Part shown: one piece after another, positions 1 through 64,000 of the stretch | Layout: each line of letters starts with the position of its first letter | Numbering within the stretch: position 1 is the stretch's first letter | Assembly: GCA_964247055.1 (NCBI GenBank) | Contig: OZ176054.1 | Span: forward strand, 10,912,001-10,976,000 | Direction of reading: 5' to 3' | DNA: 64,000 bases | DNA from: Paragordius varius | Taxonomy: Eukaryota; Animalia; Nematomorpha | Notes under the pieces: model-generated | What the model was told of the DNA's origin: nothing | Seen by the model: the letters and a program-made list of their open reading frames with translations, nothing else | Databases searched by the model: none | Made by a program: the position numbers and the translations under genes

Positions 1-146
1 AAAAGGTTAAAAAGATTAACAATAAAAACAGGTGAGATTGGTTGTTTTAATATTTATTTTGAAAGATATAATGTATTACAATATTATTTAGTGAGTGCAT
101 CTCCAAGGACAAAATAGTGATTAGATTTTTTATAACAAATACTTTG

Positions 147-268
147 AAAAGTTGTGTAAATAAAGTAATTAATACCAATTAATGATGGATTTAATTTTCT
201 ATAAAAACCTTTGGCTTTTTTATATTATGCAGCTACATATTTTATCCCAATCCCAAAAGTATAAATAG
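147..268 (+). promoter_or_regulatory. Putative promoter of gene A: conserved AAAAGTTGTGTAAATAAAGTA block (147-167) and TATA box TATAAATAG (260-268)
   Basis: Both motifs recur in the same order upstream of paralogue B (23873-23893 and 23969-23977). The TATA box lies 64 nt (A) and 59 nt (B) before the ATG. Confidence 0.55.
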
Positions 269-323
269 GTCCCAGGCTTTATAATTATTTCATATCTTAA
301 TTTTAAGTTTTAAAATAAATAAT

Positions 324-3300
324 ATGCAATCCATCTTTTTAATCCTATTCTCTGGTAAGATTTGTGATAAAACACACCGTAGTTATAACCAGGACACAAT
401 TTATTTATATTATTAACTTCCAGAATTTTTTAAATTTGTAAGTATTGTATACAGTATTTTATTTAAAACTTTTGTGTGATTTTAGTTTTGTATTTGGAAT
501 TCGTAAACGGTCAAACATGTTTGGGGCCCGATTTTACCGGCTACCGTAGAGTATCATGCCAAAGGTAAACTATTTCTACTTATATTTTGTAGGTTACATT
601 TTAAATACTCTTTTTTGATATATTTATTATCATAAATTTACAGAGGAACCCCAAGATGCCGAAATGGAGCACGATTTGAAACGTGTGGAGTGGTTTATAT
701 TTTAACCTTTTTTGTCCTTTTTTAACGTTTAATTTTGGCTATTTAGCAGTCTTGCAAATTAAACGAAAATATAGCATCAAAAATTGGTTTGGCTATGATT
801 TTTCTAAACACTATTATGAAATATTAAATTAGGTTAGTCCTATAGGAAGCGTGGCAGCTAACATTGAAAAGTGCCAAGAGTTGAACGATGATGTAGAATA
901 TCAAGTCGTTCTACCACAAGGTATGCATTTGCATATAATTTATAACTATCAAAAATGATTATAATGGTTGTACCTTGTTTTATAATTTTCGGCTTAGTAA
1001 GGAATAATTTGTTATGCATAAATTAGTATTACTTAACTTGATTACCAAATTATTCTTAAATTATTGTAAATCGAGCGAACGATACCCGGAAAAATACATT
1101 TCATTTCATGCTTCCTGGAAATAAGTCAAAACCTAATACTGCATGACAAGATGGGTTAAAAAATATATTCGTTTGAAATTTTTTTACCTTGCTCATAACG
1201 TTATGAAATCTACTGTTATTAGTATGCTATGAAACTAATTTGATTATAAGGTAAATTGTTTGAATTACTGCAATGAGCTGCCAAACAGGTAAAAAAATTG
1301 ATACTATTTTTAAATGATTGTAATGAATGACTATGTGCTTAGATCATACATTTTAAATGTTGTATTCCTACTTTATTAAACCGAACTCATTCTTAAAAAG
1401 TACCAGCACTTTAAATCAATAAATGTTTCCAATACCGAAATTAACTAATACCACATTTTAATATAACAGAATGAGCACCTTAAAATTTGCTGGATATCTA
1501 TGATAATATGGTTTATAATCTATTGTTTCCTTAATATATTCCGAAATATTTGTAAAGTCTTCAATGATAACACAAAAAATTATAATTACAAAAACACTGT
1601 TTGTTATCCTATTCACATTTAGGCTGAAAACGTCTGTTGTAAAATTTAGGGATTATATAAAATATTAAAATACAGTCATGTATCTTTTATCAAAAATTTT
1701 TTGTTAAATGGGTATAAATTTTGTTGAATGAAAAAAAACGAGCTCTATGGTATTTAATAATTCATATTCATCAAAAAAAGTAAAAAAGTTTGCGGGAAAG
1801 GCGTCGAAAATCTTATATTGTAAATTCCGTGCTCTTTTAACATAAAATTTAAGATGAAGGGTTAGTTGTTAGTATAAATTAGTATAACACATTTTTACCA
1901 TATAATTTTCGACGCCTTTCTTCCACACTTCTTTTACTTTTTGTGAATATAATATTGTTAAATGCTAATAAAGCTCTAATTTTTCCGATCTTTAGCAAAT
2001 ATTTATACTCATTTAGCAAAAAAAATAAATTTATAACAAATTACCATGAAATAATATTTACCTAATCTAAAATTTTTTAATTATCTTCTGAAAACAGTGT
2101 ACAAAGTACTTTGATTCTATGGTAAAAATTAAACAGTTAAGTAAGTTCTCTTAGGTATTGCAAAACATAAACTAACAGTTGGAAACGATAATTCTCTAAA
2201 TAGATGTTATTCCTCTCAAATAGCTTCAATCATGTTGATATAATTCGATAAATACACAATATTTTGGCTTTTAACGAAAATGCCTTGAAAACAGTGACTT
2301 TCGTTGTTGTCAAGTACTATATATAGGGTGAACAGACGTCCCGCTTTTTCACACTTTGTCCCGCGTCCCGCTACGTTTTTAAAATGTCCCGCTTTTTCAC
2401 GATCATATAAAAAAAATTTTTTTAATACATTAAATTTTATATATTAAATTTTTTATCCGTTTAAACTTTTTATCATTAGTTCTCTTTGAAATCTATATCA
2501 ATTTTAAATTAAAATTTTTTATTTTTAAAAAAAAATATTTATTTTTTTCGAATTTATATCATATGATTATACACTTTGCTTCCCATTCCTACTGCCAAGA
2601 TTATTAAAAAGACAAATTAATTCCACAAATCGGTAGTTTATACGTCTACTCCAGAAAATTAAGGTAATAAAATATTTTTATATGCTAATATTAGTTTAAA
2701 AATATGAGTACAAAAAGAGGTTGTAAATTCAACGATGAATTAATGAAATGTTTTCCGTTTATCAAAAAAACGAAGAATGAATTATTTATTAAATGTTCTT
2801 TATGCGAGAGGGAATTTATCCTAGCACATGGCGGCAATGATCAAGCATATGGAAACACTGAAACTTAAAAAATGTTTAGATATGGCCGCATCATCTGACA
2901 AAAGCGATTTTTATCGAACAACTGCTTTTGGAGAGGAAGGAAAGAATTTGGCACTACCCGAAGGCGTTTTATCTTTTCACGCCGTTAATGACAATAATTC
3001 CTTTAGATCTATGGATTGTACCTGACAGGTTATTCGTACCTTATTCAATAAAAAATTTACATGTACCCATACAAAGGCTGAAGCCATTGTATGCAATGTA
3101 CTTTCGCTACATGCATTTTCTGAAATATAAAAAGATTCATATCGCTATACTCTGATGCATAAAATCACAAGGAAACAAAATTATTTCCCACTTTAATAAG
3201 TTATTTTGATCCAGAAACCGGTTAAAATTTTAGAGGTGGAAATTCCGACATAATTTATACTTCAATGATGAATGTTCTAGAAAAAAATTATTTAAAAGAC

Positions 3301-6300
3301 AAAATCATCGCATATTGCACTGACAACACCAATACGAGCTTCGGTGGAAAAGCAAGGAGGGGAACAAAAATTTTCATTTAGCAGATAATCTTAATCAAAA
3401 TTTTATTGCTGTTGGGTGTGCTGATTTGTTACCCCTAGATGTGGAAAATGTAGTTGTTAAAATATATTCCCATTTGTATATATACACGGTACGCGTTGAA
3501 ACTCTTAAGGAATTCTGTGAAAATACAGAATTTCAATATCAAAAAATGCTTGGATATTGTAAAACTTGTTGGTTAGCTCTTCTGTCAGCTATCGAAAGAA
3601 TTTTACAAATGTATGATCCTTTAAATCCTATTTTTTATCACAGAACAAATGTCCTACAACTTTGAAAAAGTTTCTTAAATTCTTCAAAAATATGGTTAGA
3701 GTTCATACATAATCAAACTTCTATCTTTCAAAATGTTATTAAATTGATAGAAGGTGACAAAATTTCGGCAATCGAAGTAGCCAATGAAGTTAGTAACCAG
3801 AAATTCCAATGTTTAGAAAGGTTAGCAAATAATTTTATAGCATTAACCATCCACAATATTATAAACAATTTATAAAAACAAGGCTTAAATAAATCGCCAA
3901 GATATCCTGTAACATATAAAAATGTTTTCTTAAAACTGTAAAGATTATTTGGAAGACTGGACGGTGCAATTCAATGAAATTGATCATTTTCATTGGATTA
4001 AAACCAGAATTTAATTGGTGCGATGTTCAAATTTGATTACATCTGCATCTCCCGAAAATTCCCAATAAGTAACAGAAAATTATTTTTTCTGAAGTATCAT
4101 TAGTTAAAAAATATATTATAATGAAAAACTTGAATTATGAACAACAGAATACAGTAATTATGTTCCATACAATAATATTTTTTGTGGATTTTGCACTATC
4201 TTTACTTGGAACCAACGCTGCTACTGAGCGCGTTTTTTTCACAGTAAATTAGGGTGTAAACATCGGAAAATTCAAATTTAAATGTTGAAACTTTAGAGGC
4301 CATTTTATCTGTCAAATATAATTTGACAATTTCTTGTGAAGACTTCTAGAATATTTTAGAAAATGATGACAATCTGCTAAAACGCATTCTCAAATAAAAT
4401 TATACTAAAAAATAAAATATTTACTATATTTAAATTGTAATTGTGTTAAAAATAAACAAATACAATAAATATTTTGTATAAAAATTTTTGGTTGTACTCC
4501 CCCATGCTCCTCCCCCCTTTCTCAGATTTGTCCCGCTTTTTCCTTCAAAAAATCTGGTCACCCTAACTATATATTTAATTTAAGTTCTTTTACGGATTTT
4601 TAGCATAACCCCTAATTTGCGCAACACATTTAAAATTTTTATTTTAAGTATGTTTTTATCATATTAGTGCGCAAATAGGCATTCCTAAAAAATATCTATC
4701 GTACTAAAAAATTTAGACAACTGTCGACTGACATGTACCTCGGATGATGGCGATGAACAAAACGGTGATGTGGTGGACGGAACGCTTGTGGGGGCAAATT
4801 TGTGCATAGGCGGACGGCTTTTTGCTATTCAGTATAATAATGATTATTTTTGTGTTTATGGTGGAAATTTTGTCTAACAAATAGTTTATTCGTTAACTAT
4901 GCTGCTCTAATCTATTTTTTATATGTAACTTATAAAATATCCGTTAAAAACAGGGGGGTCCAACACACATGGCTTCTTAGTGGGCATTTTAAATATATAT
5001 GCGGGTATTCATAATTATTTTATTTGTCAAACATAAGACTGTAAACAAACAGAAAACAATGTTTCTCGTTCGTTGTCATTTGCACACAAATCTATTTACG
5101 AAAAATCAATTTTATTAAGATATGTCAAGCAAATTTTGCATATTCATGTTTTGCGCGCCGCACATAATGTTTTGGAAGCCGCATGTTGGACACCCCTGGT
5201 TTAAAACATCGGCATGATATTTCACTGCTCATGGGCGTAAAATCGAATTCGATTGAAATTTACTAATTATGAATCTTTTATACTCATTGTTTTCGTGGAA
5301 TTGTTTTTAAATAATACTTATATATATTTTTTATTTTAGATATGGTGCACTTGTTCCACGTAAATATTTTCATTATTATATTTTTACAAATTTTGATGTT
5401 TTTTTAGAAAATTTTTAATTCTTAAATACTAAAATGTATAGCCGAGAATAAGATATCAATAAAAGCGCAAAAATTGTTAATCTACGAAATTAAAAATAAG
5501 ACACTGTATTTATATTGCATTATATATACACAGTACAAATATCCTGATAAAATTATACATTCTGATAAAAAATGTATGAGGTTATCATGGTGCTTTTTGC
5601 TTTTGGCCTTATGATTGATATTACCAGTTTTGTGATAACTGCTTCATATAAGAAAATGGAGAAATTTGCACGTATGTGCCATATTTTTTTTCGTGAAAGC
5701 TAAATGTTTCATTCCAAAAAATAGATGATATATCATAAGATATATAAATATAAAGCAAAACAAAACAGCTCCAATAATCTCAAATTTTTGCCTCCTTCTC
5801 TCCAATGGGGTTTTCTTTAAGGAAAGGCAAAAATATAGGGAATGCGTAATAAGAATTTTAAATATATGTGGATTATGACATCACAAAAAGTTTTTCCGCA
5901 AAAATGGATATTCACAGTAATTTATACCAAAATTTGTTTAGCGAGTTTTATTGTATTTTTAAGCATGGTGGAGACCGTAAAAAGCACCTGAACATATTAT
6001 AATAACACTTTTACTACATAATGCGATTGTGCTGAACTTATCTTTTTTATTTATACATGCAATGTTTTTTTTGTCAAAACACAGCTTATAAATAAAACAA
6101 AATGGGGTGATAGAATTGAGTATCATCAATTACACGAAAAAGTTATTTATAATATTTTGCTTGCCATTTAGATGCTCAAATATACCGTAAAATCGCTCTA
6201 ATTCGATTTTGTCAGAAAAAAATTTTTGTATGTCATAATTTATATATGAATTCTTGTCATGCATCTCGGTATTTTTATTTTTAAAGAAAAGCCCATTTGT

Positions 6301-6919
6301 AAGAGGAGCAAAAATTTTTGACTTTCGGAGCCCAAATCTAAATTAAATTTTCCAAAAAATATTGCTTTGCTTTTTATATGACTAGATGATATATTTTAGT
6401 AATATTTTTTGGAATGAAGCATTTAGCTCTCTCTCTCACACATACAAAATAATTATTAGCAAAATATATAAAATTTTGCCATTATCTGATATGGAGCAGT
6501 TATCATGCGGTAATATCTTTCTTATATCATTTGTAAAGCCGCGAACTAAATGCACCATGAGAATCATTATAAATTTATCTACCAGATTATATATTTAACT
6601 AAGATATTTTTTGTGTGTATTTTATAATTGCATTTAAATTTTCGAAGATGACTGAATAATTTTTTATTATTAAATTGTGGATTGATCACTTTGTAGAATT
6701 TGAAAATTGCCGTCCAGGATAATTTACCTAATTTAAATATCATAACAAATATTAAAACTCTATTTTTTACTTAAAGCGGTAATATGGTTTATTTATCTTT
6801 CAAATATATTTCTAGATGAAAATATTTTAGCGCAATTATTTCTGTACATTTTATTGATTGCTTTTAGCCATGTTTTTATCTCGTTATTTAGCGGCACCTG
6901 TTAGAACTCCCAGACCTGG

Positions 6920-6951
<32 letters not shown>

Positions 6952-9900
6952 TTAATAGGAAATCACGCATTTCCAATTTAAAATATGCATTAGGTTGTTC
7001 GAAATCATTATTAAAAATATGGAATATATTGAGGGATAAAAAATACTCTTAATTTAGTAAAACCATTAAAATCTAAAAATTGTTTTTCACTTATATTTTA
7101 AAGCATATATAAAAAAAGATTGACAAATTCGGCCCTAAATATTCTTAATATAAACAATTTTTCAGTCAAATGCAACATTTTTTCAAGCAAACGCAACATT
7201 TCTCAAGCAAAGAAAAAGCCTTGCATTAAAATGTTGGGTTTCGAAAATATATTGCGTTTGGTTGAAAAAATGCTTTTGTCTGAAAATTAGTGAAACTAAA
7301 TAATATATTATTTATAAGAATAATATTATCATAGGGTAAGAAGCATATCTATATATAATGGTTTTTATAATATTTTAAGTAACTCTCCCAGTTAGTGTCA
7401 AAGTCTTATGAACGCTTTTATTTGTTAATATGTGTATCTAATAGTAATTATCAGCGCAAAATTTTGTTTTTTAGGGTCATATTTTTTCATAAGGTCCCTA
7501 AAAACTGACAATATTAAATAATTTGATTCTGTGGTAAATGATTTTAATATTATTATTTAAATTCTGAAATATTACATTAAGAAATTTTACTAAATAAATG
7601 ACATTTGGGAATTAAGAGTTATATAAAATCATACGAATTTGCATAGTGCCGGAATCATACTTTTTAATAAACGGTCGTTGGATTCAAGAAAATTTTATAC
7701 GCGAAAATTGCGATCAAATGCAAATTTATCGATAAATATTTTTAATAAAAAATGACCGCATTCATCCTATAGGTCAAAAGACGTTATCAGTCGATCCCGG
7801 TTAAAATTTACAGTAATAATTAATAAATACTTCCCTAAATCGTGACAATAATAAAAATAAAAAGGTGTGTTTTTTTTCCCACGAGTTAAAAAAATGTTAT
7901 TTGCTTAGTGTTAATTGCTTGATAAAAAATCGCGAAATCATCTATCATATAATAAAAAAAATTTGGTAAAAGAAGGCTTTATTCCATACATTAAAATATA
8001 TGATATACTATTTCTAAAAATCAAAATATATTCTTATAAAATTAGATGTGAGTTTCGCAATTTTTTAATTTATTATTGCCCCCTCTAAAATGGGTTAGTT
8101 TCTATAAAATTAACCGAAAATGCCGAGATTTCGCGATATTAATATATGCTAAATTATGGCAATATGTTTTTTAAAAAATGTATACTTTGTTCAAAAATTT
8201 ATGAAACTACCGTAATATTATTTTAAGGATGGTGGAAATTTAAGATTTAAGATAATTTAAAAACACTTTAAAATTCTATATAGTTCTGCGATGAAGAAAA
8301 TTTCTATCTCAGAATTTGGAGTTTGTTTGACTTAATTGTTATATATAGTTATTTTGCCAAAATTTGAAAGCTGACGGTCCTTTAAATTAAAATTTCGAGG
8401 TGATAGAAAACAGCATCATTAAATTATATAGAAAAACTATCTTAAAGTGATTTTATTTTGTTTCCACTATGCTTAAAATACCATATTGTTAACCAAAATT
8501 TTGCTATAAATGAAAAATATGCATTTTTAAAAATTTTTTGCTGAAAAGTTTGATCGCACGATCTCGGTATTTCTACCTTAAATTTACAAAGCTTGGCCTT
8601 TTTGACCGATCTAAAAATTTGAGGAAGCCCACATCTAAAATTTAAAATTGTATAAAATTATTGTTTTGCTTTTTATATGTAGTTTATAATTAGTGATATT
8701 TTTTGAAATGAAGAAGTTAGATGTTAAAAAAAATTATTTAACATAATATGCGCAAATCGTCATTTTCTTATATGGAATTGTTACCACAAAAGTGGTAACA
8801 ACTTTTATATATCACTAGTAAGGCTTAAAGCCAAAAATGAAAATCCTGATGCATTTATCTATCAAAATACATATATATTTTTATCAGTTTGTGGAGACAC
8901 CCTGTAGATAAATAAAAATTTGTATAGAATATTATAAACTACAAAAAAATTTATTAAATTTTTTTTTCAAGTTGAATGAAAATTTCTAACCCACTTTAGT
9001 TAAGACCAAACGAAACCGGTTATAATTAATGTAATTTTGGCTTTAGGCCCTGTCTATCCTTTGGCTGATATAAACCATGTATTTTTATGCATATAAGAAT
9101 AAATATTGATATTCAAATTTTTTAATATATTATATTAGGCCGAGTCCGAGGCCCAGCCGGAGGACCAGGTAACTTTAATAACTTTTGCATAAAATATGTT
9201 AAAAAATTGAATTTTTTAGAGTATAACTACTAATGACTCAAAAAATAAGTTTTGTAATGCTGTATCAATAGCTTAAAGAAGCCTTTTTTGGGTTTCGTGT
9301 TTTCTCAATCAAATAATGATTTAAAAACATAGGTTTCAGATCTGATCCTATAATTGGGGTAATTATGTGCATAAAAATTCGTCTGCAAACAATAAATATA
9401 CGGATATGCATAAGTTAAATCTAATTTAATGGTTATAATTGTACGATTCCTTAGCTTATAATAATTCTAAACTTTTTTTTGCTGTTTTAAATAAAAGTCT
9501 TAAAAAAATTTCTTATTTATAAACGTGTCATGTTTCTTTATACTTGGCAAGGGAGGGGTCAAACGAAACCAAAACTGAAAGTGAGATCGGGTTAATTCTC
9601 AAAATAAATTTAAAGCGATTGATTAATTAGATAAACAAATAGCTTTGATTGAGGTTCTGGAAAATAAGAATATTTTATGCATATATTTAAATTTAAACAA
9701 ATTTATTAGGCAGAAGAAGAACAGCAACAGCAGGAGGTAACTAATAATTTTAATATTCCGCTCAATTATGTAATTTTCGACCACCTAAAAGTTTTAACTT
9801 TAATATATTAGGAAAAGAAATCATAAGATATTGGACTTCGAAATCTAATAGCTACTGTCAAAACAATTTTAAATAAATCATTATCAAATTACACTCTATG

Positions 9901-12900
9901 TTATTTAAATAAGATTAGTCGTGATTCATAGGCAGTCTCTTTAATTAATTAATTTATTTGTAAAAAGTTCAATTTTCTTTATGATATACAGTAGTATGTA
10001 TTTAGGATTATTTAAAAATATCTTTTAGATATAATATATTCTGATAGAAATTTATAATGATTACTAATTGAATGGAGACACGAATTATTTACAGTCATGT
10101 ATCCTTTATTTTATCAAAAATTTATTTTTTTTGTTAATTGGGTATAAATATTTGGTAAAGAATGGAAAAAACAAGAGCTCTATGGTATTATATATCATAT
10201 TCATCAAAAAAGTATAATAATTACCATAGAGCTCTTTTTTTCCATTCTTTAATTTATCATTTAATAAAGAAAGATAAATTTTTGATAAAATAAAGGATCC
10301 ATGACTGTAATTAAATTCGACTTTTGTGGTAATTGGTAGCTAAAACTCAGAAAATAATACACATTATATTAAAAAATTTTGGTAAAATCATTACCAAAAT
10401 ATTTTTTTTTATGAATTATATAATTTTAATTTGGGAGATGGAGGTGGGTTGCAAAAACCTTTTTAATATTTTAAATAATTTTTAAAAAAGAACAAACTTT
10501 GATATTTAATATAAAAATTTTGAAAAGCCTATTTATAATACTTTGAGGCATAAAATCGGTATTAATATATTATGTTATATCCATTTTTTCTATAATTTTA
10601 TGCTCAATTCCGAAATTTAATTAAAGGATACATCCGCCTTCGCATTTAAGCTAAACATAAAATGTGTTTTGACCACCAATTATTCAAATTTAAAATCGAA
10701 TGAATTTAAAAATATTGAGCTGATATTTCAGGAATTTTTATAATCTAGTTGTAACCTTCACAGTTTTGTTGTCTCATATCCTAAACTCTTAAACTCGCTA
10801 TCTATATAATTTTCAAAAAGGCGCTGAAAAGATTTGAATAGGCGCCAATATAGACTGTAGTAAAGCGTTGAGAATGTGTCATATTTCAGATTGTATGGAA
10901 TTTAAGCGGTGATTAATGCCAAAATCCATAGTTATAACTTAGGACCGGTAAGGTTAGTTCTTTTATCAAAATCTCCAAAATTGTTTTTCAAAATTTGCAA
11001 CATGTTTTATAGTTATCACCATCTGGAACCAATTATATGTTTGTGGTTTTGGTTTTCAGCCCTTCTATATACCCATTGGCAAATACAATCATGTGTTACA
11101 TCGATTTTTACTTTATAAATTTTTAGGCGGAGAGACACCAATACCAAGGGAAACATTTATAAAATTTACTAAACTTTTTTTTATTTTACAGCATTCATTA
11201 TATTTAAAAATGAGACTAAGAAGATTATATTTAGCAAAATAACATTCATATCGAATTAAATTCCAATTTATAAATAAACTCAAGACCGGACACCTGGTAA
11301 GAAAGATTAATTTTTGGTTTTAGTTGTTCACAAATATTTTAGGATAACCCAACAAACATAATTAAAAAATGGGAATATTCTCATTTAAATCGCTATAATT
11401 TATTGAATTAATAATATTGATGTCGTAATTTATAATAGTATATGAACAACGTCAAAATGTTTGATAAAGATCTGATATTAACATATGTAGGATTAAAAGG
11501 ATTTATTCTTATTATTGTGCGAAAATATTTTGAATAAATACACTAAACTAAGGTAACCTTATTTTTCAATGATTTCTTTAAATGTAATTTAAAAAGAAAA
11601 ATAACATTAAGATGTAAAGGCTAATAATAAAAACACTTATTTATTATCGGGGCAGTTTTTAAAAGTTTGCGAATACACACAATGTCCGTAATATTTGGTA
11701 ACTAAAATAAAAAAGCCTTTAAGTGCTTTTATCAAAAAATATTTTCAAAAAATTAATTGGGGACAACGTTTCCTAAATCATACTTTTTGCCGTCCGATTC
11801 TGGTGATTTTTACATAAACACTAAAATGGCTTATTAAACATATTATTATAATCAAATAAAGTTTAAAATTTAACTACAAAATGATAATTATGTTTGGACA
11901 ACATATTTTCCATAATTAAATTTAAAAACACCTGTTGAAATCCAAATTTACTGTAAACAGTCATAACTGTCTAATATGTTCATAATATATTTGATTATTT
12001 TTATTTATAAAACTTCCAATTATACTTTTTTCAAATAAATTTACCTAAATCTTTTTTGTCAATTAATTTTTGACACATTGTGATGCCTAGAGTGATGTGG
12101 AAACTTTAAATAGGGAGATCATAACTTAAAAATTATCTGGCAATTCGACTTAAGAATCATTAAGATAATAGATTTTTAGTATTTAATATTTTTTGATACG
12201 ACGTTTTAAATTATTATTATTTTTTTTATATTTTTATATTGAAGTTGCTGGGCCCCAACCTCAAGGTTTTAATATTTACTATTATTTTTTAACCATATTT
12301 TTAATATAATTCTTTAACACTAATAGGCTATAAAATATTTTACGACTCTAGCTTAATAGATTTATGGATATATGTCAAATTATATACTACCTATTATATG
12401 TAACCTTAATACTTTTAACTTACCTATATTTTTATCTTCTAACGACTGATATTAAAATCTTTTTGTAAAAAAATTATTATATCAAACTTTTTCGCAGCCA
12501 TTTTTTCTTTAAGTTTTTATAAAATTGTAACTCAACACGTAAAAAACTGTATGTGATCAATTAACTTGGAAGGCTTTAGAAATACGATTTACCACGAAAT
12601 TATTCCTATTTATTGATTAAATATCAGCCATTTGTTTTAATCGTGTTATAAGGCTCCTGATTTTGGGGGGGACTCTAGAAAAACTATAAAAATCTGTTTT
12701 TTAATTTAATCAGGAGAGGATTAGATATTTAAAATTTAACCAAAACAACTTCCAAAACACTAGTTTGTTTTTACCTTTTTTTGTCTGGGGTCGAACCAAA
12801 ATCTCGTGTACAAAAAATGAAAACGTAACGGAGTTTTAAATATAAAATTAATAAATGTAATCGATTAAGTATCATTATATTAAACAAATTACCTAAAACT

Positions 12901-13371
12901 CCAAAAGGAAAATATTTTTTGATAATACATAAGTATGTTATAACTGAATTGATTACACAATTAACTTTTACTAAAAATAGTATATGATTTTGGTTTGAAT
13001 CTCATCTTCGTGACAAAAATTTTTTATAATAATGTTTATTGACGTTTTATCGGTGTTAGCAACATAATAAAATCTAATTAGGCCAATTAATATTTTAAGA
13101 GATTAAATTAGAATAAAAAATGAAATTATACAGACAAAACGTAAAAATATGAAGACAAATTTTCTAATAGGCCACCATACTTTTTGAATCTTAATTTTAT
13201 AATGATCTCGTTGTTTCAAATATAAAGTAGGAAATAAAATTTATGTATTATACGATTAAATGAATTATTTTAATAGGATAAATAAGGTTTGAAATATCAT
13301 TGTCTTTTAGAATTTGTCTTTTACGTTTTGTCCCTATAATTTCAATTTTTACTGTATGATTTAGTAATTAA

Positions 13372-13402
<31 letters not shown>

Positions 13403-16400
13403 TTTGAATATGAATGTAAAATATTCATTTTATTTATATAGCTGCGACAGAACGGCCTGGTAAATATATGTTTAATTTTGTTAGCGTATTATAATGTTTA
13501 AAATTGCTTGATGATAAAATCTTGTCCGTCGGCATCGGACAAGATTAACATAAACAATAATAGATGAAAGATAATAAATATGATAGTTACTATTATACTT
13601 AAGAGAAAAGGGGGAGCGTAAAAATACTACTCTGTCAATTCCGCATTATGGACTTTTTTTTATCAAACAACACTATATAAGAGCTATGTTTAATTTTTAA
13701 TCAAAATCGTGCAACTTTCCATAATATGGTATTATGATAAAATTTTATAGAAAGATATATAAATTCATAATTTTTAAGCAGGGCATAGAACTGAAACCAT
13801 TTATTAGATGCAATTATATAAAATAATCTTCTTTAAAATTGGAGCCGGTTTCGGAATCTTATTTTTTAAAAAAAAATTATTGACCCAGAAATGCGCTTTC
13901 AGAACTGTTTAAAAAAACTTAAACGAGACGAGCCCATGCAAAGTATCTGATATTTGATCTACAATTTATTTAATTGGGTAAAAAAATCCTTGAGTAGTTT
14001 TTATCAAAAAATATATCTGATAATAATCATCAATTTAAAAAATGAATTATAAAACGAGCATTAAAACACTATTCAAAACGTATAAAATTACATGCTACCC
14101 TAAAAAAATAGCATTTCTTGTAAGATTTGTCTTAGATATTATATTTATATATTATACCATTATTATAAATTATTTATGTCTAATAAAGTGTAATCAATCA
14201 ATATTTTATACTTGCAGTATAAAATATAATTTACATTATTATTATTGCAAATATAATCAATCTAAAATTAAATGTTAAATTTATTGGGGAGAATTTTCGA
14301 CTACTATATACAGTAATCTTTGTTGTCAGACGTGAAAAATAAATTTAAAATAAATTTAATCGTTGAATATTACTCAAATTTATTTAGAACCAGTAACACA
14401 AACCCCACCCCCAACAACGACCCAAGCAACAGTGCCTCCACCAGTAGAACCAGAAGTACCCGCAGTGGCACCAGGTAATATTTTTTTAAGATTACAATCG
14501 CTAAAAATTGAAATTATATACATGCGGTTAGGAGGTTGATTGAAAAACACATTGAAAAAAAGAAAGAATTACACGGGGTTTTGATTGATATAGAGAAGGC
14601 GTTTGACAGGATTCCTAGAGAAACTATTTGGTGGAGTCTCCGTCGTAAAAAGGTGCCAGAAAGTTATATTAAGTTGTTACAAATAATGTACGAATCACAC
14701 ACCTCCAGGATTAAAACTCCACAAGGTTTATCAGAGCCCTTTTCAATAAAGCATGGAGTCTACCAAGGCTCATCACTCAGCCCCTTATTGTTTATAATTT
14801 GTATGGACGAGGTAGCCAAGGTTGTTAATGTGAGTTCAGGATGGTACTTAATGTATGCAGATGACATAATCATCTTGTCTGATTCATTAATTGAGTTAAA
14901 GCGAACGGTAAACAGATGGGTTGTTATGCTGGATCAATATGGTCTGAAAGTAAACAAAGCAAAAACCGAACTTATTACTTTTGGGGGTTAACAACATGAA
15001 ATGGTAGTGATGATAGTTGGGTTCTGAAGGGTAAAGAAAGTTGCAAATATCTGGGAGCTATGTTAAGTGCAGATGGTTCGTTAACTGACGATATTAATTT
15101 AAGAATAAAGAGCAGCTGGGTAAATTGGAAGAAAATTTCGAGCGTATTATGCGATCGAAATATTGATGTTAGAGTTAAAGGTAAGATTTACAGTTCAGTT
15201 GTCCAGCCCTCAATGATGTATAATTCACAGACATGGGGTGTCAAAAAATCCGAAGAAAGACAATTTAACGTGACTGAAATGAAAATGCTCAGAATGATGT
15301 GTGGGGTAACTAGAAAGGACAGAATCGAGAATAGATTTATTCGTGGGAGCACAGATATTAAACCAATAGTGGAAAGAATGTCAAAAAATAGGCTACGTTG
15401 GTTCAGGCACATTGAAAGGAGAGATTCTAATTATATTGCAAAAATAATAGATGGTTATATAGTTGAGGGAAAACGAGGACGTGGGCGACCTAAAACAAAA
15501 TGGATAGATACAGTAAAAAGAGAGCTAGCAGAATACGAGCTTAATGCAGAGGACGCCATAGATAGAGTTTTATGGCGAGACAGGTTGTATAACATGACCG
15601 CTCTCACGAGTGAAAACATGTAATGTAATAATAATAATATATATGCGCAAAACGTACAACATCAAGGTATTTTTTTGTCAAAAGATCACACTGTATCTTT
15701 TTAAACTTGATATATAATATAACTGATTTTTTTTATGGCAAAGCATGAAATAGTGATTTATATTTAGGGAAAATTGGGTTTAAAGGAGTATGGTGTCTTC
15801 AATTTGGGCATATATTACGTTTTGTCGTCTCTATGTCAATTTTAATGCATTTCGATTAGAAGCTTTTAAAATATAAAAAAATGAACTTAACATTTGATTA
15901 TAAGGATAAAAGATAAAAATGTTTTAGGCTGGAATTATTTTATATATTAAATTTATTTTATATTATTTAGGAGCCTCTGATCCAATCCGAAGTATGTTTT
16001 CTCTTCATATTGCGATTTACCCAAAAATCATGTTTAATTAAACTTATAAAATATTACCTTTTTTATAAAATAATCCCATTTATAATAAAATAATATAGTA
16101 TAGTACATTGCTAGTTTTTCATCAAATATTGCCAGATAGCATATGCAGAAAAGAGTATTATCATGTGAAATAAAGCGAAAAAATTTAACTTTAAGCTAAG
16201 ATAATATCTCTTAGCTGTATGGCTGATAGCCAAATATATAAAAATTCAACTATGGTTTATACTATATTGGTTTTATTATATGTTTTTACTCAAGTGTTTG
16301 ATATCTTTTTCTGCAGAATATTTCCTAGTTTTTTAATATATTTTTAAAATATATACATATATGTTATTTGACTTTGTTATCAAATGGAATAGCTGTCGCT

Positions 16401-17376
16401 ACCAGGACTGATCCTATAAGTTATGCTGGAACCTGTGTGGGTCTGGAAGCACGTTTTAGATCTGAACGTTGCACTACGGCTATTGCGTAAATTTTTAAAT
16501 GATAGATATCATTATTTACAACAACATTATATACCATTTGCACTTCAAGATTGTCTTTAAACACTTCAAGTTGGTCCTTGAACACTTTAAGATGGTCCTT
16601 GAACACCTCAAATAGGTCCTTAAAATTTTTTAAGTATGGATTTAGCCATAAATTTTGCATGTATTAATTTATACTATTAATTTTCAACCTAATTTTTGTG
16701 ATTTATGATATATTTATTCATTTAAAATTAATATTTTTGATAAATAACCAATTTTTTGTTTCTAACTAATTTTTTTCAATTGAACAATATTATTCAGTTA
16801 TAAATGTTTTCAACAAAAAATATAATAACCCAGAAAACATATATTTTTTTTCAATTTTGTTAAAATTTATTAATATAATATTTTTTAAATACTGAATAAA
16901 AATATAGAGTATCTGAATCAAAAGTTTAAAAATATGCCTGAATCAAGAGAATAGGTAAATGATAAAATAGGTGAATGATACACGATGTGATTGATAAAAG
17001 TTAAACAAAACGAAAAAGTCAAAGGACCAACTTGAAGTGTTCAAGGACAGTAGTGCAAATATACTAAAAACCATATCCTGGCACCCTAATTTTATTATTT
17101 TTATTATAACCTAATTCTGTGGTTGCTCTTGAAATGTATATTGGTAAAGCAATCAAATTGTCTTTTAGTTTTTATGTTTTGTATTTATATTTGACTGTAT
17201 TAACAATCAAAATATTCATTACATACTTTTTGCGTTGTTTTTCAATTTAGAAATTGCCAAATAAGATTATATCATTATTCGTATATTTTATTTAGGGGAT
17301 CCCTTTGTAATCAAGGAACCAGATTCGAATATTGTGGAGCAACCGTAAATTTTATTTAAGCCAAATTTAAATAATT

Positions 17377-17414
<38 letters not shown>

Positions 17415-18282
17415 GTTTTATGAATAATATCCTGCTTCAAAATTTCTAATTTAAATACAGAGAAAAATGTAAAAGTATGGAAACATTTAAATTTTTTAAT
17501 CTATTAAATAATTAAAAACTTTTATAGATATTTTCTTGGTCATTTATAAAATTTATATCATTTATTTCAAAAAAAATTTTTATAATAATAATTTAGAACA
17601 TATTATCTTTACACCATTAATTGTTCGGTAAAAAAGATCTGTCAAGGCCGTTAAATATTTATATATCCCTAAATATTACCCATAAATTTAGTAAAGTATT
17701 AGTATATCATTCATTCAAAATTATGGAACCATAAGGATAAATGGATAAAAACCATTTTTATTGGAGATAAACTTAACTTCCTAATGTATAAAAGTATAGG
17801 CAAATCTTATAATATCTATTCCAAATTTTGCCGAAATAAGCAAAATTAAATTAAGTAGCAGATATATCATAGTTGTAAATTACAATTTCATAAATTCATG
17901 TTTACATTTTATATTTTTTGTTTGCGGCCCGTCGGATTTTTTGAGTTGAAAATGCGGTTAGCGAAGCCATTTGTGTTGAACATCCCTGCTTTAGGTTGAT
18001 AAAATTTCAATTATTTTGAAATTAAAATATAAAAAATATTTCCACTGATTATAAAATATACAACTGTATAATTACTCAAAGGGTGGAGGAGAAACCGTAC
18101 GTCAATTAAACGATGAATGCGAACAACAATTTGGCGATAACTTTATCTACGAGCCTCAGGGTAGGTTGTTTCAACATACCTTTTATATAATACATATATT
18201 GTAAAATTAAATAGACTATTAAACCCTTAAATATCAGAGTAGGGGAAACTTAGGTTAAGAATACCAGACTTGTCTCTTTTGT

Positions 18283-18319
<37 letters not shown>

Positions 18320-19593
18320 AAGAAAGTCACCATTTTAAAACTTAAGATTTTGTACAATGCTAAAAAAATCCTATCCTTAATATCCCTATTAAATTACAAT
18401 TTGTTTTGGTTTTTAGCGGGTGCAAACGCATGTAAATTGTTTTGCCGAAACAGTGAAAGTAATCAACTTCAAGATTCTGGTGTTTATGTCCCTGATGGTG
18501 CTTTGTATAATTTGGTGACGCTCAACGATATGTGCATTCGTAATAGAGTCTATACTGTCTAGTAAGATATTATGTTTGTTTTACATGAACTATTAAAGAT
18601 TGCCAGACAAAGGGAAATAAGATTGTGGCCTATAGTTAATTTTTCATTTTTTACTAAAATTAGCCAATAATCATGCTGTTTGCTACATGTGCTATCTGGC
18701 AATAATTATTGAAAAATTGGCACATTTTGAATAGATTGCTAGTTTTAATTATTGCCAGAGATAGTATATATATATATATATATATTTATATAGCAAAGGG
18801 CAGTTTATTTCCATATAATTATTTTATTTGTTGTACTATAAGCCAATAGTAATCTCGCTTTATATCTGATAATATTCAATGAAATATATTTACTCATACT
18901 GTGTATATCATGGCTTTAAACCGGGTCGAAAAAAGATATAACTTTTAAGAGATTCCGGGGTCATTTTTAAAATTTAACGGTTTCGGAACCGTTCCATTGA
19001 TTTTTAACTTTTCCTTCAATGATTTATACCACAGTTTTAGTAAAATAATATAAACCATATATCAACCAATAATCGTAAAATCATAATATATTGTAGAAAT
19101 ATTAAATGATCAGGGCACTTAATTCATACATAATAATGTAGGAGCCGTAATATGTACCGCTAAAATAGTATTAAATAATGAGTTTAATATTTTGCAATTA
19201 CCACGGCCAAAAAATACTTTAAATACAAATTGAAAAATATAAAAAGGCAAACCTGGATAATTTATCGTATTTTTCGCTTTACAAGCCATGAATTTACAAT
19301 TTATATTTATGGTTTTTTACCAGAAATTTATTTTTTAATTAATTAGGTAATTTTCATTCTTTGTAAATAATTTGTCTTTGGTTCTTAATTGGTCACTCCA
19401 TTTCAATCGGTTACAAGAAAAAAGTTATCATATGATCATTTTTTTTTTGAAATATAACAACAAATTTTAAATTATGAATATATATGATTTACATAAAATA
19501 TTTCAAATATTAAACTATATGACCACTTTTTATATTTACCTTTATATATACAGTTACAATTCTTTGAGAAGAGTAAGAAATCCATCGCCATAA
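324..19593 (+). CDS. Gene A: secreted ADAMTS/papilin-like protein (signal peptide, two truncated-TSP1 + Cys-rich modules, microexon-encoded Pro/Thr linker), 343 aa, 19 exons
   Basis: Exons 324-354, 486-564, 644-692, 833-920, 4717-4831, 5340-5359, 6892-6918, 9139-9168, 9710-9736, 11285-11296, 12245-12265, 13442-13459, 14388-14474, 15971-15991, 16393-16486, 17296-17344, 18082-18160, 18417-18561, 19554-19593. All introns are GT-AG, phases are compatible, total 1032 nt open. Protein: MQSIFLILFSVLYLEFVNG/QTCLGPDFTGYRRVSCQRGTPRCRNGARFETCGV...EKCQELND...NCRLTC...DVVDGTL...LCIGG-linker-GTCVG...RCTT...LCNQGTRFEYCG...ECEQQF...ACKLFC...VPDG...MCIRNRVYTVYYNSLRRVRNPSP*. Non-linker exon sizes are matched in paralogue B. 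Individual microexons are less certain than the core exons. Confidence 0.82.
1673..2050. mobile_element. TA-flanked MITE, CAGTCATG family (longer, degenerate copy)
   Basis: Starts ta|CAGTCATGTATC, same family as 10092-10307. Internal inverted GGCGTCGAAAA/TTTTCGACGCC; right end approximate. Confidence 0.55.
2324..4565 (+). mobile_element. Decayed hAT DNA transposon in intron 4 of gene A
   Basis: TIRs TAGGGTGAACAGA / TCTGGTCACCCTA. Perfect 8-bp TSD ACTATATA at 2316-2323 and 4566-4573. Subterminal GTCCCGC repeats. Frameshifted transposase remnants, e.g. KIYSHLYIYTVRVETLKEFC...KTCWLALLSAIERIL (3426-3665). Confidence 0.9.
4951..5198. mobile_element. hAT-type MITE
   Basis: TIRs CAGGGGGGTCCAACA / TGTTGGACACCCCTG; near-perfect 8-bp TSD GTTAAAAA / GTTTAAAA. 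Confidence 0.75.
5532..6590. mobile_element. ~1.1-kb palindromic non-autonomous DNA element; related copies at ~8040-8890 and ~32500-33600
   Basis: Shared blocks ATCCTGAT..., ATGGTGCTTTT(T/G)G, GTGAAAGCTA..GTTTCATTCCAAAAAAT, with mirrored copies at the right end. Boundaries approximate. Confidence 0.6.
7163..7282. mobile_element. MITE family with CAGTCAAATGCAACATTTT termini and ~20-bp internal repeats; other copies ~21075-21206, 22392-22600, ~48690-48770
   Basis: Inverted termini CAGTCAAATGCAACATT / AATGTTGCATTTGACTG (clearest at 22392-22600) and repeated CAACATTTTTTCAAGCAAA units. Confidence 0.65.
10092..10307. mobile_element. Tc1/mariner-type MITE (CAGTCATG family); other copies ~46300-46524 and 58284-58508
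   Basis: ta|CAGTCATGTATCCTTTATTTTATCAAAAATTT ... AAATTTTTGATAAAATAAAGGATCCATGACTG|ta; long TIRs and TA TSD. Confidence 0.85.
13368..13402. repeat. (TAT)n microsatellite
   Basis: Uninterrupted TATTATTAT run about 40 nt upstream of the 18-nt microexon. Confidence 0.9.
14495..15640 (+). mobile_element. 5'-truncated RTE-clade non-LTR retrotransposon, disrupted reverse transcriptase
   Basis: RT motifs LHGVLIDIEKAFDRIP, GVYQGSSLSPLLF and LMYADDI; RTE C-terminal LRWFRHIERR...GKRGRGRPKTKWID. Stop and frameshift at ~14991-15060. (TAA)n tail directly after the stop. Confidence 0.92.
17380..17412. repeat. (AT)n microsatellite; similar tracts at ~6921-6950, 18287-18318, 29772-29803, 39866-39897, 43297-43321, 43878-43913, 61108-61133
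   Basis: Pure TA dinucleotide runs. Confidence 0.9.
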
Positions 19594-20296
19594 TATGACA
19601 AGATCAATTTATTTTGATGAAAATTTATACAATATACATCATGAATTATATTTCTATTTTTATATTTATACTCTTTAAATGGTGTTGGGCTTAAAATAAA
19701 TAAAAGTATCATCAAAGATTTTAATGTTGAGTTCTGTTAATGTTAGTTTGGTTCCTCTTAGAATATAAATTAAAAACCGCAATTTATTTATCAATATTGT
19801 ATATTCAAAATCTGGAATTTATTTTTTGATAACGATAATGAACCTTTGTTTGCCTTAAGCAGGGTCATTATGGACATCCTTTTTATATAATTGTCCCAAA
19901 TTTGTAAAACATAAAATTGAGATTTCATAAACTGCAAAATTTTATTTTATTTATTTTAATAAAATTTCAAACATGCAATAATGGTTTTTTTTACAAAAGA
20001 TAAATTAGAAAGTTTTTTTATAAAAAAAAACAAGATCAACGGCAAAAAATGCTGATATTTTGCCATAATCCGCTTAATAGTTGCAAAGGTTTTCGTATCA
20101 TTTTTTTAAATTTATAATTACTTTGCGTAAAGGGTCTCTTTTTAAGTTGGTAAAGTTAAATTATTAAACAAACTTTTTTAACTTCCAATTTTATTTTAGT
20201 TAAAAATTAATGGGGTAGGCATGATAATTACAAAAAACAAAACTTTTTTTAAAATTTGTACTAAATATAAACAAATTAAAGCAAATGAACCTTTAA

Positions 20297-20820
20297 CACT
20301 TGGATACAACACACTCATTTTAGTCCTTCAATTCAAATTGGGGTAGTTGGATACCCCAGGCCTGTTTAAAATCAAATACTTTAAAAAGTATGGAAGCAAT
20401 TGAAACTATGGCAAAATTTTGCACTTATATAACATTAATAAACCGAAATATATAAAAAATTTTATTCAAAAATATTTGATATTACTTATTTTGAGCTAAA
20501 ACTGAAAGGTAAAAATTTAGTCAACGTGACAAGTGTAAAATTGTAAAATTAAAAAATAAAAGCTTTAGTTTTACCCCTAAAATTAAATGAAGATGATATT
20601 TTGCAAAATTTTTGTAAAATAACAAATGGCGTCGAAGTAGTTTGAGATGGGACTTTTTTTTCAAAACAAAATTTTATCAAGATGTTTTGACATATTTATA
20701 TAATATTTATCAGGATAGAAGCATAAATTTAAATTGGGACCGTTTCCTTCAGTAGTTTTTTAAAAATTTTAATTAAAATTTAGTCTGGGGTATTTAGATA
20801 CCCCAATTTGAATCAAAGTG
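20297..20820. mobile_element. TTAA-flanked non-autonomous DNA transposon (piggyBac-like target site); other copies 53469-54050 and, inverted, 54894-55467
   Basis: ttaa|CACTTGGATACAACAC ... GAATCAAAGTG|ttaa; subterminal inverted TTCAAATTGGGGTA..TACCCCAG. The three copies are collinear. Confidence 0.75.
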
Positions 20821-21468
20821 TTAAATCACAGTAGGAGTAAGTATGCATTTCTACAAAGTTATTAATTATGCCAAGTAGCATATGGATAACGAGAATTATT
20901 ATTGGCTATTAATATTAAAAAGTGAAAAAAATAACTCTAAGCCAATAATACTGCCCTTTGTTGTATATGCTATTTAGCAATGATTAATAACTTTCTAGCA
21001 TATACCTACCCATGCCAAATTATTAGTTGAGATACATATAGTTAAATTATAACATTTTTGAGTCAAAAATAATATTTTACGCAACATTTTTTCAAACAAA
21101 CGCAACATGTTTTGTCTTTGCCTAAAATATGTTGTTGCTTGATATAAGGTTATGTTTGGATGAATGTGTTCGTCGTGAAACACTTGAGCTTGGTTGAAAA
21201 AATGCTTTTGTATGAAAAATTGTATATATAGAAAAATAGATTTAATATATTAGAATGTTTTTAGACCGTTTATAACATGCTTCTAGTTTAATTGCTTCTA
21301 TTAACAATTAAATTTTTGAACAAAGAGAGATTATTTAAAAACATTTTTATGTCTTAGCAATATTTTCATCTTTAAATCTCGGCCTTTATTTAAAAATAAC
21401 TAGCCGATTTTAAGAGGGTTAAAAGTTCCAGTCTTTCGGAATTCTAATCTAAAAATTATATAAAAATA

Positions 21469-22120
21469 CTAGCGTAAATCTCGTGCTGCTACGCAGCCCG
21501 AGGAAGTCCTTAAGGACTTCCCGGGGGGTTTCGAAGTTTGGATTTGAATGGGTCTACCGGTTTTCCGGTACCAGATCACAAAGTTACATGAGGAATCAGT
21601 TTTTAGCGGGTAGCTCCTTACCCAGCAGCTATGATCAAAGAAACGCCTGATTAAAATTTCTGCCTTTTAACAGGGAATACGTGGAATCCATATTGATTTT
21701 TACGGTCTCACTAGGGCGAAATATAGATTTAAAAAATTATTTTTGTGGACTTTGTTTTTTGAAAAAAATGGCATTTTACGGGGGGAGCGGGTAAAAAGAG
21801 GGCCTAAGACAAAAAAGTGACTCGACCATGTTCGGCGCAATCGAAAATAAGTAAACAAAAATCATATTTGAAATAGTATGGACCAACACGTTCTCCAGAA
21901 AATTGTTTCAAAGACACGATTTTTGTGGACTTTTCAAAAAAAACCCGTTTTTCACACGGGGTGGGCCCGAACTGGGGGCCTATTTCAAAAAAAGGGCGAA
22001 GCTATTGTCGGGGCATTCATTAATGATTATATTTTTTCGAAGTTTGGATTTGAATGGGTCTACTGGTTTTCCTGTACCAGATCACAAAGCCAGCATTTTC
22101 CATTTTTATAAATATATAGA
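21469..22120 (-). mobile_element. Non-autonomous Helitron
   Basis: On the minus strand: A|TCTATATATTTATAAAAATGG 5' end, GC hairpin CTCGGGCTGCGTAGCAGCACGAG, then CTAG|T 3' end. No TSD. Internal ~55-bp direct repeat (~21530 and ~22036). Confidence 0.8.
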
Positions 22121-23089
22121 TTGTTTTGCTTATCATATATTTCAATAATATTTTTTGAATAAAGCATTTAGCTTTCATAATGACGAATTCAAAATATCAT
22201 AATTATTCGTAAGTCCCAAATAAGGATCTAAAACATATTCTATCAAAATATATAATTCATAAGAATATAGCCCCAAAAAAATGGGTGGATTATTTTCAGG
22301 TTTTTTCCTAGTAGGATCTAAAAATTTAAGTGCCCAAATATTACCATCTCCTTGACATTAAACAAATCTTAAGAATATATATACTTATTTTCAGCCAAAA
22401 GCAACATTTTTTCAAGCAAACTCAACATTTTTTTCAGGAAAATAACTGAAAAAATAGTTTGTTTGCTTGAAAATGTGTTTGCTTGAAAAAAATGTTGCAT
22501 AATAAAAAAATTTTCGCTCGAAAAAATGTAATGCGTTTACTTGAAAAATGTTAAGTGTGCTTTAAAAAATGTTGCTGTAAATAAATGTTGCATTTGACTG
22601 AAAAATGATGGTCTATTAAAATAGATTTTTTTTAGAAATTATATATTTTTTAAGGAGCCTAGTTAACCCATATGTGTGTTGAAAATTATGCAAAAGATAT
22701 TTGACATTCCCAAAAACTCGCAATATTTTACAAGTTTTATCCGACTTTGAAACGTTAAATCTTAGGAGCCTATGAAGATCGAAAGATATTTAAAAATATA
22801 AGCATGAGTAAAAAAAGAATTAGTAAGCATATAACTACGTAATTTCATATGTCCATACTTGTAAATGGGCGATCTATTTGGCCTTATTGGTATATACATA
22901 TCGATAATAACTTTGGTTTAAAGAATATATTAATAATCTAGTAAAAGTTCAAAAAACGCTAAATTAAATAATCAAATCCTAAAGTAAGGTTGATGTAAAA
23001 TAGACCAACCTAGTTCTTTAACCCATTACTAGGTCTAGCCGGCTAAAATCTTCTAGAGGTTTTGTAAAAAGATGATTTTAGTTTTGTTT

Positions 23090-23357
23090 TAGGTCCAGCG
23101 GCATAGCTAGCATTTCTGGCGCCCGGTGTAAGAATATGTGATGGCGCCCCCATCCACCTCCCAACCCCTTGCAATTGCAAAAAAATAATCAAATTCAATC
23201 CGTGGTCATGACTGCACATAGATTTGTATGTATTAATTAAAATAATAACCTATAAATATCTATTTGGGAAAAAATAAAAAATCTGAAATTCGACACCCCT
23301 TTAACTGTGGGGCTCGGAGCATCAGTACCCCCCCCCCTCAAACTAGCTAAGCCACTG
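23090..23357. mobile_element. hAT-type MITE
   Basis: TIRs CAGCGGCATAGCTAG / CTAGCTAAGCCACTG; partial 8-bp TSD TTTAGGTC / TTCATGTC. Confidence 0.6.
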
Positions 23358-23872
23358 TTCATGTCTACATTTTTATTAAAAAAGAGTTGTTTTGTGGTTT
23401 TTTATTTATTTTGTTGATTAAAAATAAATAAAAAATAAAAGTTACAAATCCCTATATAACGCCAAAATTCGACGCAATAATTTTGCAGTATTGCAATTAT
23501 TGACCTAAAAAAGGCATTAACATTCGAATCAACCCATTAATATACGACATTAATGTGCAAAATATGTAAGTAAAGTTTGCTAAATTACCTCTACTTCTCT
23601 CTACTACCCCCAAAAATCCTAGCATATACTTTAAATAAATTTCCAAGTAAACTAACCACCTTAATATTTGGGAAAAAACTTCTTAGTAGAGGAAGAGCCA
23701 TTACAAGGTATGTACTCACAAGGTCTCTACGCGTAAGCCCGCAGTTGCCACATATTTATTTAGCTTGTGTTGTATAAAAAAGGTATAATAAAAATAATGG
23801 AACCAATCCGCTATAAAATGGGATAAAAAAATTTTAAAAATAATTTGCATATCATAACAAATGTATATAAAT

Positions 23873-23977
23873 AAAAGTTGTGTAAATAAAGTAGTTAATA
23901 CGAATATTTATAAAATTAATCGTTTATATTAAGTAGAACACATCGATATTTTACCGCTACCCTAAAACTATAAATAG
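23873..23977 (+). promoter_or_regulatory. Putative promoter of gene B (conserved block and TATA box)
   Basis: AAAAGTTGTGTAAATAAAGTA is identical to 147-167. TATAAATAG at 23969, 59 nt upstream of the ATG. Confidence 0.55.
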
Positions 23978-24027
23978 AGCCCTCAAGACTTTTATATAAT
24001 TATTTTATTTTTTACCATATTACTATA

Positions 24028-27000
24028 ATGAAAATTATTTATTCATTCCTCTTATCAGGTAAGATTTCTATTAAAATGGAAAATAGTCCTAACCAGGATT
24101 TAATTAAATTATTTATTCATATTATTAACTTTCGTAATATATTAAATTTCAATACATGATAATTTTTTGTGATTTTAAGTTTCGTATTTGGTATCTGTGA
24201 ACGGACAAACATGTTTGGGCCCCGATTTGACAGGCTACCGTGAAGTTGAATGCCAAACGTATAATCTCGTGAATATATTTTTATAAGGTTACATATTGAA
24301 ATATTTATAATTTATTTATTATCATGAATTATATAGCGGATCCACAGCATGCGAAGATGGGAAACGATATGAAACTTGTGGAGTGGTTTATATTTAAAAG
24401 CCTTTTTTTCACTTTTTTTAACATCGAATTTTTCTTCTATAGCAAGGGTTTCCGACACGCGGTCCATTAAAATTTTCAGTGGTTCTCGAGAAATAACATA
24501 TATAAAACTTTACGGCTAAATAAAATTGATTTACTTGCACTTATTTTCTGAATAAATCTTCCCGAATTTCGGCAAAGAACTAGCTTAGCTAAAAATGTTA
24601 AAATAAATAGTAGCGAATTCAGACCGCCAATTTTTTGGATTCAAAAATACGGCGCTCGAAGCCATTTGTGTTGGACACCCTTGTTCTATAGTATTAAATA
24701 ATATTAAAGTTTTGAAAAATTGTTTAGATCATTAAAAACACTATTGCATTAGATTTATCCGATAGGAAGCGAGGCTGCAAACCTTGAAAAGTGTCAAGAG
24801 TTAGATGACGATAAAGAATATCAAGTCATTCTATCAAAAGGTACTACTTTGCATTTTCAATATAAATAATTTATAATTATTGATAAAAAAATGATTAAAT
24901 GGGTTACACACCTTATCTGAAATAAATTGGTGACCCAATAAAATACAATAGATAGGCTATGTTTAAATAAGTATATATGGACAATATGAAAACAAACAGA
25001 ACTGACTATAAAATTATTTTTAGTGCATAGTAATGCGGATGAATAAATGATGTCCACAGACATTTCTTTCATTTTAACAATTTATACCATTGCTTCCAGG
25101 AAAAAAGACAAAATCTAACTAAGACTGTGCGATAAAAGAAGATCGGTTAAAATCTAATTGGGTATAAAAAAATTTAAGCTTTAGTAATTAATTTGACTGC
25201 TTAAAAAAGTCCGGTCAGACCCAGTCCGACCATGGTCATGACCACGATGACCCCTTTTTACTTAAGTATCATGCATTATTGGATTGACAAAATAATGTTC
25301 GAATTACAATTGCGTTTCATTTTTAATGTCATGTTTTATCTTAAAAGTTTGTATTATACATTTTCTTGATATTTATTATTTACAAATATTTTGAATCAAA
25401 TTTGTTCAAGAAATTTGTTTTCAAATTTTTCCCCATGTTTGTGGCCTTCTTAATCTTCAAATACATAGATTTTAATGCTGGATATTTCAAATTTTACCTA
25501 GTTTTTTATACTTTCTTTCATCATTAAAATATACTTATGTTATTGGTTCACATATATGGAATAATTGCATATTTTGCAAAGTGATTGATTATTTTGTTTG
25601 CCGAAATGACTGGATATGCTTAAATACTACTGTTATAAGGATGCATGTTTAACAATTTTCAATATATTAAGCATATTTAAATATTTAATTTATTTTAAAC
25701 AATAATCTTACTATCTCTTTTCTAAAAAAATTTACTAGCAATTTTTCGAAAACAGCTGTTTTTTTAATGACCATGGTAAAAAAATAAATAGTCATTGACC
25801 GGGTGATGACTTAGACAGCAAAACCGTAGTAATTACATATCGTGTGATAATAAATGTTGCGATTAAAAAATTTACCACATCCATTAGATATTCCACATTT
25901 GCTAATAATAAAGGAAAATAATTTGAGTACTAACATTTACAGGTTCACATACTTTTTACAATTAAATATGTTAAATATAGAAATAGCTTGGCAGATTCCT
26001 TGCAGTACGTTTTAATTTATTGACTGTCATGATGATGCTAAACCAGAGTTGTGTCAACGATTGCTGGTTAATAATATAATATTGATTTTTTAAACCAAAG
26101 CGCGTACAAATAGTCACACACCTGCGATTATAATATAACGGGTAGAAACGCTGTTCTTCCAATCTATAGTAAAAATATTTTCACCATGTATAACTTGCTA
26201 TTGTATGGTGTATGACTCTTTAATTTTTTTATGTGAGTTCCTTTATTGATGTAGCGTAGAGTATAACTGAATAAAATATACTATTTCCCTCAATATTATT
26301 CGCGCATGTTTTAAAAGGTAACGCGTAGCGATTCTCAGCTTTTTCAAAAACAAGTATTTTCCATTCTAGATTATCTTGTTACTTTCAAATTATTTGGGAG
26401 AGGATAAGATTAGTAACTGAATTATTGATATCGAAAAACCGCTTTTTCGGGCGGCCCCTTTTGCGAGTCTCATCGACCAACCCAAGGAAAATGTTTTTTC
26501 CCAAGGAATCGGATCGTAGGATGTGGCTCAGATAATATTATTCAATTAATTTAAATTGTCTCTTGGCTATTTCCAGGAAAATGCCCAATATTTGTTTAAA
26601 AACGAGTAGGTAGGACTATTGTTTTTATATTGTCAAGTTTTAAAAAAATTTGAATCTCTTTGGCATGGCTCCTAATTTGTTTCATAGTTCCGATACAATT
26701 AAACTACTTTCAAATTTGAGTAGTCTACGTTTTACAGTAATACGGACAAAATGTAAAAATATAAAGAGACCCTACTTTTTCAAACTTAATTTTTCCTATA
26801 TAAGGTATTTAACAATTCTAAAATATAAAATTAATTGTTTTACCAATATATATGTCTATTTCATACTTTGCCGTTTAAAACAATGAGTTTATTCTAAATA
26901 ATCAAGATTTAAAAATATGGTTGCTTTTAAATAACAATATTTATCTTTATATTTTTATGTTTTGTCCCAATAATTTCAATTTTTATTGTACATATACAGT

Positions 27001-29766
27001 ATGGCATTTCAATGATGGTTGATTCGCATCATAATAATTCAATAATTTTAACCAGTGGTTCCCAAAAGGGGCGTAGAAATATCCAAGGGGGCGGGATAAT
27101 TTTGGAGAATTAAAAAATAAAACTAGAAACATGTTGAAGAATTTCAGGTGCGAATTATCAAGATTTGTCACCGATATGGGAAAATATTTCAAATAATGCA
27201 GATATGAGGGGTTATTAATTTGATTGGAATTTTTATAATATTTTAATATATTGGACATTTTTATCTTGGATTTTTTGAGAGGGGAGTGGACGATGTTTTA
27301 TTTTTAATTTGGTGGGCAGTGATCAAAAAAAGGTGTAGGGAACCATTGTTTTAAACTGTTCAAATACATAAAATTTGGTATATATCCTTGGTTGTTGACT
27401 GAAAATATTTATTATTATAGGCGATTGTCGACTAACCTGTTCCTCAGAGAATAAGGAGGAAGAAAATGGTGATGTGGTTAACGGTACGATTGTAGAAAAA
27501 GGCATGTGCATCGATGGACGACTTTACACTATTCGGTATTATGTTTATTTTTATAAAATGGCACCAGTATGTTTTTGTGGATTGTTATGACTCAATATAA
27601 TTATCTAAAAATAAATTTTATTAAACTAAAAATTTAAAATTTTCTATTGAAATTTCTATATTTTATATAAAACTCATAGAGTTTTATGATATTTATTTCT
27701 CTAATATGCATCTATAAGTGAACTTCTAGGCGTCATATAATATCAAATTTTATTAATATATTAATTTTAGACCCAGTGTTAAAGAGATTATTTATTTATT
27801 TTTTCTAAGTATGATTCTAACACTGTGTGCAAAAAATTTTTTAACAAAAATATTTTTTTTATGATATAGTTTATGACCAGCGAATACATTTGCCGTAAAA
27901 TTTTTATTGGTTTACACTCAGGTTTTTGAAATATTGAGAGAAAATCGAAATCGGGCAAAAAGAAAATTAAAGATAATTAAAAAAATAATTGTAAAAGTTG
28001 AGATATTATGGTTTGTTATCATTATAAGAGATATTTTAATATTTATATAGCCTAAATTATATTAATAGCATTTCTAAATTTCAAAAGATGGCGTTTTTCT
28101 TTTTACATATATTAGAGTTAATAATATTTTCATGAAAATATATTAAAATAATTTTTAATCAATGCTAAACTTACTATTAAATTCTTAACATTCATTTTTT
28201 ATCCAGTATAATACTTCTATCTCATAATACTATAAATTATTGTTTTTTATTTTTCATTTTTTGTCATCTGATTTTATGACGGTATAAAAATTTACTGTCT
28301 TAATTTGTATTTATCACATGAGCGGAGATAAATAAGTAAATAAATTAATACAAAATAAAATTTACAAATGGAAAATCAACCAAAATATCCCAGTAAAAAA
28401 TATTAATTTGTGTTAAACAACATTGTTACAGGGATTTTTAGAATTTGTTGTATGATAATCCACTACTTTTAAATCCAATTTTGCATTTATATACGTTATA
28501 ACTTCCACTCATACATGATTCCAAAATAAAACAGTAATTTATTATACCGTCATAAACCAGATGACAAAAATAAAAAACAATATTTTTTAAAATTATTTTG
28601 TTTTTTTTTACTGAATAAAATATGAATGTTAGGTTAATAGTGAATTTAGCTAGTAAATAATCTTAAAAAATTATTTTAATATAGTTTTATAAATTTTGTG
28701 TTAACAGGAAAACACCATCTTTTGACCTGAGATTTTATAGAAACCCTATAGGCTATTTTTGAATTGTTAATTATCCTTAATTTTCACTTTTTGCCCGATT
28801 TCGATTTTCTCTTAATATTTCAAAAATTAGATCGTCAACAAATTAATATTTTTCCAGCATATGAATTCACTGGTCATAAGTTATCTCATGAAAAAAAATT
28901 TTGTTAAAAAAGTTAACCCGCTATTTTGCGCACAGTGTAATATCGATTTTGATATATTATATAATATTTTGTTTCCTTTAGATATGGTGTACTTGTTCCA
29001 CGTAAATTCTTAATATATTTTATATTATATTGTATGTATATCTGTAATGAATTTTTAAAAAACAATTATTTGAATATCTGCAGAACTAGAACTGAAATTT
29101 AATGACGTTTAGGAAAACGATTTAACATAACAAATTTAATGATATGATATATAAACCCAATATTACATAGTTCGGCAAAAATGGGTACAAATATAAATTT
29201 TAATGAAAAATTATATATCATTTGATAGCTTAAAAGCTTCAGGATAATATATTCGAAATGGTAAATCAAAAAATCCCATTTTAATCGCGTCAATGTTTAA
29301 TAAAATTTACAATAGAGGAAAACGCGTCGTCAACTAAAATTTTGTAAATAATCAGAAGGTCCTGAAAAGACCATTTAAAAGAATCGAAGGTAAAAAACAC
29401 TTAAGCGCTTTTAATCACAATGAATTGTTATTATGCGAAAGATTTAATTTTCACATCCACTATCATCTATTTACTATACATATAAAAATCATCCAATATA
29501 ATCGTGTTTAAAAAATGATTAAATCTTGTTATAAAAACGAATTTTAATTTGAGCAAAGCATAAGTACCGTACAGTTTTAAAATCTCTAAAATAATTACAT
29601 ATAGTTTTTTTACAGTTTAATGCAAGAAATATCTATCCCCTTAGTTTTTTAATTCAGGGAATTTTTCTACCCGAAAATTGTAATTATATATTTTGATAAC
29701 ACTTTCGTTATTAATCCAGGCTTTTAAGCATTAAACTCCTTAAATATTATAAATCTCTGCATCAAA

Positions 29767-29808
<42 letters not shown>

Positions 29809-32800
29809 TGTAAAAATTAACATATTTTTTAATGAGATAGCTTATGACCAGCGTATTTAGCCGTTAAATTTTTTTAGCTTACGACCTGGTTTTTGATATA
29901 TTGTGGAAAGTCAATCAGGCAAAAAATAAAAATTAAGGATAAATAAGGATAATTCAAATAATAATAAATTTTAAAATATTATGGTTTTATATTTTAGCAG
30001 ATATTAATATAAGAGCCTATAATCATATTTTTAGGGATTTTAGATTGTCAGTTCAAATGGCGTTTTTCTTTAACACACGTATAATACAAAATTTTTTTAT
30101 GAAACTATATTTAAAATAGTTTTTTAATTATTTATCAGCTAAACTTACTATTAAACTTAACCTTCATATTTTAGTTAATAAAAAACTCATATAAAAAATA
30201 ATACTTAAAATGTTTTTTATTTTTTCAGTATTTTGTCATTAGGTTTATTGTATAAAAAATTTACTGTCTAATTTTGGAATCTCACATGAGCTTGAATTAT
30301 AGTTTATATAATTTAAAACAAAATAAAATTTACAACTAGTGGAAAATAATCAAAAATACTTACATATCCAAGTAAAAATATTATTTTGTGTTAAAACAAT
30401 TTTACATTTTTTGAATTATATTTAATTTTCCCTAATTTTCTCTTTTTGCCCAATTTCGATTTTCTTTTAATATTTCAAAAACTAGGTCGTCAAATTATGC
30501 GGCAAATAAATTCATTGATCATAAGGTATCTCATGGAAAAAAAATTTTCGTAAAAAAATTACCCTCTTTTTTGCACACAGTGTATATATATGATAATTTT
30601 ATCAAAATAATTTTATGGATAAAAACAAGTTTGGTGAATATTTTGATTTCAGTGCATTTTTTTTGAAATTTACTTATTTTTTATTATTTTTTTATTTAAA
30701 GATTTTAACCATGTTTTATTTTTTTTTATTATTTAGGGTCATCTTCTAAAACTGGAAAACCTGGTATTAAATTTTTATATGATCAATAAAAACTTATTAA
30801 TAGTAAATTCAGAGATACATTTTAAATATGGAATACTCACATCACCTTAAATTTTTTATTTTTATGGTAACAACGTGTAGGCAAAAATTTAGACTCAACC
30901 ACATATTTTCCTTCCCTTCAAAACTATATTAAATGATCTTATTTTAAATAGAATTTTGAGATTGGTGAGCAGAGGCCTAGCTAGGGGGAGAAAAGGGCGC
31001 CATATTTTGAAACTTTTTTTAATTTTATTTCAAAAAAAATTTGGTATGTAAAATTTATCATATTAAATAATACAGGAAAAAACCACCCATTTATGAGTGG
31101 TCATCTCTACGGTTTGAATTTGATTATTTTTTATAAAAATACAAGGGATTGCATGGAGAGGGCGCCAGAAATGCAAGCTAGGCCTCTGTTGGTGATAGAT
31201 GTAAAATAGATAAAAATAAATACATCAATAGAAGCACATTTTATTTAGAATTTCCCGCAATATTCAATACTTTGTATAAAATATCCTTTTTCCAACCTCC
31301 TTGTGAATATCTTAAGAAAATATGTCAAAGTCAAATATAATCCTAATTAATTATTTAAAAAATACCTTATATAAAAAAGGATATTTAAATAATTGGCAAC
31401 ATGGCCAAAAAGAGCGCATGTTTTGACAAATATAAATATTTTTTGTGTAAATTCAATGTATTTAAATTTATAGCCTATAATAGTAATGAAATATTGAGTT
31501 TTTTACCCGATAATTGTGATTCAATATTTTGGCACCACATACATGTTTTGAATTTTATTTTCGTCCAAAAAATTAAGAGGAATACAAGCTTTTATGCGAA
31601 TTTCGGAAAAAAGTATTTGAAGTTATATGATAAAATTTTATAATACTTTTAATTGCCAGTCAAATAACCTATCAAATTATTTTATGTAAGGAGCGCGCGG
31701 CCCATTGGTTGAAAATACAAATGTAGTAACATAATTCGTGAATAGAATCAATACGTAAACTTAAAGGCAAACAATTCTTTTTAAAGAATAGCACGAATTT
31801 TAACTATTATTTTTTTACAATAATTATAAAATTTTTGAAGAACCTAATTGATTCTCGTATTTCACTTACCCAAAACGAGGGTGTTTAGAAAAGACAAGAT
31901 TTGAAAAAGGATACCATGGTGTCCAGTTTTCAATAATTATATATAAAACCTTTCCCCAACACTCTTTGGGCTATTTTTATAGTAAATTTTAAAGTAAAGC
32001 TTAGAATAGGAACCGATTATTATATAATGTAAGTTAAGAAAACTATCTTCTGGATAAATGCAGCCGGTTTCGCAATGTTTGTTAAAAAGAAGGAAACTGA
32101 CTTATATGCGCTCAAATAACCGTTTGATATACTATACCAGACCATATTGCACTATTATTTATTTGCTGTTTGTTTTTAAACAAAATAATTAATTGCAAAA
32201 CAATTAATTCATGTATTATTCCTTTATTTATAAGATTAGATTTATCTGTTATCAAAGTTGTAAAATAGGAAGAAAATGATTAATTTTAACCTTTTTTGCT
32301 CTTTACCCATATGCTACTGTATTGCCAATTGACCATCAGTAATGCGAATTGGCTAGCATTATTGTGCTAAATACTTGAATATAATATACTTAGAACGCCA
32401 ATATTATAATAATTTGGAAAAAATCATGATAAGCTATTTAGTATATCCAATAAAGTGTAATTAATTAAATGATTTTTTTGCAGTACGGCACTGCATCCAT
32501 AATCGGGGGATATAAAAGTATCCTGATGAAATATATAGATTCTTATCGGAAAATGTATCAGGATTATATGGTGCTTTTGGTTTTGGCCCTTACTAATTAT
32601 ATAAGAAAGTTATTTATACTTCTGAGGTAACTGCTCCATATCAAAATATGGCATAATTTGCGCCCATTTTTAAATATTTTTTTTTGGTGAAAGCTATGTT
32701 TCATTCCAAAAAATATTACTAAATATATTGATGTATAAATAAAAATTTTAATGAAAAATTTGTTTCTAGATACGCAAAAGTCCCAAATTTTTTTGCTCTT

Positions 32801-35800
32801 CTAAAATGGGCTAGTTACCTTAATATAACCGTAAAAATGCCAGAATTGTACAAAAAAATTTAAATATATGAGTTTTGATACCGACTTAAAATATTTTTAG
32901 AATCCACACCTTTTTTTAAAATGTTTAATTTTAAGCAATATTTTGATGAAGCGTACAACGGTTGCAATTTAAAGTTCGTTTGCATTGAAATTTTGGCATA
33001 GACAGTTTATATTTAATATAAATTAAAAAATCATTTAAATCAATATTTTGAGGTGAAAGGGATGTCCAAGCATCATAAATTCAAATAGGTATTTTATAAT
33101 ATCTTAAAACCTTTTATGTGCTGTTTACATCATCCTCAAATATTAAACATGGTTCAACAAAATTTCGTTAAAAAATTAAATTTTTGTAAAAAAGCAAGAA
33201 TATTTTTAGAAATATATTTGGTTTACACATTAAAATTTAGCATATATTATGTATATATCGGGCAATCTCTGCATTTGGATAATTCCAAGAGAATTAGACC
33301 ACTTTAGATAAGCGAATAACCTTGGGAATTTCGGAATCCACATCTACTCTAATTTAAATATTATTTTAAGTTTATGCTATACATTAGTGATATTTTTTTG
33401 GAACGAAACATTTAGCTTTTACCAAACCAATTTTAATTAACAAAATGGACCCAAATTTCATATTATAATATGGACTAGGTATCCCAATAGTGTATTCAAC
33501 TTTCTTAAAACACTCGTAAAGGCCAAAATCAAAATTAAGCAATGATAATCCTGATAGATTGTCCTATCAGAATGTATATATATTTAATCAGTATATTTTG
33601 TTATATATGTGATGTGAATTCCGTTGTTCTTTAAAAATATTAAAATATTTATTTTAAAGCATCTACTACACGAGCCACCCCACCTCCAACTCAAGCACCA
33701 CCAGAGTTACCTTCACTGGCATCAGGCATATTTTTTATATTTCATTTTTATATTTTGGTAATGAAGCTCTATTTTTTTTCATAAAATAAAAAAAACATAA
33801 AGGGAACATTTAAAAATGTTTTTTAACTAGAGATTTGAAATATTTTAATTACTAATCCATATTATTTAGGACCAACTGATGCACTCCTGAGTAAGTTTTC
33901 GTACATAAATATTATACCAATTACTAAAATATTTCATTAATAAAGTATATTTCTGAAACATACCCATTTGAGTTTATAATTCAATTGTTCTTACTACATA
34001 TTAATATTTTGTTTAAATTATAAATTTATAAGAAAATATTTAGCAAATATTTTGGAAACGTTCCTTAGACAAGTGCAAATATATATTATGATTATTAGGT
34101 ATGACTGATGCACTCCGAAGTAATTATGTATTCATATTGCGATTCACCAAAACTATTTTATTTATATTTAAAAAATTTTTTTGTAAATCACTTGCTGAGC
34201 AAATAATGCAGTATATTTTATACTATGGACAAAACGTAAAGACAAACATATTTTTTGAGCTTTAAATACAGTATGCATTTTAATGTATGTTCAATAATTT
34301 TATTGCCAGTCGAATAACATAAATGGTTTATCCAATGCGTAAAATACTGACCCACGAAATTATTTCGTAGTACACATATGAAAGAGGATTGACGTGAGAA
34401 TTAACATAGGCTTTAATTTGATGGATATTTTGTAATGTTAAATTTTGAGAATATTATAGCAATTTATGTTAACATTTGTAATATTGTAGTTACATATTTA
34501 GATGCGGAATTTTGTGGGTTTTTATCTTTGATAAATTAATAAATAGTAAAATATGTATTTTAAGATATTTTATGTTAATTATCCTAAATTTAATAATAAA
34601 CATTTTTCAACATGCTAAATACCTGTATTAATCAATCTTGGTATTATAATTTTATATAGTTATACCTAATTAAAAAACACAGGTAAATATATATTTGTGA
34701 AAATTTAAGTAAATTTTAGATTTTTGTCTTTTATGTTTTGCATTATTAATTATTGATAATATTTAAGTATTTCAGACATTTTCAGGTAAATATTCGGTTA
34801 TTTAGTTAAATTTAATTTTTTTTGTTTTTTTTTGTAACATTGTTATAGTAATCAATTACTACATATTTTGGACATTATTATAAATACAGGTAAAAATTGC
34901 GGTTTTTAACAAATTTAGTAAAAATTTAGTTTTTTTTTGTTTTTTAGGTTTTGCATTGTTAATTGTAATTAATTACTACATATTTTGGACATTATTAAAA
35001 ATACAGGTAAAAATTGCGGTGTTTAACAAATTTAGTAAAAATTTAGTTTTTTTTGTTTTTTAGGTTTTGCATTGTTAATTGTAATTAATTACTACATATT
35101 TTGGACATTTTAATAAATACAGGTAAAAATTGCGGTTTTTAATAAATTTAGTAAAAATTTTAACATTCGTATTTTGTATCATTGTTATTTGTTATTTATT
35201 ACTAAACATTTTGGACATTTAAAAAAACAGGTGAAAATTGAGGTTTTTAATAAATTAAAAAATTTTTATTTTTTTGTTTAACCTTGCTAATTTATTAATT
35301 ACTATATATTTTTGATACATTGATATATACAGGTAAAAATTACTATCATTTGCGGTTTTTTAAATTTTTAGGAAAATTATTTTTTTTGTTTTACATTGAT
35401 AACTAATATATTAAATAGTTAACATATCTATGCATACAGGTTAATATGCATGTTGCGGTTTTATGTTTGACATTTTATTTATCAAAATCCAACTATGTAC
35501 ATTTTAACAAACACCTTATGTCACCAAAGATTGAAAATAAGATCAAGATATATAAAACATCTTTTAAAGTATCTGAATATCGCCAAATATAAATATATTT
35601 ATTTAAATTATAAATGTATAATTATACAAAATATTCATAATATTATGTTTAAAATTAGCATTCTTCTTATTGATATTACAGGTAATTTCTTTCTAATATT
35701 TATAAACGATGCGGTGTGCGTTCATGATCATATCTTAGGTAGATTCTATCAACTAAATATAAGATAGAAAAGTATTTATTAATATTTTAGAAAATTGATA

Positions 35801-38800
35801 CCTGGATTCTAGAAGTATTTTTATCATAATTTTAAATATTGGGGGCAAAAACATTCAAAGTTTGAAAGGGACTTGGCTTTTTAACAAATTTGCAAAAAAA
35901 TATTTTCTTCATGATAAAAAATTCAAAAATGATACTTTATGTTTTTGCCTTTTCGTTCTACTATCCTAAACTATAAATATGAAATTCTTCACCAAAGCAA
36001 TCAATGTTAGTGTTGCCTGCTTAGTTTTTGGAGTGCTGTTGCATTCAAAGCTTTTGAAAAAAAAATATTTGTTTCTATTTTCTATTTGACGTCATTAGTG
36101 AATCATATAGTCCTTTTCATATTTATAGTTTGGGATGGTAGAACGAAAACGCAAAAACAAAAAGTATCATTTTTTAATTTTTATCATGAAGAAAATATTT
36201 TTTTGCAAATTTAGTTGTTAAAAGCCAAGTCAACCTTATTTAGTTTCCTTTCAAACTTTGAATGTTTTTGCCCCCAATATTTAAAATTATGATAAAAATA
36301 CTTCTAGAATCCAGGTATCAATTTTCTAAAATATTAATAAATACCTTTTTATCTTATATTTAGTTGATAGAATCGACCTAAGATATGATCATGAACGCAC
36401 ACCGCATCGTATATCAATATTAGAAAGAAATTACCTGTAATATCAATAAGAAGAATGCTAATTTTAAACATAATATTATGAATATTTTGTATAATTATAC
36501 ATTTATAATTTAAATAAATATATTTATATTTGGCGATATTCAGATACTTTAAAAGATGTTTTATATATCTTGATCTTATTTTCAATCTTTGGTGACATAA
36601 GGTGTTTGTTAAAATGTACATAGTTGGATTTTGATAAATAAAATGTCAAACATAAAACCGCAACATTTACCTGTATGCATAGATATGTTAACTATTTAAT
36701 ATATTAGTTATCAATGTAAAACAAAAAAATAATTTTCCTAAAAATTTAAAAAACCGCAAATGATAGTAATTTTTACCTGTATATATCAATGTATCAAAAA
36801 TATATAGTAATTAATAAATTAGCCAGGTTAAACAAAAAAATAAAAAATTTTTAATTTATTAAAAACCTCAATTTTCACCTGTTTTTTTAAATGTCCAAAA
36901 TGTTTAGTAATAAATAACAAATAACAATGATACAAAATACGAATGTTAAAATTTTTACTAAATTTATTAAAAACCGCAATTTTTACCTGTATTTATTAAA
37001 ATGTCCAAAATATGTAGTAATTAATTACAATTAACAATGCAAAACCTAAAAAACAAAAAAAACTTTACTAAATTTGTTAAACACCGCAATTTTTACCTGT
37101 ATTTTTAATAATGTCCAAAATATGTAGTAATTAATTACAATTAACAATGCAAAACCTAAAAAACAAAAAAAAACTAAATTTCTACTAAATTTATTAAAAA
37201 CCGCAATTTTTACCTGTATTTATAATAATGCCCAAAATATGTAGTAATTGATTACTATTAACAATGTTACATAAAAAAACAAAAAAAATTAAATTTGACT
37301 AAATTTAAAAACCGAATATTTACCTGAAAATGTCTGAAATACTTAAAAATTATCAATAATTAATAATGCAAAACATAAAAGACAAAAATCTAAAATTTAC
37401 TTAAATTTTCACAAATATACATTTACCTGTGTTTTTTAATTAAACTATATAAAATTATAATACCAAGATTGAATAATACAGGTATTTAGCATGTTAAATA
37501 ATGTTTATTATTAAATTTAGGAATAATTAACATAAAATATCTTAAAATACATATTTTACTATTTATTAATTTATCAAAGATAAAAACCCACAAAATTCCG
37601 CATCTAAATATGTAACAACAATATTACAAATGTTAACATAAATTGCTATAATATTCTCAAAATTTAACATTACAAAATATCCATCAAATTAAAGCCTATG
37701 TTAATTCTTACGTCAATCCTCTTTCATATGTGTACTACGAAATAATTTCGTGGGTCAGTATTTTACGCATTGGATAAACCATTTATGTTATTCGACTGGC
37801 AATAAAATTATTGAACATACATTAAAATGCATACTGTATTTTTACTTTTACCCAAAATTAGATTTTTAGAAAATTGAGGTTAGGAAAATATGGTGGTTAT
37901 CTTTAAATATATTTTTGTCTTTTAGTATTTAAGTGTCTGTATATATTCTTACTGTAAATATATTAAGATAAAACCGTCGCTAAATGGATCGATCCTGAAA
38001 ATGGAAAAGAAACAATACGTAAATTGAACGCCAAATGCAAAAAACAATATGGAATTAACTTTATTTATGAACCTCAAGGTTTATTTTCTATATATATATA
38101 TGCTGTATATATGATTTATTCAATTAAAAAAATATAATTAATATTATAACTAAATCCGATTTATACAGCATGCATTTTAATGTTTGCATATTTACTATAG
38201 TAGGGCAATTTGCACCACAGTATGTCAAAAAGAAAGGAAATAACTGATTTTATTAATCATTTTGCCGTTTTTTTCCACCGCAAAATCTTTATTTGATGAC
38301 AATCTTGTTTTTGAAATATCGAGAAAAAATCAAAATTGGGCAAAAATATGCAAAATTAAAAAAATAATGATAAAACTTGAGATATTATGGTTTATTATCA
38401 TTTATAAATAGTCTAAAATTATATAGTTGGGATTTTTAAAAAATTCAAAAAACTCGCGTTTTTCTAATGACATACTAAAAGACAATTTTTTTTAATTAAA
38501 TTATATTAAAATAATTTTTTTAATTATTCTCAAGCTAAACTCACTGTTAAAACCTAAAAAATATTGTTTTTTATTTTTGCATTTTTTTGTCATCTGGTTT
38601 ATTGATTCTTTAAAAAATTTACTGTTTTATATAGGAATCTTTCATGAGCGGCAATAAAGTATTTAAATTTATGAAAATAGGATTTACGAGTGGTGGAATA
38701 TCGCCCGAGAATCCGTACAAATCCCAATAACAAAATTAATATGTAAAAAAACCTGTTATAGGGATTTTTAAGGATTGTTGTTGATAATTCCAATATTTTT

Positions 38801-39921
38801 AACCTATTTTGCATAAAAATATATACTTTTCCCGCACATGTAAGATTCCAAAATTAAACAGTAATTTTTCACACACTCATAAACCAGATGACAAATAAAT
38901 GAAAAAATAATATTTCAGATTATTTTGATATATATGTTTTTGATATGAATGTTAAGATTTAATTGAGTAGATAGTAAATAAAAAAATTATTTTAATGTAA
39001 TTCCGTAAATTTTTTTGTCTTTTAAGTACGTCATAAGAAAAACGCCATTTTTTGATCTGATTTTTTTTAAAAAATTCTGACCATATAATGTTAGGCATTT
39101 ATAAATTGTAAATCTGCTAAAATTATAATAAACCATAATATCTCAAATCACATATTTTTTTAATTATTTTTCATTTTAACTCCTCCCCCAATTTTGATTT
39201 TCCCTCAATATTTTAAAAACTAGGTAGTCAACATTTTTGGGGCAATTGTATTATCTGGTCAAAGCTATCTCATGAAAAAAAATTTCGTTAAAAAAATAAC
39301 TCGAATCTCACCAAAGTAATATAGGGTTTTAAGCACGTTTTTTTGGGTAAAATTTGAAGGGAGTTTCCAGTTGAGAATTTAAGATATTGTGATTGTAGTA
39401 TATGATTCCAAAATTTATTTGGTAGCTTACCATATATATATATATATATACATTATATAATTAATTTTCATTCTGTGATTTCTAGGGGGTATCAATGTAT
39501 GTAAATTGTTTTGTCGAAACACTGAAACTAATGAACTCCAAGATACTGGTGAGTTTGTTCCAGATGGTTCGATATTTAACTTGGTGTCTCTAAATGAAAT
39601 ATGCGTTCGTCATATAGTTTATACTATCTAGTAAGCCAATTCTATCATATAATTTATATTGTTTTTGTTTTACATAGATTTTATAATGATAATTTGATAG
39701 GAGAAAAATATTTTAATATATATGCTAAACATACAGTAAAAAAATTAAAATTAGTGGACAAAACCTAAAAACAATTGTTTTAAAAAAACCGCTATACTTC
39801 ATTTTACGTGAATCTTTTAATATAACTCATTTTTTGCAAAGTATGAAGAAATCTTTAAAATTAAGTTATAGAAAAAATAAGGTGTAACAAATTATGATTA
39901 TTTTGAAATTCATTTTTTGCA

Positions 39922-39963
<42 letters not shown>

Positions 39964-40004
39964 ACCTTTATTTTTACAGTAACAACAGTTTGAAACCAAA
40001 GTAA
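24028..40004 (+). CDS. Gene B: tandem paralogue of gene A, secreted ADAMTS/papilin-like protein, 265 aa, 13 exons; second TSP1-like segment deleted
   Basis: Exons 24028-24058, 24180-24258, 24337-24385, 24753-24840, 27421-27535, 28982-29001, 30737-30763, 33660-33725 (GC donor), 33870-33890, 34099-34119, 37968-38078, 39486-39630, 39980-40004; 798 nt open. The first six exons have the same sizes as in gene A (31, 79, 49, 88, 115, 20). Protein: MKIIYSFLLSVSYLVSVNG/QTCLGPDLTGYREVECQTGSTACEDGKRYETCGV...VCKLFCRNTETNELQDTGEFVPDG...ICVRHIVYTIYNNSLKPK*. AATAAA at 40121. Confidence 0.82.
24443..24683. mobile_element. hAT-type MITE in intron 3 of gene B
   Basis: TIRs CAAGGGTTTCCGACAC / GTGTTGGACACCCTTG; perfect 8-bp TSD TTCTATAG. 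Absent from the matching intron of gene A. Confidence 0.85.
27053..27348. mobile_element. hAT (Charlie-like termini) MITE
   Basis: CAGTGGTTCCC ... GGGAACCATTG; imperfect 8-bp TSD ATTTTAAC / TTTTAAAC. Confidence 0.6.
27821..28937. mobile_element. ~1.1-kb palindromic TA-type DNA element; related copies 29804-30582 and ~38270-39300
   Basis: Termini CACTGTGTGCAAAA / TTTTGCGCACAGTG|ta. The arms mirror each other (TATGACCAG / CTGGTCATA, AAATCGAAATCGGGCAAAA / TTTTGCCCGATTTCGATTT). Confidence 0.75.
30970..31188. mobile_element. hAT-type MITE
   Basis: TIRs CAGAGGCCTAGCT / AGCTAGGCCTCTG; TSD TTGGTGAG / TTGGTGAT. Confidence 0.8.
34269..37836. mobile_element. 3.57-kb foldback (giant palindromic) element with tandem-repeat arms, in an intron of gene B
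   Basis: ta|CAGTATGCATTTTAATG ... CATTAAAATGCATACTG|ta. Arms of ~1.7 kb (34269-~35983 and ~36116-37836) surround a ~130-bp spacer. Each arm holds several ~118-bp tandem units. Mirror ORFs at 35495-35767 (+) and 36349-36621 (-). Confidence 0.9.
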
Positions 40005-41230
40005 TCATACGCCATAAGATGACATGTTAATTTTTTGTGAAAATTTATAAAATATCCATACATCATGAATTTCAATTTTTTCTTTATATTTTTAATCTCT
40101 TTGTGGTGTGGGTTTAATTGAATAAATGAAAATTTATTTTAAAATTATTTTGATAATCAGATAAACGGAAAAAACAGTCATTTAGCCTTATATATATTAT
40201 AAATTAAGTTGGTGTATATTTACCTTACACTCCGTCAAAAATAATAGCCTAGAGATGAGGAAGGATGTGACCGCGTAGAACTTAACTTGAATAATTCTTT
40301 ATAAAAGATATTTTATTAGCTCAATAGCTGAAAATAAATTTGACATTATTAGTTCAATAATTGCAAAAAGTGTTTGTATCATTTTTAATAATATTTATAA
40401 TCAGATTAATGGAGATCCTTTTTAAGTTGGTTTAAATAATTATAATAAATTCCAAATTTTATTTTTCATATTTAAAAATTAACTGGGGGAAATAGGATGA
40501 TAAAAAATTTTACCCTAAGAACCAAACATTATCTAATGTGATCACTTTTATATTCTACAACTATTTATTAAAATTAATTTAAGTTTAATAAAGTAATTCA
40601 GAATCAAAAGAATATAAAAAATATTTAATATAAATTTACATTTAGTAAAAATTGACAAAATGTTAAAATTAAAAGGCAAATATTTTTCTATAGGAAACCA
40701 CTCTTTTTAACCTTAATTTTCGTATTAATATAACCTATCGTTTTGTTTCCCAAATAATTACAAGGAGATGTAAATTGGCAACACTCTCGATTTTTAAATT
40801 TTTCAAATTAATATAATTATGGATTAAATGTCACGCACAGGTTAAAAAAGTATGGTTATCTTTCTAAAACAAATATAATTCTTTTATTTTTGCGTCCCTC
40901 TATACTTTCGATGTATTGATTAAAAGTTTAATTGCAATATTTCGTCACTCATATATTCACCGCACACTTGGCCATTATTAAAATGATATATGTATATATT
41001 TAATAAATTATAATAACATATATAATTTCAAATAAATCACAATATATATATGGAGACAAGATATTCTTTGGATGAACGATAATAAAATCAATATGTACAT
41101 GTATATATTTGGTAAGGACATTTGAGCAAATAACACAAGTGTATTACAGTTATCAACGAGTGTTTTTGGATTAATTTCACAGTAGAAATGCGTTTTTTAT
41201 ATACTAAAAAAATTAATAATAATACAACAA

Positions 41231-43873
41231 TTAAACATAGTTATAACATTTTCGTTCCCATGGTTTTAATCGTGTTTTAAAGAGGACAGAATCAGCTCTA
41301 TACTGAGTGTACAGGAGGGGATTATATCCATAAATCATACTAAAATAATTTATGCATTCGCCCCGGGTTTCATAATGATTCGTTGCATACCACAAGCTTT
41401 CAGGGCAATCGATACATCGGAAAGTCCAACGCAAAGTAACCTAAAGGTAAGTCATATTTAACATTTTAATTATAGTCCAACAAAAGAGAGAATATATAGG
41501 AAAAAATAATTATCCAAAAATTTATGGGTCAAATGGTATATAAATTTTTAGATATTTATTTGTATGTCCCCATTAAAACAACCATTTAAAAGTTTATAAA
41601 AAAATTTTCATATAAAAATAAATTTTTCGAAATAAACCGAATAAATTATTTTTGATATAATAGATTTCAACCAACCTTTTAGGTCATTATATATATAACT
41701 AAAAGTAATGTAATTTGAAAAGGTGATATTGGCAGTTAGTAATCTATAATATCTCCAAATATATATGGATGAGCGTAAAATCAAAAATATAAAAAATATG
41801 TTTAAGCCGAGTTCAATCACATTTTTCTAATAATAAATGACATGTTTTTAAAAATAAAACAAGTGTATACTTTGATTGGAGGTTTGTTCGTTAAATGACT
41901 AATCAAAAAATTCATAGCAATATCTTCACAATTCATAATTTCATCCACGCGATTCCGTATAGATTGAGGCATATCGTACGTGTATTTGTAGAAGTAATAC
42001 TAAAACAAACATATAAAGTAAAAATTAAAACTTTTATCAAGAGATATTATAAAAATAAAGGACAATTTATTATTTGGAAATAATATAATAACCATATTAA
42101 TCATTAATTTATTTGATACACCCCACATGATTTGATTACGACTGAGTAAAATATATATAATATGGAATGTGAGGATTCAATATACACCTTTTTTAATTTT
42201 GCAACGCAAAACGATATACCAATGTAATAGAAAAAATTAATTTTAACATATGGTATACATTTATATTTATTGTCTTTATAATAAAAAGATTTAATGTGAT
42301 TTTTTCAAATTATACATGGATTACTGATTATAATTATATTCTCTTATTTTAACCCATTTAATTAAAGTTTTTTAAAAATTTGTTTTCGGGCTAATATAAC
42401 TTTTCATTAATATAAATTATTTCTTTATGTCATAGTTTATTATTTTTTCAGTATTATGTTAATTAAACGAAATTTCATTATTTGCAAATTTGAATTGTTC
42501 GAAGGTAAAATTAAATAGTTCGAGAATGAATTTAAATTGAAATGGTATAGACCTATTATTAAAAAATTCACATATACCTTATGTAAAAAAGCGGCACCAG
42601 TCAGTACCATTGAATATTCACAAGTGTGATTGCTTCGATATTCCCATCGCTGGGTAGTCGTATTCCAAGCATGAAACCGCGCAGGAAAACCAACTAATCT
42701 ATCCCTCGATTCTCGCCATACCCTACATAATAATATATAGTGTTAAACATTTTTAATATTTTTTTGTAAAAAAAGTTCTTCATATATCATTTGTTCGCCC
42801 CCCCCCCCCCCCCCCTCTGAAAAATAGTGTTGAGCAAACTTTTTTTGTGAAAATCATTTTTTGCCTTTATTGGGATAAGAGATGTCAACATAATTTACTG
42901 GATCGATTAATTATATATATTTTAATGTGCATTTAAAAACATTTATCTGAAATCTTTTTTATCATTTTTCAATGAGAAAAATGTATGGATTTTTTTATCA
43001 ATAAAAGTTTTCTACAATTTGTTTGTTCAACGATCATTTTTCCATGTATTTTTTTGTAAATCTATACAGAAACAGTTTTGACTCTATATTTTAGTAAATT
43101 GGGATTTCGAATTTTTAAAGAATTATAATCTATATATCATCGAGTGTAAATAAAAATTCATTACCGAAATCCAAATATAATTTCATCGTGTCGCAATACA
43201 ATGTCATCGTCAACGGATAAAACAGCATCAGTCCGGATAAAATCGTACGGTAAAAATCGATTATTCAAGCTATTCTTTTCAGTTTGGATGATCTGTAATA
43301 TATATATATATATATATATATTATGGGTTTAAAATTAAGTTTTAAAATAACATGGTTGTGACTTAGATCAATTTTGAATCCCCGGTGGAATAAAACCAAC
43401 AAATAATAACTAAATTTTCCATAAATATAATCGTTTCAATAATTTTATCAAAATTTGCACCTCAAACCAGTATAATAAAGTATTATAAGAAACATTTAAT
43501 TACATCAAAAAAAGAATAATTGGAATAAAATTGAAAACTTATTCGCAAACAAAAAAAAGTCTCAAAAGAAGTGACTTTACTTTAATAGGGACACCAATGT
43601 TTGGTAGTGTAAAATTAGGGGATGGTTTAATTTCCATATCATTCCAAACCACTATGATTTGATCGAGGTAGGGGAGATCTTTGTAATTTGACAAGAATCG
43701 CCATAAAAAATCTTCGCGTTTGTAAGTTAACATGATAACTAAAATGGAAAATAAAATTTGTGCTGAAATTAAAAGATAATTTTTATTACGTAGAAAGGAA
43801 ATCTATGTTTAAAAATTCAACATAGGAAGAAATTATAATCAATTTAGAGTAACTGCCATAAAATGAATCAAAA

Positions 43874-43918
<45 letters not shown>

Positions 43919-46900
43919 CTCAAATTATAATTATTGAAATTAAAATAAGGTCTAAATAATAAAATTAAAAAACTTTTTATGAAGGATGTTAAAAAATTAA
44001 AACAAAGAGAGGTAGGTAAAAAAGAGTTTAATCAAAAATCGCAGCAGCATCTCCTAAAACATATTTTGAAATACTAAATCTAGGGATTATCAAAAATACC
44101 TGTAAATTTTTCTGACGGATAATTTCCACCTAAATCTTTAGCAAATTCAGCGCCCGTTCCCCCATACCCACCATTGATTGGTCGAAATCCGTAATTCGAA
44201 CCTAAAAGACATATGTGATTTATAATGGCTGGCAAGTGATGACATAAATAGAGTAATATACCATTTACAGTTCAAATTCACCCTTAAACAATTCAAATTC
44301 ACCCTAAAAATAAATTATGTGTTTTCGAATATTAATATAAAATATATCTTTATGGCATAATTAATTTTTTTTTTCATTATTATTTTAATTTAAAACAAAA
44401 TTTTATTTTTTAAAAATATATTAAAATATAGGTAATTTTTAATCTTAAAAACATGTTATTTATTTGAGGGTGAATTTAAATTGTTCGAGGGTGAATTTGA
44501 ATTGTTCAAGGGTGAATTTGAATTGTTTAAGGGTGAATTTGAATTGTTTAAGGGTGAATTTGAACTGTAAATGGTATAAAAAAAATGTTATTTATTGGTA
44601 TGTTGTTTGTTATCAAACAATGTTATAACAATATTGAATACAAGCGCATGCATATAAGCTTTATTACTATTAATATATGCATTACATAGTAAGCAGACAT
44701 AAAATTTGTGCCTATATTTATCCTTATAAAATCCTTATAAATAAAAAGCAATTTTTTTAGCCCTACTATCGCCCTATTTTAACCTAACTACTGAGACACA
44801 TAAATATTCGAATGTTAATAAAATTAATGATAAAAAATAACGATTGCTTAGGAAGAATATGGAAATACATTTTTTGCTCCATATGTGTGGCTGGCATTTA
44901 TAGGACTCGACTTACTTACATACCATTTCCATTTGGAATTATTTAACAAAGTTATGGCATAACACTTACTTGTTAAAAACTATTTTATCGCATAAATCAT
45001 ATTTTGCACACACACATGATCTGGTTATAATGTACAAAAATTAATTTATACTTATGCACAGCATAACCATAAAAAGACTCTATACTTTTTCAACACAACA
45101 AGAAAATTGAACCAATATATACCATTTACAGTTCAAAATCACCCTAAAAATAAATTATGTGTTTTTGAACTAATATAACTCATTAATTTAAAACAAAATT
45201 TTTATTTTTTAAAAATATATAAAATATGGGTAATTTTTTATCTTAAAAAACATATAATTTATTTTTTGGGTGAATTTGAATTGTTTGAGGGTGAATTTGA
45301 ATTGTTCAAGGGTGAATTTGAATTGTTTAAGGGTGAACTTGAATTTTAAATGTTATATATATAAGTATATATTACATATCTTACCATGAAATTTGGCATC
45401 GGTCGGGAAAATCGATTCCCAGGGGGTTGAAGGCTGATAATAACCGGGTCTTTGAACCGGTTCATTCCAATTATGCCATGTGTTGGCCTGTCCACCCGCT
45501 GATAAACGACACGTATAATTACTGTCAAACGATGATATTGATGGTTTTTCATTCAAACCAAAGCCGTTTAATATGGGCGAAGGGCCAACCTCTTCAGTGT
45601 AATCTGGGCCTTGAACTGTATCATTTGAGATGGTTATATTATCGTATGCGATATAATGTGTATATGGTATAGCTTGTGGTTTACTTGCCCACATCCTATC
45701 ACTCAACAAGGTAAAAAGTGTCCGTAAATTTTGTCGTATATAATGGGCCCTAGCAAATGGGATTTGACATTTGCTATACGTTTCAATGGCCATTTGTACG
45801 TTAAATGTGGTAGAGCTGGGATAATCTTTTGGGGAGAACGAAATAGATGAAAATGATATAAATTGTATCATAAAAACCGTTTTTTATAAAATTAAAAATT
45901 AGTAAAGTTTTGATCGGTCAAAAAAATAAAGACGACCGGTCTAACGGTTTAAGAATGCCGTAATTTATGGTAAAAACCAGCCATTTAATACCGACATATA
46001 CATACAAATAAATAAATATAATGGAACTGACCAATAATTTTCAGTTTAATACCCATTTTTACATAACTATAGAATAGAATGAAAAATTACAGTATGCATT
46101 TTTATGGTTGCTCATTTCACACTATAATTGGGCAAACACAGGAATGTATGGAAACAAAGAAAGAAAAAAATTCTTTCAACATTTTGTTGTTTTTTTCCAT
46201 ACACCACTGTGTTGCAAATTGCCCAACTATAATAAGTAATAAGCAACCATTAAAATGCATACTGTAATTCAAACATGTACATATGAAATAAAAAAATTTT
46301 GTCATATATTTAATCAAAAATTTATTTTTTTTGATAAATGGGTATAAATATTTGGTAAAGAATGGTAAAAACAAGAGCTCTATGGTAATTCCAATACTTT
46401 TTTGATGAATATGATATTGTTAATACCTTAGAGCAGCTCTTGTTTTTTTCATTTTTTACCAAATATTTATACCCATTTAACGAAAAAAAAATAAATTTTT
46501 GATAAAATAAAGGATACATGACTGTAACATTTACTAAAATAATATAGTGTTGTGAAAATACCAATGTAGGGCATCGGCGGTGAATAGAAGAAATACGTAT
46601 CTCGTAAGTGACGTCCATACTTTTTGAATTGAAACAATGTATTCTCCGCAGGTATCAATTGTTGGGAAATTAAAAAGGGCAATTCCTGAAATCTGGATAC
46701 TGAAAATCAAAAAAGTTGTTAATAATTTTAAATTTTAGGGCGTACAATATGAAAACCCAACTGCTAATGAGTATTTAGAGTATTCAATTAACCATTTATG
46801 GGATGTAAGAAAAACCTTTTTTAACAATTAATTCTAAAGCTCTTTAATAACCTTAAACATTTCTCCAAAAATATCATTAAAATAATAAATTTGAGATAGA

Positions 46901-49900
46901 TTAGAATAAAAACAAAGAATGAATGTGTATTCAAGTTATTTAATAGTTTCTAGTTCTGATTCCACCATTTTTTTAGTAAAATGGTTAACGACATTTAAAA
47001 AATTTCTAATAATAATTTATTTTAAGCTACTTGTTGGGAAAAAAATTATCAAATATACTTTTATTATTCAAATAATGAAAAATATTATGATAATTTAAAT
47101 TAACCATATATTTTTGAAACTGTTAGAAACCGTAACCCGTTCTAAAAAAGATTTCAAAAACCGTACTCAAATTGTTTTCTTTTATTCAATATGTTTATGT
47201 CTGCGATTCCTGGTAAAATATGAATTAAGAAAAAGTTGTTTATGATTATTGACAAAAATTAAAAGCAAATAGCACATTAAAATTCAATCGTATACTTGGG
47301 TAAAAAATGATAGCTTTTGTCCAATCCAAAAATTCAGAATATGGAAGGCGGCTTTTAAAAGATGTTCCATCCACATCTTGTGTAAGGACAAATGGTATAC
47401 TCCCGCCCCCAAGCAACTGTAAAATGCATTGAATTTGATAATCTGGATTAATACTATCATAATTATAGTGTTCAATAAATAAGGTAAAAGTTGAATGGGT
47501 AGATATATGGTTTAAAGTTTTTTTCCAATTATTAGCAGACGAATTTTCGGTGGTTAAAATGGAAGCTACATTATAGTGATAAGGGGAGGACGACATTAAT
47601 GATGAAATAAATTGTTCGACAACACTTAGCGGTGAAGGTGTAATAGTAATGTATGGATTTTGTTCAACAATTTGAACATAAGTTACATAAAGTCTTGAGC
47701 CAACGATAGGAAGTAAATTTGGATATAATTCTCGCCTCATAATATCGTACGAATAAGGAACTGTGGCATTAAGCGTTTCCTTCATATACTCTTGTGCATC
47801 ATTCACCTGTTCAATAATGTGACGTAAACTACAAATTGATGATGGCAAATTACTCGGTTGTGATATGCTTGTCTGATCGATATTAATGGCGCCTAAATGC
47901 ATACGGATATCAAAACCGTTTCGAAAGCCTTGTTGGAGTGGGTTAAAACTAACGCGTCGTGATGACGAAACATCTTGAATAACTATTGCTTTAGTGTATC
48001 GTGTAAGCCATGATAAAATGGTAGAATTTTGGTATGGATTACGTGGTATATTATCCTGACCTGTTGTCAAATCTAAAGCCAAAATTATGTGATTTTGTCC
48101 ATCCTCCGTGGTGTCCCATGATTCAAGTTGCTTCAATAATATGTTTAAGCTTAAATTTGAATTTAGGAATTGCGTTGGTAACGTTATGAGAGTAAAGCAT
48201 GTGGCATGTTTATCAACATTACTCTCACTATAAGGGCGAATATTGAATTCGGATAGATTGGATAAAAGAAAAGTGTTAAATTGTTTTAGAAGTCGGTTTT
48301 CTTCGGTATTCATAACATTTTCTGCGATAAGGGATTCAATTAAACGGTTATAACTGGGTGATGTTTCATGCATATACAAGCTATATGTCAAACCCTTTAA
48401 TCGGTCACATAAATGATGGGCCAAACATTTTTCCATTGTACATGCCACGTTAGATTGTGAAGTTATATCTTGTGGGTTTAATACCTAAATATAAAATGAC
48501 TTGTATAACTTCAAACAAATTTGGAAATATTATGCGAAATCGACTATATAAAAAAGTAATTTTTATCATAAATTTATCAGTAACTATAAGTTTTAACGAA
48601 AAATAAAAATTTTAAAATATTTCCTTTGAAATAAAAAGTATATACATGTTAGAGCCTACAAATTTAAATAAAATGGTTGCATCATTTTTCAGTCAAAAGC
48701 AACATTTTTTCAAACAAACGGAACATTTTTGCAATTTGTTTGAAAAATGTAGCGTTTGGTTGAAAAAATTTGGAAAATGGTGTATAATAAACTACTATTT
48801 AATTGATAGGGGTTTATAATTTTACCAAAATTCTATTAAAACAAAAAAAAGTACTTTAGCTGTTTGTCCTCTCAAAAGATCAGTCATAAGTTTGTTAGAT
48901 GTTGTGATGGCTGAATGAATAGCATCTATAGTCTTTATACCATTACCATTTATATCGGCAGTATTGAGCAGACGATCATCATGTGGTACTACGATTGAGT
49001 TTAAATACTGTTGAGCCCTAATTTTTGGGTGAATATCGTCTCTGGCTATTTTACGGGCTTCCCTTATCCCATCTAACGTGTCATTCAATAGTTTTTGCCG
49101 TTCATCTAATTCATCCCTGAGTTCCTCCAGCTGATTTGTTATGGTGACAATGTTTTGTTCAATTTCATTTTTTTCGAGTTGGAGTTTGGCAACTAACTCG
49201 GCTAAAACCGTTCTCATTTGCAGCAAGTTCCGTAGTCTCTTTAACGTGGTAGGGAAAGAAAAGGGCCGGGAGATTAAATTTTGCAAATAGTTAGAACTTA
49301 TATATGACTCGTATTTGTCATTGGGAAAAGTTGATGGTGAATTAGAAGCAGGCTCAAATATCCAATTAAACAGTGCTTTGTAATATGTTGGTCCCTGTTT
49401 AAGCGATGGTGTAATTTGTTGTTGAGTGTGTTCATCGGCGGTGGGTTCCTGTGCTAAAAATTGTTCTTCCAAGGAAACAAGATGCGCTAGCTTTTCAAAC
49501 AAATCAGAAGAAACTTTATCAAGAGCACGTGATTGGGTTTGAGTTGATCGTTCCATCATTTGTTGTTTGCTAAATTTTTCGCGCTGTTTTTGGAGCCAAG
49601 ATGGACCCCATTCATCTTTTTCCTCTCCCACCAGAATATTTTGATTTGGATTATTAGAATTTAAACCCACATTCATATTGTCAATATTGGGGGTGGGATT
49701 ATCAAGGGGTTGCTGAACATTCAAATACGTATGGAATGTGAATAATAGAATCAGTGTTGCAAAACAAATAGCCAAGACCCATTTACAAGCATGAGTGAGA
49801 TTATAGGTTATAGCTGCAGTCCGACAATATTTCTGACAGCCATTCCAACGTTTATTAAGGGCAGCAGAAGAGGGTGAGAAAACTCGGAGTACCCCTGTAT

Positions 49901-49952
49901 TACGATTTTGTTTATCATTGTAATATGGGCGTTTAGTTACACTAGTATGCAT
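41231..49952 (-). CDS. EXTL3: Exostosin-like 3 (EXTL3 / brother of tout-velu / rib-2), heparan sulfate alpha-GlcNAc transferase, ~1245 aa, 10 exons
   Basis: Exons (minus) 49952-48855, 48484-47296, 46699-46562, 45825-45385, 44201-44100, 43738-43581, 43292-43165, 42722-42578, 41999-41871, 41440-41231; all GT-AG and in frame. N-terminal TM segment and coiled coil. GT64 motifs [79 protein letters not shown] and [15 protein letters not shown] are characteristic of EXTL3. Confidence 0.95.
44257..44578. mobile_element. MITE with TATACCATTTACAG termini and 21-bp tandem subrepeats; other copies ~45118-45357, 55695-56005, partial ~42440-42548
   Basis: Inverted termini TATACCATTTACAGTTC / GAACTGTAAATGGTATA; tandem GGGTGAATTTGAATTGTT(C/T)AA units. 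Confidence 0.8.
46090..46264. mobile_element. Tc1/mariner-type MITE sharing termini with the 3.57-kb foldback; related copies ~61446-61625 and ~38163-38240
   Basis: ta|CAGTATGCATTTT ... AAAATGCATACTG|ta. Confidence 0.8.
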
Positions 49953-51169
49953 GATTTGTTCAAGCGTAATATTATAAATAAGGTTTAGCCTCTGATTGAA
50001 CCAAAGTATTTTGGGCTCTTCATTTCAAAAGTAAATTCCAAGTTTTTTATAGTTTCTCCAGTAGACAATAATCAATTATATTAATCAAATTATTAATTAT
50101 TTACGCAATTTGTAGAACTATTTGTTTTATTAGATGTTTTTCCCTGAAAAACTAAAGGAAAGGAGAAAGGGGTATAAACGCGAAAAAACGATCGATCTAA
50201 AAAACAAATATATATATTTCATTTAAATTGTAACATCCATGTTTTAGTATAAAAACTGTTAAAATATAAAAGCACAAATATGGAGCTAAAAATAAAATTA
50301 CTAAATATGGCTATATACCACAATTTAATATCTATACTATACAAAAAATTAAAGGGACGTTTAAATAATTGCACATTTTTTTTAATATTCAAACAGCCAG
50401 CTAAATTTTTACTTAATAACTTTATAAAATTTAAACAGCACACTATAACATAATCCCAATCTAAACGACTTAGAAAAAAATAAGGGGGAGCATATTAAAT
50501 ATGCTAGAATTTTGTTTTACTAATTTAATCAATATTTTCAATATTAGCACACTAGGGTTAATCTAATTATTGTATTGATGTGCCTTGACAGCCTAAACTA
50601 TATCCTGTCTTTCTTAACCAATGAATGCCACAAATTGATTGTAATATAATATGGCATACATTTGATAATGTTAAAAAAATTATTATCAGTTGTTTAGAAG
50701 ATCTAAATTTAAACTAAAACGCACAATGGTTAAAATGATTTCATAGAAAGGTGGCAATAAAAAAATATATATGGGAAAACACCGTAAATATTAAAAAAAC
50801 AGAGTTAACTTAGCTTGGGTGAGAAGTTAAGTGTTTTAAAAAATTAATTCAATACCATAAAAAAATAACAAGGATGTTTACCATTTATTTCATATATTAT
50901 ATCAAAAATTATTTCATTATTTGTTACTGATAATTTTGGAAAGGTGGAAGTTTTAAATTAGAATCATTTGTTTTTCAAAATATATAATTGTTTGCCTATA
51001 TACGAATTCGAAGTTTAAATCAAAAAATACGTTAAAATACGATTGAGCCTTTTAACAATAACACACTATAAAATTTAAGGCTGTATACCCAAAACAACTG
51101 TAGCATTATAAAAAATTAGCAATAAATTAGAAAACATTCTCACACAAAATTGATATTACAGTATGGGTA

Positions 51170-51345
51170 AATGTACTCGTTGATAGAAAGTTATTAATTA
51201 TTGCCAAATATCATAAGCAACAAAGGGCAGTATTATTGGCTAATAATAGTAAAAAGTGTAAAAATATTTATAAGCCAATAATACTGCCCCCTTTGTTGTA
51301 TTTACTATTTGGCAATATTTAATAACTTTATAACAATGTATACTT
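51170..51345. mobile_element. Palindromic MITE family (TTGCCA..ATAGCA / GCCAATAAT core); copies ~16100-16330, ~18570-18870, ~20850-21005, ~51595-51760
   Basis: Recurring inverted blocks GGGCAGTATTATTGGC / GCCAATAATACTGCCC; ends CAGTATG / CATACTG in this copy. Boundaries approximate. Confidence 0.55.
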
Positions 51346-53468
51346 ACGCATACTGTATATATAGGCTATCGATCGGGGGCCTTTAGAGTTTTAACTAAGG
51401 TTATTATTATATAATTCTTTACATCAATTTTTAAAACAGGCATGGTCAACATGGACAATTTAATATTATTAAATTAATAATTCTTAGACAATTTTTTTTC
51501 TAAATAAGTCTATACCTATAGCAAGAACGAGAAAAAAAAATATTACATTCCGTTTTCATTTTGCATTGTCTTATGTTCGAAATCTAATAAGAATACATTG
51601 CTAGAAAATTATTAATTCTTGCCAAATAGCATATACAGCAAACGGCAATATTATTGGCATAGTTATTTTTTTTACATTTTATTATTATTAGTCAATAATA
51701 ATTCTCTTTGCTACATATGCTATTGGCATTTAATTAATAACTTTCTAGCAATATATACTAACTAATACCCTAATTTATGAATGCCTATATGTATTTATTA
51801 GAAATGCGGCCCCGCGAAGCCAATTGTGTAAGATACCACCATTAATTTAAAATATGCCTGCCTCTTTAATTTTTTCCAGTTAATTGATTGATTCTTGCAA
51901 AAACTTTTGTAATTTTTCCCATTAAAATATTTATAAACACTATAACTTCGTAATAACAGTTGTTAAAATCCGTAGTATAACGATAAAGGATAATTAAATA
52001 GAATTAAATGAAATTATAAATAGAAATTATAAACGAAACTATTTGACTTGGGGTTTGCACATATCGATTTCGTATATATATCCAACTTTGCAATTTTAAT
52101 ATAAATGCAGTTTTATACGCATTTAAATTAAATTTAATGGAATTTACGAAAATTAAACTGGAAAATGAAGATTAACTCTAGGGTTAAGCCTAGATTTAGA
52201 GTATAGCTACTTAGGGATTTCATAGAAATCAATTTAATAACTAAGAAGCACTCTATTTTGATAAGAAACATAAGATAAAGATGTTATTGTAATGGTAAAT
52301 AACGGATTGGTTTCTATTTAATTATCCTTTATCGTTATACTACGGATTTTAACAACTTTTATTACAAAACATAACCAATCCGTTATTTACCATTACTATA
52401 ACTACGTTTTTCAGAATTTATCCGAATAAAAATATTTCGTTAGTTTAACAACAACACATTAAATTTTATAGCCTCTCTGTAAACAATATAATAATAAAAA
52501 TTAAAATGAATATTAATCCAAACCTGAATAAAATGTTTGATTTGAATGAAATTTGTAGAATATTTTCATTGAATAAAATTTTATTTAAATTCCAAATGTT
52601 TCATAAGGTTAAAGACCGAGTATAAAAATAACTATATGAAAGATCAAAAAAGATTTTTATAAAATCAATTCATTTTGTACGGACTTGCAAAAAATATTAT
52701 TAGACCAGTGTCTCCCTTATGTCCAAAACATGATATGTGGGTCACAAAAAGATATTTTTTGAAGGAAATTATGCAATGCATAAAAAGAATTAAATCCTGG
52801 AGAACATAATTAAGGAGATCTTTAATGAGTACTTAGTAATAATTTTTTATCCCATTTTGACCGCAAAAGGATATAAACTGATATATACAATGTGTTAACA
52901 AGATATTGAATGAAATTGAGTCGCCGATTATTCATAAAGTAAGACAAATATAAAAACATCAGTTATGGCTAATTTAACTAAATGGCTAAAATATCCTTAA
53001 ATTAAATTGATAGTTTATCTAAGTCAACCTAAACTAAATGTATAAAATGACATCTCTCATTTAGTTTTAATAATTAAAGTGTACTTGAGATAAACGATAT
53101 AAATAAACTTTGTATCAAACCAAAATAATTTTGATAAACGATGTCATAATAAAAATCATGAGAACCTAAATATTAAATGAAAAAAATTTAAATAAATTAC
53201 AAATGGCTTTAGACATGAAGTATTAGAACATGAGAGTAGGGACCTTGAATGAATCATAGATACTTTATATGGGGTAATATGTGCTTAAAAAACATTAAAA
53301 TATTTTACGCCTTAAGAAACTTATTTTTTATCAGATAGAGTTTAATTATTGAGAAATAAAAAGAAAATAAATTATACCTACAAGAAATCGCCATGTGTTG
53401 TGTGATTAATCATATGAAAAAAATTAATTATAGTTAGGTTAAAATTAAAAAAAATAAAACATTATTAA

Positions 53469-54050
53469 CACTTGGATACAACACACTCATTTTAGTCCTT
53501 CGATTCAAATTGGGGTAGTTGGATACCCCAGGCCTGTTTAAAATCAAATACTTTAAAAAGTATAGAAGTATTTGAAACCATGGCAAAATTTTGCACTTAT
53601 ATAATATTAATTAACCGAAATATATGAAAAGAATTATTCAAAAATACTTGATATTACTTATTTTAAGCTAAAACCGAAAGATAAAAATTTCGTCAACGTG
53701 ACATGCGTCAAATTTTAAAATTAAAAAATAATACAAAATAAACCGCTTTTTCTATTTCTATCAATGTTAGATGTAAATTATATAGAACATTAGCTTTAGT
53801 TTTACTCTTAAAATTAAATGAAGACGATATATTGCAAAAATTATGTAAAATAAAAATGGCGTCGAAGTAGTTTGAGATGGAACTTTTTTTACAAAACAAA
53901 ATTTTATCAAGTGATTTTGGCATATTTATATAATTTCTATCAGGATAGAAGCATAAATTTAAATTGGGACCATTTCCTTCAGTATTTTTTTAAAAATTTT
54001 AATTTAAATTTAGTCTGGGGTATTTAGATACCCCAATTTGAATCGAAGTG
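53469..54050. mobile_element. TTAA-flanked non-autonomous DNA transposon, copy 2
   Basis: ttaa|CACTTGGATAC ... CGAAGTG|ttaa; collinear with 20297-20820. Confidence 0.75.
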
Positions 54051-54893
54051 TTAAATTTAAAATTATATTACGGAGAAATATTTTAATAATAGTATAATTG
54101 GTAAATATATTTTTCATTTCAACCAAAAAATTACCAATCTATATATAGATTACACAAAATCGGTTGGTATAAAAAAATATCTTATAAATTAATATATATT
54201 CTGAATAAATATGTATCCGGATTCTCATAAAGCTTCTGGCTTTGAGGCATACGGCTAAAGAAAGATTTTAAATTTTTACCTTAATCCTGATCAGATGGAA
54301 CGATTCACTGCACATTTTAAAATGATATTTTATGAAAGCTATTCACTATTTTATATTTATATATTATCTATAACTAACAAGCAATATAAAATTAATTTTA
54401 ATTCAGAATATTTGAGTAGGCTATGAAAATTGCAAATTTTTTGACTTAAGCACTGCAAATCGGTGGGTAAAAAATTATCCGGATGAATTTTAGTTCAGGT
54501 AGATGATGTATCATATTCTCTGCTTTTGGCTTTAAGGCCTTACGGGCGTTATGTGGAGAATATAACACTTTGCTGGTTACTATCATTAAAATCTTAAAAT
54601 TCACTCAGTGAAGTGTTCAATAAAAATGGCTAGTAGAGAGGCGGAATTTAAGACCGCCTGAAAATTTATCATTTAACACTTTATTAATCTTTTCGGATAA
54701 TTGGCTAAAAATTTAATGTAATGATTATTTCTTAAACTGTGATGCATAAGTTTTAGAGCATATGCATTAAAACTTAAAATCAGTCATTTCTCTGGAATAA
54801 GTATTTAAACTTTGAGCAAAGTTTTTATACAACAGAAGAAGGTTTTTGGATATATTTATGAGCCAAAAAAAATCAATATATATATTGCTTTCT

Positions 54894-55467
54894 CACTTCG
54901 ATTCAAATTGGGGTATCTAAATACCCCAGACTAAATTTTAGTTAGTTTAAAAAACTACTCAAAAAAACGGTCCCAATTTAAATTTATGCTTCTATTCTAA
55001 TAAAAATTATATAAATATGCCAAATTATCTAAATAAAATTTTGTTTTGAAAAAAATGTTTCATGTCAGACTACTTCGACGCCATTTTTATTTTACAAAAT
55101 TTTTGTAAAATATCGTCTTTATTTAATTTAAGGGTAAAACTAAAGCTAATTTTTTATTTAAATTACATCTGACATTGATAAAAATAGAAAATGTGGTTTA
55201 TTTTGCATTATATTTAGATTTAACAAATGCACATATGTCATGACTAAATTTTTACCTTTCGGTTTTAGCTTATAATAACTAATATCAAGTATTTTTGAAT
55301 AAAATTTTTTATATATTTCGGTTTTTTAATGTTATATAAGTGCAAAATTTTGCCACGGTTTTAATTCCTTCCATATTTTTTAAAGAATTTTATTTTAAGC
55401 AGGTCTGGGGTGTTTGACTACCGCAATTTGAATCGAAGGGCTAAAATGAATGTGTTGTACCCAAGTG
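54894..55467. mobile_element. TTAA-type element, copy 3, opposite orientation
   Basis: Reverse-complement match to 53469-54050; TTAA is present only at the right end. Confidence 0.7.
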
Positions 55468-56204
55468 TTAAAAGTGAATGGTAATAGTATTTTTTAATGA
55501 CAAATACAAGGACCTGTTAAATATGAATAAGTACTGTTTATCTGCCTAAAAAGTCAAATATTGAAAAACATTTTTTGAGTCTTCTTTAAAATGCCAAAAC
55601 CTATCCATCAAAATATAAAAAATAAAAAAATATATATTTAAAAAATTAAGCTGGTTAGTAACTAGTGGTTTTTAAGACTACTTTTGTATGTTATTATACC
55701 ATTTACAATTCAAATTCACCCTTGGACAATTCGAATTCACCCTTAAACAATTCATTTCAAACTAAAAATAAATTATTGTTTTTGGGCTAATATAACTTCA
55801 TTATTATAAAATATATTTTTACGACATAATTTATTAATTTTTCAGCGTTATATTAATTTTAAACAGAATCTTTTAAAAATATTATAAAATAAGGGTAATT
55901 TCAACCTTAAAACACATATATATTTTAGGGTGAATTTGAATTGTTCGAAGGTGAATTTCAATTGTGCATATGAATCGAATTGTTCAAGGGTGAACTTGAA
56001 CTGTATCTTGTGCAAAATGGTGTGGGCAACCTCTATAGTCTGTAAAGTAGGTATATACAATATTCGAAATGTTGATTGAGTCATTTAATAGCTAATAATT
56101 TAGGGTGACCGCGAATTTTTTTACAAAACCTTGCGACAAAAAAGCGTGGATAGCCCTGGTATAGAGGGTAATCATTTTAAAATTATTCCTGGAGTGTCGA
56201 CCAT

Positions 56205-57146
56205 AAATCCGATTTATGCAATCAGAAGGTTAATATAAAAGCATATACAAATGAAAGGAGTTGCATGGAATTTTAATCAATATAAGTATAATATAGGAGA
56301 TTAAGGTGAAAAAACATGCATGAAAGTTACATCTAAATCCGAAAAAGTTTGTACGGCTCTCACCATTCCAAAGTTAAAATACTGCACCGAGTGTCAGATC
56401 CTATCGAAATAAACCAAGGCTCTTGCCTGGGGTCTGTAATCAGTCCGTTTCTATTTATCATATGTATGGACAAATTTCAAAAGAAGTGGTGTAATGTGGT
56501 TGCTGATATTTGCTATATTCAGATGACCTAATAGTGCTGTCCAAGTTGTATGAATTAAAAGAATTGGCGAGCAAATGTGTCACAACGGTGCGGTTTGAAA
56601 GTTAATTATAGGAAAACGGAATTTTTGGTGGGAAAAAAGGCGAAATAGAATTCAAAGAAGGTTGGATATTGAATGAAGGAGGAAGGCAATATGAGCGTTT
56701 TAGCAGCAGATGGTTATTTAAGGCATGTTTCAATTAAAGTCAAAATAGTTGATCAAATGACTAAAAAATCGCAAATGGTTTGTGTGATAAAAATATTGAT
56801 CTTAAAGTCAAGGGCAAGATTTACAGTGCTGTTGTAAGCCAATAATTATGTACAACTTATAACATAGGCATTAAAGAAACCAGAAGAGAGACACTTAGGT
56901 TACTGAAATGAGAATGCTTAGATTGATGTGCGGTGTAACCAGGAAAGACAAGTTGAGTAATTTATACATTGGAGTAAGTACAGAAATCAAATCTAAGAGG
57001 ATTTTAAATCGTCTAAGGTGGTTTCAACATATGCAGAAAGAAGAGATGGTAACTTCATTGGTAAAAAGTTTGATGAATATATTTTAAAAGGAAAAAGGGG
57101 AGGATAGGCCCCTAAAACGCGATGGATAGATACGGTAAAGAAGTAA
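56205..57146 (+). mobile_element. Highly degenerate RTE-clade LINE fragment, same family as 14495-15640
   Basis: NQGSCLGSVISPFLFIICMD; GTCAAGGGCAAGATTTACAGT, ACTGAAATGAGAATGCT and GATGGATAGATACGGTAAA align with the first RTE copy. Many stops and frameshifts. Confidence 0.85.
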
Positions 57147-59964
57147 ATTTTAACATCTTTGAGGTAATTGTTAGATATTAAAAAATCGCAATATTTGCCC
57201 TATTGTTATAGATAAAATTTTGAGTGAAAGCTAATCGCTGTATTTCTCAAAAAATATCATTATATGTACCAGGGGTGGCAAAAATGTCGACCGCGATCGA
57301 CTTCATGACCGCGAGATTTCAAAATGTGACCGCCCAATTTTATTTTTGAAAAAAATATATTTGCATAGAATTTTTTTACCACAAAATTATAATTTAATTT
57401 TTTTGTGTTTGGAAAAATTTATTTGTTAACAATTTAAATAAAATTTATTTTGTAATATATGAATAAAATCTTATCTCTCTTCCAAAAAAATTACCAGCAA
57501 ACTTTCAAAAAACAGCTGTTTTTTAAATGACCATGGTCAAAAATAAATAGTCACTGAATTGGTCATGATTTTATAAGTTTTCATTACTCTTCGAATAATA
57601 TATTACAAATGGGCAGTTGTTGTATATTTTAGAAGAAAAACATTTTTTAGTAAAATTTAGAAAAGAGTAATAAAAAAAATCAAATTATATGAAATTTTTA
57701 GGTGGAATTACAATTTTTATTTCGCTCATTTACTGTAAAATGATAATGAATAACAGAAAATGCAAAAAATCGAGTGGCAGATTTGTTGTCTAGTGTTATG
57801 AATTTAAATGAACCTTCAGTATTTCCGAAAATTTAAACCTATATTTATTTAATTAAAAATCTCCTTATTCTCAACAATTTTTATATCAATATAGTTCCCA
57901 TTAAGTTTTAATAAATTGACATTAAACAATTTATCACGGGCGGACCTAAATAGTTACCGTTTCAAAAGGTTTGCGAATTACATTTTTTTTTGATATCGCT
58001 TTCATGTATGTTTTAAAAAAATATATTTCCGGTATTGCTCAAACGATTCTGTTTTTCCATTATTATACTCAAATATAGGACAAATGATGGATACAACGTG
58101 AATAAATATTTATAAAAGACAAATATAAACAGAAAATTACGTATTTTTAGTAATTCAAATTTTCTCCAAAAATGTGAAGAAAGCCTACTTTTTTACATAT
58201 CAAATAAATAAACAACAATAATATTTAAAACTAAAATAAAAAATAATATTTGATAGCATAGCACTTGTACTGTTTTTAATTTACAGTCATGTATCCTTTA
58301 TTTTATCAAAAATTTATTTTTTTCGTTAAATGGGTATAAATATTTGGTAAGAATGAAAAAACAAGAGCTCTATGGTAATTCTTATACTCTTTTGATGAAT
58401 ATTATTGTAAATACCATATAGCTCTTGTTTTTTCCATTCTTTACCAAATATTTATAATTATTTAACGGAAAAAAATAAATTTATGATAAAATAAAGGAAA
58501 TATGACTGTAAAACGGTTCCAAATATGTTAGAGTTTCGTCCTAAATCCTTATTAGGTTCAATTGATTGACCTGCATATATTTTTTCACATATGCCCGCAA
58601 AATACGTACCTTTATGAAATTAAAACCCTTAATTTTAAAAGTCTTAAGTGCTCAAAAGTTTAAATACAACTGAATATCAGAAGTGTCCTTAACAAATGGC
58701 TTCGCGGTCCGGATTTTCGGATCAAAAATCCCACGGGCAGCATTGGCTGAATAAATGGGAACAAATATTCTATATCAGATTTCAAACATATGACTATAAA
58801 AACTACTATTTATAACAGTTTTTTGCTAGTTCATTATCGAATTCAGAAAATTTGCTTAAGAAAATCAATTTAGGGTAATTTTTTAAAATTTTGTATTTAA
58901 CATTTTCCGCGAGCTGCAGAAATATTTGGGTTGATCACATCTGAACTAATTCAACACAATTTTTATATGGCTTTAGGTAAAGAAACGTTAAATTGGGTAT
59001 TTTAATTAATATTAAATAAATTTTCGCCTATTTCAATATAATGTCAAAAAATTTAAGAATAGGGTTGAAACTTTACTTAAAGACGAATTAATATTTAAGT
59101 CGTCAAAAACAGCAACAATAGATAGAAAGGGTTAAAAGATTTTTTAAGATTCATGTTTTATGTTTCAGGCCGAATAAAATGGTTTTTAAGAAATAACCTT
59201 AGTTTTTTCCAAAAGAAACAGTTGTGGGACACCATGATTGGTTTAATATTTTTAACAGGGACATTTTAGTTTTTTTTATAAATGATACAATATTTTAGTG
59301 AGATTTTTTATCTGTTGTTTTGTTATTAAAATTGTTGAGTTAATAAAAATATATCTATTTAGAATATTTTATGCTCGAATTTAATTAATTGTTTTGACAC
59401 ATGTCACATTAAAATACCATATATTTTTGTAAAAATAAATCGTATAACAATAGCATATTATAATATTAAAAAAACTTTTTTACAAAATATCCTCTCTTTA
59501 GCGTGTTATGATTTATTATCACTTTCATTTTTTGCCATGAATAAATTAAGAACACCCATAAATATTTTATAGAATTGCAACTAAAAGTGCTTTGTCAGCT
59601 CTTCTTTTTTTACAGTTTAGAGACATAGTGGAGCCCAATTTGTTTTCAAAAAAAATTAATTGCATATTTTTTGTTGGAAACATAAGCCATTATTATTTAA
59701 GCTTTTAAATATTTAGGGCAGAGATAATTTTATAGGATAAAATATTTAATAAATTACTGTTATCATTTGATCCAAAACAACTTTTTTTGATTTTTTTCAT
59801 TTTCTTTGCTTCTCAACATATCATAAGATTATTTTTAAAACATTTTCTTACGTAATCCTATCTTGTTGTATAAATAACTTTTTATTTTTGAAAAACATTT
59901 ATAATTTTATACATATATACACTTTTTGGCATCCTTAATTAATTTAAAACTAAACAACTCAAAA

Positions 59965-61089
59965 ATGGAAAATAATTTACTCGCGTCTAATTCGGACAAT
60001 ATTTTATCGGATAATAGCACATACTTTTATGAGAATAGTTGCCCAAAGAATTCAAATTTTATCACTGATTTAAACTCTCTAATGCCCATTGATGTTAATA
60101 ACAGTTATGAAAACGAACATTTGACGGGTGGTAAATATCCGCATCTTTCCAATCAAAGCTTATCCTCACCAACGGAAGAACCACAAGAATTTGCTCCACA
60201 AATTTATAATAATAATTATTCAAATAATATTACCTATGTAAATGAAACCGTGGCAAACAAATATATCAATAGCAACTATACAGAATTATTGCAAGACCAC
60301 GAATTGAAGCTTATGGAGGCCCATCAAAATCAACAGAGACAAAGTGCAAATGCACGGGAAAGGAGTCGAACTTTCCATGTTAATAAAGCTTTTACGGCAT
60401 TACGTGAGTTAATTCCAACCAAACCAGCTAATAGAAAACTTTCAAAGATTGAAACATTGCATTTAGCTATCAGTTATATAGCACATTTGGGAACTTTGCT
60501 AGAGCTAGAACAAGAAGAGCTATTTGAACAAAAAAATGATTTCCAGGGGTCTTTGGCGGAGGATACATTTTCCACAAAACAACCAATTAATAACTCGATG
60601 CAACACAAGCGAGATTGTCACCCTAGTCCTGACAATAGAGATGATGATAACGGGCACACTGATATTATGATTAATTGCGGTAATAATAAAAAAATAAAGT
60701 TATCATCCAATAATTTAGAGCAGGTCCGAGCTGACACTCGGTTAGTTTTACGCAGTAGTCATCGAAAACTAAAAAAGTACCTTGAAAAATCTTCATTTTC
60801 ATCATCATCTACTTCCGATTACACTCAAAAATTTAATTACAAAAATTGTAAAAATGAAAGTAATACCTACCCTATAATTGAAAATCATTATGATAAAAAT
60901 ATTTTGACAAGTCGTCCATCTTTTATCAATTGTAAAAATACGCCTACTCATATGTGTGGAACTCAAAATTCTTTGGAGGAAAATAAAGATTGCCCCCTCT
61001 CCAATAATACATCATCTAGTCAAATGTCAATTACCCTACCTGTGAGATATTGTACATTTTGTGCCTTCAATAATTTGCTACAAACATAA
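59965..61089 (+). CDS. TCF15: Paraxis/scleraxis-family (TCF15/SCX) bHLH transcription factor, single coding exon, ~374 aa
   Basis: b[55 protein letters not shown] (~60334-60490) and the C-terminal CTFC motif typical of paraxis/scleraxis. First ATG at 59965 (the track starts at a TTG). TCF15 and SCX cannot be told apart from sequence alone. Confidence 0.88.
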
Positions 61090-64000
61090 AAATTTATCAA
61101 TTATTTTTATACCTTTTTTCAATCAAATATATATATATATATATATATATATAGTTCCACAAATATACACAATCAATTTGTTTGCTCAGAATATTATTTT
61201 TTCTCAATAGATAAATAAATATATTTCATTAAATGTATATATTTAGTATATTGTTCGATATTCATTGCCACCCGGATAGAAAGTCAAATTATTTTTGGTG
61301 AAAATTCATTTAAGTGGCTCTTGCCTTACTTTTTTATACTATCTATACAATTTAATTTTTATAACATAGGAATAGACTATCTGACGCCCCAAACTCATCC
61401 TTTGCTTTTCTTCTCCTTTTCCCATGATAAAACTTTTTCCATTTCAAAGCATTTTAATGGTTGATTTTACAATATAGTAGGGCAATTCTCAAGAACACAG
61501 GAGTGTATGGAAAAAAGAAAGGAAATAATTGTTAATAATAACATTTTATTGTTTTTTCCATACACTACTGTGTGTTGCAAATTGCCCTACCATAGTGTGA
61601 ATTAAGAAACCTTTAAAATGCATATAAAAATCCAATATTTAAAATTCCCCTTTTGTTTTTATTTTGATAAATTTTAGAAAAAAAATATCAGACTTATAGG
61701 CGCCGTAGCCCATACATTCCCTTAGTGATAAAAGAATAAAAAATGTGCATATATTTTTAATATATTATCATTTTTATTAAACATTTATATGTATCTAGGA
61801 CAAAATGTTTAATAAAGAGAGATATAAAACGAATTTACAAAAGGCCAATTTCGTATACTAATTTGTTTTGTGAGTTGCCTTAAAAAGATTGATATACCAT
61901 ATGTTATGTTGCGTATTTTAGCTATAAAAAATTGGCAAATAGAAAGAAGACATTTATTATATATTTTTTTATTTGTTATAACAAGCTATTTTATTAATTA
62001 TATATTGAATAGTAGTGTTAAAAATTGATAGGAAGCCAAAAATAGGGTAATGATAAAAATTAACATGGTCAATTTCAAATACTTTTTCAGCAGTTTTCAA
62101 GTTTCGATCCACAAATTTTTATCGAGCGAAAGGTTGTATTCTGAATATGGATCCGACTTAAAATATTTGCCCAATCATATAAATACACGTAAAAAAATTA
62201 TCACAAACATATAGAAAGGTATACGCATGCCACTTTTTTTAAATTACCTTTTCAAATTAAGTAAATTAGAGCACGATATTAAAAAAACTTTGTAGAAAAA
62301 AGTAAAAATATTAAGAATTGCCGTTTCAGAAATGTTTTTTTTGTTTCAAAACGGTTTCGGAAGAGACATAAGTTGCCGATAGATAATAATTAAAAGTTAA
62401 AAGCATCGACCAATTTTTTTAAAAAAGTCGTAAATGATGAAAACTGAATAGAAAATTCTGTTTTTTGTAATCTCCTATGAAACTATAAAAACAAGTACAG
62501 GTAATTTTTTCTGAATATCTTGCTATAACGTGACGGAATCGTTTGGTGCGATCATTTTTTTAAAAGATTTCCTCCATAGATACGATAAAAATTAATTATG
62601 TTTCGATTTACAATTCTTGTATTTTTTGGTTTATAATCATTTAATGAGAAGTCTTAGTAGACGCGTTAATGAAAAAAACCGGTTTTGAAATCGAGAAATT
62701 TTTAAAAAACCTAACCGGTTCGAGTTTGACTTGCTCGGGAACGCCTCCACTCCCATTTTTATTTTTAAGTGAAAACTCCATTTCTACTTTTTCCGACCCG
62801 GTTCGAAGCCCGTTTTTTTAAATCAATTAGCTCAAATTGTTTCCAAGCACTAATAGAATGACTCAAGTGTCGAACTAACATTCATGTTAGATATATGTTT
62901 TCAGAATTTTTGAAAAGGTTTTATATGTTAAGCCGTTTATCGAGGTCGACACTATTATTTGGATTACCATACTTTTTCTGACATTTAAATTTAATGCGAA
63001 TATTTAGATTTATTAATAGAGGCTTTCCTCTGGCATACTAGCGTTGTTACAATATAATGTTTCTAAAAATTTTATTTTTGTAAAAATAATTTTGCTAAAT
63101 TTTCATGGCAACAGGTACCGTAGCCTATATTTTATAATTTTCCAACATAATTCATCAAAAAAATTTTTTATCTTTAAATCAGACATGTAAACTTAATTTT
63201 TCTCTTGCTGACTGTATTTAATATTTAACTGAGCTAATTTATAATTTAGATTCCGATATTTTAGCAAACATAATGCGCTAACAAATATTGCGAAATATCC
63301 AGATGGAATATTGTTTTAACCAGGTTTTTCAGTTTTCATTATTAAAATAATTAATTTGGTTTTTAACCTAATAAACTTTTTCAGGATTTGGAATATATTA
63401 TTATATGGATAAAAATGTTTTTTGGTAGTCTTATCTTTTTATCATTATTATTATTGAAATTTAAGCATTAGTCTTGGATTTTAACAATATACAGATTATC
63501 AATCATATTAAAAATTTGTTTGAAATTTGGAATTTTCAATTTAAATTCACACGTAAAAATATTATATTTTCGAATTTGTATAAACCCCATAAATTCTACC
63601 CTATGTTTATAACATTAGATGCAAATTTGCAAATAAAATTTTCACGCAGAAGTAGTAAATTACTATAGAATCTCCATGGCATTAATTTTTTATAGATTTT
63701 AAAGTGTCCACTTATCTGGTTTTAGAGAATGTGGTTTTTAATTCTGCAGTTATTAACAATTTTACATTGTAGTCTTACCTTTGATTCAACAATATCATCC
63801 AACTTTGAAACCTATTTTTGTCAATCTTTGCAATATCGACTAAACTGATATAATTATGACTATATCAATACATTGTGCGACTTTTGTCCATTTTATTAGC
63901 AAATCTGGTATTTTATTTTTCTCAGCATTAAAGCCCGCCATAATATTTTCTAAGCAGACCCAATAATCATTATTAAAAAAAAACCTTGTAAAATCTTTTA

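Follow-up and report, generated by a model that had tools for sequence, protein, structure and literature searches.

A family of three genes, two of which lie in the 64,000-nucleotide stretch of DNA analysed here (the window), probably encodes secreted proteins with two modules derived from the T1-CA ancillary unit of ADAMTS proteins, without protease, CB subdomain or spacer. The proposed architecture runs from a signal peptide into module 1, over a flexible Pro/Arg/Gly-rich linker encoded by micro-exons, and into module 2. A complete module would comprise about 100 residues with eight cysteines and would be encoded by four exons, here termed a, b, c and d, with one prime for the second module of gene A and two for that of gene B. 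Exons c and d would represent the ADAMTS-type CA unit (the ADAM_CR fold, Pfam 'Adt-1-like'), and exons a and b would form a four-cysteine unit in place of the ADAMTS central thrombospondin repeat, probably a reduced TSP1 repeat. Protease-less relatives of ADAMTS proteins are already known as ADAMTS-like proteins, papilin and tick ixostatins, and the present family is a variation on these.

Gene structure and family size

Genes A and B form a tandem pair on the forward strand of the window. The initial annotation had reported that the ORF track missed both genes, and their gene models could indeed be rebuilt from the DNA as predicted exons with canonical AG/GT borders. The predicted coding sequences occupy 324-18562 (gene A) and 24028-39631 (gene B), so that the span to 40004 given previously extends past the end of either one. 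In both genes a TATA box precedes the exon for the signal peptide, the exons are small with GT-AG borders, and exon-level blastn and tblastn matches in colinear order identify them as tandem duplicates. The third paralogue, gene C, is compact and lies outside the window on another chromosome (contig C4). Searching the whole 110.6-Mb genome with an a-exon profile and with a d-exon profile gave a family of exactly three genes, A, B and C, with exactly five a-type exons genome-wide. The proposed tandem family thus stands as the duplication of A and B but not as a large array, there being three genes with gene C on a different chromosome. All three are unannotated, and genes that ORF-based annotation misses are thereby gained. 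A bHLH gene neighbours the family locus.

The motifs quoted in the initial annotation were recovered on the forward strand at their reported places, DGTLV at 4776, NGTIV at 27480, DGALY at 18494 and DGSIF at 39563, and the motif GxR[FY]ExCG was located at 666, 17315 and 24359 on the same strand, to which all coordinates below refer.

In gene A, a TATAAATA box read directly at 260-267 lies about 50-55 nt 5' of the ATG. Exon 1 (324-354, 31 nt) holds the ATG and the first part of the predicted signal peptide, ends in phase 1 at the donor gtaaga, and is homologous to exon 1 of gene B. Module 1 begins with exon a (486-564, 79 nt), in which the end of the signal peptide is followed by TCxG...R..C with two cysteines before a phase 2 end. 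Exon b (644-692, 49 nt) contributes two further cysteines in C..G.RFE.CG and ends in phase 0, and exon c (833-920, 88 nt), with PIG...KCQEL and a single cysteine, ends in phase 1. The latter shares 74% amino-acid identity with its gene B counterpart, the residues upstream of the cysteine included. Exon d (4717-4831, 115 nt; CxLxC...VVDGTLV...CIGGRL; three cysteines; phase 2 end) is the exon that aligns to ADAMTS-type Cys-rich exons.

A scan for splice sites and reading frame placed a candidate first linker micro-exon at 5340-5359 (20 nt, leading from phase 2 to phase 1), in a region 83% identical to gene B 28957-29021, and a symmetric candidate of 21 nt at 15971-15991, which is conserved in gene B at 33870-33890 and at 34099-34119. 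Another candidate linker micro-exon, at 9139-9168, is symmetric (1-1), 30 nt long, 77% G+C and Pro/Arg/Gly-rich; it is similar to the Pro/Arg linker of gene C. Module 2 follows with exon a' (16393-16486, 94 nt; TCVG...FRSERC; two cysteines), which runs from a phase 1 start to a phase 2 end and is 70% identical to its gene C counterpart over 23 amino acids. Exon b' (17296-17344) again measures 49 nt, with C..G.RFE.CG, two cysteines and a phase 0 end, and exon c' (18082-18160, 79 nt) has one cysteine and a phase 1 end. The final exon d' (18417-18562, 146 nt; CKLFC...VPDGALY...CIRNRV; three cysteines; Pfam Adt-1-like E 0.056) ends in a TAG stop. Gene A therefore has two complete eight-cysteine modules with intron phases 2-0-1 in both. 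The recurrence of the 49-nt exon and of these three phases in the two modules agrees with the earlier description, whereas the final phase 2 described for both belongs to module 1 only, as module 2 ends at the stop codon.

Gene B repeats this layout in its first module. Its TATAAATA box (23969-23976) lies about 50 nt 5' of the ATG, and the ATG and signal-peptide exon 1 (24028-24058, 31 nt) is followed by exons a (24180-24258, 79 nt), b (24337-24385, 49 nt), c (24753-24840, 88 nt) and d (27421-27535, 115 nt; CxLxC...VVNGTIV...CIDGRL). A candidate first linker micro-exon of 20 nt at 28982-29001 is homologous to the one at 5340-5359 in gene A. The second module is represented by its last two exons, c'' (about 37968-38078, one cysteine) and d'' (39486-39631, 146 nt; CKLFC...VPDGSIF...CVRHIV; TAG stop; Pfam Adt-1-like E 0.073). 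The acceptor of c'' is uncertain; both candidate AGs start in phase 1, which would fit c'' being joined directly to linker exons of phase 1. Exons a'' and b'' were not found by tblastn, regular expressions or the a-exon profile. Gene B thus encodes one complete module and the C-terminal half of a second, and the four modules previously counted in the window become three complete modules and a half module. An apparent exon 'NTALEAICVGHPC' (24607-24732 and 17945-18016) was rejected as a repeated intronic element.

In gene C, the TATAAATA box stands about 80-100 nt 5' of the ATG, so that this box precedes the ATG in all three genes, consistent with each having its own promoter. Spliced together, the eleven predicted exons of gene C form an open frame of 837 nt (278 codons) with 16 cysteines and no internal stop. 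Its 26-nt exon belongs to the same phase class as the 20-nt candidate linker micro-exon of gene A. All exon borders are AG/GT, and in genes A and C module 1 has the phases 2-0-1-2 and module 2 has 2-0-1 followed by the stop.

Purifying selection

The family is under purifying selection. Between genes A and B, dN is 0.22 and dS 0.64 (dN/dS 0.34); between A/B and C the synonymous sites are saturated, yet every cysteine, phase and border is retained. Decay or lack of transcription of the duplicates, or an artefactual origin of the exon chains from AT-rich sequence, seems highly improbable. Such a reading would draw on the absence of two exons from the second module of gene B, on the great length of the A and B introns (up to about 11 kb), which contain retrotransposon debris, and on the short 5' introns of the two genes being about as similar as their exons. 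The genome is very AT-rich (about 25% G+C) and stops are frequent in it; because eleven exons of gene C nevertheless chain without an internal stop and carry 16 cysteines, the pattern is not a product of chance. The remaining exons of gene B also stay in frame by way of the phase-1 acceptor.

The Cys-rich half resembles the ADAMTS CA unit

The relationship of exon d, the last in every module, to ADAMTS-type exons was evident within the genome itself. Against four of the genome's own ADAMTS-type Cys-rich exons, the exon d profile gave an hhalign value of 93.1%, an E-value of 3.1e-7 and a score of 33.3. Composition-keeping column shuffles scored 9.1 ± 2.5 with a maximum of 19.2, and 0 of 300 reached the observed score, which lies about 10 SD above this null. 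The proposed kinship with the ADAMTS Cys-rich domain is borne out by this comparison, with Pfam scores remaining below threshold. Adt-1-like (PF25379) was the top Pfam family for four of the six d exons (A2d, B2d, C1d and C2d) at 13.8-14.4 bits and E 0.05-0.08, against a cut-off of 31.8 bits and in an exon-by-exon search limited to the C-terminal half of the domain. C1d also touched ADAMTS_CR_2 and, as the only exon to do so, Ixostatin/Salp15 (PF12115; 13.3 bits, E 0.11, below the 27.8-bit cut-off). In the same exon-wise search A1d and B1d had no Pfam match, nor did any a or c exon, the b exons (16 aa) being too short for it; no match of any exon exceeded the gathering score (about 14 versus 31.8 bits).

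These sub-threshold scores would be expected if the resemblance were a convergent short cysteine pattern in an unrelated, lineage-specific cysteine-rich secreted protein. In support of such convergence, the modules keep only four of the six defining cysteines, and searches of large databases yielded no ADAMTS protein. A profile of the three d' exons had three matches among 1.84 billion representative proteins, all of them cysteine-free repeat proteins and hence spurious, and the exon-d and exon-c profiles found no ADAMTS chain among PDB sequences, only chance 'VDGT' matches to glycosidases. Metagenome contigs gave 246 pattern matches and no confirmed relative, and exon d' as query in an ESM Atlas feature search scored at best 0.79, with beta-helix proteins, and gave no lead. 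We nevertheless consider convergence quite unlikely. The match extends beyond the cysteines to CxLxC, a gap of 10-14 residues, V-x-DGT and C-[IV]-x-G in the correct spacing, far above the shuffle null, and the d and d' exons, whose mutual identity is only about 30%, share the same top Pfam family. Moreover, the two missing cysteines make up exactly one disulfide pair.

The loss of this pair had been noted for four modules and extends to all six, gene C included. C4 is replaced by V, V, V, Y, F and H and C6 by L, L, I, V, V and V across the six modules, leaving the six core cysteines of the ADAM_CR fold incomplete in each of them. The disulfides of the ADAMTS13 Cys-rich domain, Cys450-487, Cys483-522 and Cys508-527, correspond to C1-C3, C2-C5 and C4-C6 (PMC6706451), in agreement with the earlier assignment of C4 and C6 to a single disulfide, Cys508-Cys527 (PMC6706451). 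By this correspondence, the family would have exchanged the C4-C6 disulfide for two hydrophobic residues and presumably retained C1-C3 and C2-C5. Compared with the CA domain of ADAMTS proteins (ADAM_CR fold, group B, as in ADAMTS13; PF25379; PF17771, ADAMTS_CR_2), CxxxC, V-x-DGT and C-[IV]-x-G occur at the right spacing in both. The family differs in a C1-C2 loop about half as long, in the hydrophobic residues at the equivalents of Cys508 and Cys527 in its six modules, and in scores below the Pfam thresholds. By hhalign, exon c had no measurable similarity to the canonical ADAMTS TSP1, to the beginning of the Cys-rich domain that follows it or to the TSP1 profile. The intron between c and d has the same phase as one in a canonical ADAMTS gene, lies about 20 residues away from it, and was not counted as support.

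Origin of the N-terminal half

As the initial annotation had stated, the TSP1-like part, here exons a and b, has no WxxW and keeps four cysteines, which brings a complete module to eight. It has no Trp ladder and thus differs from a canonical six-cysteine thrombospondin repeat. If its cysteines are TSP1 C2-C5, the losses are not disulfide-paired.

A TSP1 origin of this half is weakly supported by sequence comparison, and we see it as possible, though on balance doubtful, that only exons c and d derive from ADAMTS and that a and b are a small disulfide knot of another kind, whether newly arisen or diverged beyond classification. Such a knot would account for the absence of any Pfam TSP1 match to the a exons (exon-wise search) and of any match of the TSP1_ADAMTS profile in the window in a genome-wide search, and for the retention of only four of six TSP1 cysteines without WxxW. 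It would also account for the weak, non-colinear hhalign alignment to a TSP1 profile derived from the genome, in which exon a (score 15.1, reached by 1 of 200 shuffles) aligns to the second half of the repeat and exon b (14.9, reached by 2 of 200) to the first, in swapped order. In addition, exon a gave a weak alignment to the beginning of the Cys-rich domain ('FRDEQC') instead of to TSP1. Descent from TSP1 is favoured by domain order, as a and b lie directly N-terminal to the CA-like unit, in the position of T1 in ADAMTS, and by the motifs TCxG...R..C and C.xG.R...C that they carry. A shared intron points the same way: all five a exons are followed by a phase-2 intron, which lies one to five codons past the cysteine of R..C, and the TSP1 repeats of two ADAMTS-type loci of this genome (L004 and L029) have one four codons past the equivalent cysteine. 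Reduced TSP1 repeats are, besides, already present in other ADAMTS-type genes of the genome. The TSP1 ancestry proposed initially is thus favoured only by domain order and the phase-2 intron, with no support from Pfam and little from the weak, swapped profile alignment. We retain, as the probable reading, that both halves of the module derive from the T1-CA unit.

Predicted secretion and absent domains

The proteins are predicted to be small, secreted, non-catalytic and disulfide-rich, with about 280 residues in gene C. A signal peptide, as previously proposed for both window genes, is predicted from the ATG and a hydrophobic stretch that runs directly into module 1, and a disintegrin-like domain is absent, the leader leading straight to that module. 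The reported lack of a metalloprotease and of a spacer was confirmed by genome-wide profiles: Reprolysin matched four other places, none of them in the window or gene C, and the ADAMTS-spacer profile likewise matched other loci. The CB subdomain (ADAMTS_CR_3, PF19236) and the spacer (PF05986) had no match in the window or gene C, their genome-wide matches being confined to a tandem array on contig C2 and an ADAMTS gene on contig C4. The predicted proteins of the window, moreover, terminate eight residues past the last cysteine of their final exon.

Relation to known proteins and possible function

To our knowledge, all described ADAMTS-like proteins retain both CB and spacer. ADAMTS-like proteins (ADAMTSL1-6 and papilin) are thought to have non-catalytic roles in the extracellular matrix (PMC4885070), and the family resembles them in comprising secreted products of their own genes with ADAMTS ancillary domains, without metalloprotease or disintegrin-like domain (PMC4885070). 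ADAMTSL proteins and papilin keep a T1-CA-CB-spacer core, usually with further thrombospondin repeats, whereas the present family has neither CB nor spacer. It further differs in a T1-like part of four cysteines without the Trp ladder, in a CA unit without the C4-C6 disulfide, and in the duplication of the [T1-like + CA] unit with a micro-exon linker in between.

Tick ixostatin/Salp15 proteins are similar in being small, secreted and cysteine-rich, with a resemblance to the ADAMTS Cys-rich domain and no protease. The core cysteines of ixostatin pair 2-4, 3-6 and 5-7 by AlphaFold, equivalent to the C1-C3, C2-C5, C4-C6 scheme (PMC9779611). Ixostatins are, however, single-domain salivary proteins of ticks with all core cysteines kept, whereas the family has two modules with an N-terminal four-cysteine unit.

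In ADAMTS13, T1 is combined with CA in a single rigid unit, and CA is a domain for protein interaction (PMC4885070). As the V-loop and HVR exosites do in the CA domain of ADAMTS13, the two CA-type knobs may serve as protein-binding surfaces. The protein could then bind extracellular ligands bivalently or cross-link them, or else compete with ADAMTS-type proteins for them. We tentatively propose, with somewhat less than even confidence, that a T1-CA unit freed of protease, CB and spacer, having lost the Trp ladder and one disulfide in favour of a hydrophobic pair, was duplicated on a micro-exon linker to become a lineage-restricted, autonomous bivalent binder without database counterpart, possibly a decoy or organiser for substrates of the unusually expanded, reduced ADAMTS-type genes of this genome. 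If so, the CA knob, probably with a minimal TSP1 remnant, would exist as an independent secreted module lacking CB and spacer, and one of the three CA disulfides would be dispensable, helping to define the minimal ADAM_CR fold. The family would then inform how this genome has repeatedly trimmed its ADAMTS-type genes, opening no long-standing question.

The closest likeness in gene layout within the same genome is to the reduced ADAMTS-type genes, namely a contig C3 gene (L029) and the tandem array on contig C2, in which a TSP1-type unit alternates with a CxxxC...DGT.C...C.xG.C unit and a phase-2 intron likewise falls within the TSP1 unit. They differ from the family in that L029 keeps the protease and the C2 array the spacer, and both retain the Trp motif as well as the cysteine pair C4-C6.

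Gene models and family size

G+C content is about 25% throughout the window, which lies on contig C5 (10,912,001-10,976,000) of a 110.6-Mb animal genome in 44 contigs, and long ORFs are few. A six-frame scan recovered every module motif quoted in the initial annotation, all on the + strand, and direct reading of the DNA placed short exons with canonical borders around them. Each module is built from exons a and b, the N-terminal four-cysteine half, and exons c and d, the Cys-rich half; primes denote the second module.

Gene A (+) begins with exon 1 (324-354), carrying the ATG and a hydrophobic leader, followed by exons a (486-564, 79 nt), b (644-692, 49 nt), c (833-920, 88 nt), d (4717-4831, 115 nt, phase-2 end), a' (16393-16486, 94 nt), b' (17296-17344, 49 nt), c' (18082-18160, 79 nt) and d' (18417-18562, 146 nt, TAG stop). 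Both modules of gene A do contain the 49-nt exon and show the phases 2-0-1, and counting confirmed eight cysteines per complete module. Gene B (+), a colinear duplicate of gene A, comprises exon 1 (24028-24058, ATG and leader), a (24180-24258), b (24337-24385), c (24753-24840), d (27421-27535), c'' (about 37968-38078, acceptor uncertain) and d'' (39486-39631, TAG stop). The fourth module claimed initially, the second of gene B, turned out to be half a module, as tblastn, regular expressions and an a-exon profile found no a- or b-type exons for it. With either possible acceptor, c'' starts in phase 1, as a direct join to phase-1 linker exons requires; this suggests that gene B is not broken but has an intact structure in which the second module has been shortened.

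A whole-genome search with exon d' revealed a third copy, gene C, on contig C4 (L027 1823-6277). It is compact (4.5 kb) and has two complete modules with phases as in gene A, GT-AG introns throughout and a short linker, encoded by two small exons (26 and 57 nt). Its 11 exons join into 837 nt encoding 16 cysteines, with no internal stop and a terminal stop. Since genome-wide searches with the a-exon and d-exon profiles each recovered exactly the exons of these genes, A, B and C, with no further match, the family consists of three genes.

Evidence that the genes are real

Genes A and B differ with dN 0.22 and dS 0.64 (ratio 0.34). Between A/B and gene C, synonymous sites are saturated, and all cysteines, phases and borders are kept. 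The N-termini, about 20 mostly hydrophobic residues with small residues last and then 'QTC', fit a putative signal peptide. Upstream of every ATG lies a TATAAATA box, at about 50 nt for genes A and B and about 80-100 nt for gene C; this speaks against protease exons hidden further upstream. The long introns separating the modules of A and B hold candidate micro-exons that are conserved between the two genes, one of 20 nt (5340-5359 in A, 28982-29001 in B) and one of 21 nt (15971-15991 in A, 33870-33890 and 34099-34119 in B), supporting one transcript per gene.

The candidate micro-exons as a whole (5340-15991 and 28982-34119; 20, 30, 18 and 21 nt) are short, G+C-rich and mostly phase-1 symmetric; some are conserved between A and B, and gene B has one 21-nt exon in two copies. 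Gene C carries the same linker in its 26- and 57-nt exons.

The Cys-rich half lacks one cysteine pair

Pfam was run exon by exon. Adt-1-like (PF25379) was the top family in four of the six d exons, at E 0.05-0.08 and about 14 bits, below its cut-off of 31.8 bits; in the first-module d exon of gene C, Pfam also touched ADAMTS_CR_2 and the tick family Salp15. The Adt-1-like profile matched exons of clear ADAMTS-type genes of the same genome more strongly. We compared an alignment of the six d exons with one of four such ADAMTS-type exons by hhalign, which related them at 93.1% (E 3.1e-7) with a score of 33.3, against 9.1 +/- 2.5 (maximum 19.2) when the d-exon columns were shuffled 300 times. The comparison paired CxLxC with CxxYC, V-x-DG-T with DGT, and C-[IV]-x-G with C-x-x-G.

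In ADAMTS13, the Cys-rich disulfides Cys450-487, Cys483-522 and Cys508-527 correspond to C1-C3, C2-C5 and C4-C6 (PMC6706451). In all six modules, C4 is replaced (V, V, V, Y, F, H) and so is C6 (L, L, I, V, V, V), the positions of the Cys508-527 pair. A whole disulfide thus appears to have been exchanged for a hydrophobic pair, and the initial annotation was right on this central structural point. For exon c, the expected carrier of the C1 helix, profile comparisons gave no measurable similarity; it is tentatively assigned by position and by a loose 'NPI...xC' resemblance.

Origin of the N-terminal half

The initial annotation read this half as a TSP1 part. Pfam TSP1 models matched neither the a exons nor the window, and in a comparison with a TSP1 profile made from sequences of this genome, exons a and b scored barely over shuffles and aligned to the wrong halves. 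TSP1 identity is thus not established. In its favour, the a+b unit occupies the place of the central TSP1 repeat (T1) of ADAMTS, which packs with the CA subdomain as one rigid unit (PMC4885070), and carries the motifs TCxG...R..C and C.xG.R...C. The a|b intron is in phase 2 right after the R..C cysteine, likewise the case in TSP1 repeats of two ADAMTS-type genes of the same genome, and reduced TSP1 repeats are already present in other ADAMTS-type genes there. Together, these features favour descent from TSP1, which we regard as reasonably probable. Whether the cysteine losses of this half are also paired hinges on whether its first cysteine is TSP1 C1 or C2.

Missing domains, relatives and a possible role

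As initially claimed, protease and spacer are absent: Reprolysin, ADAMTS_CR_3 (the CB subdomain) and spacer profiles gave no match in the window or at gene C, and the proteins end eight residues beyond the last cysteine. The ADAMTS_CR_3 and spacer profiles did match a canonical ADAMTS gene on contig C4 and a 13-copy array on contig C2; Reprolysin matched the former but not the latter.

Proteins derived from ADAMTS ancillary domains but devoid of the protease are well documented, namely ADAMTS-like proteins and papilin (PMC4885070), and the secreted tick ixostatins and Salp15 resemble the ADAMTS Cys-rich domain (PMC9779611). In contrast to these, the present family lacks CB, spacer and Trp ladder, is short of one CA disulfide and joins two modules by a micro-exon linker; it therefore varies a known kind rather than representing a new one. 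The d' profile retrieved nothing real from 1.84 billion representative proteins, relatives were not found in metagenome contigs, and an Atlas search gave no lead. As this profile has limited reach (47 positions) and the databases may omit this genome and its close kin, lineage restriction is likely, not proven.

The proteins are likely secreted, non-catalytic, bivalent binders. The segment from C3 to DG, which corresponds to the HVR exosite of ADAMTS13 CA, varies in module 1, where it is acidic, and is conserved in module 2; this would fit two different binding specificities.

Other features of the window and genome

A reverse-transcriptase fragment (14536-15623, +; RVT_1, E 4e-25), retrotransposon debris, lies in a long intron of gene A. 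Introns of A and B also share short repeated elements (17937-17988 and 24632-24683; 5534-5754, 6386-6611 and 8685-8888 versus 32513-32745 and 33374-33599), some inverted, one translating to a deceptive Cys-containing peptide. Three large minus-strand ORFs at 45353-49952, of 172 aa (N-terminal membrane anchor and coiled-coil-like region), 400 aa (weak Exostosin GT47 match, E 0.0045) and 376 aa, probably form one exostosin-like glycosyltransferase gene. At 59965-61086 (+), a 374-aa single-exon ORF matches HLH (E 4e-19), the basic helix-loop-helix domain; looking up its exact sequence retrieved no record.

Elsewhere, the array on contig C2 (about 1,302,000-1,420,000; L004-L020) holds about 13 ADAMTS-type genes in tandem at roughly 10-kb spacing, with Adt-1-like, TSP1, ADAMTS_CR_3 and spacer matches and no Reprolysin match in a limited scan. 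Isolated exons at L001 (C3:11426063), L002 (C5:13315460) and L006 (C3:4939257) show the full six-cysteine Adt-1-like pattern (E 2e-7 to 7e-6), with no Reprolysin match nearby, and may be parts of further protease-less ADAMTS-type genes; among outside matches to the d' exons, L006 is the closest (BLASTP E 4e-6). An ADAM-type gene at L028 (C7:2290001-2300000, about 5177-7353) contains an intron with at least eight tandem exon-edge copies encoding 'CGNGFLEPGEECDCG'.

Follow-up and report, generated by a model that had tools for sequence, protein, structure and literature searches.

A putative composite gene of Paragordius varius with nine tiny exons between two cysteine modules

A gene of the horsehair worm Paragordius varius appears to combine two eight-cysteine modules with a linker assembled from nine tiny exons. 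This composite gene, whose linker has been tuned during evolution and whose tiny exons would mostly be included in the mRNA, is the reading to which we assign a probability of about 0.7. The window, that is, the whole stretch of DNA analysed, comprises 64,000 nt of the forward strand of a very AT-rich genome (GCA_964247055.1, OZ176054.1:10,912,001-10,976,000). Within it, gene A extends over 324-18562 on the + strand and is modelled as 18 exons carrying one frame from ATG to stop, with canonical splice sites throughout and a product of 330 residues. It most likely encodes a secreted protein in which a signal peptide, recognized by eye, is followed by an eight-cysteine module, a linker of 87 residues and a second, homologous eight-cysteine module. 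In the proposed explanation, the linker would open with a 20-nt exon that takes the frame from phase 2 into phase 1; the eight symmetric exons after it, all in phase 1 and 12-87 nt long, are such that gain, loss, duplication or skipping of any one would leave the frame intact. Most of the nine exons would be retained in the transcript; where some molecules skip an exon, this would most likely affect those at 9710, 11285 and 12245, whose acceptors are weak.

Structure of gene A and its linker exons

The coding sequence of gene A (993 nt) includes eight module exons of 49-146 nt and nine linker exons of 12-87 nt. Exon 1 (324-354, +), which follows a TATA-like box at a distance of about 55 nt, contributes the start codon and most of the putative signal peptide and ends in phase 1. 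By eye, the N-termini of gene A and of its paralogue, gene B, both present a short hydrophobic stretch with VNG at its end and then the first cysteine. In the gene model, module 1 is encoded on the + strand by 486-564, 644-692, 833-920 and 4717-4831, with phases running 1>2>0>1>2, and module 2 on the same strand by 16393-16486, 17296-17344, 18082-18160 and 18417-18562, ending in the stop codon TAG. The four-exon phase pattern is identical in both modules, so a unit of four exons has been duplicated inside gene A. The A/B locus is adjoined by a bHLH gene, and an Rfam search of positions 1-41000 of the window returned no match.

The family of the module was sought by several routes. No match was obtained in the PDB and no lead in the ESM Atlas, and single-exon pieces of module 1 had no match in Pfam. 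The last exon of module 2 gave the same top Pfam match in genes A and B, the Adt-1-like family PF25379 (positions 31-56 of 76), at 13.5-14.2 bits and E values of 0.06-0.09 for single-exon queries, below the cut-off of 31.8 bits; the module is accordingly not assigned to the ADAMTS-like or Adt-1-like proteins. The C-x-L-x-C ... DG ... C spacing is reminiscent of the ADAMTS cysteine-rich region, and the kinship suggested by these sequence features is a lead only.

Between the two modules, the preliminary description had placed nine GC-rich segments of 20, 27, 30, 27, 12, 21, 18, 87 and 21 nt. Inspection of the sequence found all of them at their coordinates and lengths, each lying between an AG and a GT, with a GC content of 52-77% against about 24% in the surrounding intron. 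The gene model agrees with the phases that had been given (2-1 for the 20-nt exon and 1-1 for the other eight), and the joined segments (263 nt, frame +1) translate into exactly the 87-residue peptide that had been quoted. The whole inter-module linker of the predicted secreted protein is thus made up of a run of tiny exons, symmetric and in phase 1 after the first, as originally proposed. That any subset could be skipped in frame turned out to hold, as a matter of arithmetic, just for the eight exons of phase 1-1. The 20-nt exon (5340-5359, +) brings module 1 and all that lies downstream into one frame; since the two modules would be out of frame without it, it is obligatory.

The symmetric phase-1 exons, all on the + strand, differ in the quality of their signals. 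The first, of 27 nt (6892-6918), matches in length and ends an exon of gene B at 30737-30763. Five further exons were found in gene A only: a 30-nt exon of 77% GC with strong sites (9139-9168), a 27-nt exon with a purine-rich body of GAA repeats and a weak pyrimidine tract (9710-9736), a 12-nt exon whose AAG acceptor lies behind an A-rich tract (11285-11296), a 21-nt exon with an AAG acceptor behind a T-rich tract (12245-12265), and an 18-nt exon with strong sites (13442-13459). The acceptors at 9710, with its purine-rich tract, and at 11285 and 12245, with AAG, are weaker than those of the remaining linker exons, and the 12-nt exon is the least certain of the nine. GTAA donors are present in four of these five A-only exons. 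An 87-nt exon (14388-14474) supplies the Pro/Thr-rich, mucin-like core, and a 21-nt exon (15971-15991) closes the linker. The small exons are free of stops in all three frames, so the absence of a stop is no evidence for any single one of them. The linker is rich in Pro, Ala, Thr and Arg, and together with Gly and Val these account for 84% of its 87 residues; from this composition the linker is probably disordered, and its Pro/Thr core, judged by eye, is probably O-glycosylated. That the linker exons set O-glycosylation and basic cleavage sites is pure conjecture.

The linker exons are scattered across 10.6 kb of AT-rich, transposon-laden intron, and the last linker intron contains a reverse-transcriptase fragment of a retroelement (14536-15623, +; RVT_1, E 4e-25), oriented as gene A and non-coding for it. 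The exon islands are single-copy DNA in the depth table and the neighbouring MITEs are not. A filter for islands of at least 55% GC, bounded by AG and GT and flanked by AT-rich DNA, was applied to both strands of the whole window, where 28 loci passed it. On the + strand of the linker region nine islands were recovered against 1.7 expected, an enrichment of about fivefold (Poisson 8e-5), compared with two on the opposite strand and about 0.16 per kb outside the region. Five of the nine are exons of the preliminary description, all with lengths that are multiples of three. The candidate exons at 5964, 10438, 13604 and 15111 were discarded as frame-breaking or as lying inside the retroelement. 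A similarity search for recent tandem duplication among the flanks of the gene A microexons yielded weak AT-rich matches only.

Evolution of the linker in two gene copies

Gene B (24028-39631, +) is a tandem paralogue in which the linker has five tiny exons (20, 27, 66, 21 and 21 nt) and module 2 is shortened. Its exon 1 (24028-24058, +) is homologous to that of gene A, and the exon lengths and phases of module 1 are equal in the two genes. Across the module codons, dN/dS is 0.36 at a dS of 0.62 (0.44 for the mature module 1), which indicates that both copies have been retained by selection; judging from these codon comparisons, the cysteine modules are under purifying selection. Module 1 keeps eight cysteines in both copies, and module 2 has eight in gene A and four in the shortened version of gene B, where two second-module exons have been lost. 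In addition, a GC donor replaces GT after the 66-nt exon.

Exon by exon, the 20-nt exon is the most conserved, with 19 of 20 positions identical to gene B 28982-29001 (95%) against 65-81% for the other exons so compared. The 27-nt exon at 6892-6918 has conserved flanks and a diverged peptide with respect to its counterpart. The 87-nt exon and the 66-nt exon at 33660-33725 in gene B are homologues whose lengths differ by 21 nt, which is exactly seven codons, and the final 21-nt exon corresponds to two tandem copies in gene B (33870-33890 and 34099-34119). Outside repeats, the linker regions align only at the 20-, 27- and 21-nt exons and at one intronic element. Remnants of the five A-only exons (9139, 9710, 11285, 12245 and 13442) were sought in gene B and none was found. 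As read from the two copies, the linker has been tuned over evolutionary time by whole exons and whole codons, through duplication, presence or absence, and change of length. Relative to gene A, gene B has kept the 20-, 27- and 21-nt exons, has doubled the last of these, carries a shorter version of the 87-nt exon and lacks the five middle ones.

Conservation around the shared exons was measured by comparing 50-nt intron flanks of A and B and expressing the similarity as a z score against random intron pairs. The values were 3.1 and 3.3 for the 20-nt exon, 3.8 and 4.0 for the 27-nt exon and 2.5 to 4.4 for the 21-nt exon, so that the shared tiny exons span 2.5-4.4, whereas the flanks of the large module exons span -0.6 to 2.3. 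The peptide has changed fast: the linker codons shared by A and B differ at 11 nonsynonymous sites and one synonymous site. DNA of related species (two runs, organisms B and C) was also compared over 8536-14535, although the short contigs and a divergence of only about 1-3% leave this comparison without power as a conservation test. The 9139 exon is single-copy in the DNA of a related species with zero differences inside it, an observation of low power, and the 87-nt exon shows three differences in the closely related organism B, all of them nonsynonymous.

Alternative readings of the locus

Transcripts were looked for in three ways. Searches of sequencing runs with sampled words from a 6-kb stretch of the linker, and with the last exon plus UTR, each matched DNA-like runs only and none of the species' RNA-labelled runs; contigs of two RNA runs, compared with 8536-14535, gave spurious 36-nt matches only, none of them on a microexon. 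These results bear on a possible but rather doubtful alternative, namely that the eight symmetric exons are skipped combinatorially (2^8 forms) to yield secreted proteins varying in linker length, charge and glycosylation, as in schistosome micro-exon genes (MEGs). The frame neutrality of all eight exons, the weak acceptors of three, the unusually conserved flanks of the shared microexons, which are typical of regulated microexons, and the rapid change of the peptide, both between A and B and in the 87-nt exon of organism B, are consistent with it, and MEG transcripts do vary by skipping of symmetric exons (PMC4350168). However, the RNA-labelled runs lack the sampled words of the gene, so that not one skipping event has been seen, and the counts behind the fast evolution are tiny. 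Nor is skipping a necessary consequence of tiny symmetric exons: the aphid bicycle and megacycle genes have the same construction, and nowhere does the paper describing them use the term "alternative splicing" (PMC9168663). An extended version, in which horsehair worms independently evolved frame-neutral micro-exons whose skipping varies spacer length, charge and glycosylation, possibly by life stage, is regarded as unlikely. The life stages meant are those inside the insect host and the free-living ones.

The composite gene with mostly included exons has points against it as well: five of the nine exons are without a counterpart in gene B, three of them with weak acceptors, and the module matches no predicted protein among 1.84 billion cluster representatives, where a profile of four last-exon pieces retrieved only three spurious repeat proteins, so that neither an independent gene model nor a transcript product is found there. 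It could be argued that the genuine linker exons are just those with a counterpart in gene B (20, 27, 87 and 21 nt) and that among the A-only islands some, or even all, are chance or relic GC-rich patches; the true linker of gene A would then be about as short as that of gene B. Besides the missing counterparts and the three weak acceptors, the filter itself lends weight to this idea, since it also passes four candidates of non-coding appearance in the region and a background elsewhere, and the gene model cannot discriminate, as the frame survives the skipping of all five. Even so, the five lengths are all multiples of three on the same strand, four have GTAA donors, their high GC stands out in single-copy intron, and the nine candidates far exceed expectation. 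Moreover, the competitors with good sites at 8888 and 9047 together restore the frame but introduce a stop on joining. The idea is therefore held to be improbable. A decaying or silent gene pair whose exon structure is a fossil would fit the undetected expression in the few RNA data sets, the exon losses and GC donor of gene B, and introns filled with transposons; it is judged very unlikely in view of the intact frame of gene A, with 330 codons in 18 exons and canonical sites, the dN/dS between the copies, and the eight cysteines retained in the N-terminal module of both genes, module 2 keeping eight in A and four in B.

Comparison with known systems

Nematomorpha are parasites that manipulate insect hosts. 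If splicing is confirmed, the locus would be a compact test of two points: it would help to establish the micro-exon design in a third lineage, beside parasitic flatworms and, in another form, aphids, and tiny exons that leave the frame intact may have the role of adjusting a spacer between two folded modules instead of building a whole small protein. Gene finders, whether standard or ORF-based, would overlook the linker during annotation and probably split gene A in two. In animal extracellular and elastic proteins, alternatively spliced linkers such as the muscle-specific hinge of NCAM and the PEVK region of titin are Pro/Thr- or Pro-rich spacers whose length is set by the inclusion of small in-frame exons, which is how the preliminary description proposes that the linker works; those systems are backed by RNA and protein evidence, and the proteins are unrelated.

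The label "MEG-like" was partly justified. Like schistosome MEGs, gene A shows runs of very small multiple-of-three exons (eight of the nine linker exons, in phase 1-1, the 20-nt exon being 2-1), long introns, tandem lineage-specific copies, a fast-changing peptide and a parasitic organism (PMC4350168, PMC10526429); the signal peptide typical of MEGs is putative in gene A, judged by eye. In MEGs, however, tiny symmetric exons make up the larger part of the coding region (PMC4350168), and in gene A the nine tiny exons account for 263 of 993 nt (26%; 176 nt or 18% in exons of up to 36 nt), so the label is overstated and gene A is not a flatworm-type MEG. Its tiny exons occur only in the linker that separates two ordinary cysteine-rich modules, and any differential splicing of them is hypothetical, whereas it is documented for MEGs. 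An independent origin is plausible, since descriptions of MEGs limit them to platyhelminths. The bicycle and megacycle genes of aphids, which feed in a parasite-like manner, encode secreted effector proteins from many tiny exons, all starting at codon position 2 (PMC9168663); in frame class the phase-1 exons of gene A agree with these, in the linker only. Unlike those genes, which are micro-exonic throughout and carry CYC motifs, gene A has module exons with phases 2 and 0 and no paired C-Y-C motif visible in its 330-residue product, and it is not counted among them.

The closest architectural match is VAL6 of Schistosoma mansoni, a single gene that unites a folded extracellular VAL domain with a MEG-like stretch of very small symmetric exons (PMC4350168). 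Gene A likewise carries, within a single reading frame, conventional domain exons together with a series of very small symmetric ones; unlike SmVAL6, an SCP/TAPS protein, it has an orphan eight-cysteine module, two copies of which enclose its tiny exons, and it belongs to an unrelated phylum. Gene A is a composite gene and not a full micro-exon gene, an assignment that denotes an architectural class and not a homology family.

Gene A and its tiny linker exons

The gene A model was built on the forward strand by extending both ways from nine tiny exons listed in the preliminary description. It opens with a 31-nt first exon (ATG at 324) encoding a hydrophobic N-terminus, followed by a first module of eight cysteines in four exons (486-564, 644-692, 833-920 and 4717-4831), a linker made of the nine tiny exons between the exons of both modules, and a second module, also with eight cysteines, that reaches the stop in four exons (16393-16486, 17296-17344, 18082-18160 and 18417-18562). 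Every one of the 17 introns is GT-AG, and the open frame spans 330 codons. The two modules have the phase pattern 1>2>0>1 in common and can be aligned with Cys, Gly and Leu positions unchanged; the gene therefore carries a four-exon unit that has been duplicated internally. Getting from phase 2 at the end of module 1 to phase 1 at the start of module 2 takes a connector of length 3n+2; the 20-nt exon is this connector.

With 21-38% GC per kb, the window is strongly AT-rich, and each of the nine sites is a short GC-rich segment with AG before and GT after. Their lengths are, in order, 20 (5340), 27 (6892), 30 (9139), 27 (9710), 12 (11285), 21 (12245), 18 (13442), 87 (14388) and 21 nt (15971). 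The second frame of the joined segments reproduces exactly the 87-residue peptide quoted in the preliminary description, and the phases reported there hold as well, eight exons being 1-1 and the 20-nt exon bridging phase 2 to phase 1. Borders mostly read ...TTAG| at the acceptor and |GTAA or GTAT at the donor, with weaker acceptors at 9710, 11285 and 12245 (AAG, or a purine-rich tract before). The resulting linker is 25% Pro, and Pro, Thr, Ala, Gly, Arg and Val together account for 84% of it.

Enrichment of exon-like islands and comparison with gene B

A blind filter for islands (AG..GT, 9-100 nt, GC at least 55%, AT-rich 30-nt flanks) was applied to both strands of the window and retained 28 loci. 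In the 10.6-kb linker region the plus strand holds nine of them against 1.7 expected (Poisson 8e-5), and the opposite strand two. Five of these nine plus-strand loci are tiny exons of the preliminary description, all five with a length that is a multiple of three; the exons at 6892, 9710 and 15971 have lower GC, and two of the three pass a stricter splice-site filter. Two other candidates with good sites, at 8888 and 9047, jointly restore the frame yet bring in a stop. The exon islands are single-copy in related-species DNA, where adjacent MITEs reach depths in the thousands.

Gene B (24028-39631, plus strand), the tandem paralogue, has the same exon lengths and phases as gene A through module 1. 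Its 20-nt linker exon is identical to that of gene A at 19 of 20 positions, its 27-nt exon matches a 27-nt exon of gene A in length and ends, and its 66-nt Pro/Thr-rich exon (33660-33725) is homologous to the 87-nt exon and seven codons shorter. This 66-nt exon is followed by GC, not GT, and the nearest GT donors, at 33705 and 33757, would break the frame; therefore, either it precedes a GC-AG intron or it is an exon being lost. The 21-nt microexon is present as a tandem duplicate with its flanks (33870-33890 and 34099-34119), and both copies, which are frame-neutral and have good splice sites, could be co-included or mutually exclusive. No counterpart of the five middle exons of gene A is detectable in gene B. 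The second module of gene B is without its first two exons, and a single 111-nt exon (37968-38078) connects a linker-like beginning with the third module exon, so that four cysteines remain.

Strong flank conservation is expected of real, signal-dependent microexons. When 50-nt intron flanks were scored between A and B against 3000 random intron pairs, z values were 2.5-4.4 for the shared tiny exons and -0.6 to 2.3 for the large module exons. Non-repeat alignments between the linker regions are found only at the shared tiny exons and at one collinear intronic element of about 110 nt (13769-13875 in A, 31985-32091 in B), 70% identical with a conserved GC-rich core. This element has no further copy in the window and shows raised depth in related-species DNA; with stops in every frame, it is not exon-like. 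In the module codons dS is 0.62 and dN/dS 0.36, and the copies are therefore old and selected. The shared linker codons, a tiny sample, differ by 11 nonsynonymous and one synonymous changes.

The exon array of gene A is very probably real. Confidence is high for the four exons shared with gene B, and each of the five present only in gene A is a reasonably good candidate. The linker that it builds is frame-neutral and has changed in exon content between the paralogues; that the gene A linker also varies at the level of splicing is put forward as a hypothesis.

Transcript, protein and neighbouring sequence

A sequence search of RNA-labelled runs of the species returned 0 words of the linker stretch or the last exon, the matches to both coming from DNA-like runs of three closely related organisms. 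Two RNA runs aligned to 8536-14535 gave no contig on any exon. Two related-species DNA runs aligned to the same interval diverge by about 1-3%, which is too low for an exon-intron contrast. In one of these relatives, organism B, the 87-nt exon (14388-14474) carries three differences, all nonsynonymous, in a contig with 13 gap letters in 245 nt, which hints that its Pro/Thr core may evolve fast.

At the protein level, the module had no match among 1.84 billion predicted-protein representatives, and therefore these proteins offer neither an independent gene model nor an assembled transcript product; PDB and Atlas searches also returned nothing. Judged by single-exon searches, the modules are orphan. 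In Pfam, single exons gave nothing beyond an Adt-1-like match below threshold (E 0.06-0.09), with the same family and profile positions for the last exons of A and B. The cysteine spacing recalls the ADAMTS Cys-rich region, which is taken as a lead only.

Several other features were observed. A retroelement fragment (14536-15623; RVT_1, E 4e-25, two open frames) lies in gene A orientation within the intron preceding the last microexon. A MITE with 48-nt terminal inverted repeats occurs at 10085-10314, 46281-46527 and 58275-58512, with a word depth of thousands in related-species DNA against 3-5 for nearby single-copy DNA, and a second high-copy repeat covers about 12936-13535. A single-exon bHLH transcription-factor ORF (59926-61089; HLH E 4e-19) matches best, by a clear margin, a protein of the horsehair worm Gordionus, followed by scleraxis/TCF15-type proteins of other animals. 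On the minus strand, long open frames of 400 and 376 residues (47246-48448 and 48822-49952), with no significant match in Pfam, may belong to one gene or to a mobile element.

Relation to known systems

Three features define MEGs, namely a signal peptide, differential splicing and a coding region that consists mostly of very small symmetric exons, and their occurrence is described as confined to platyhelminths (PMC4350168); their exon sizes are documented elsewhere (PMC10526429). The label "MEG-like" given in the preliminary description goes too far for gene A, in which tiny exons make up only 26% of the coding sequence and which therefore falls short of the majority that defines MEGs. In architecture, gene A comes closest to SmVAL6, in which a conventional domain and a MEG-like stretch are fused (PMC4350168). 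The exons of the aphid bicycle/megacycle genes start at codon position 2, the same frame class as the linker exons of gene A (PMC9168663).
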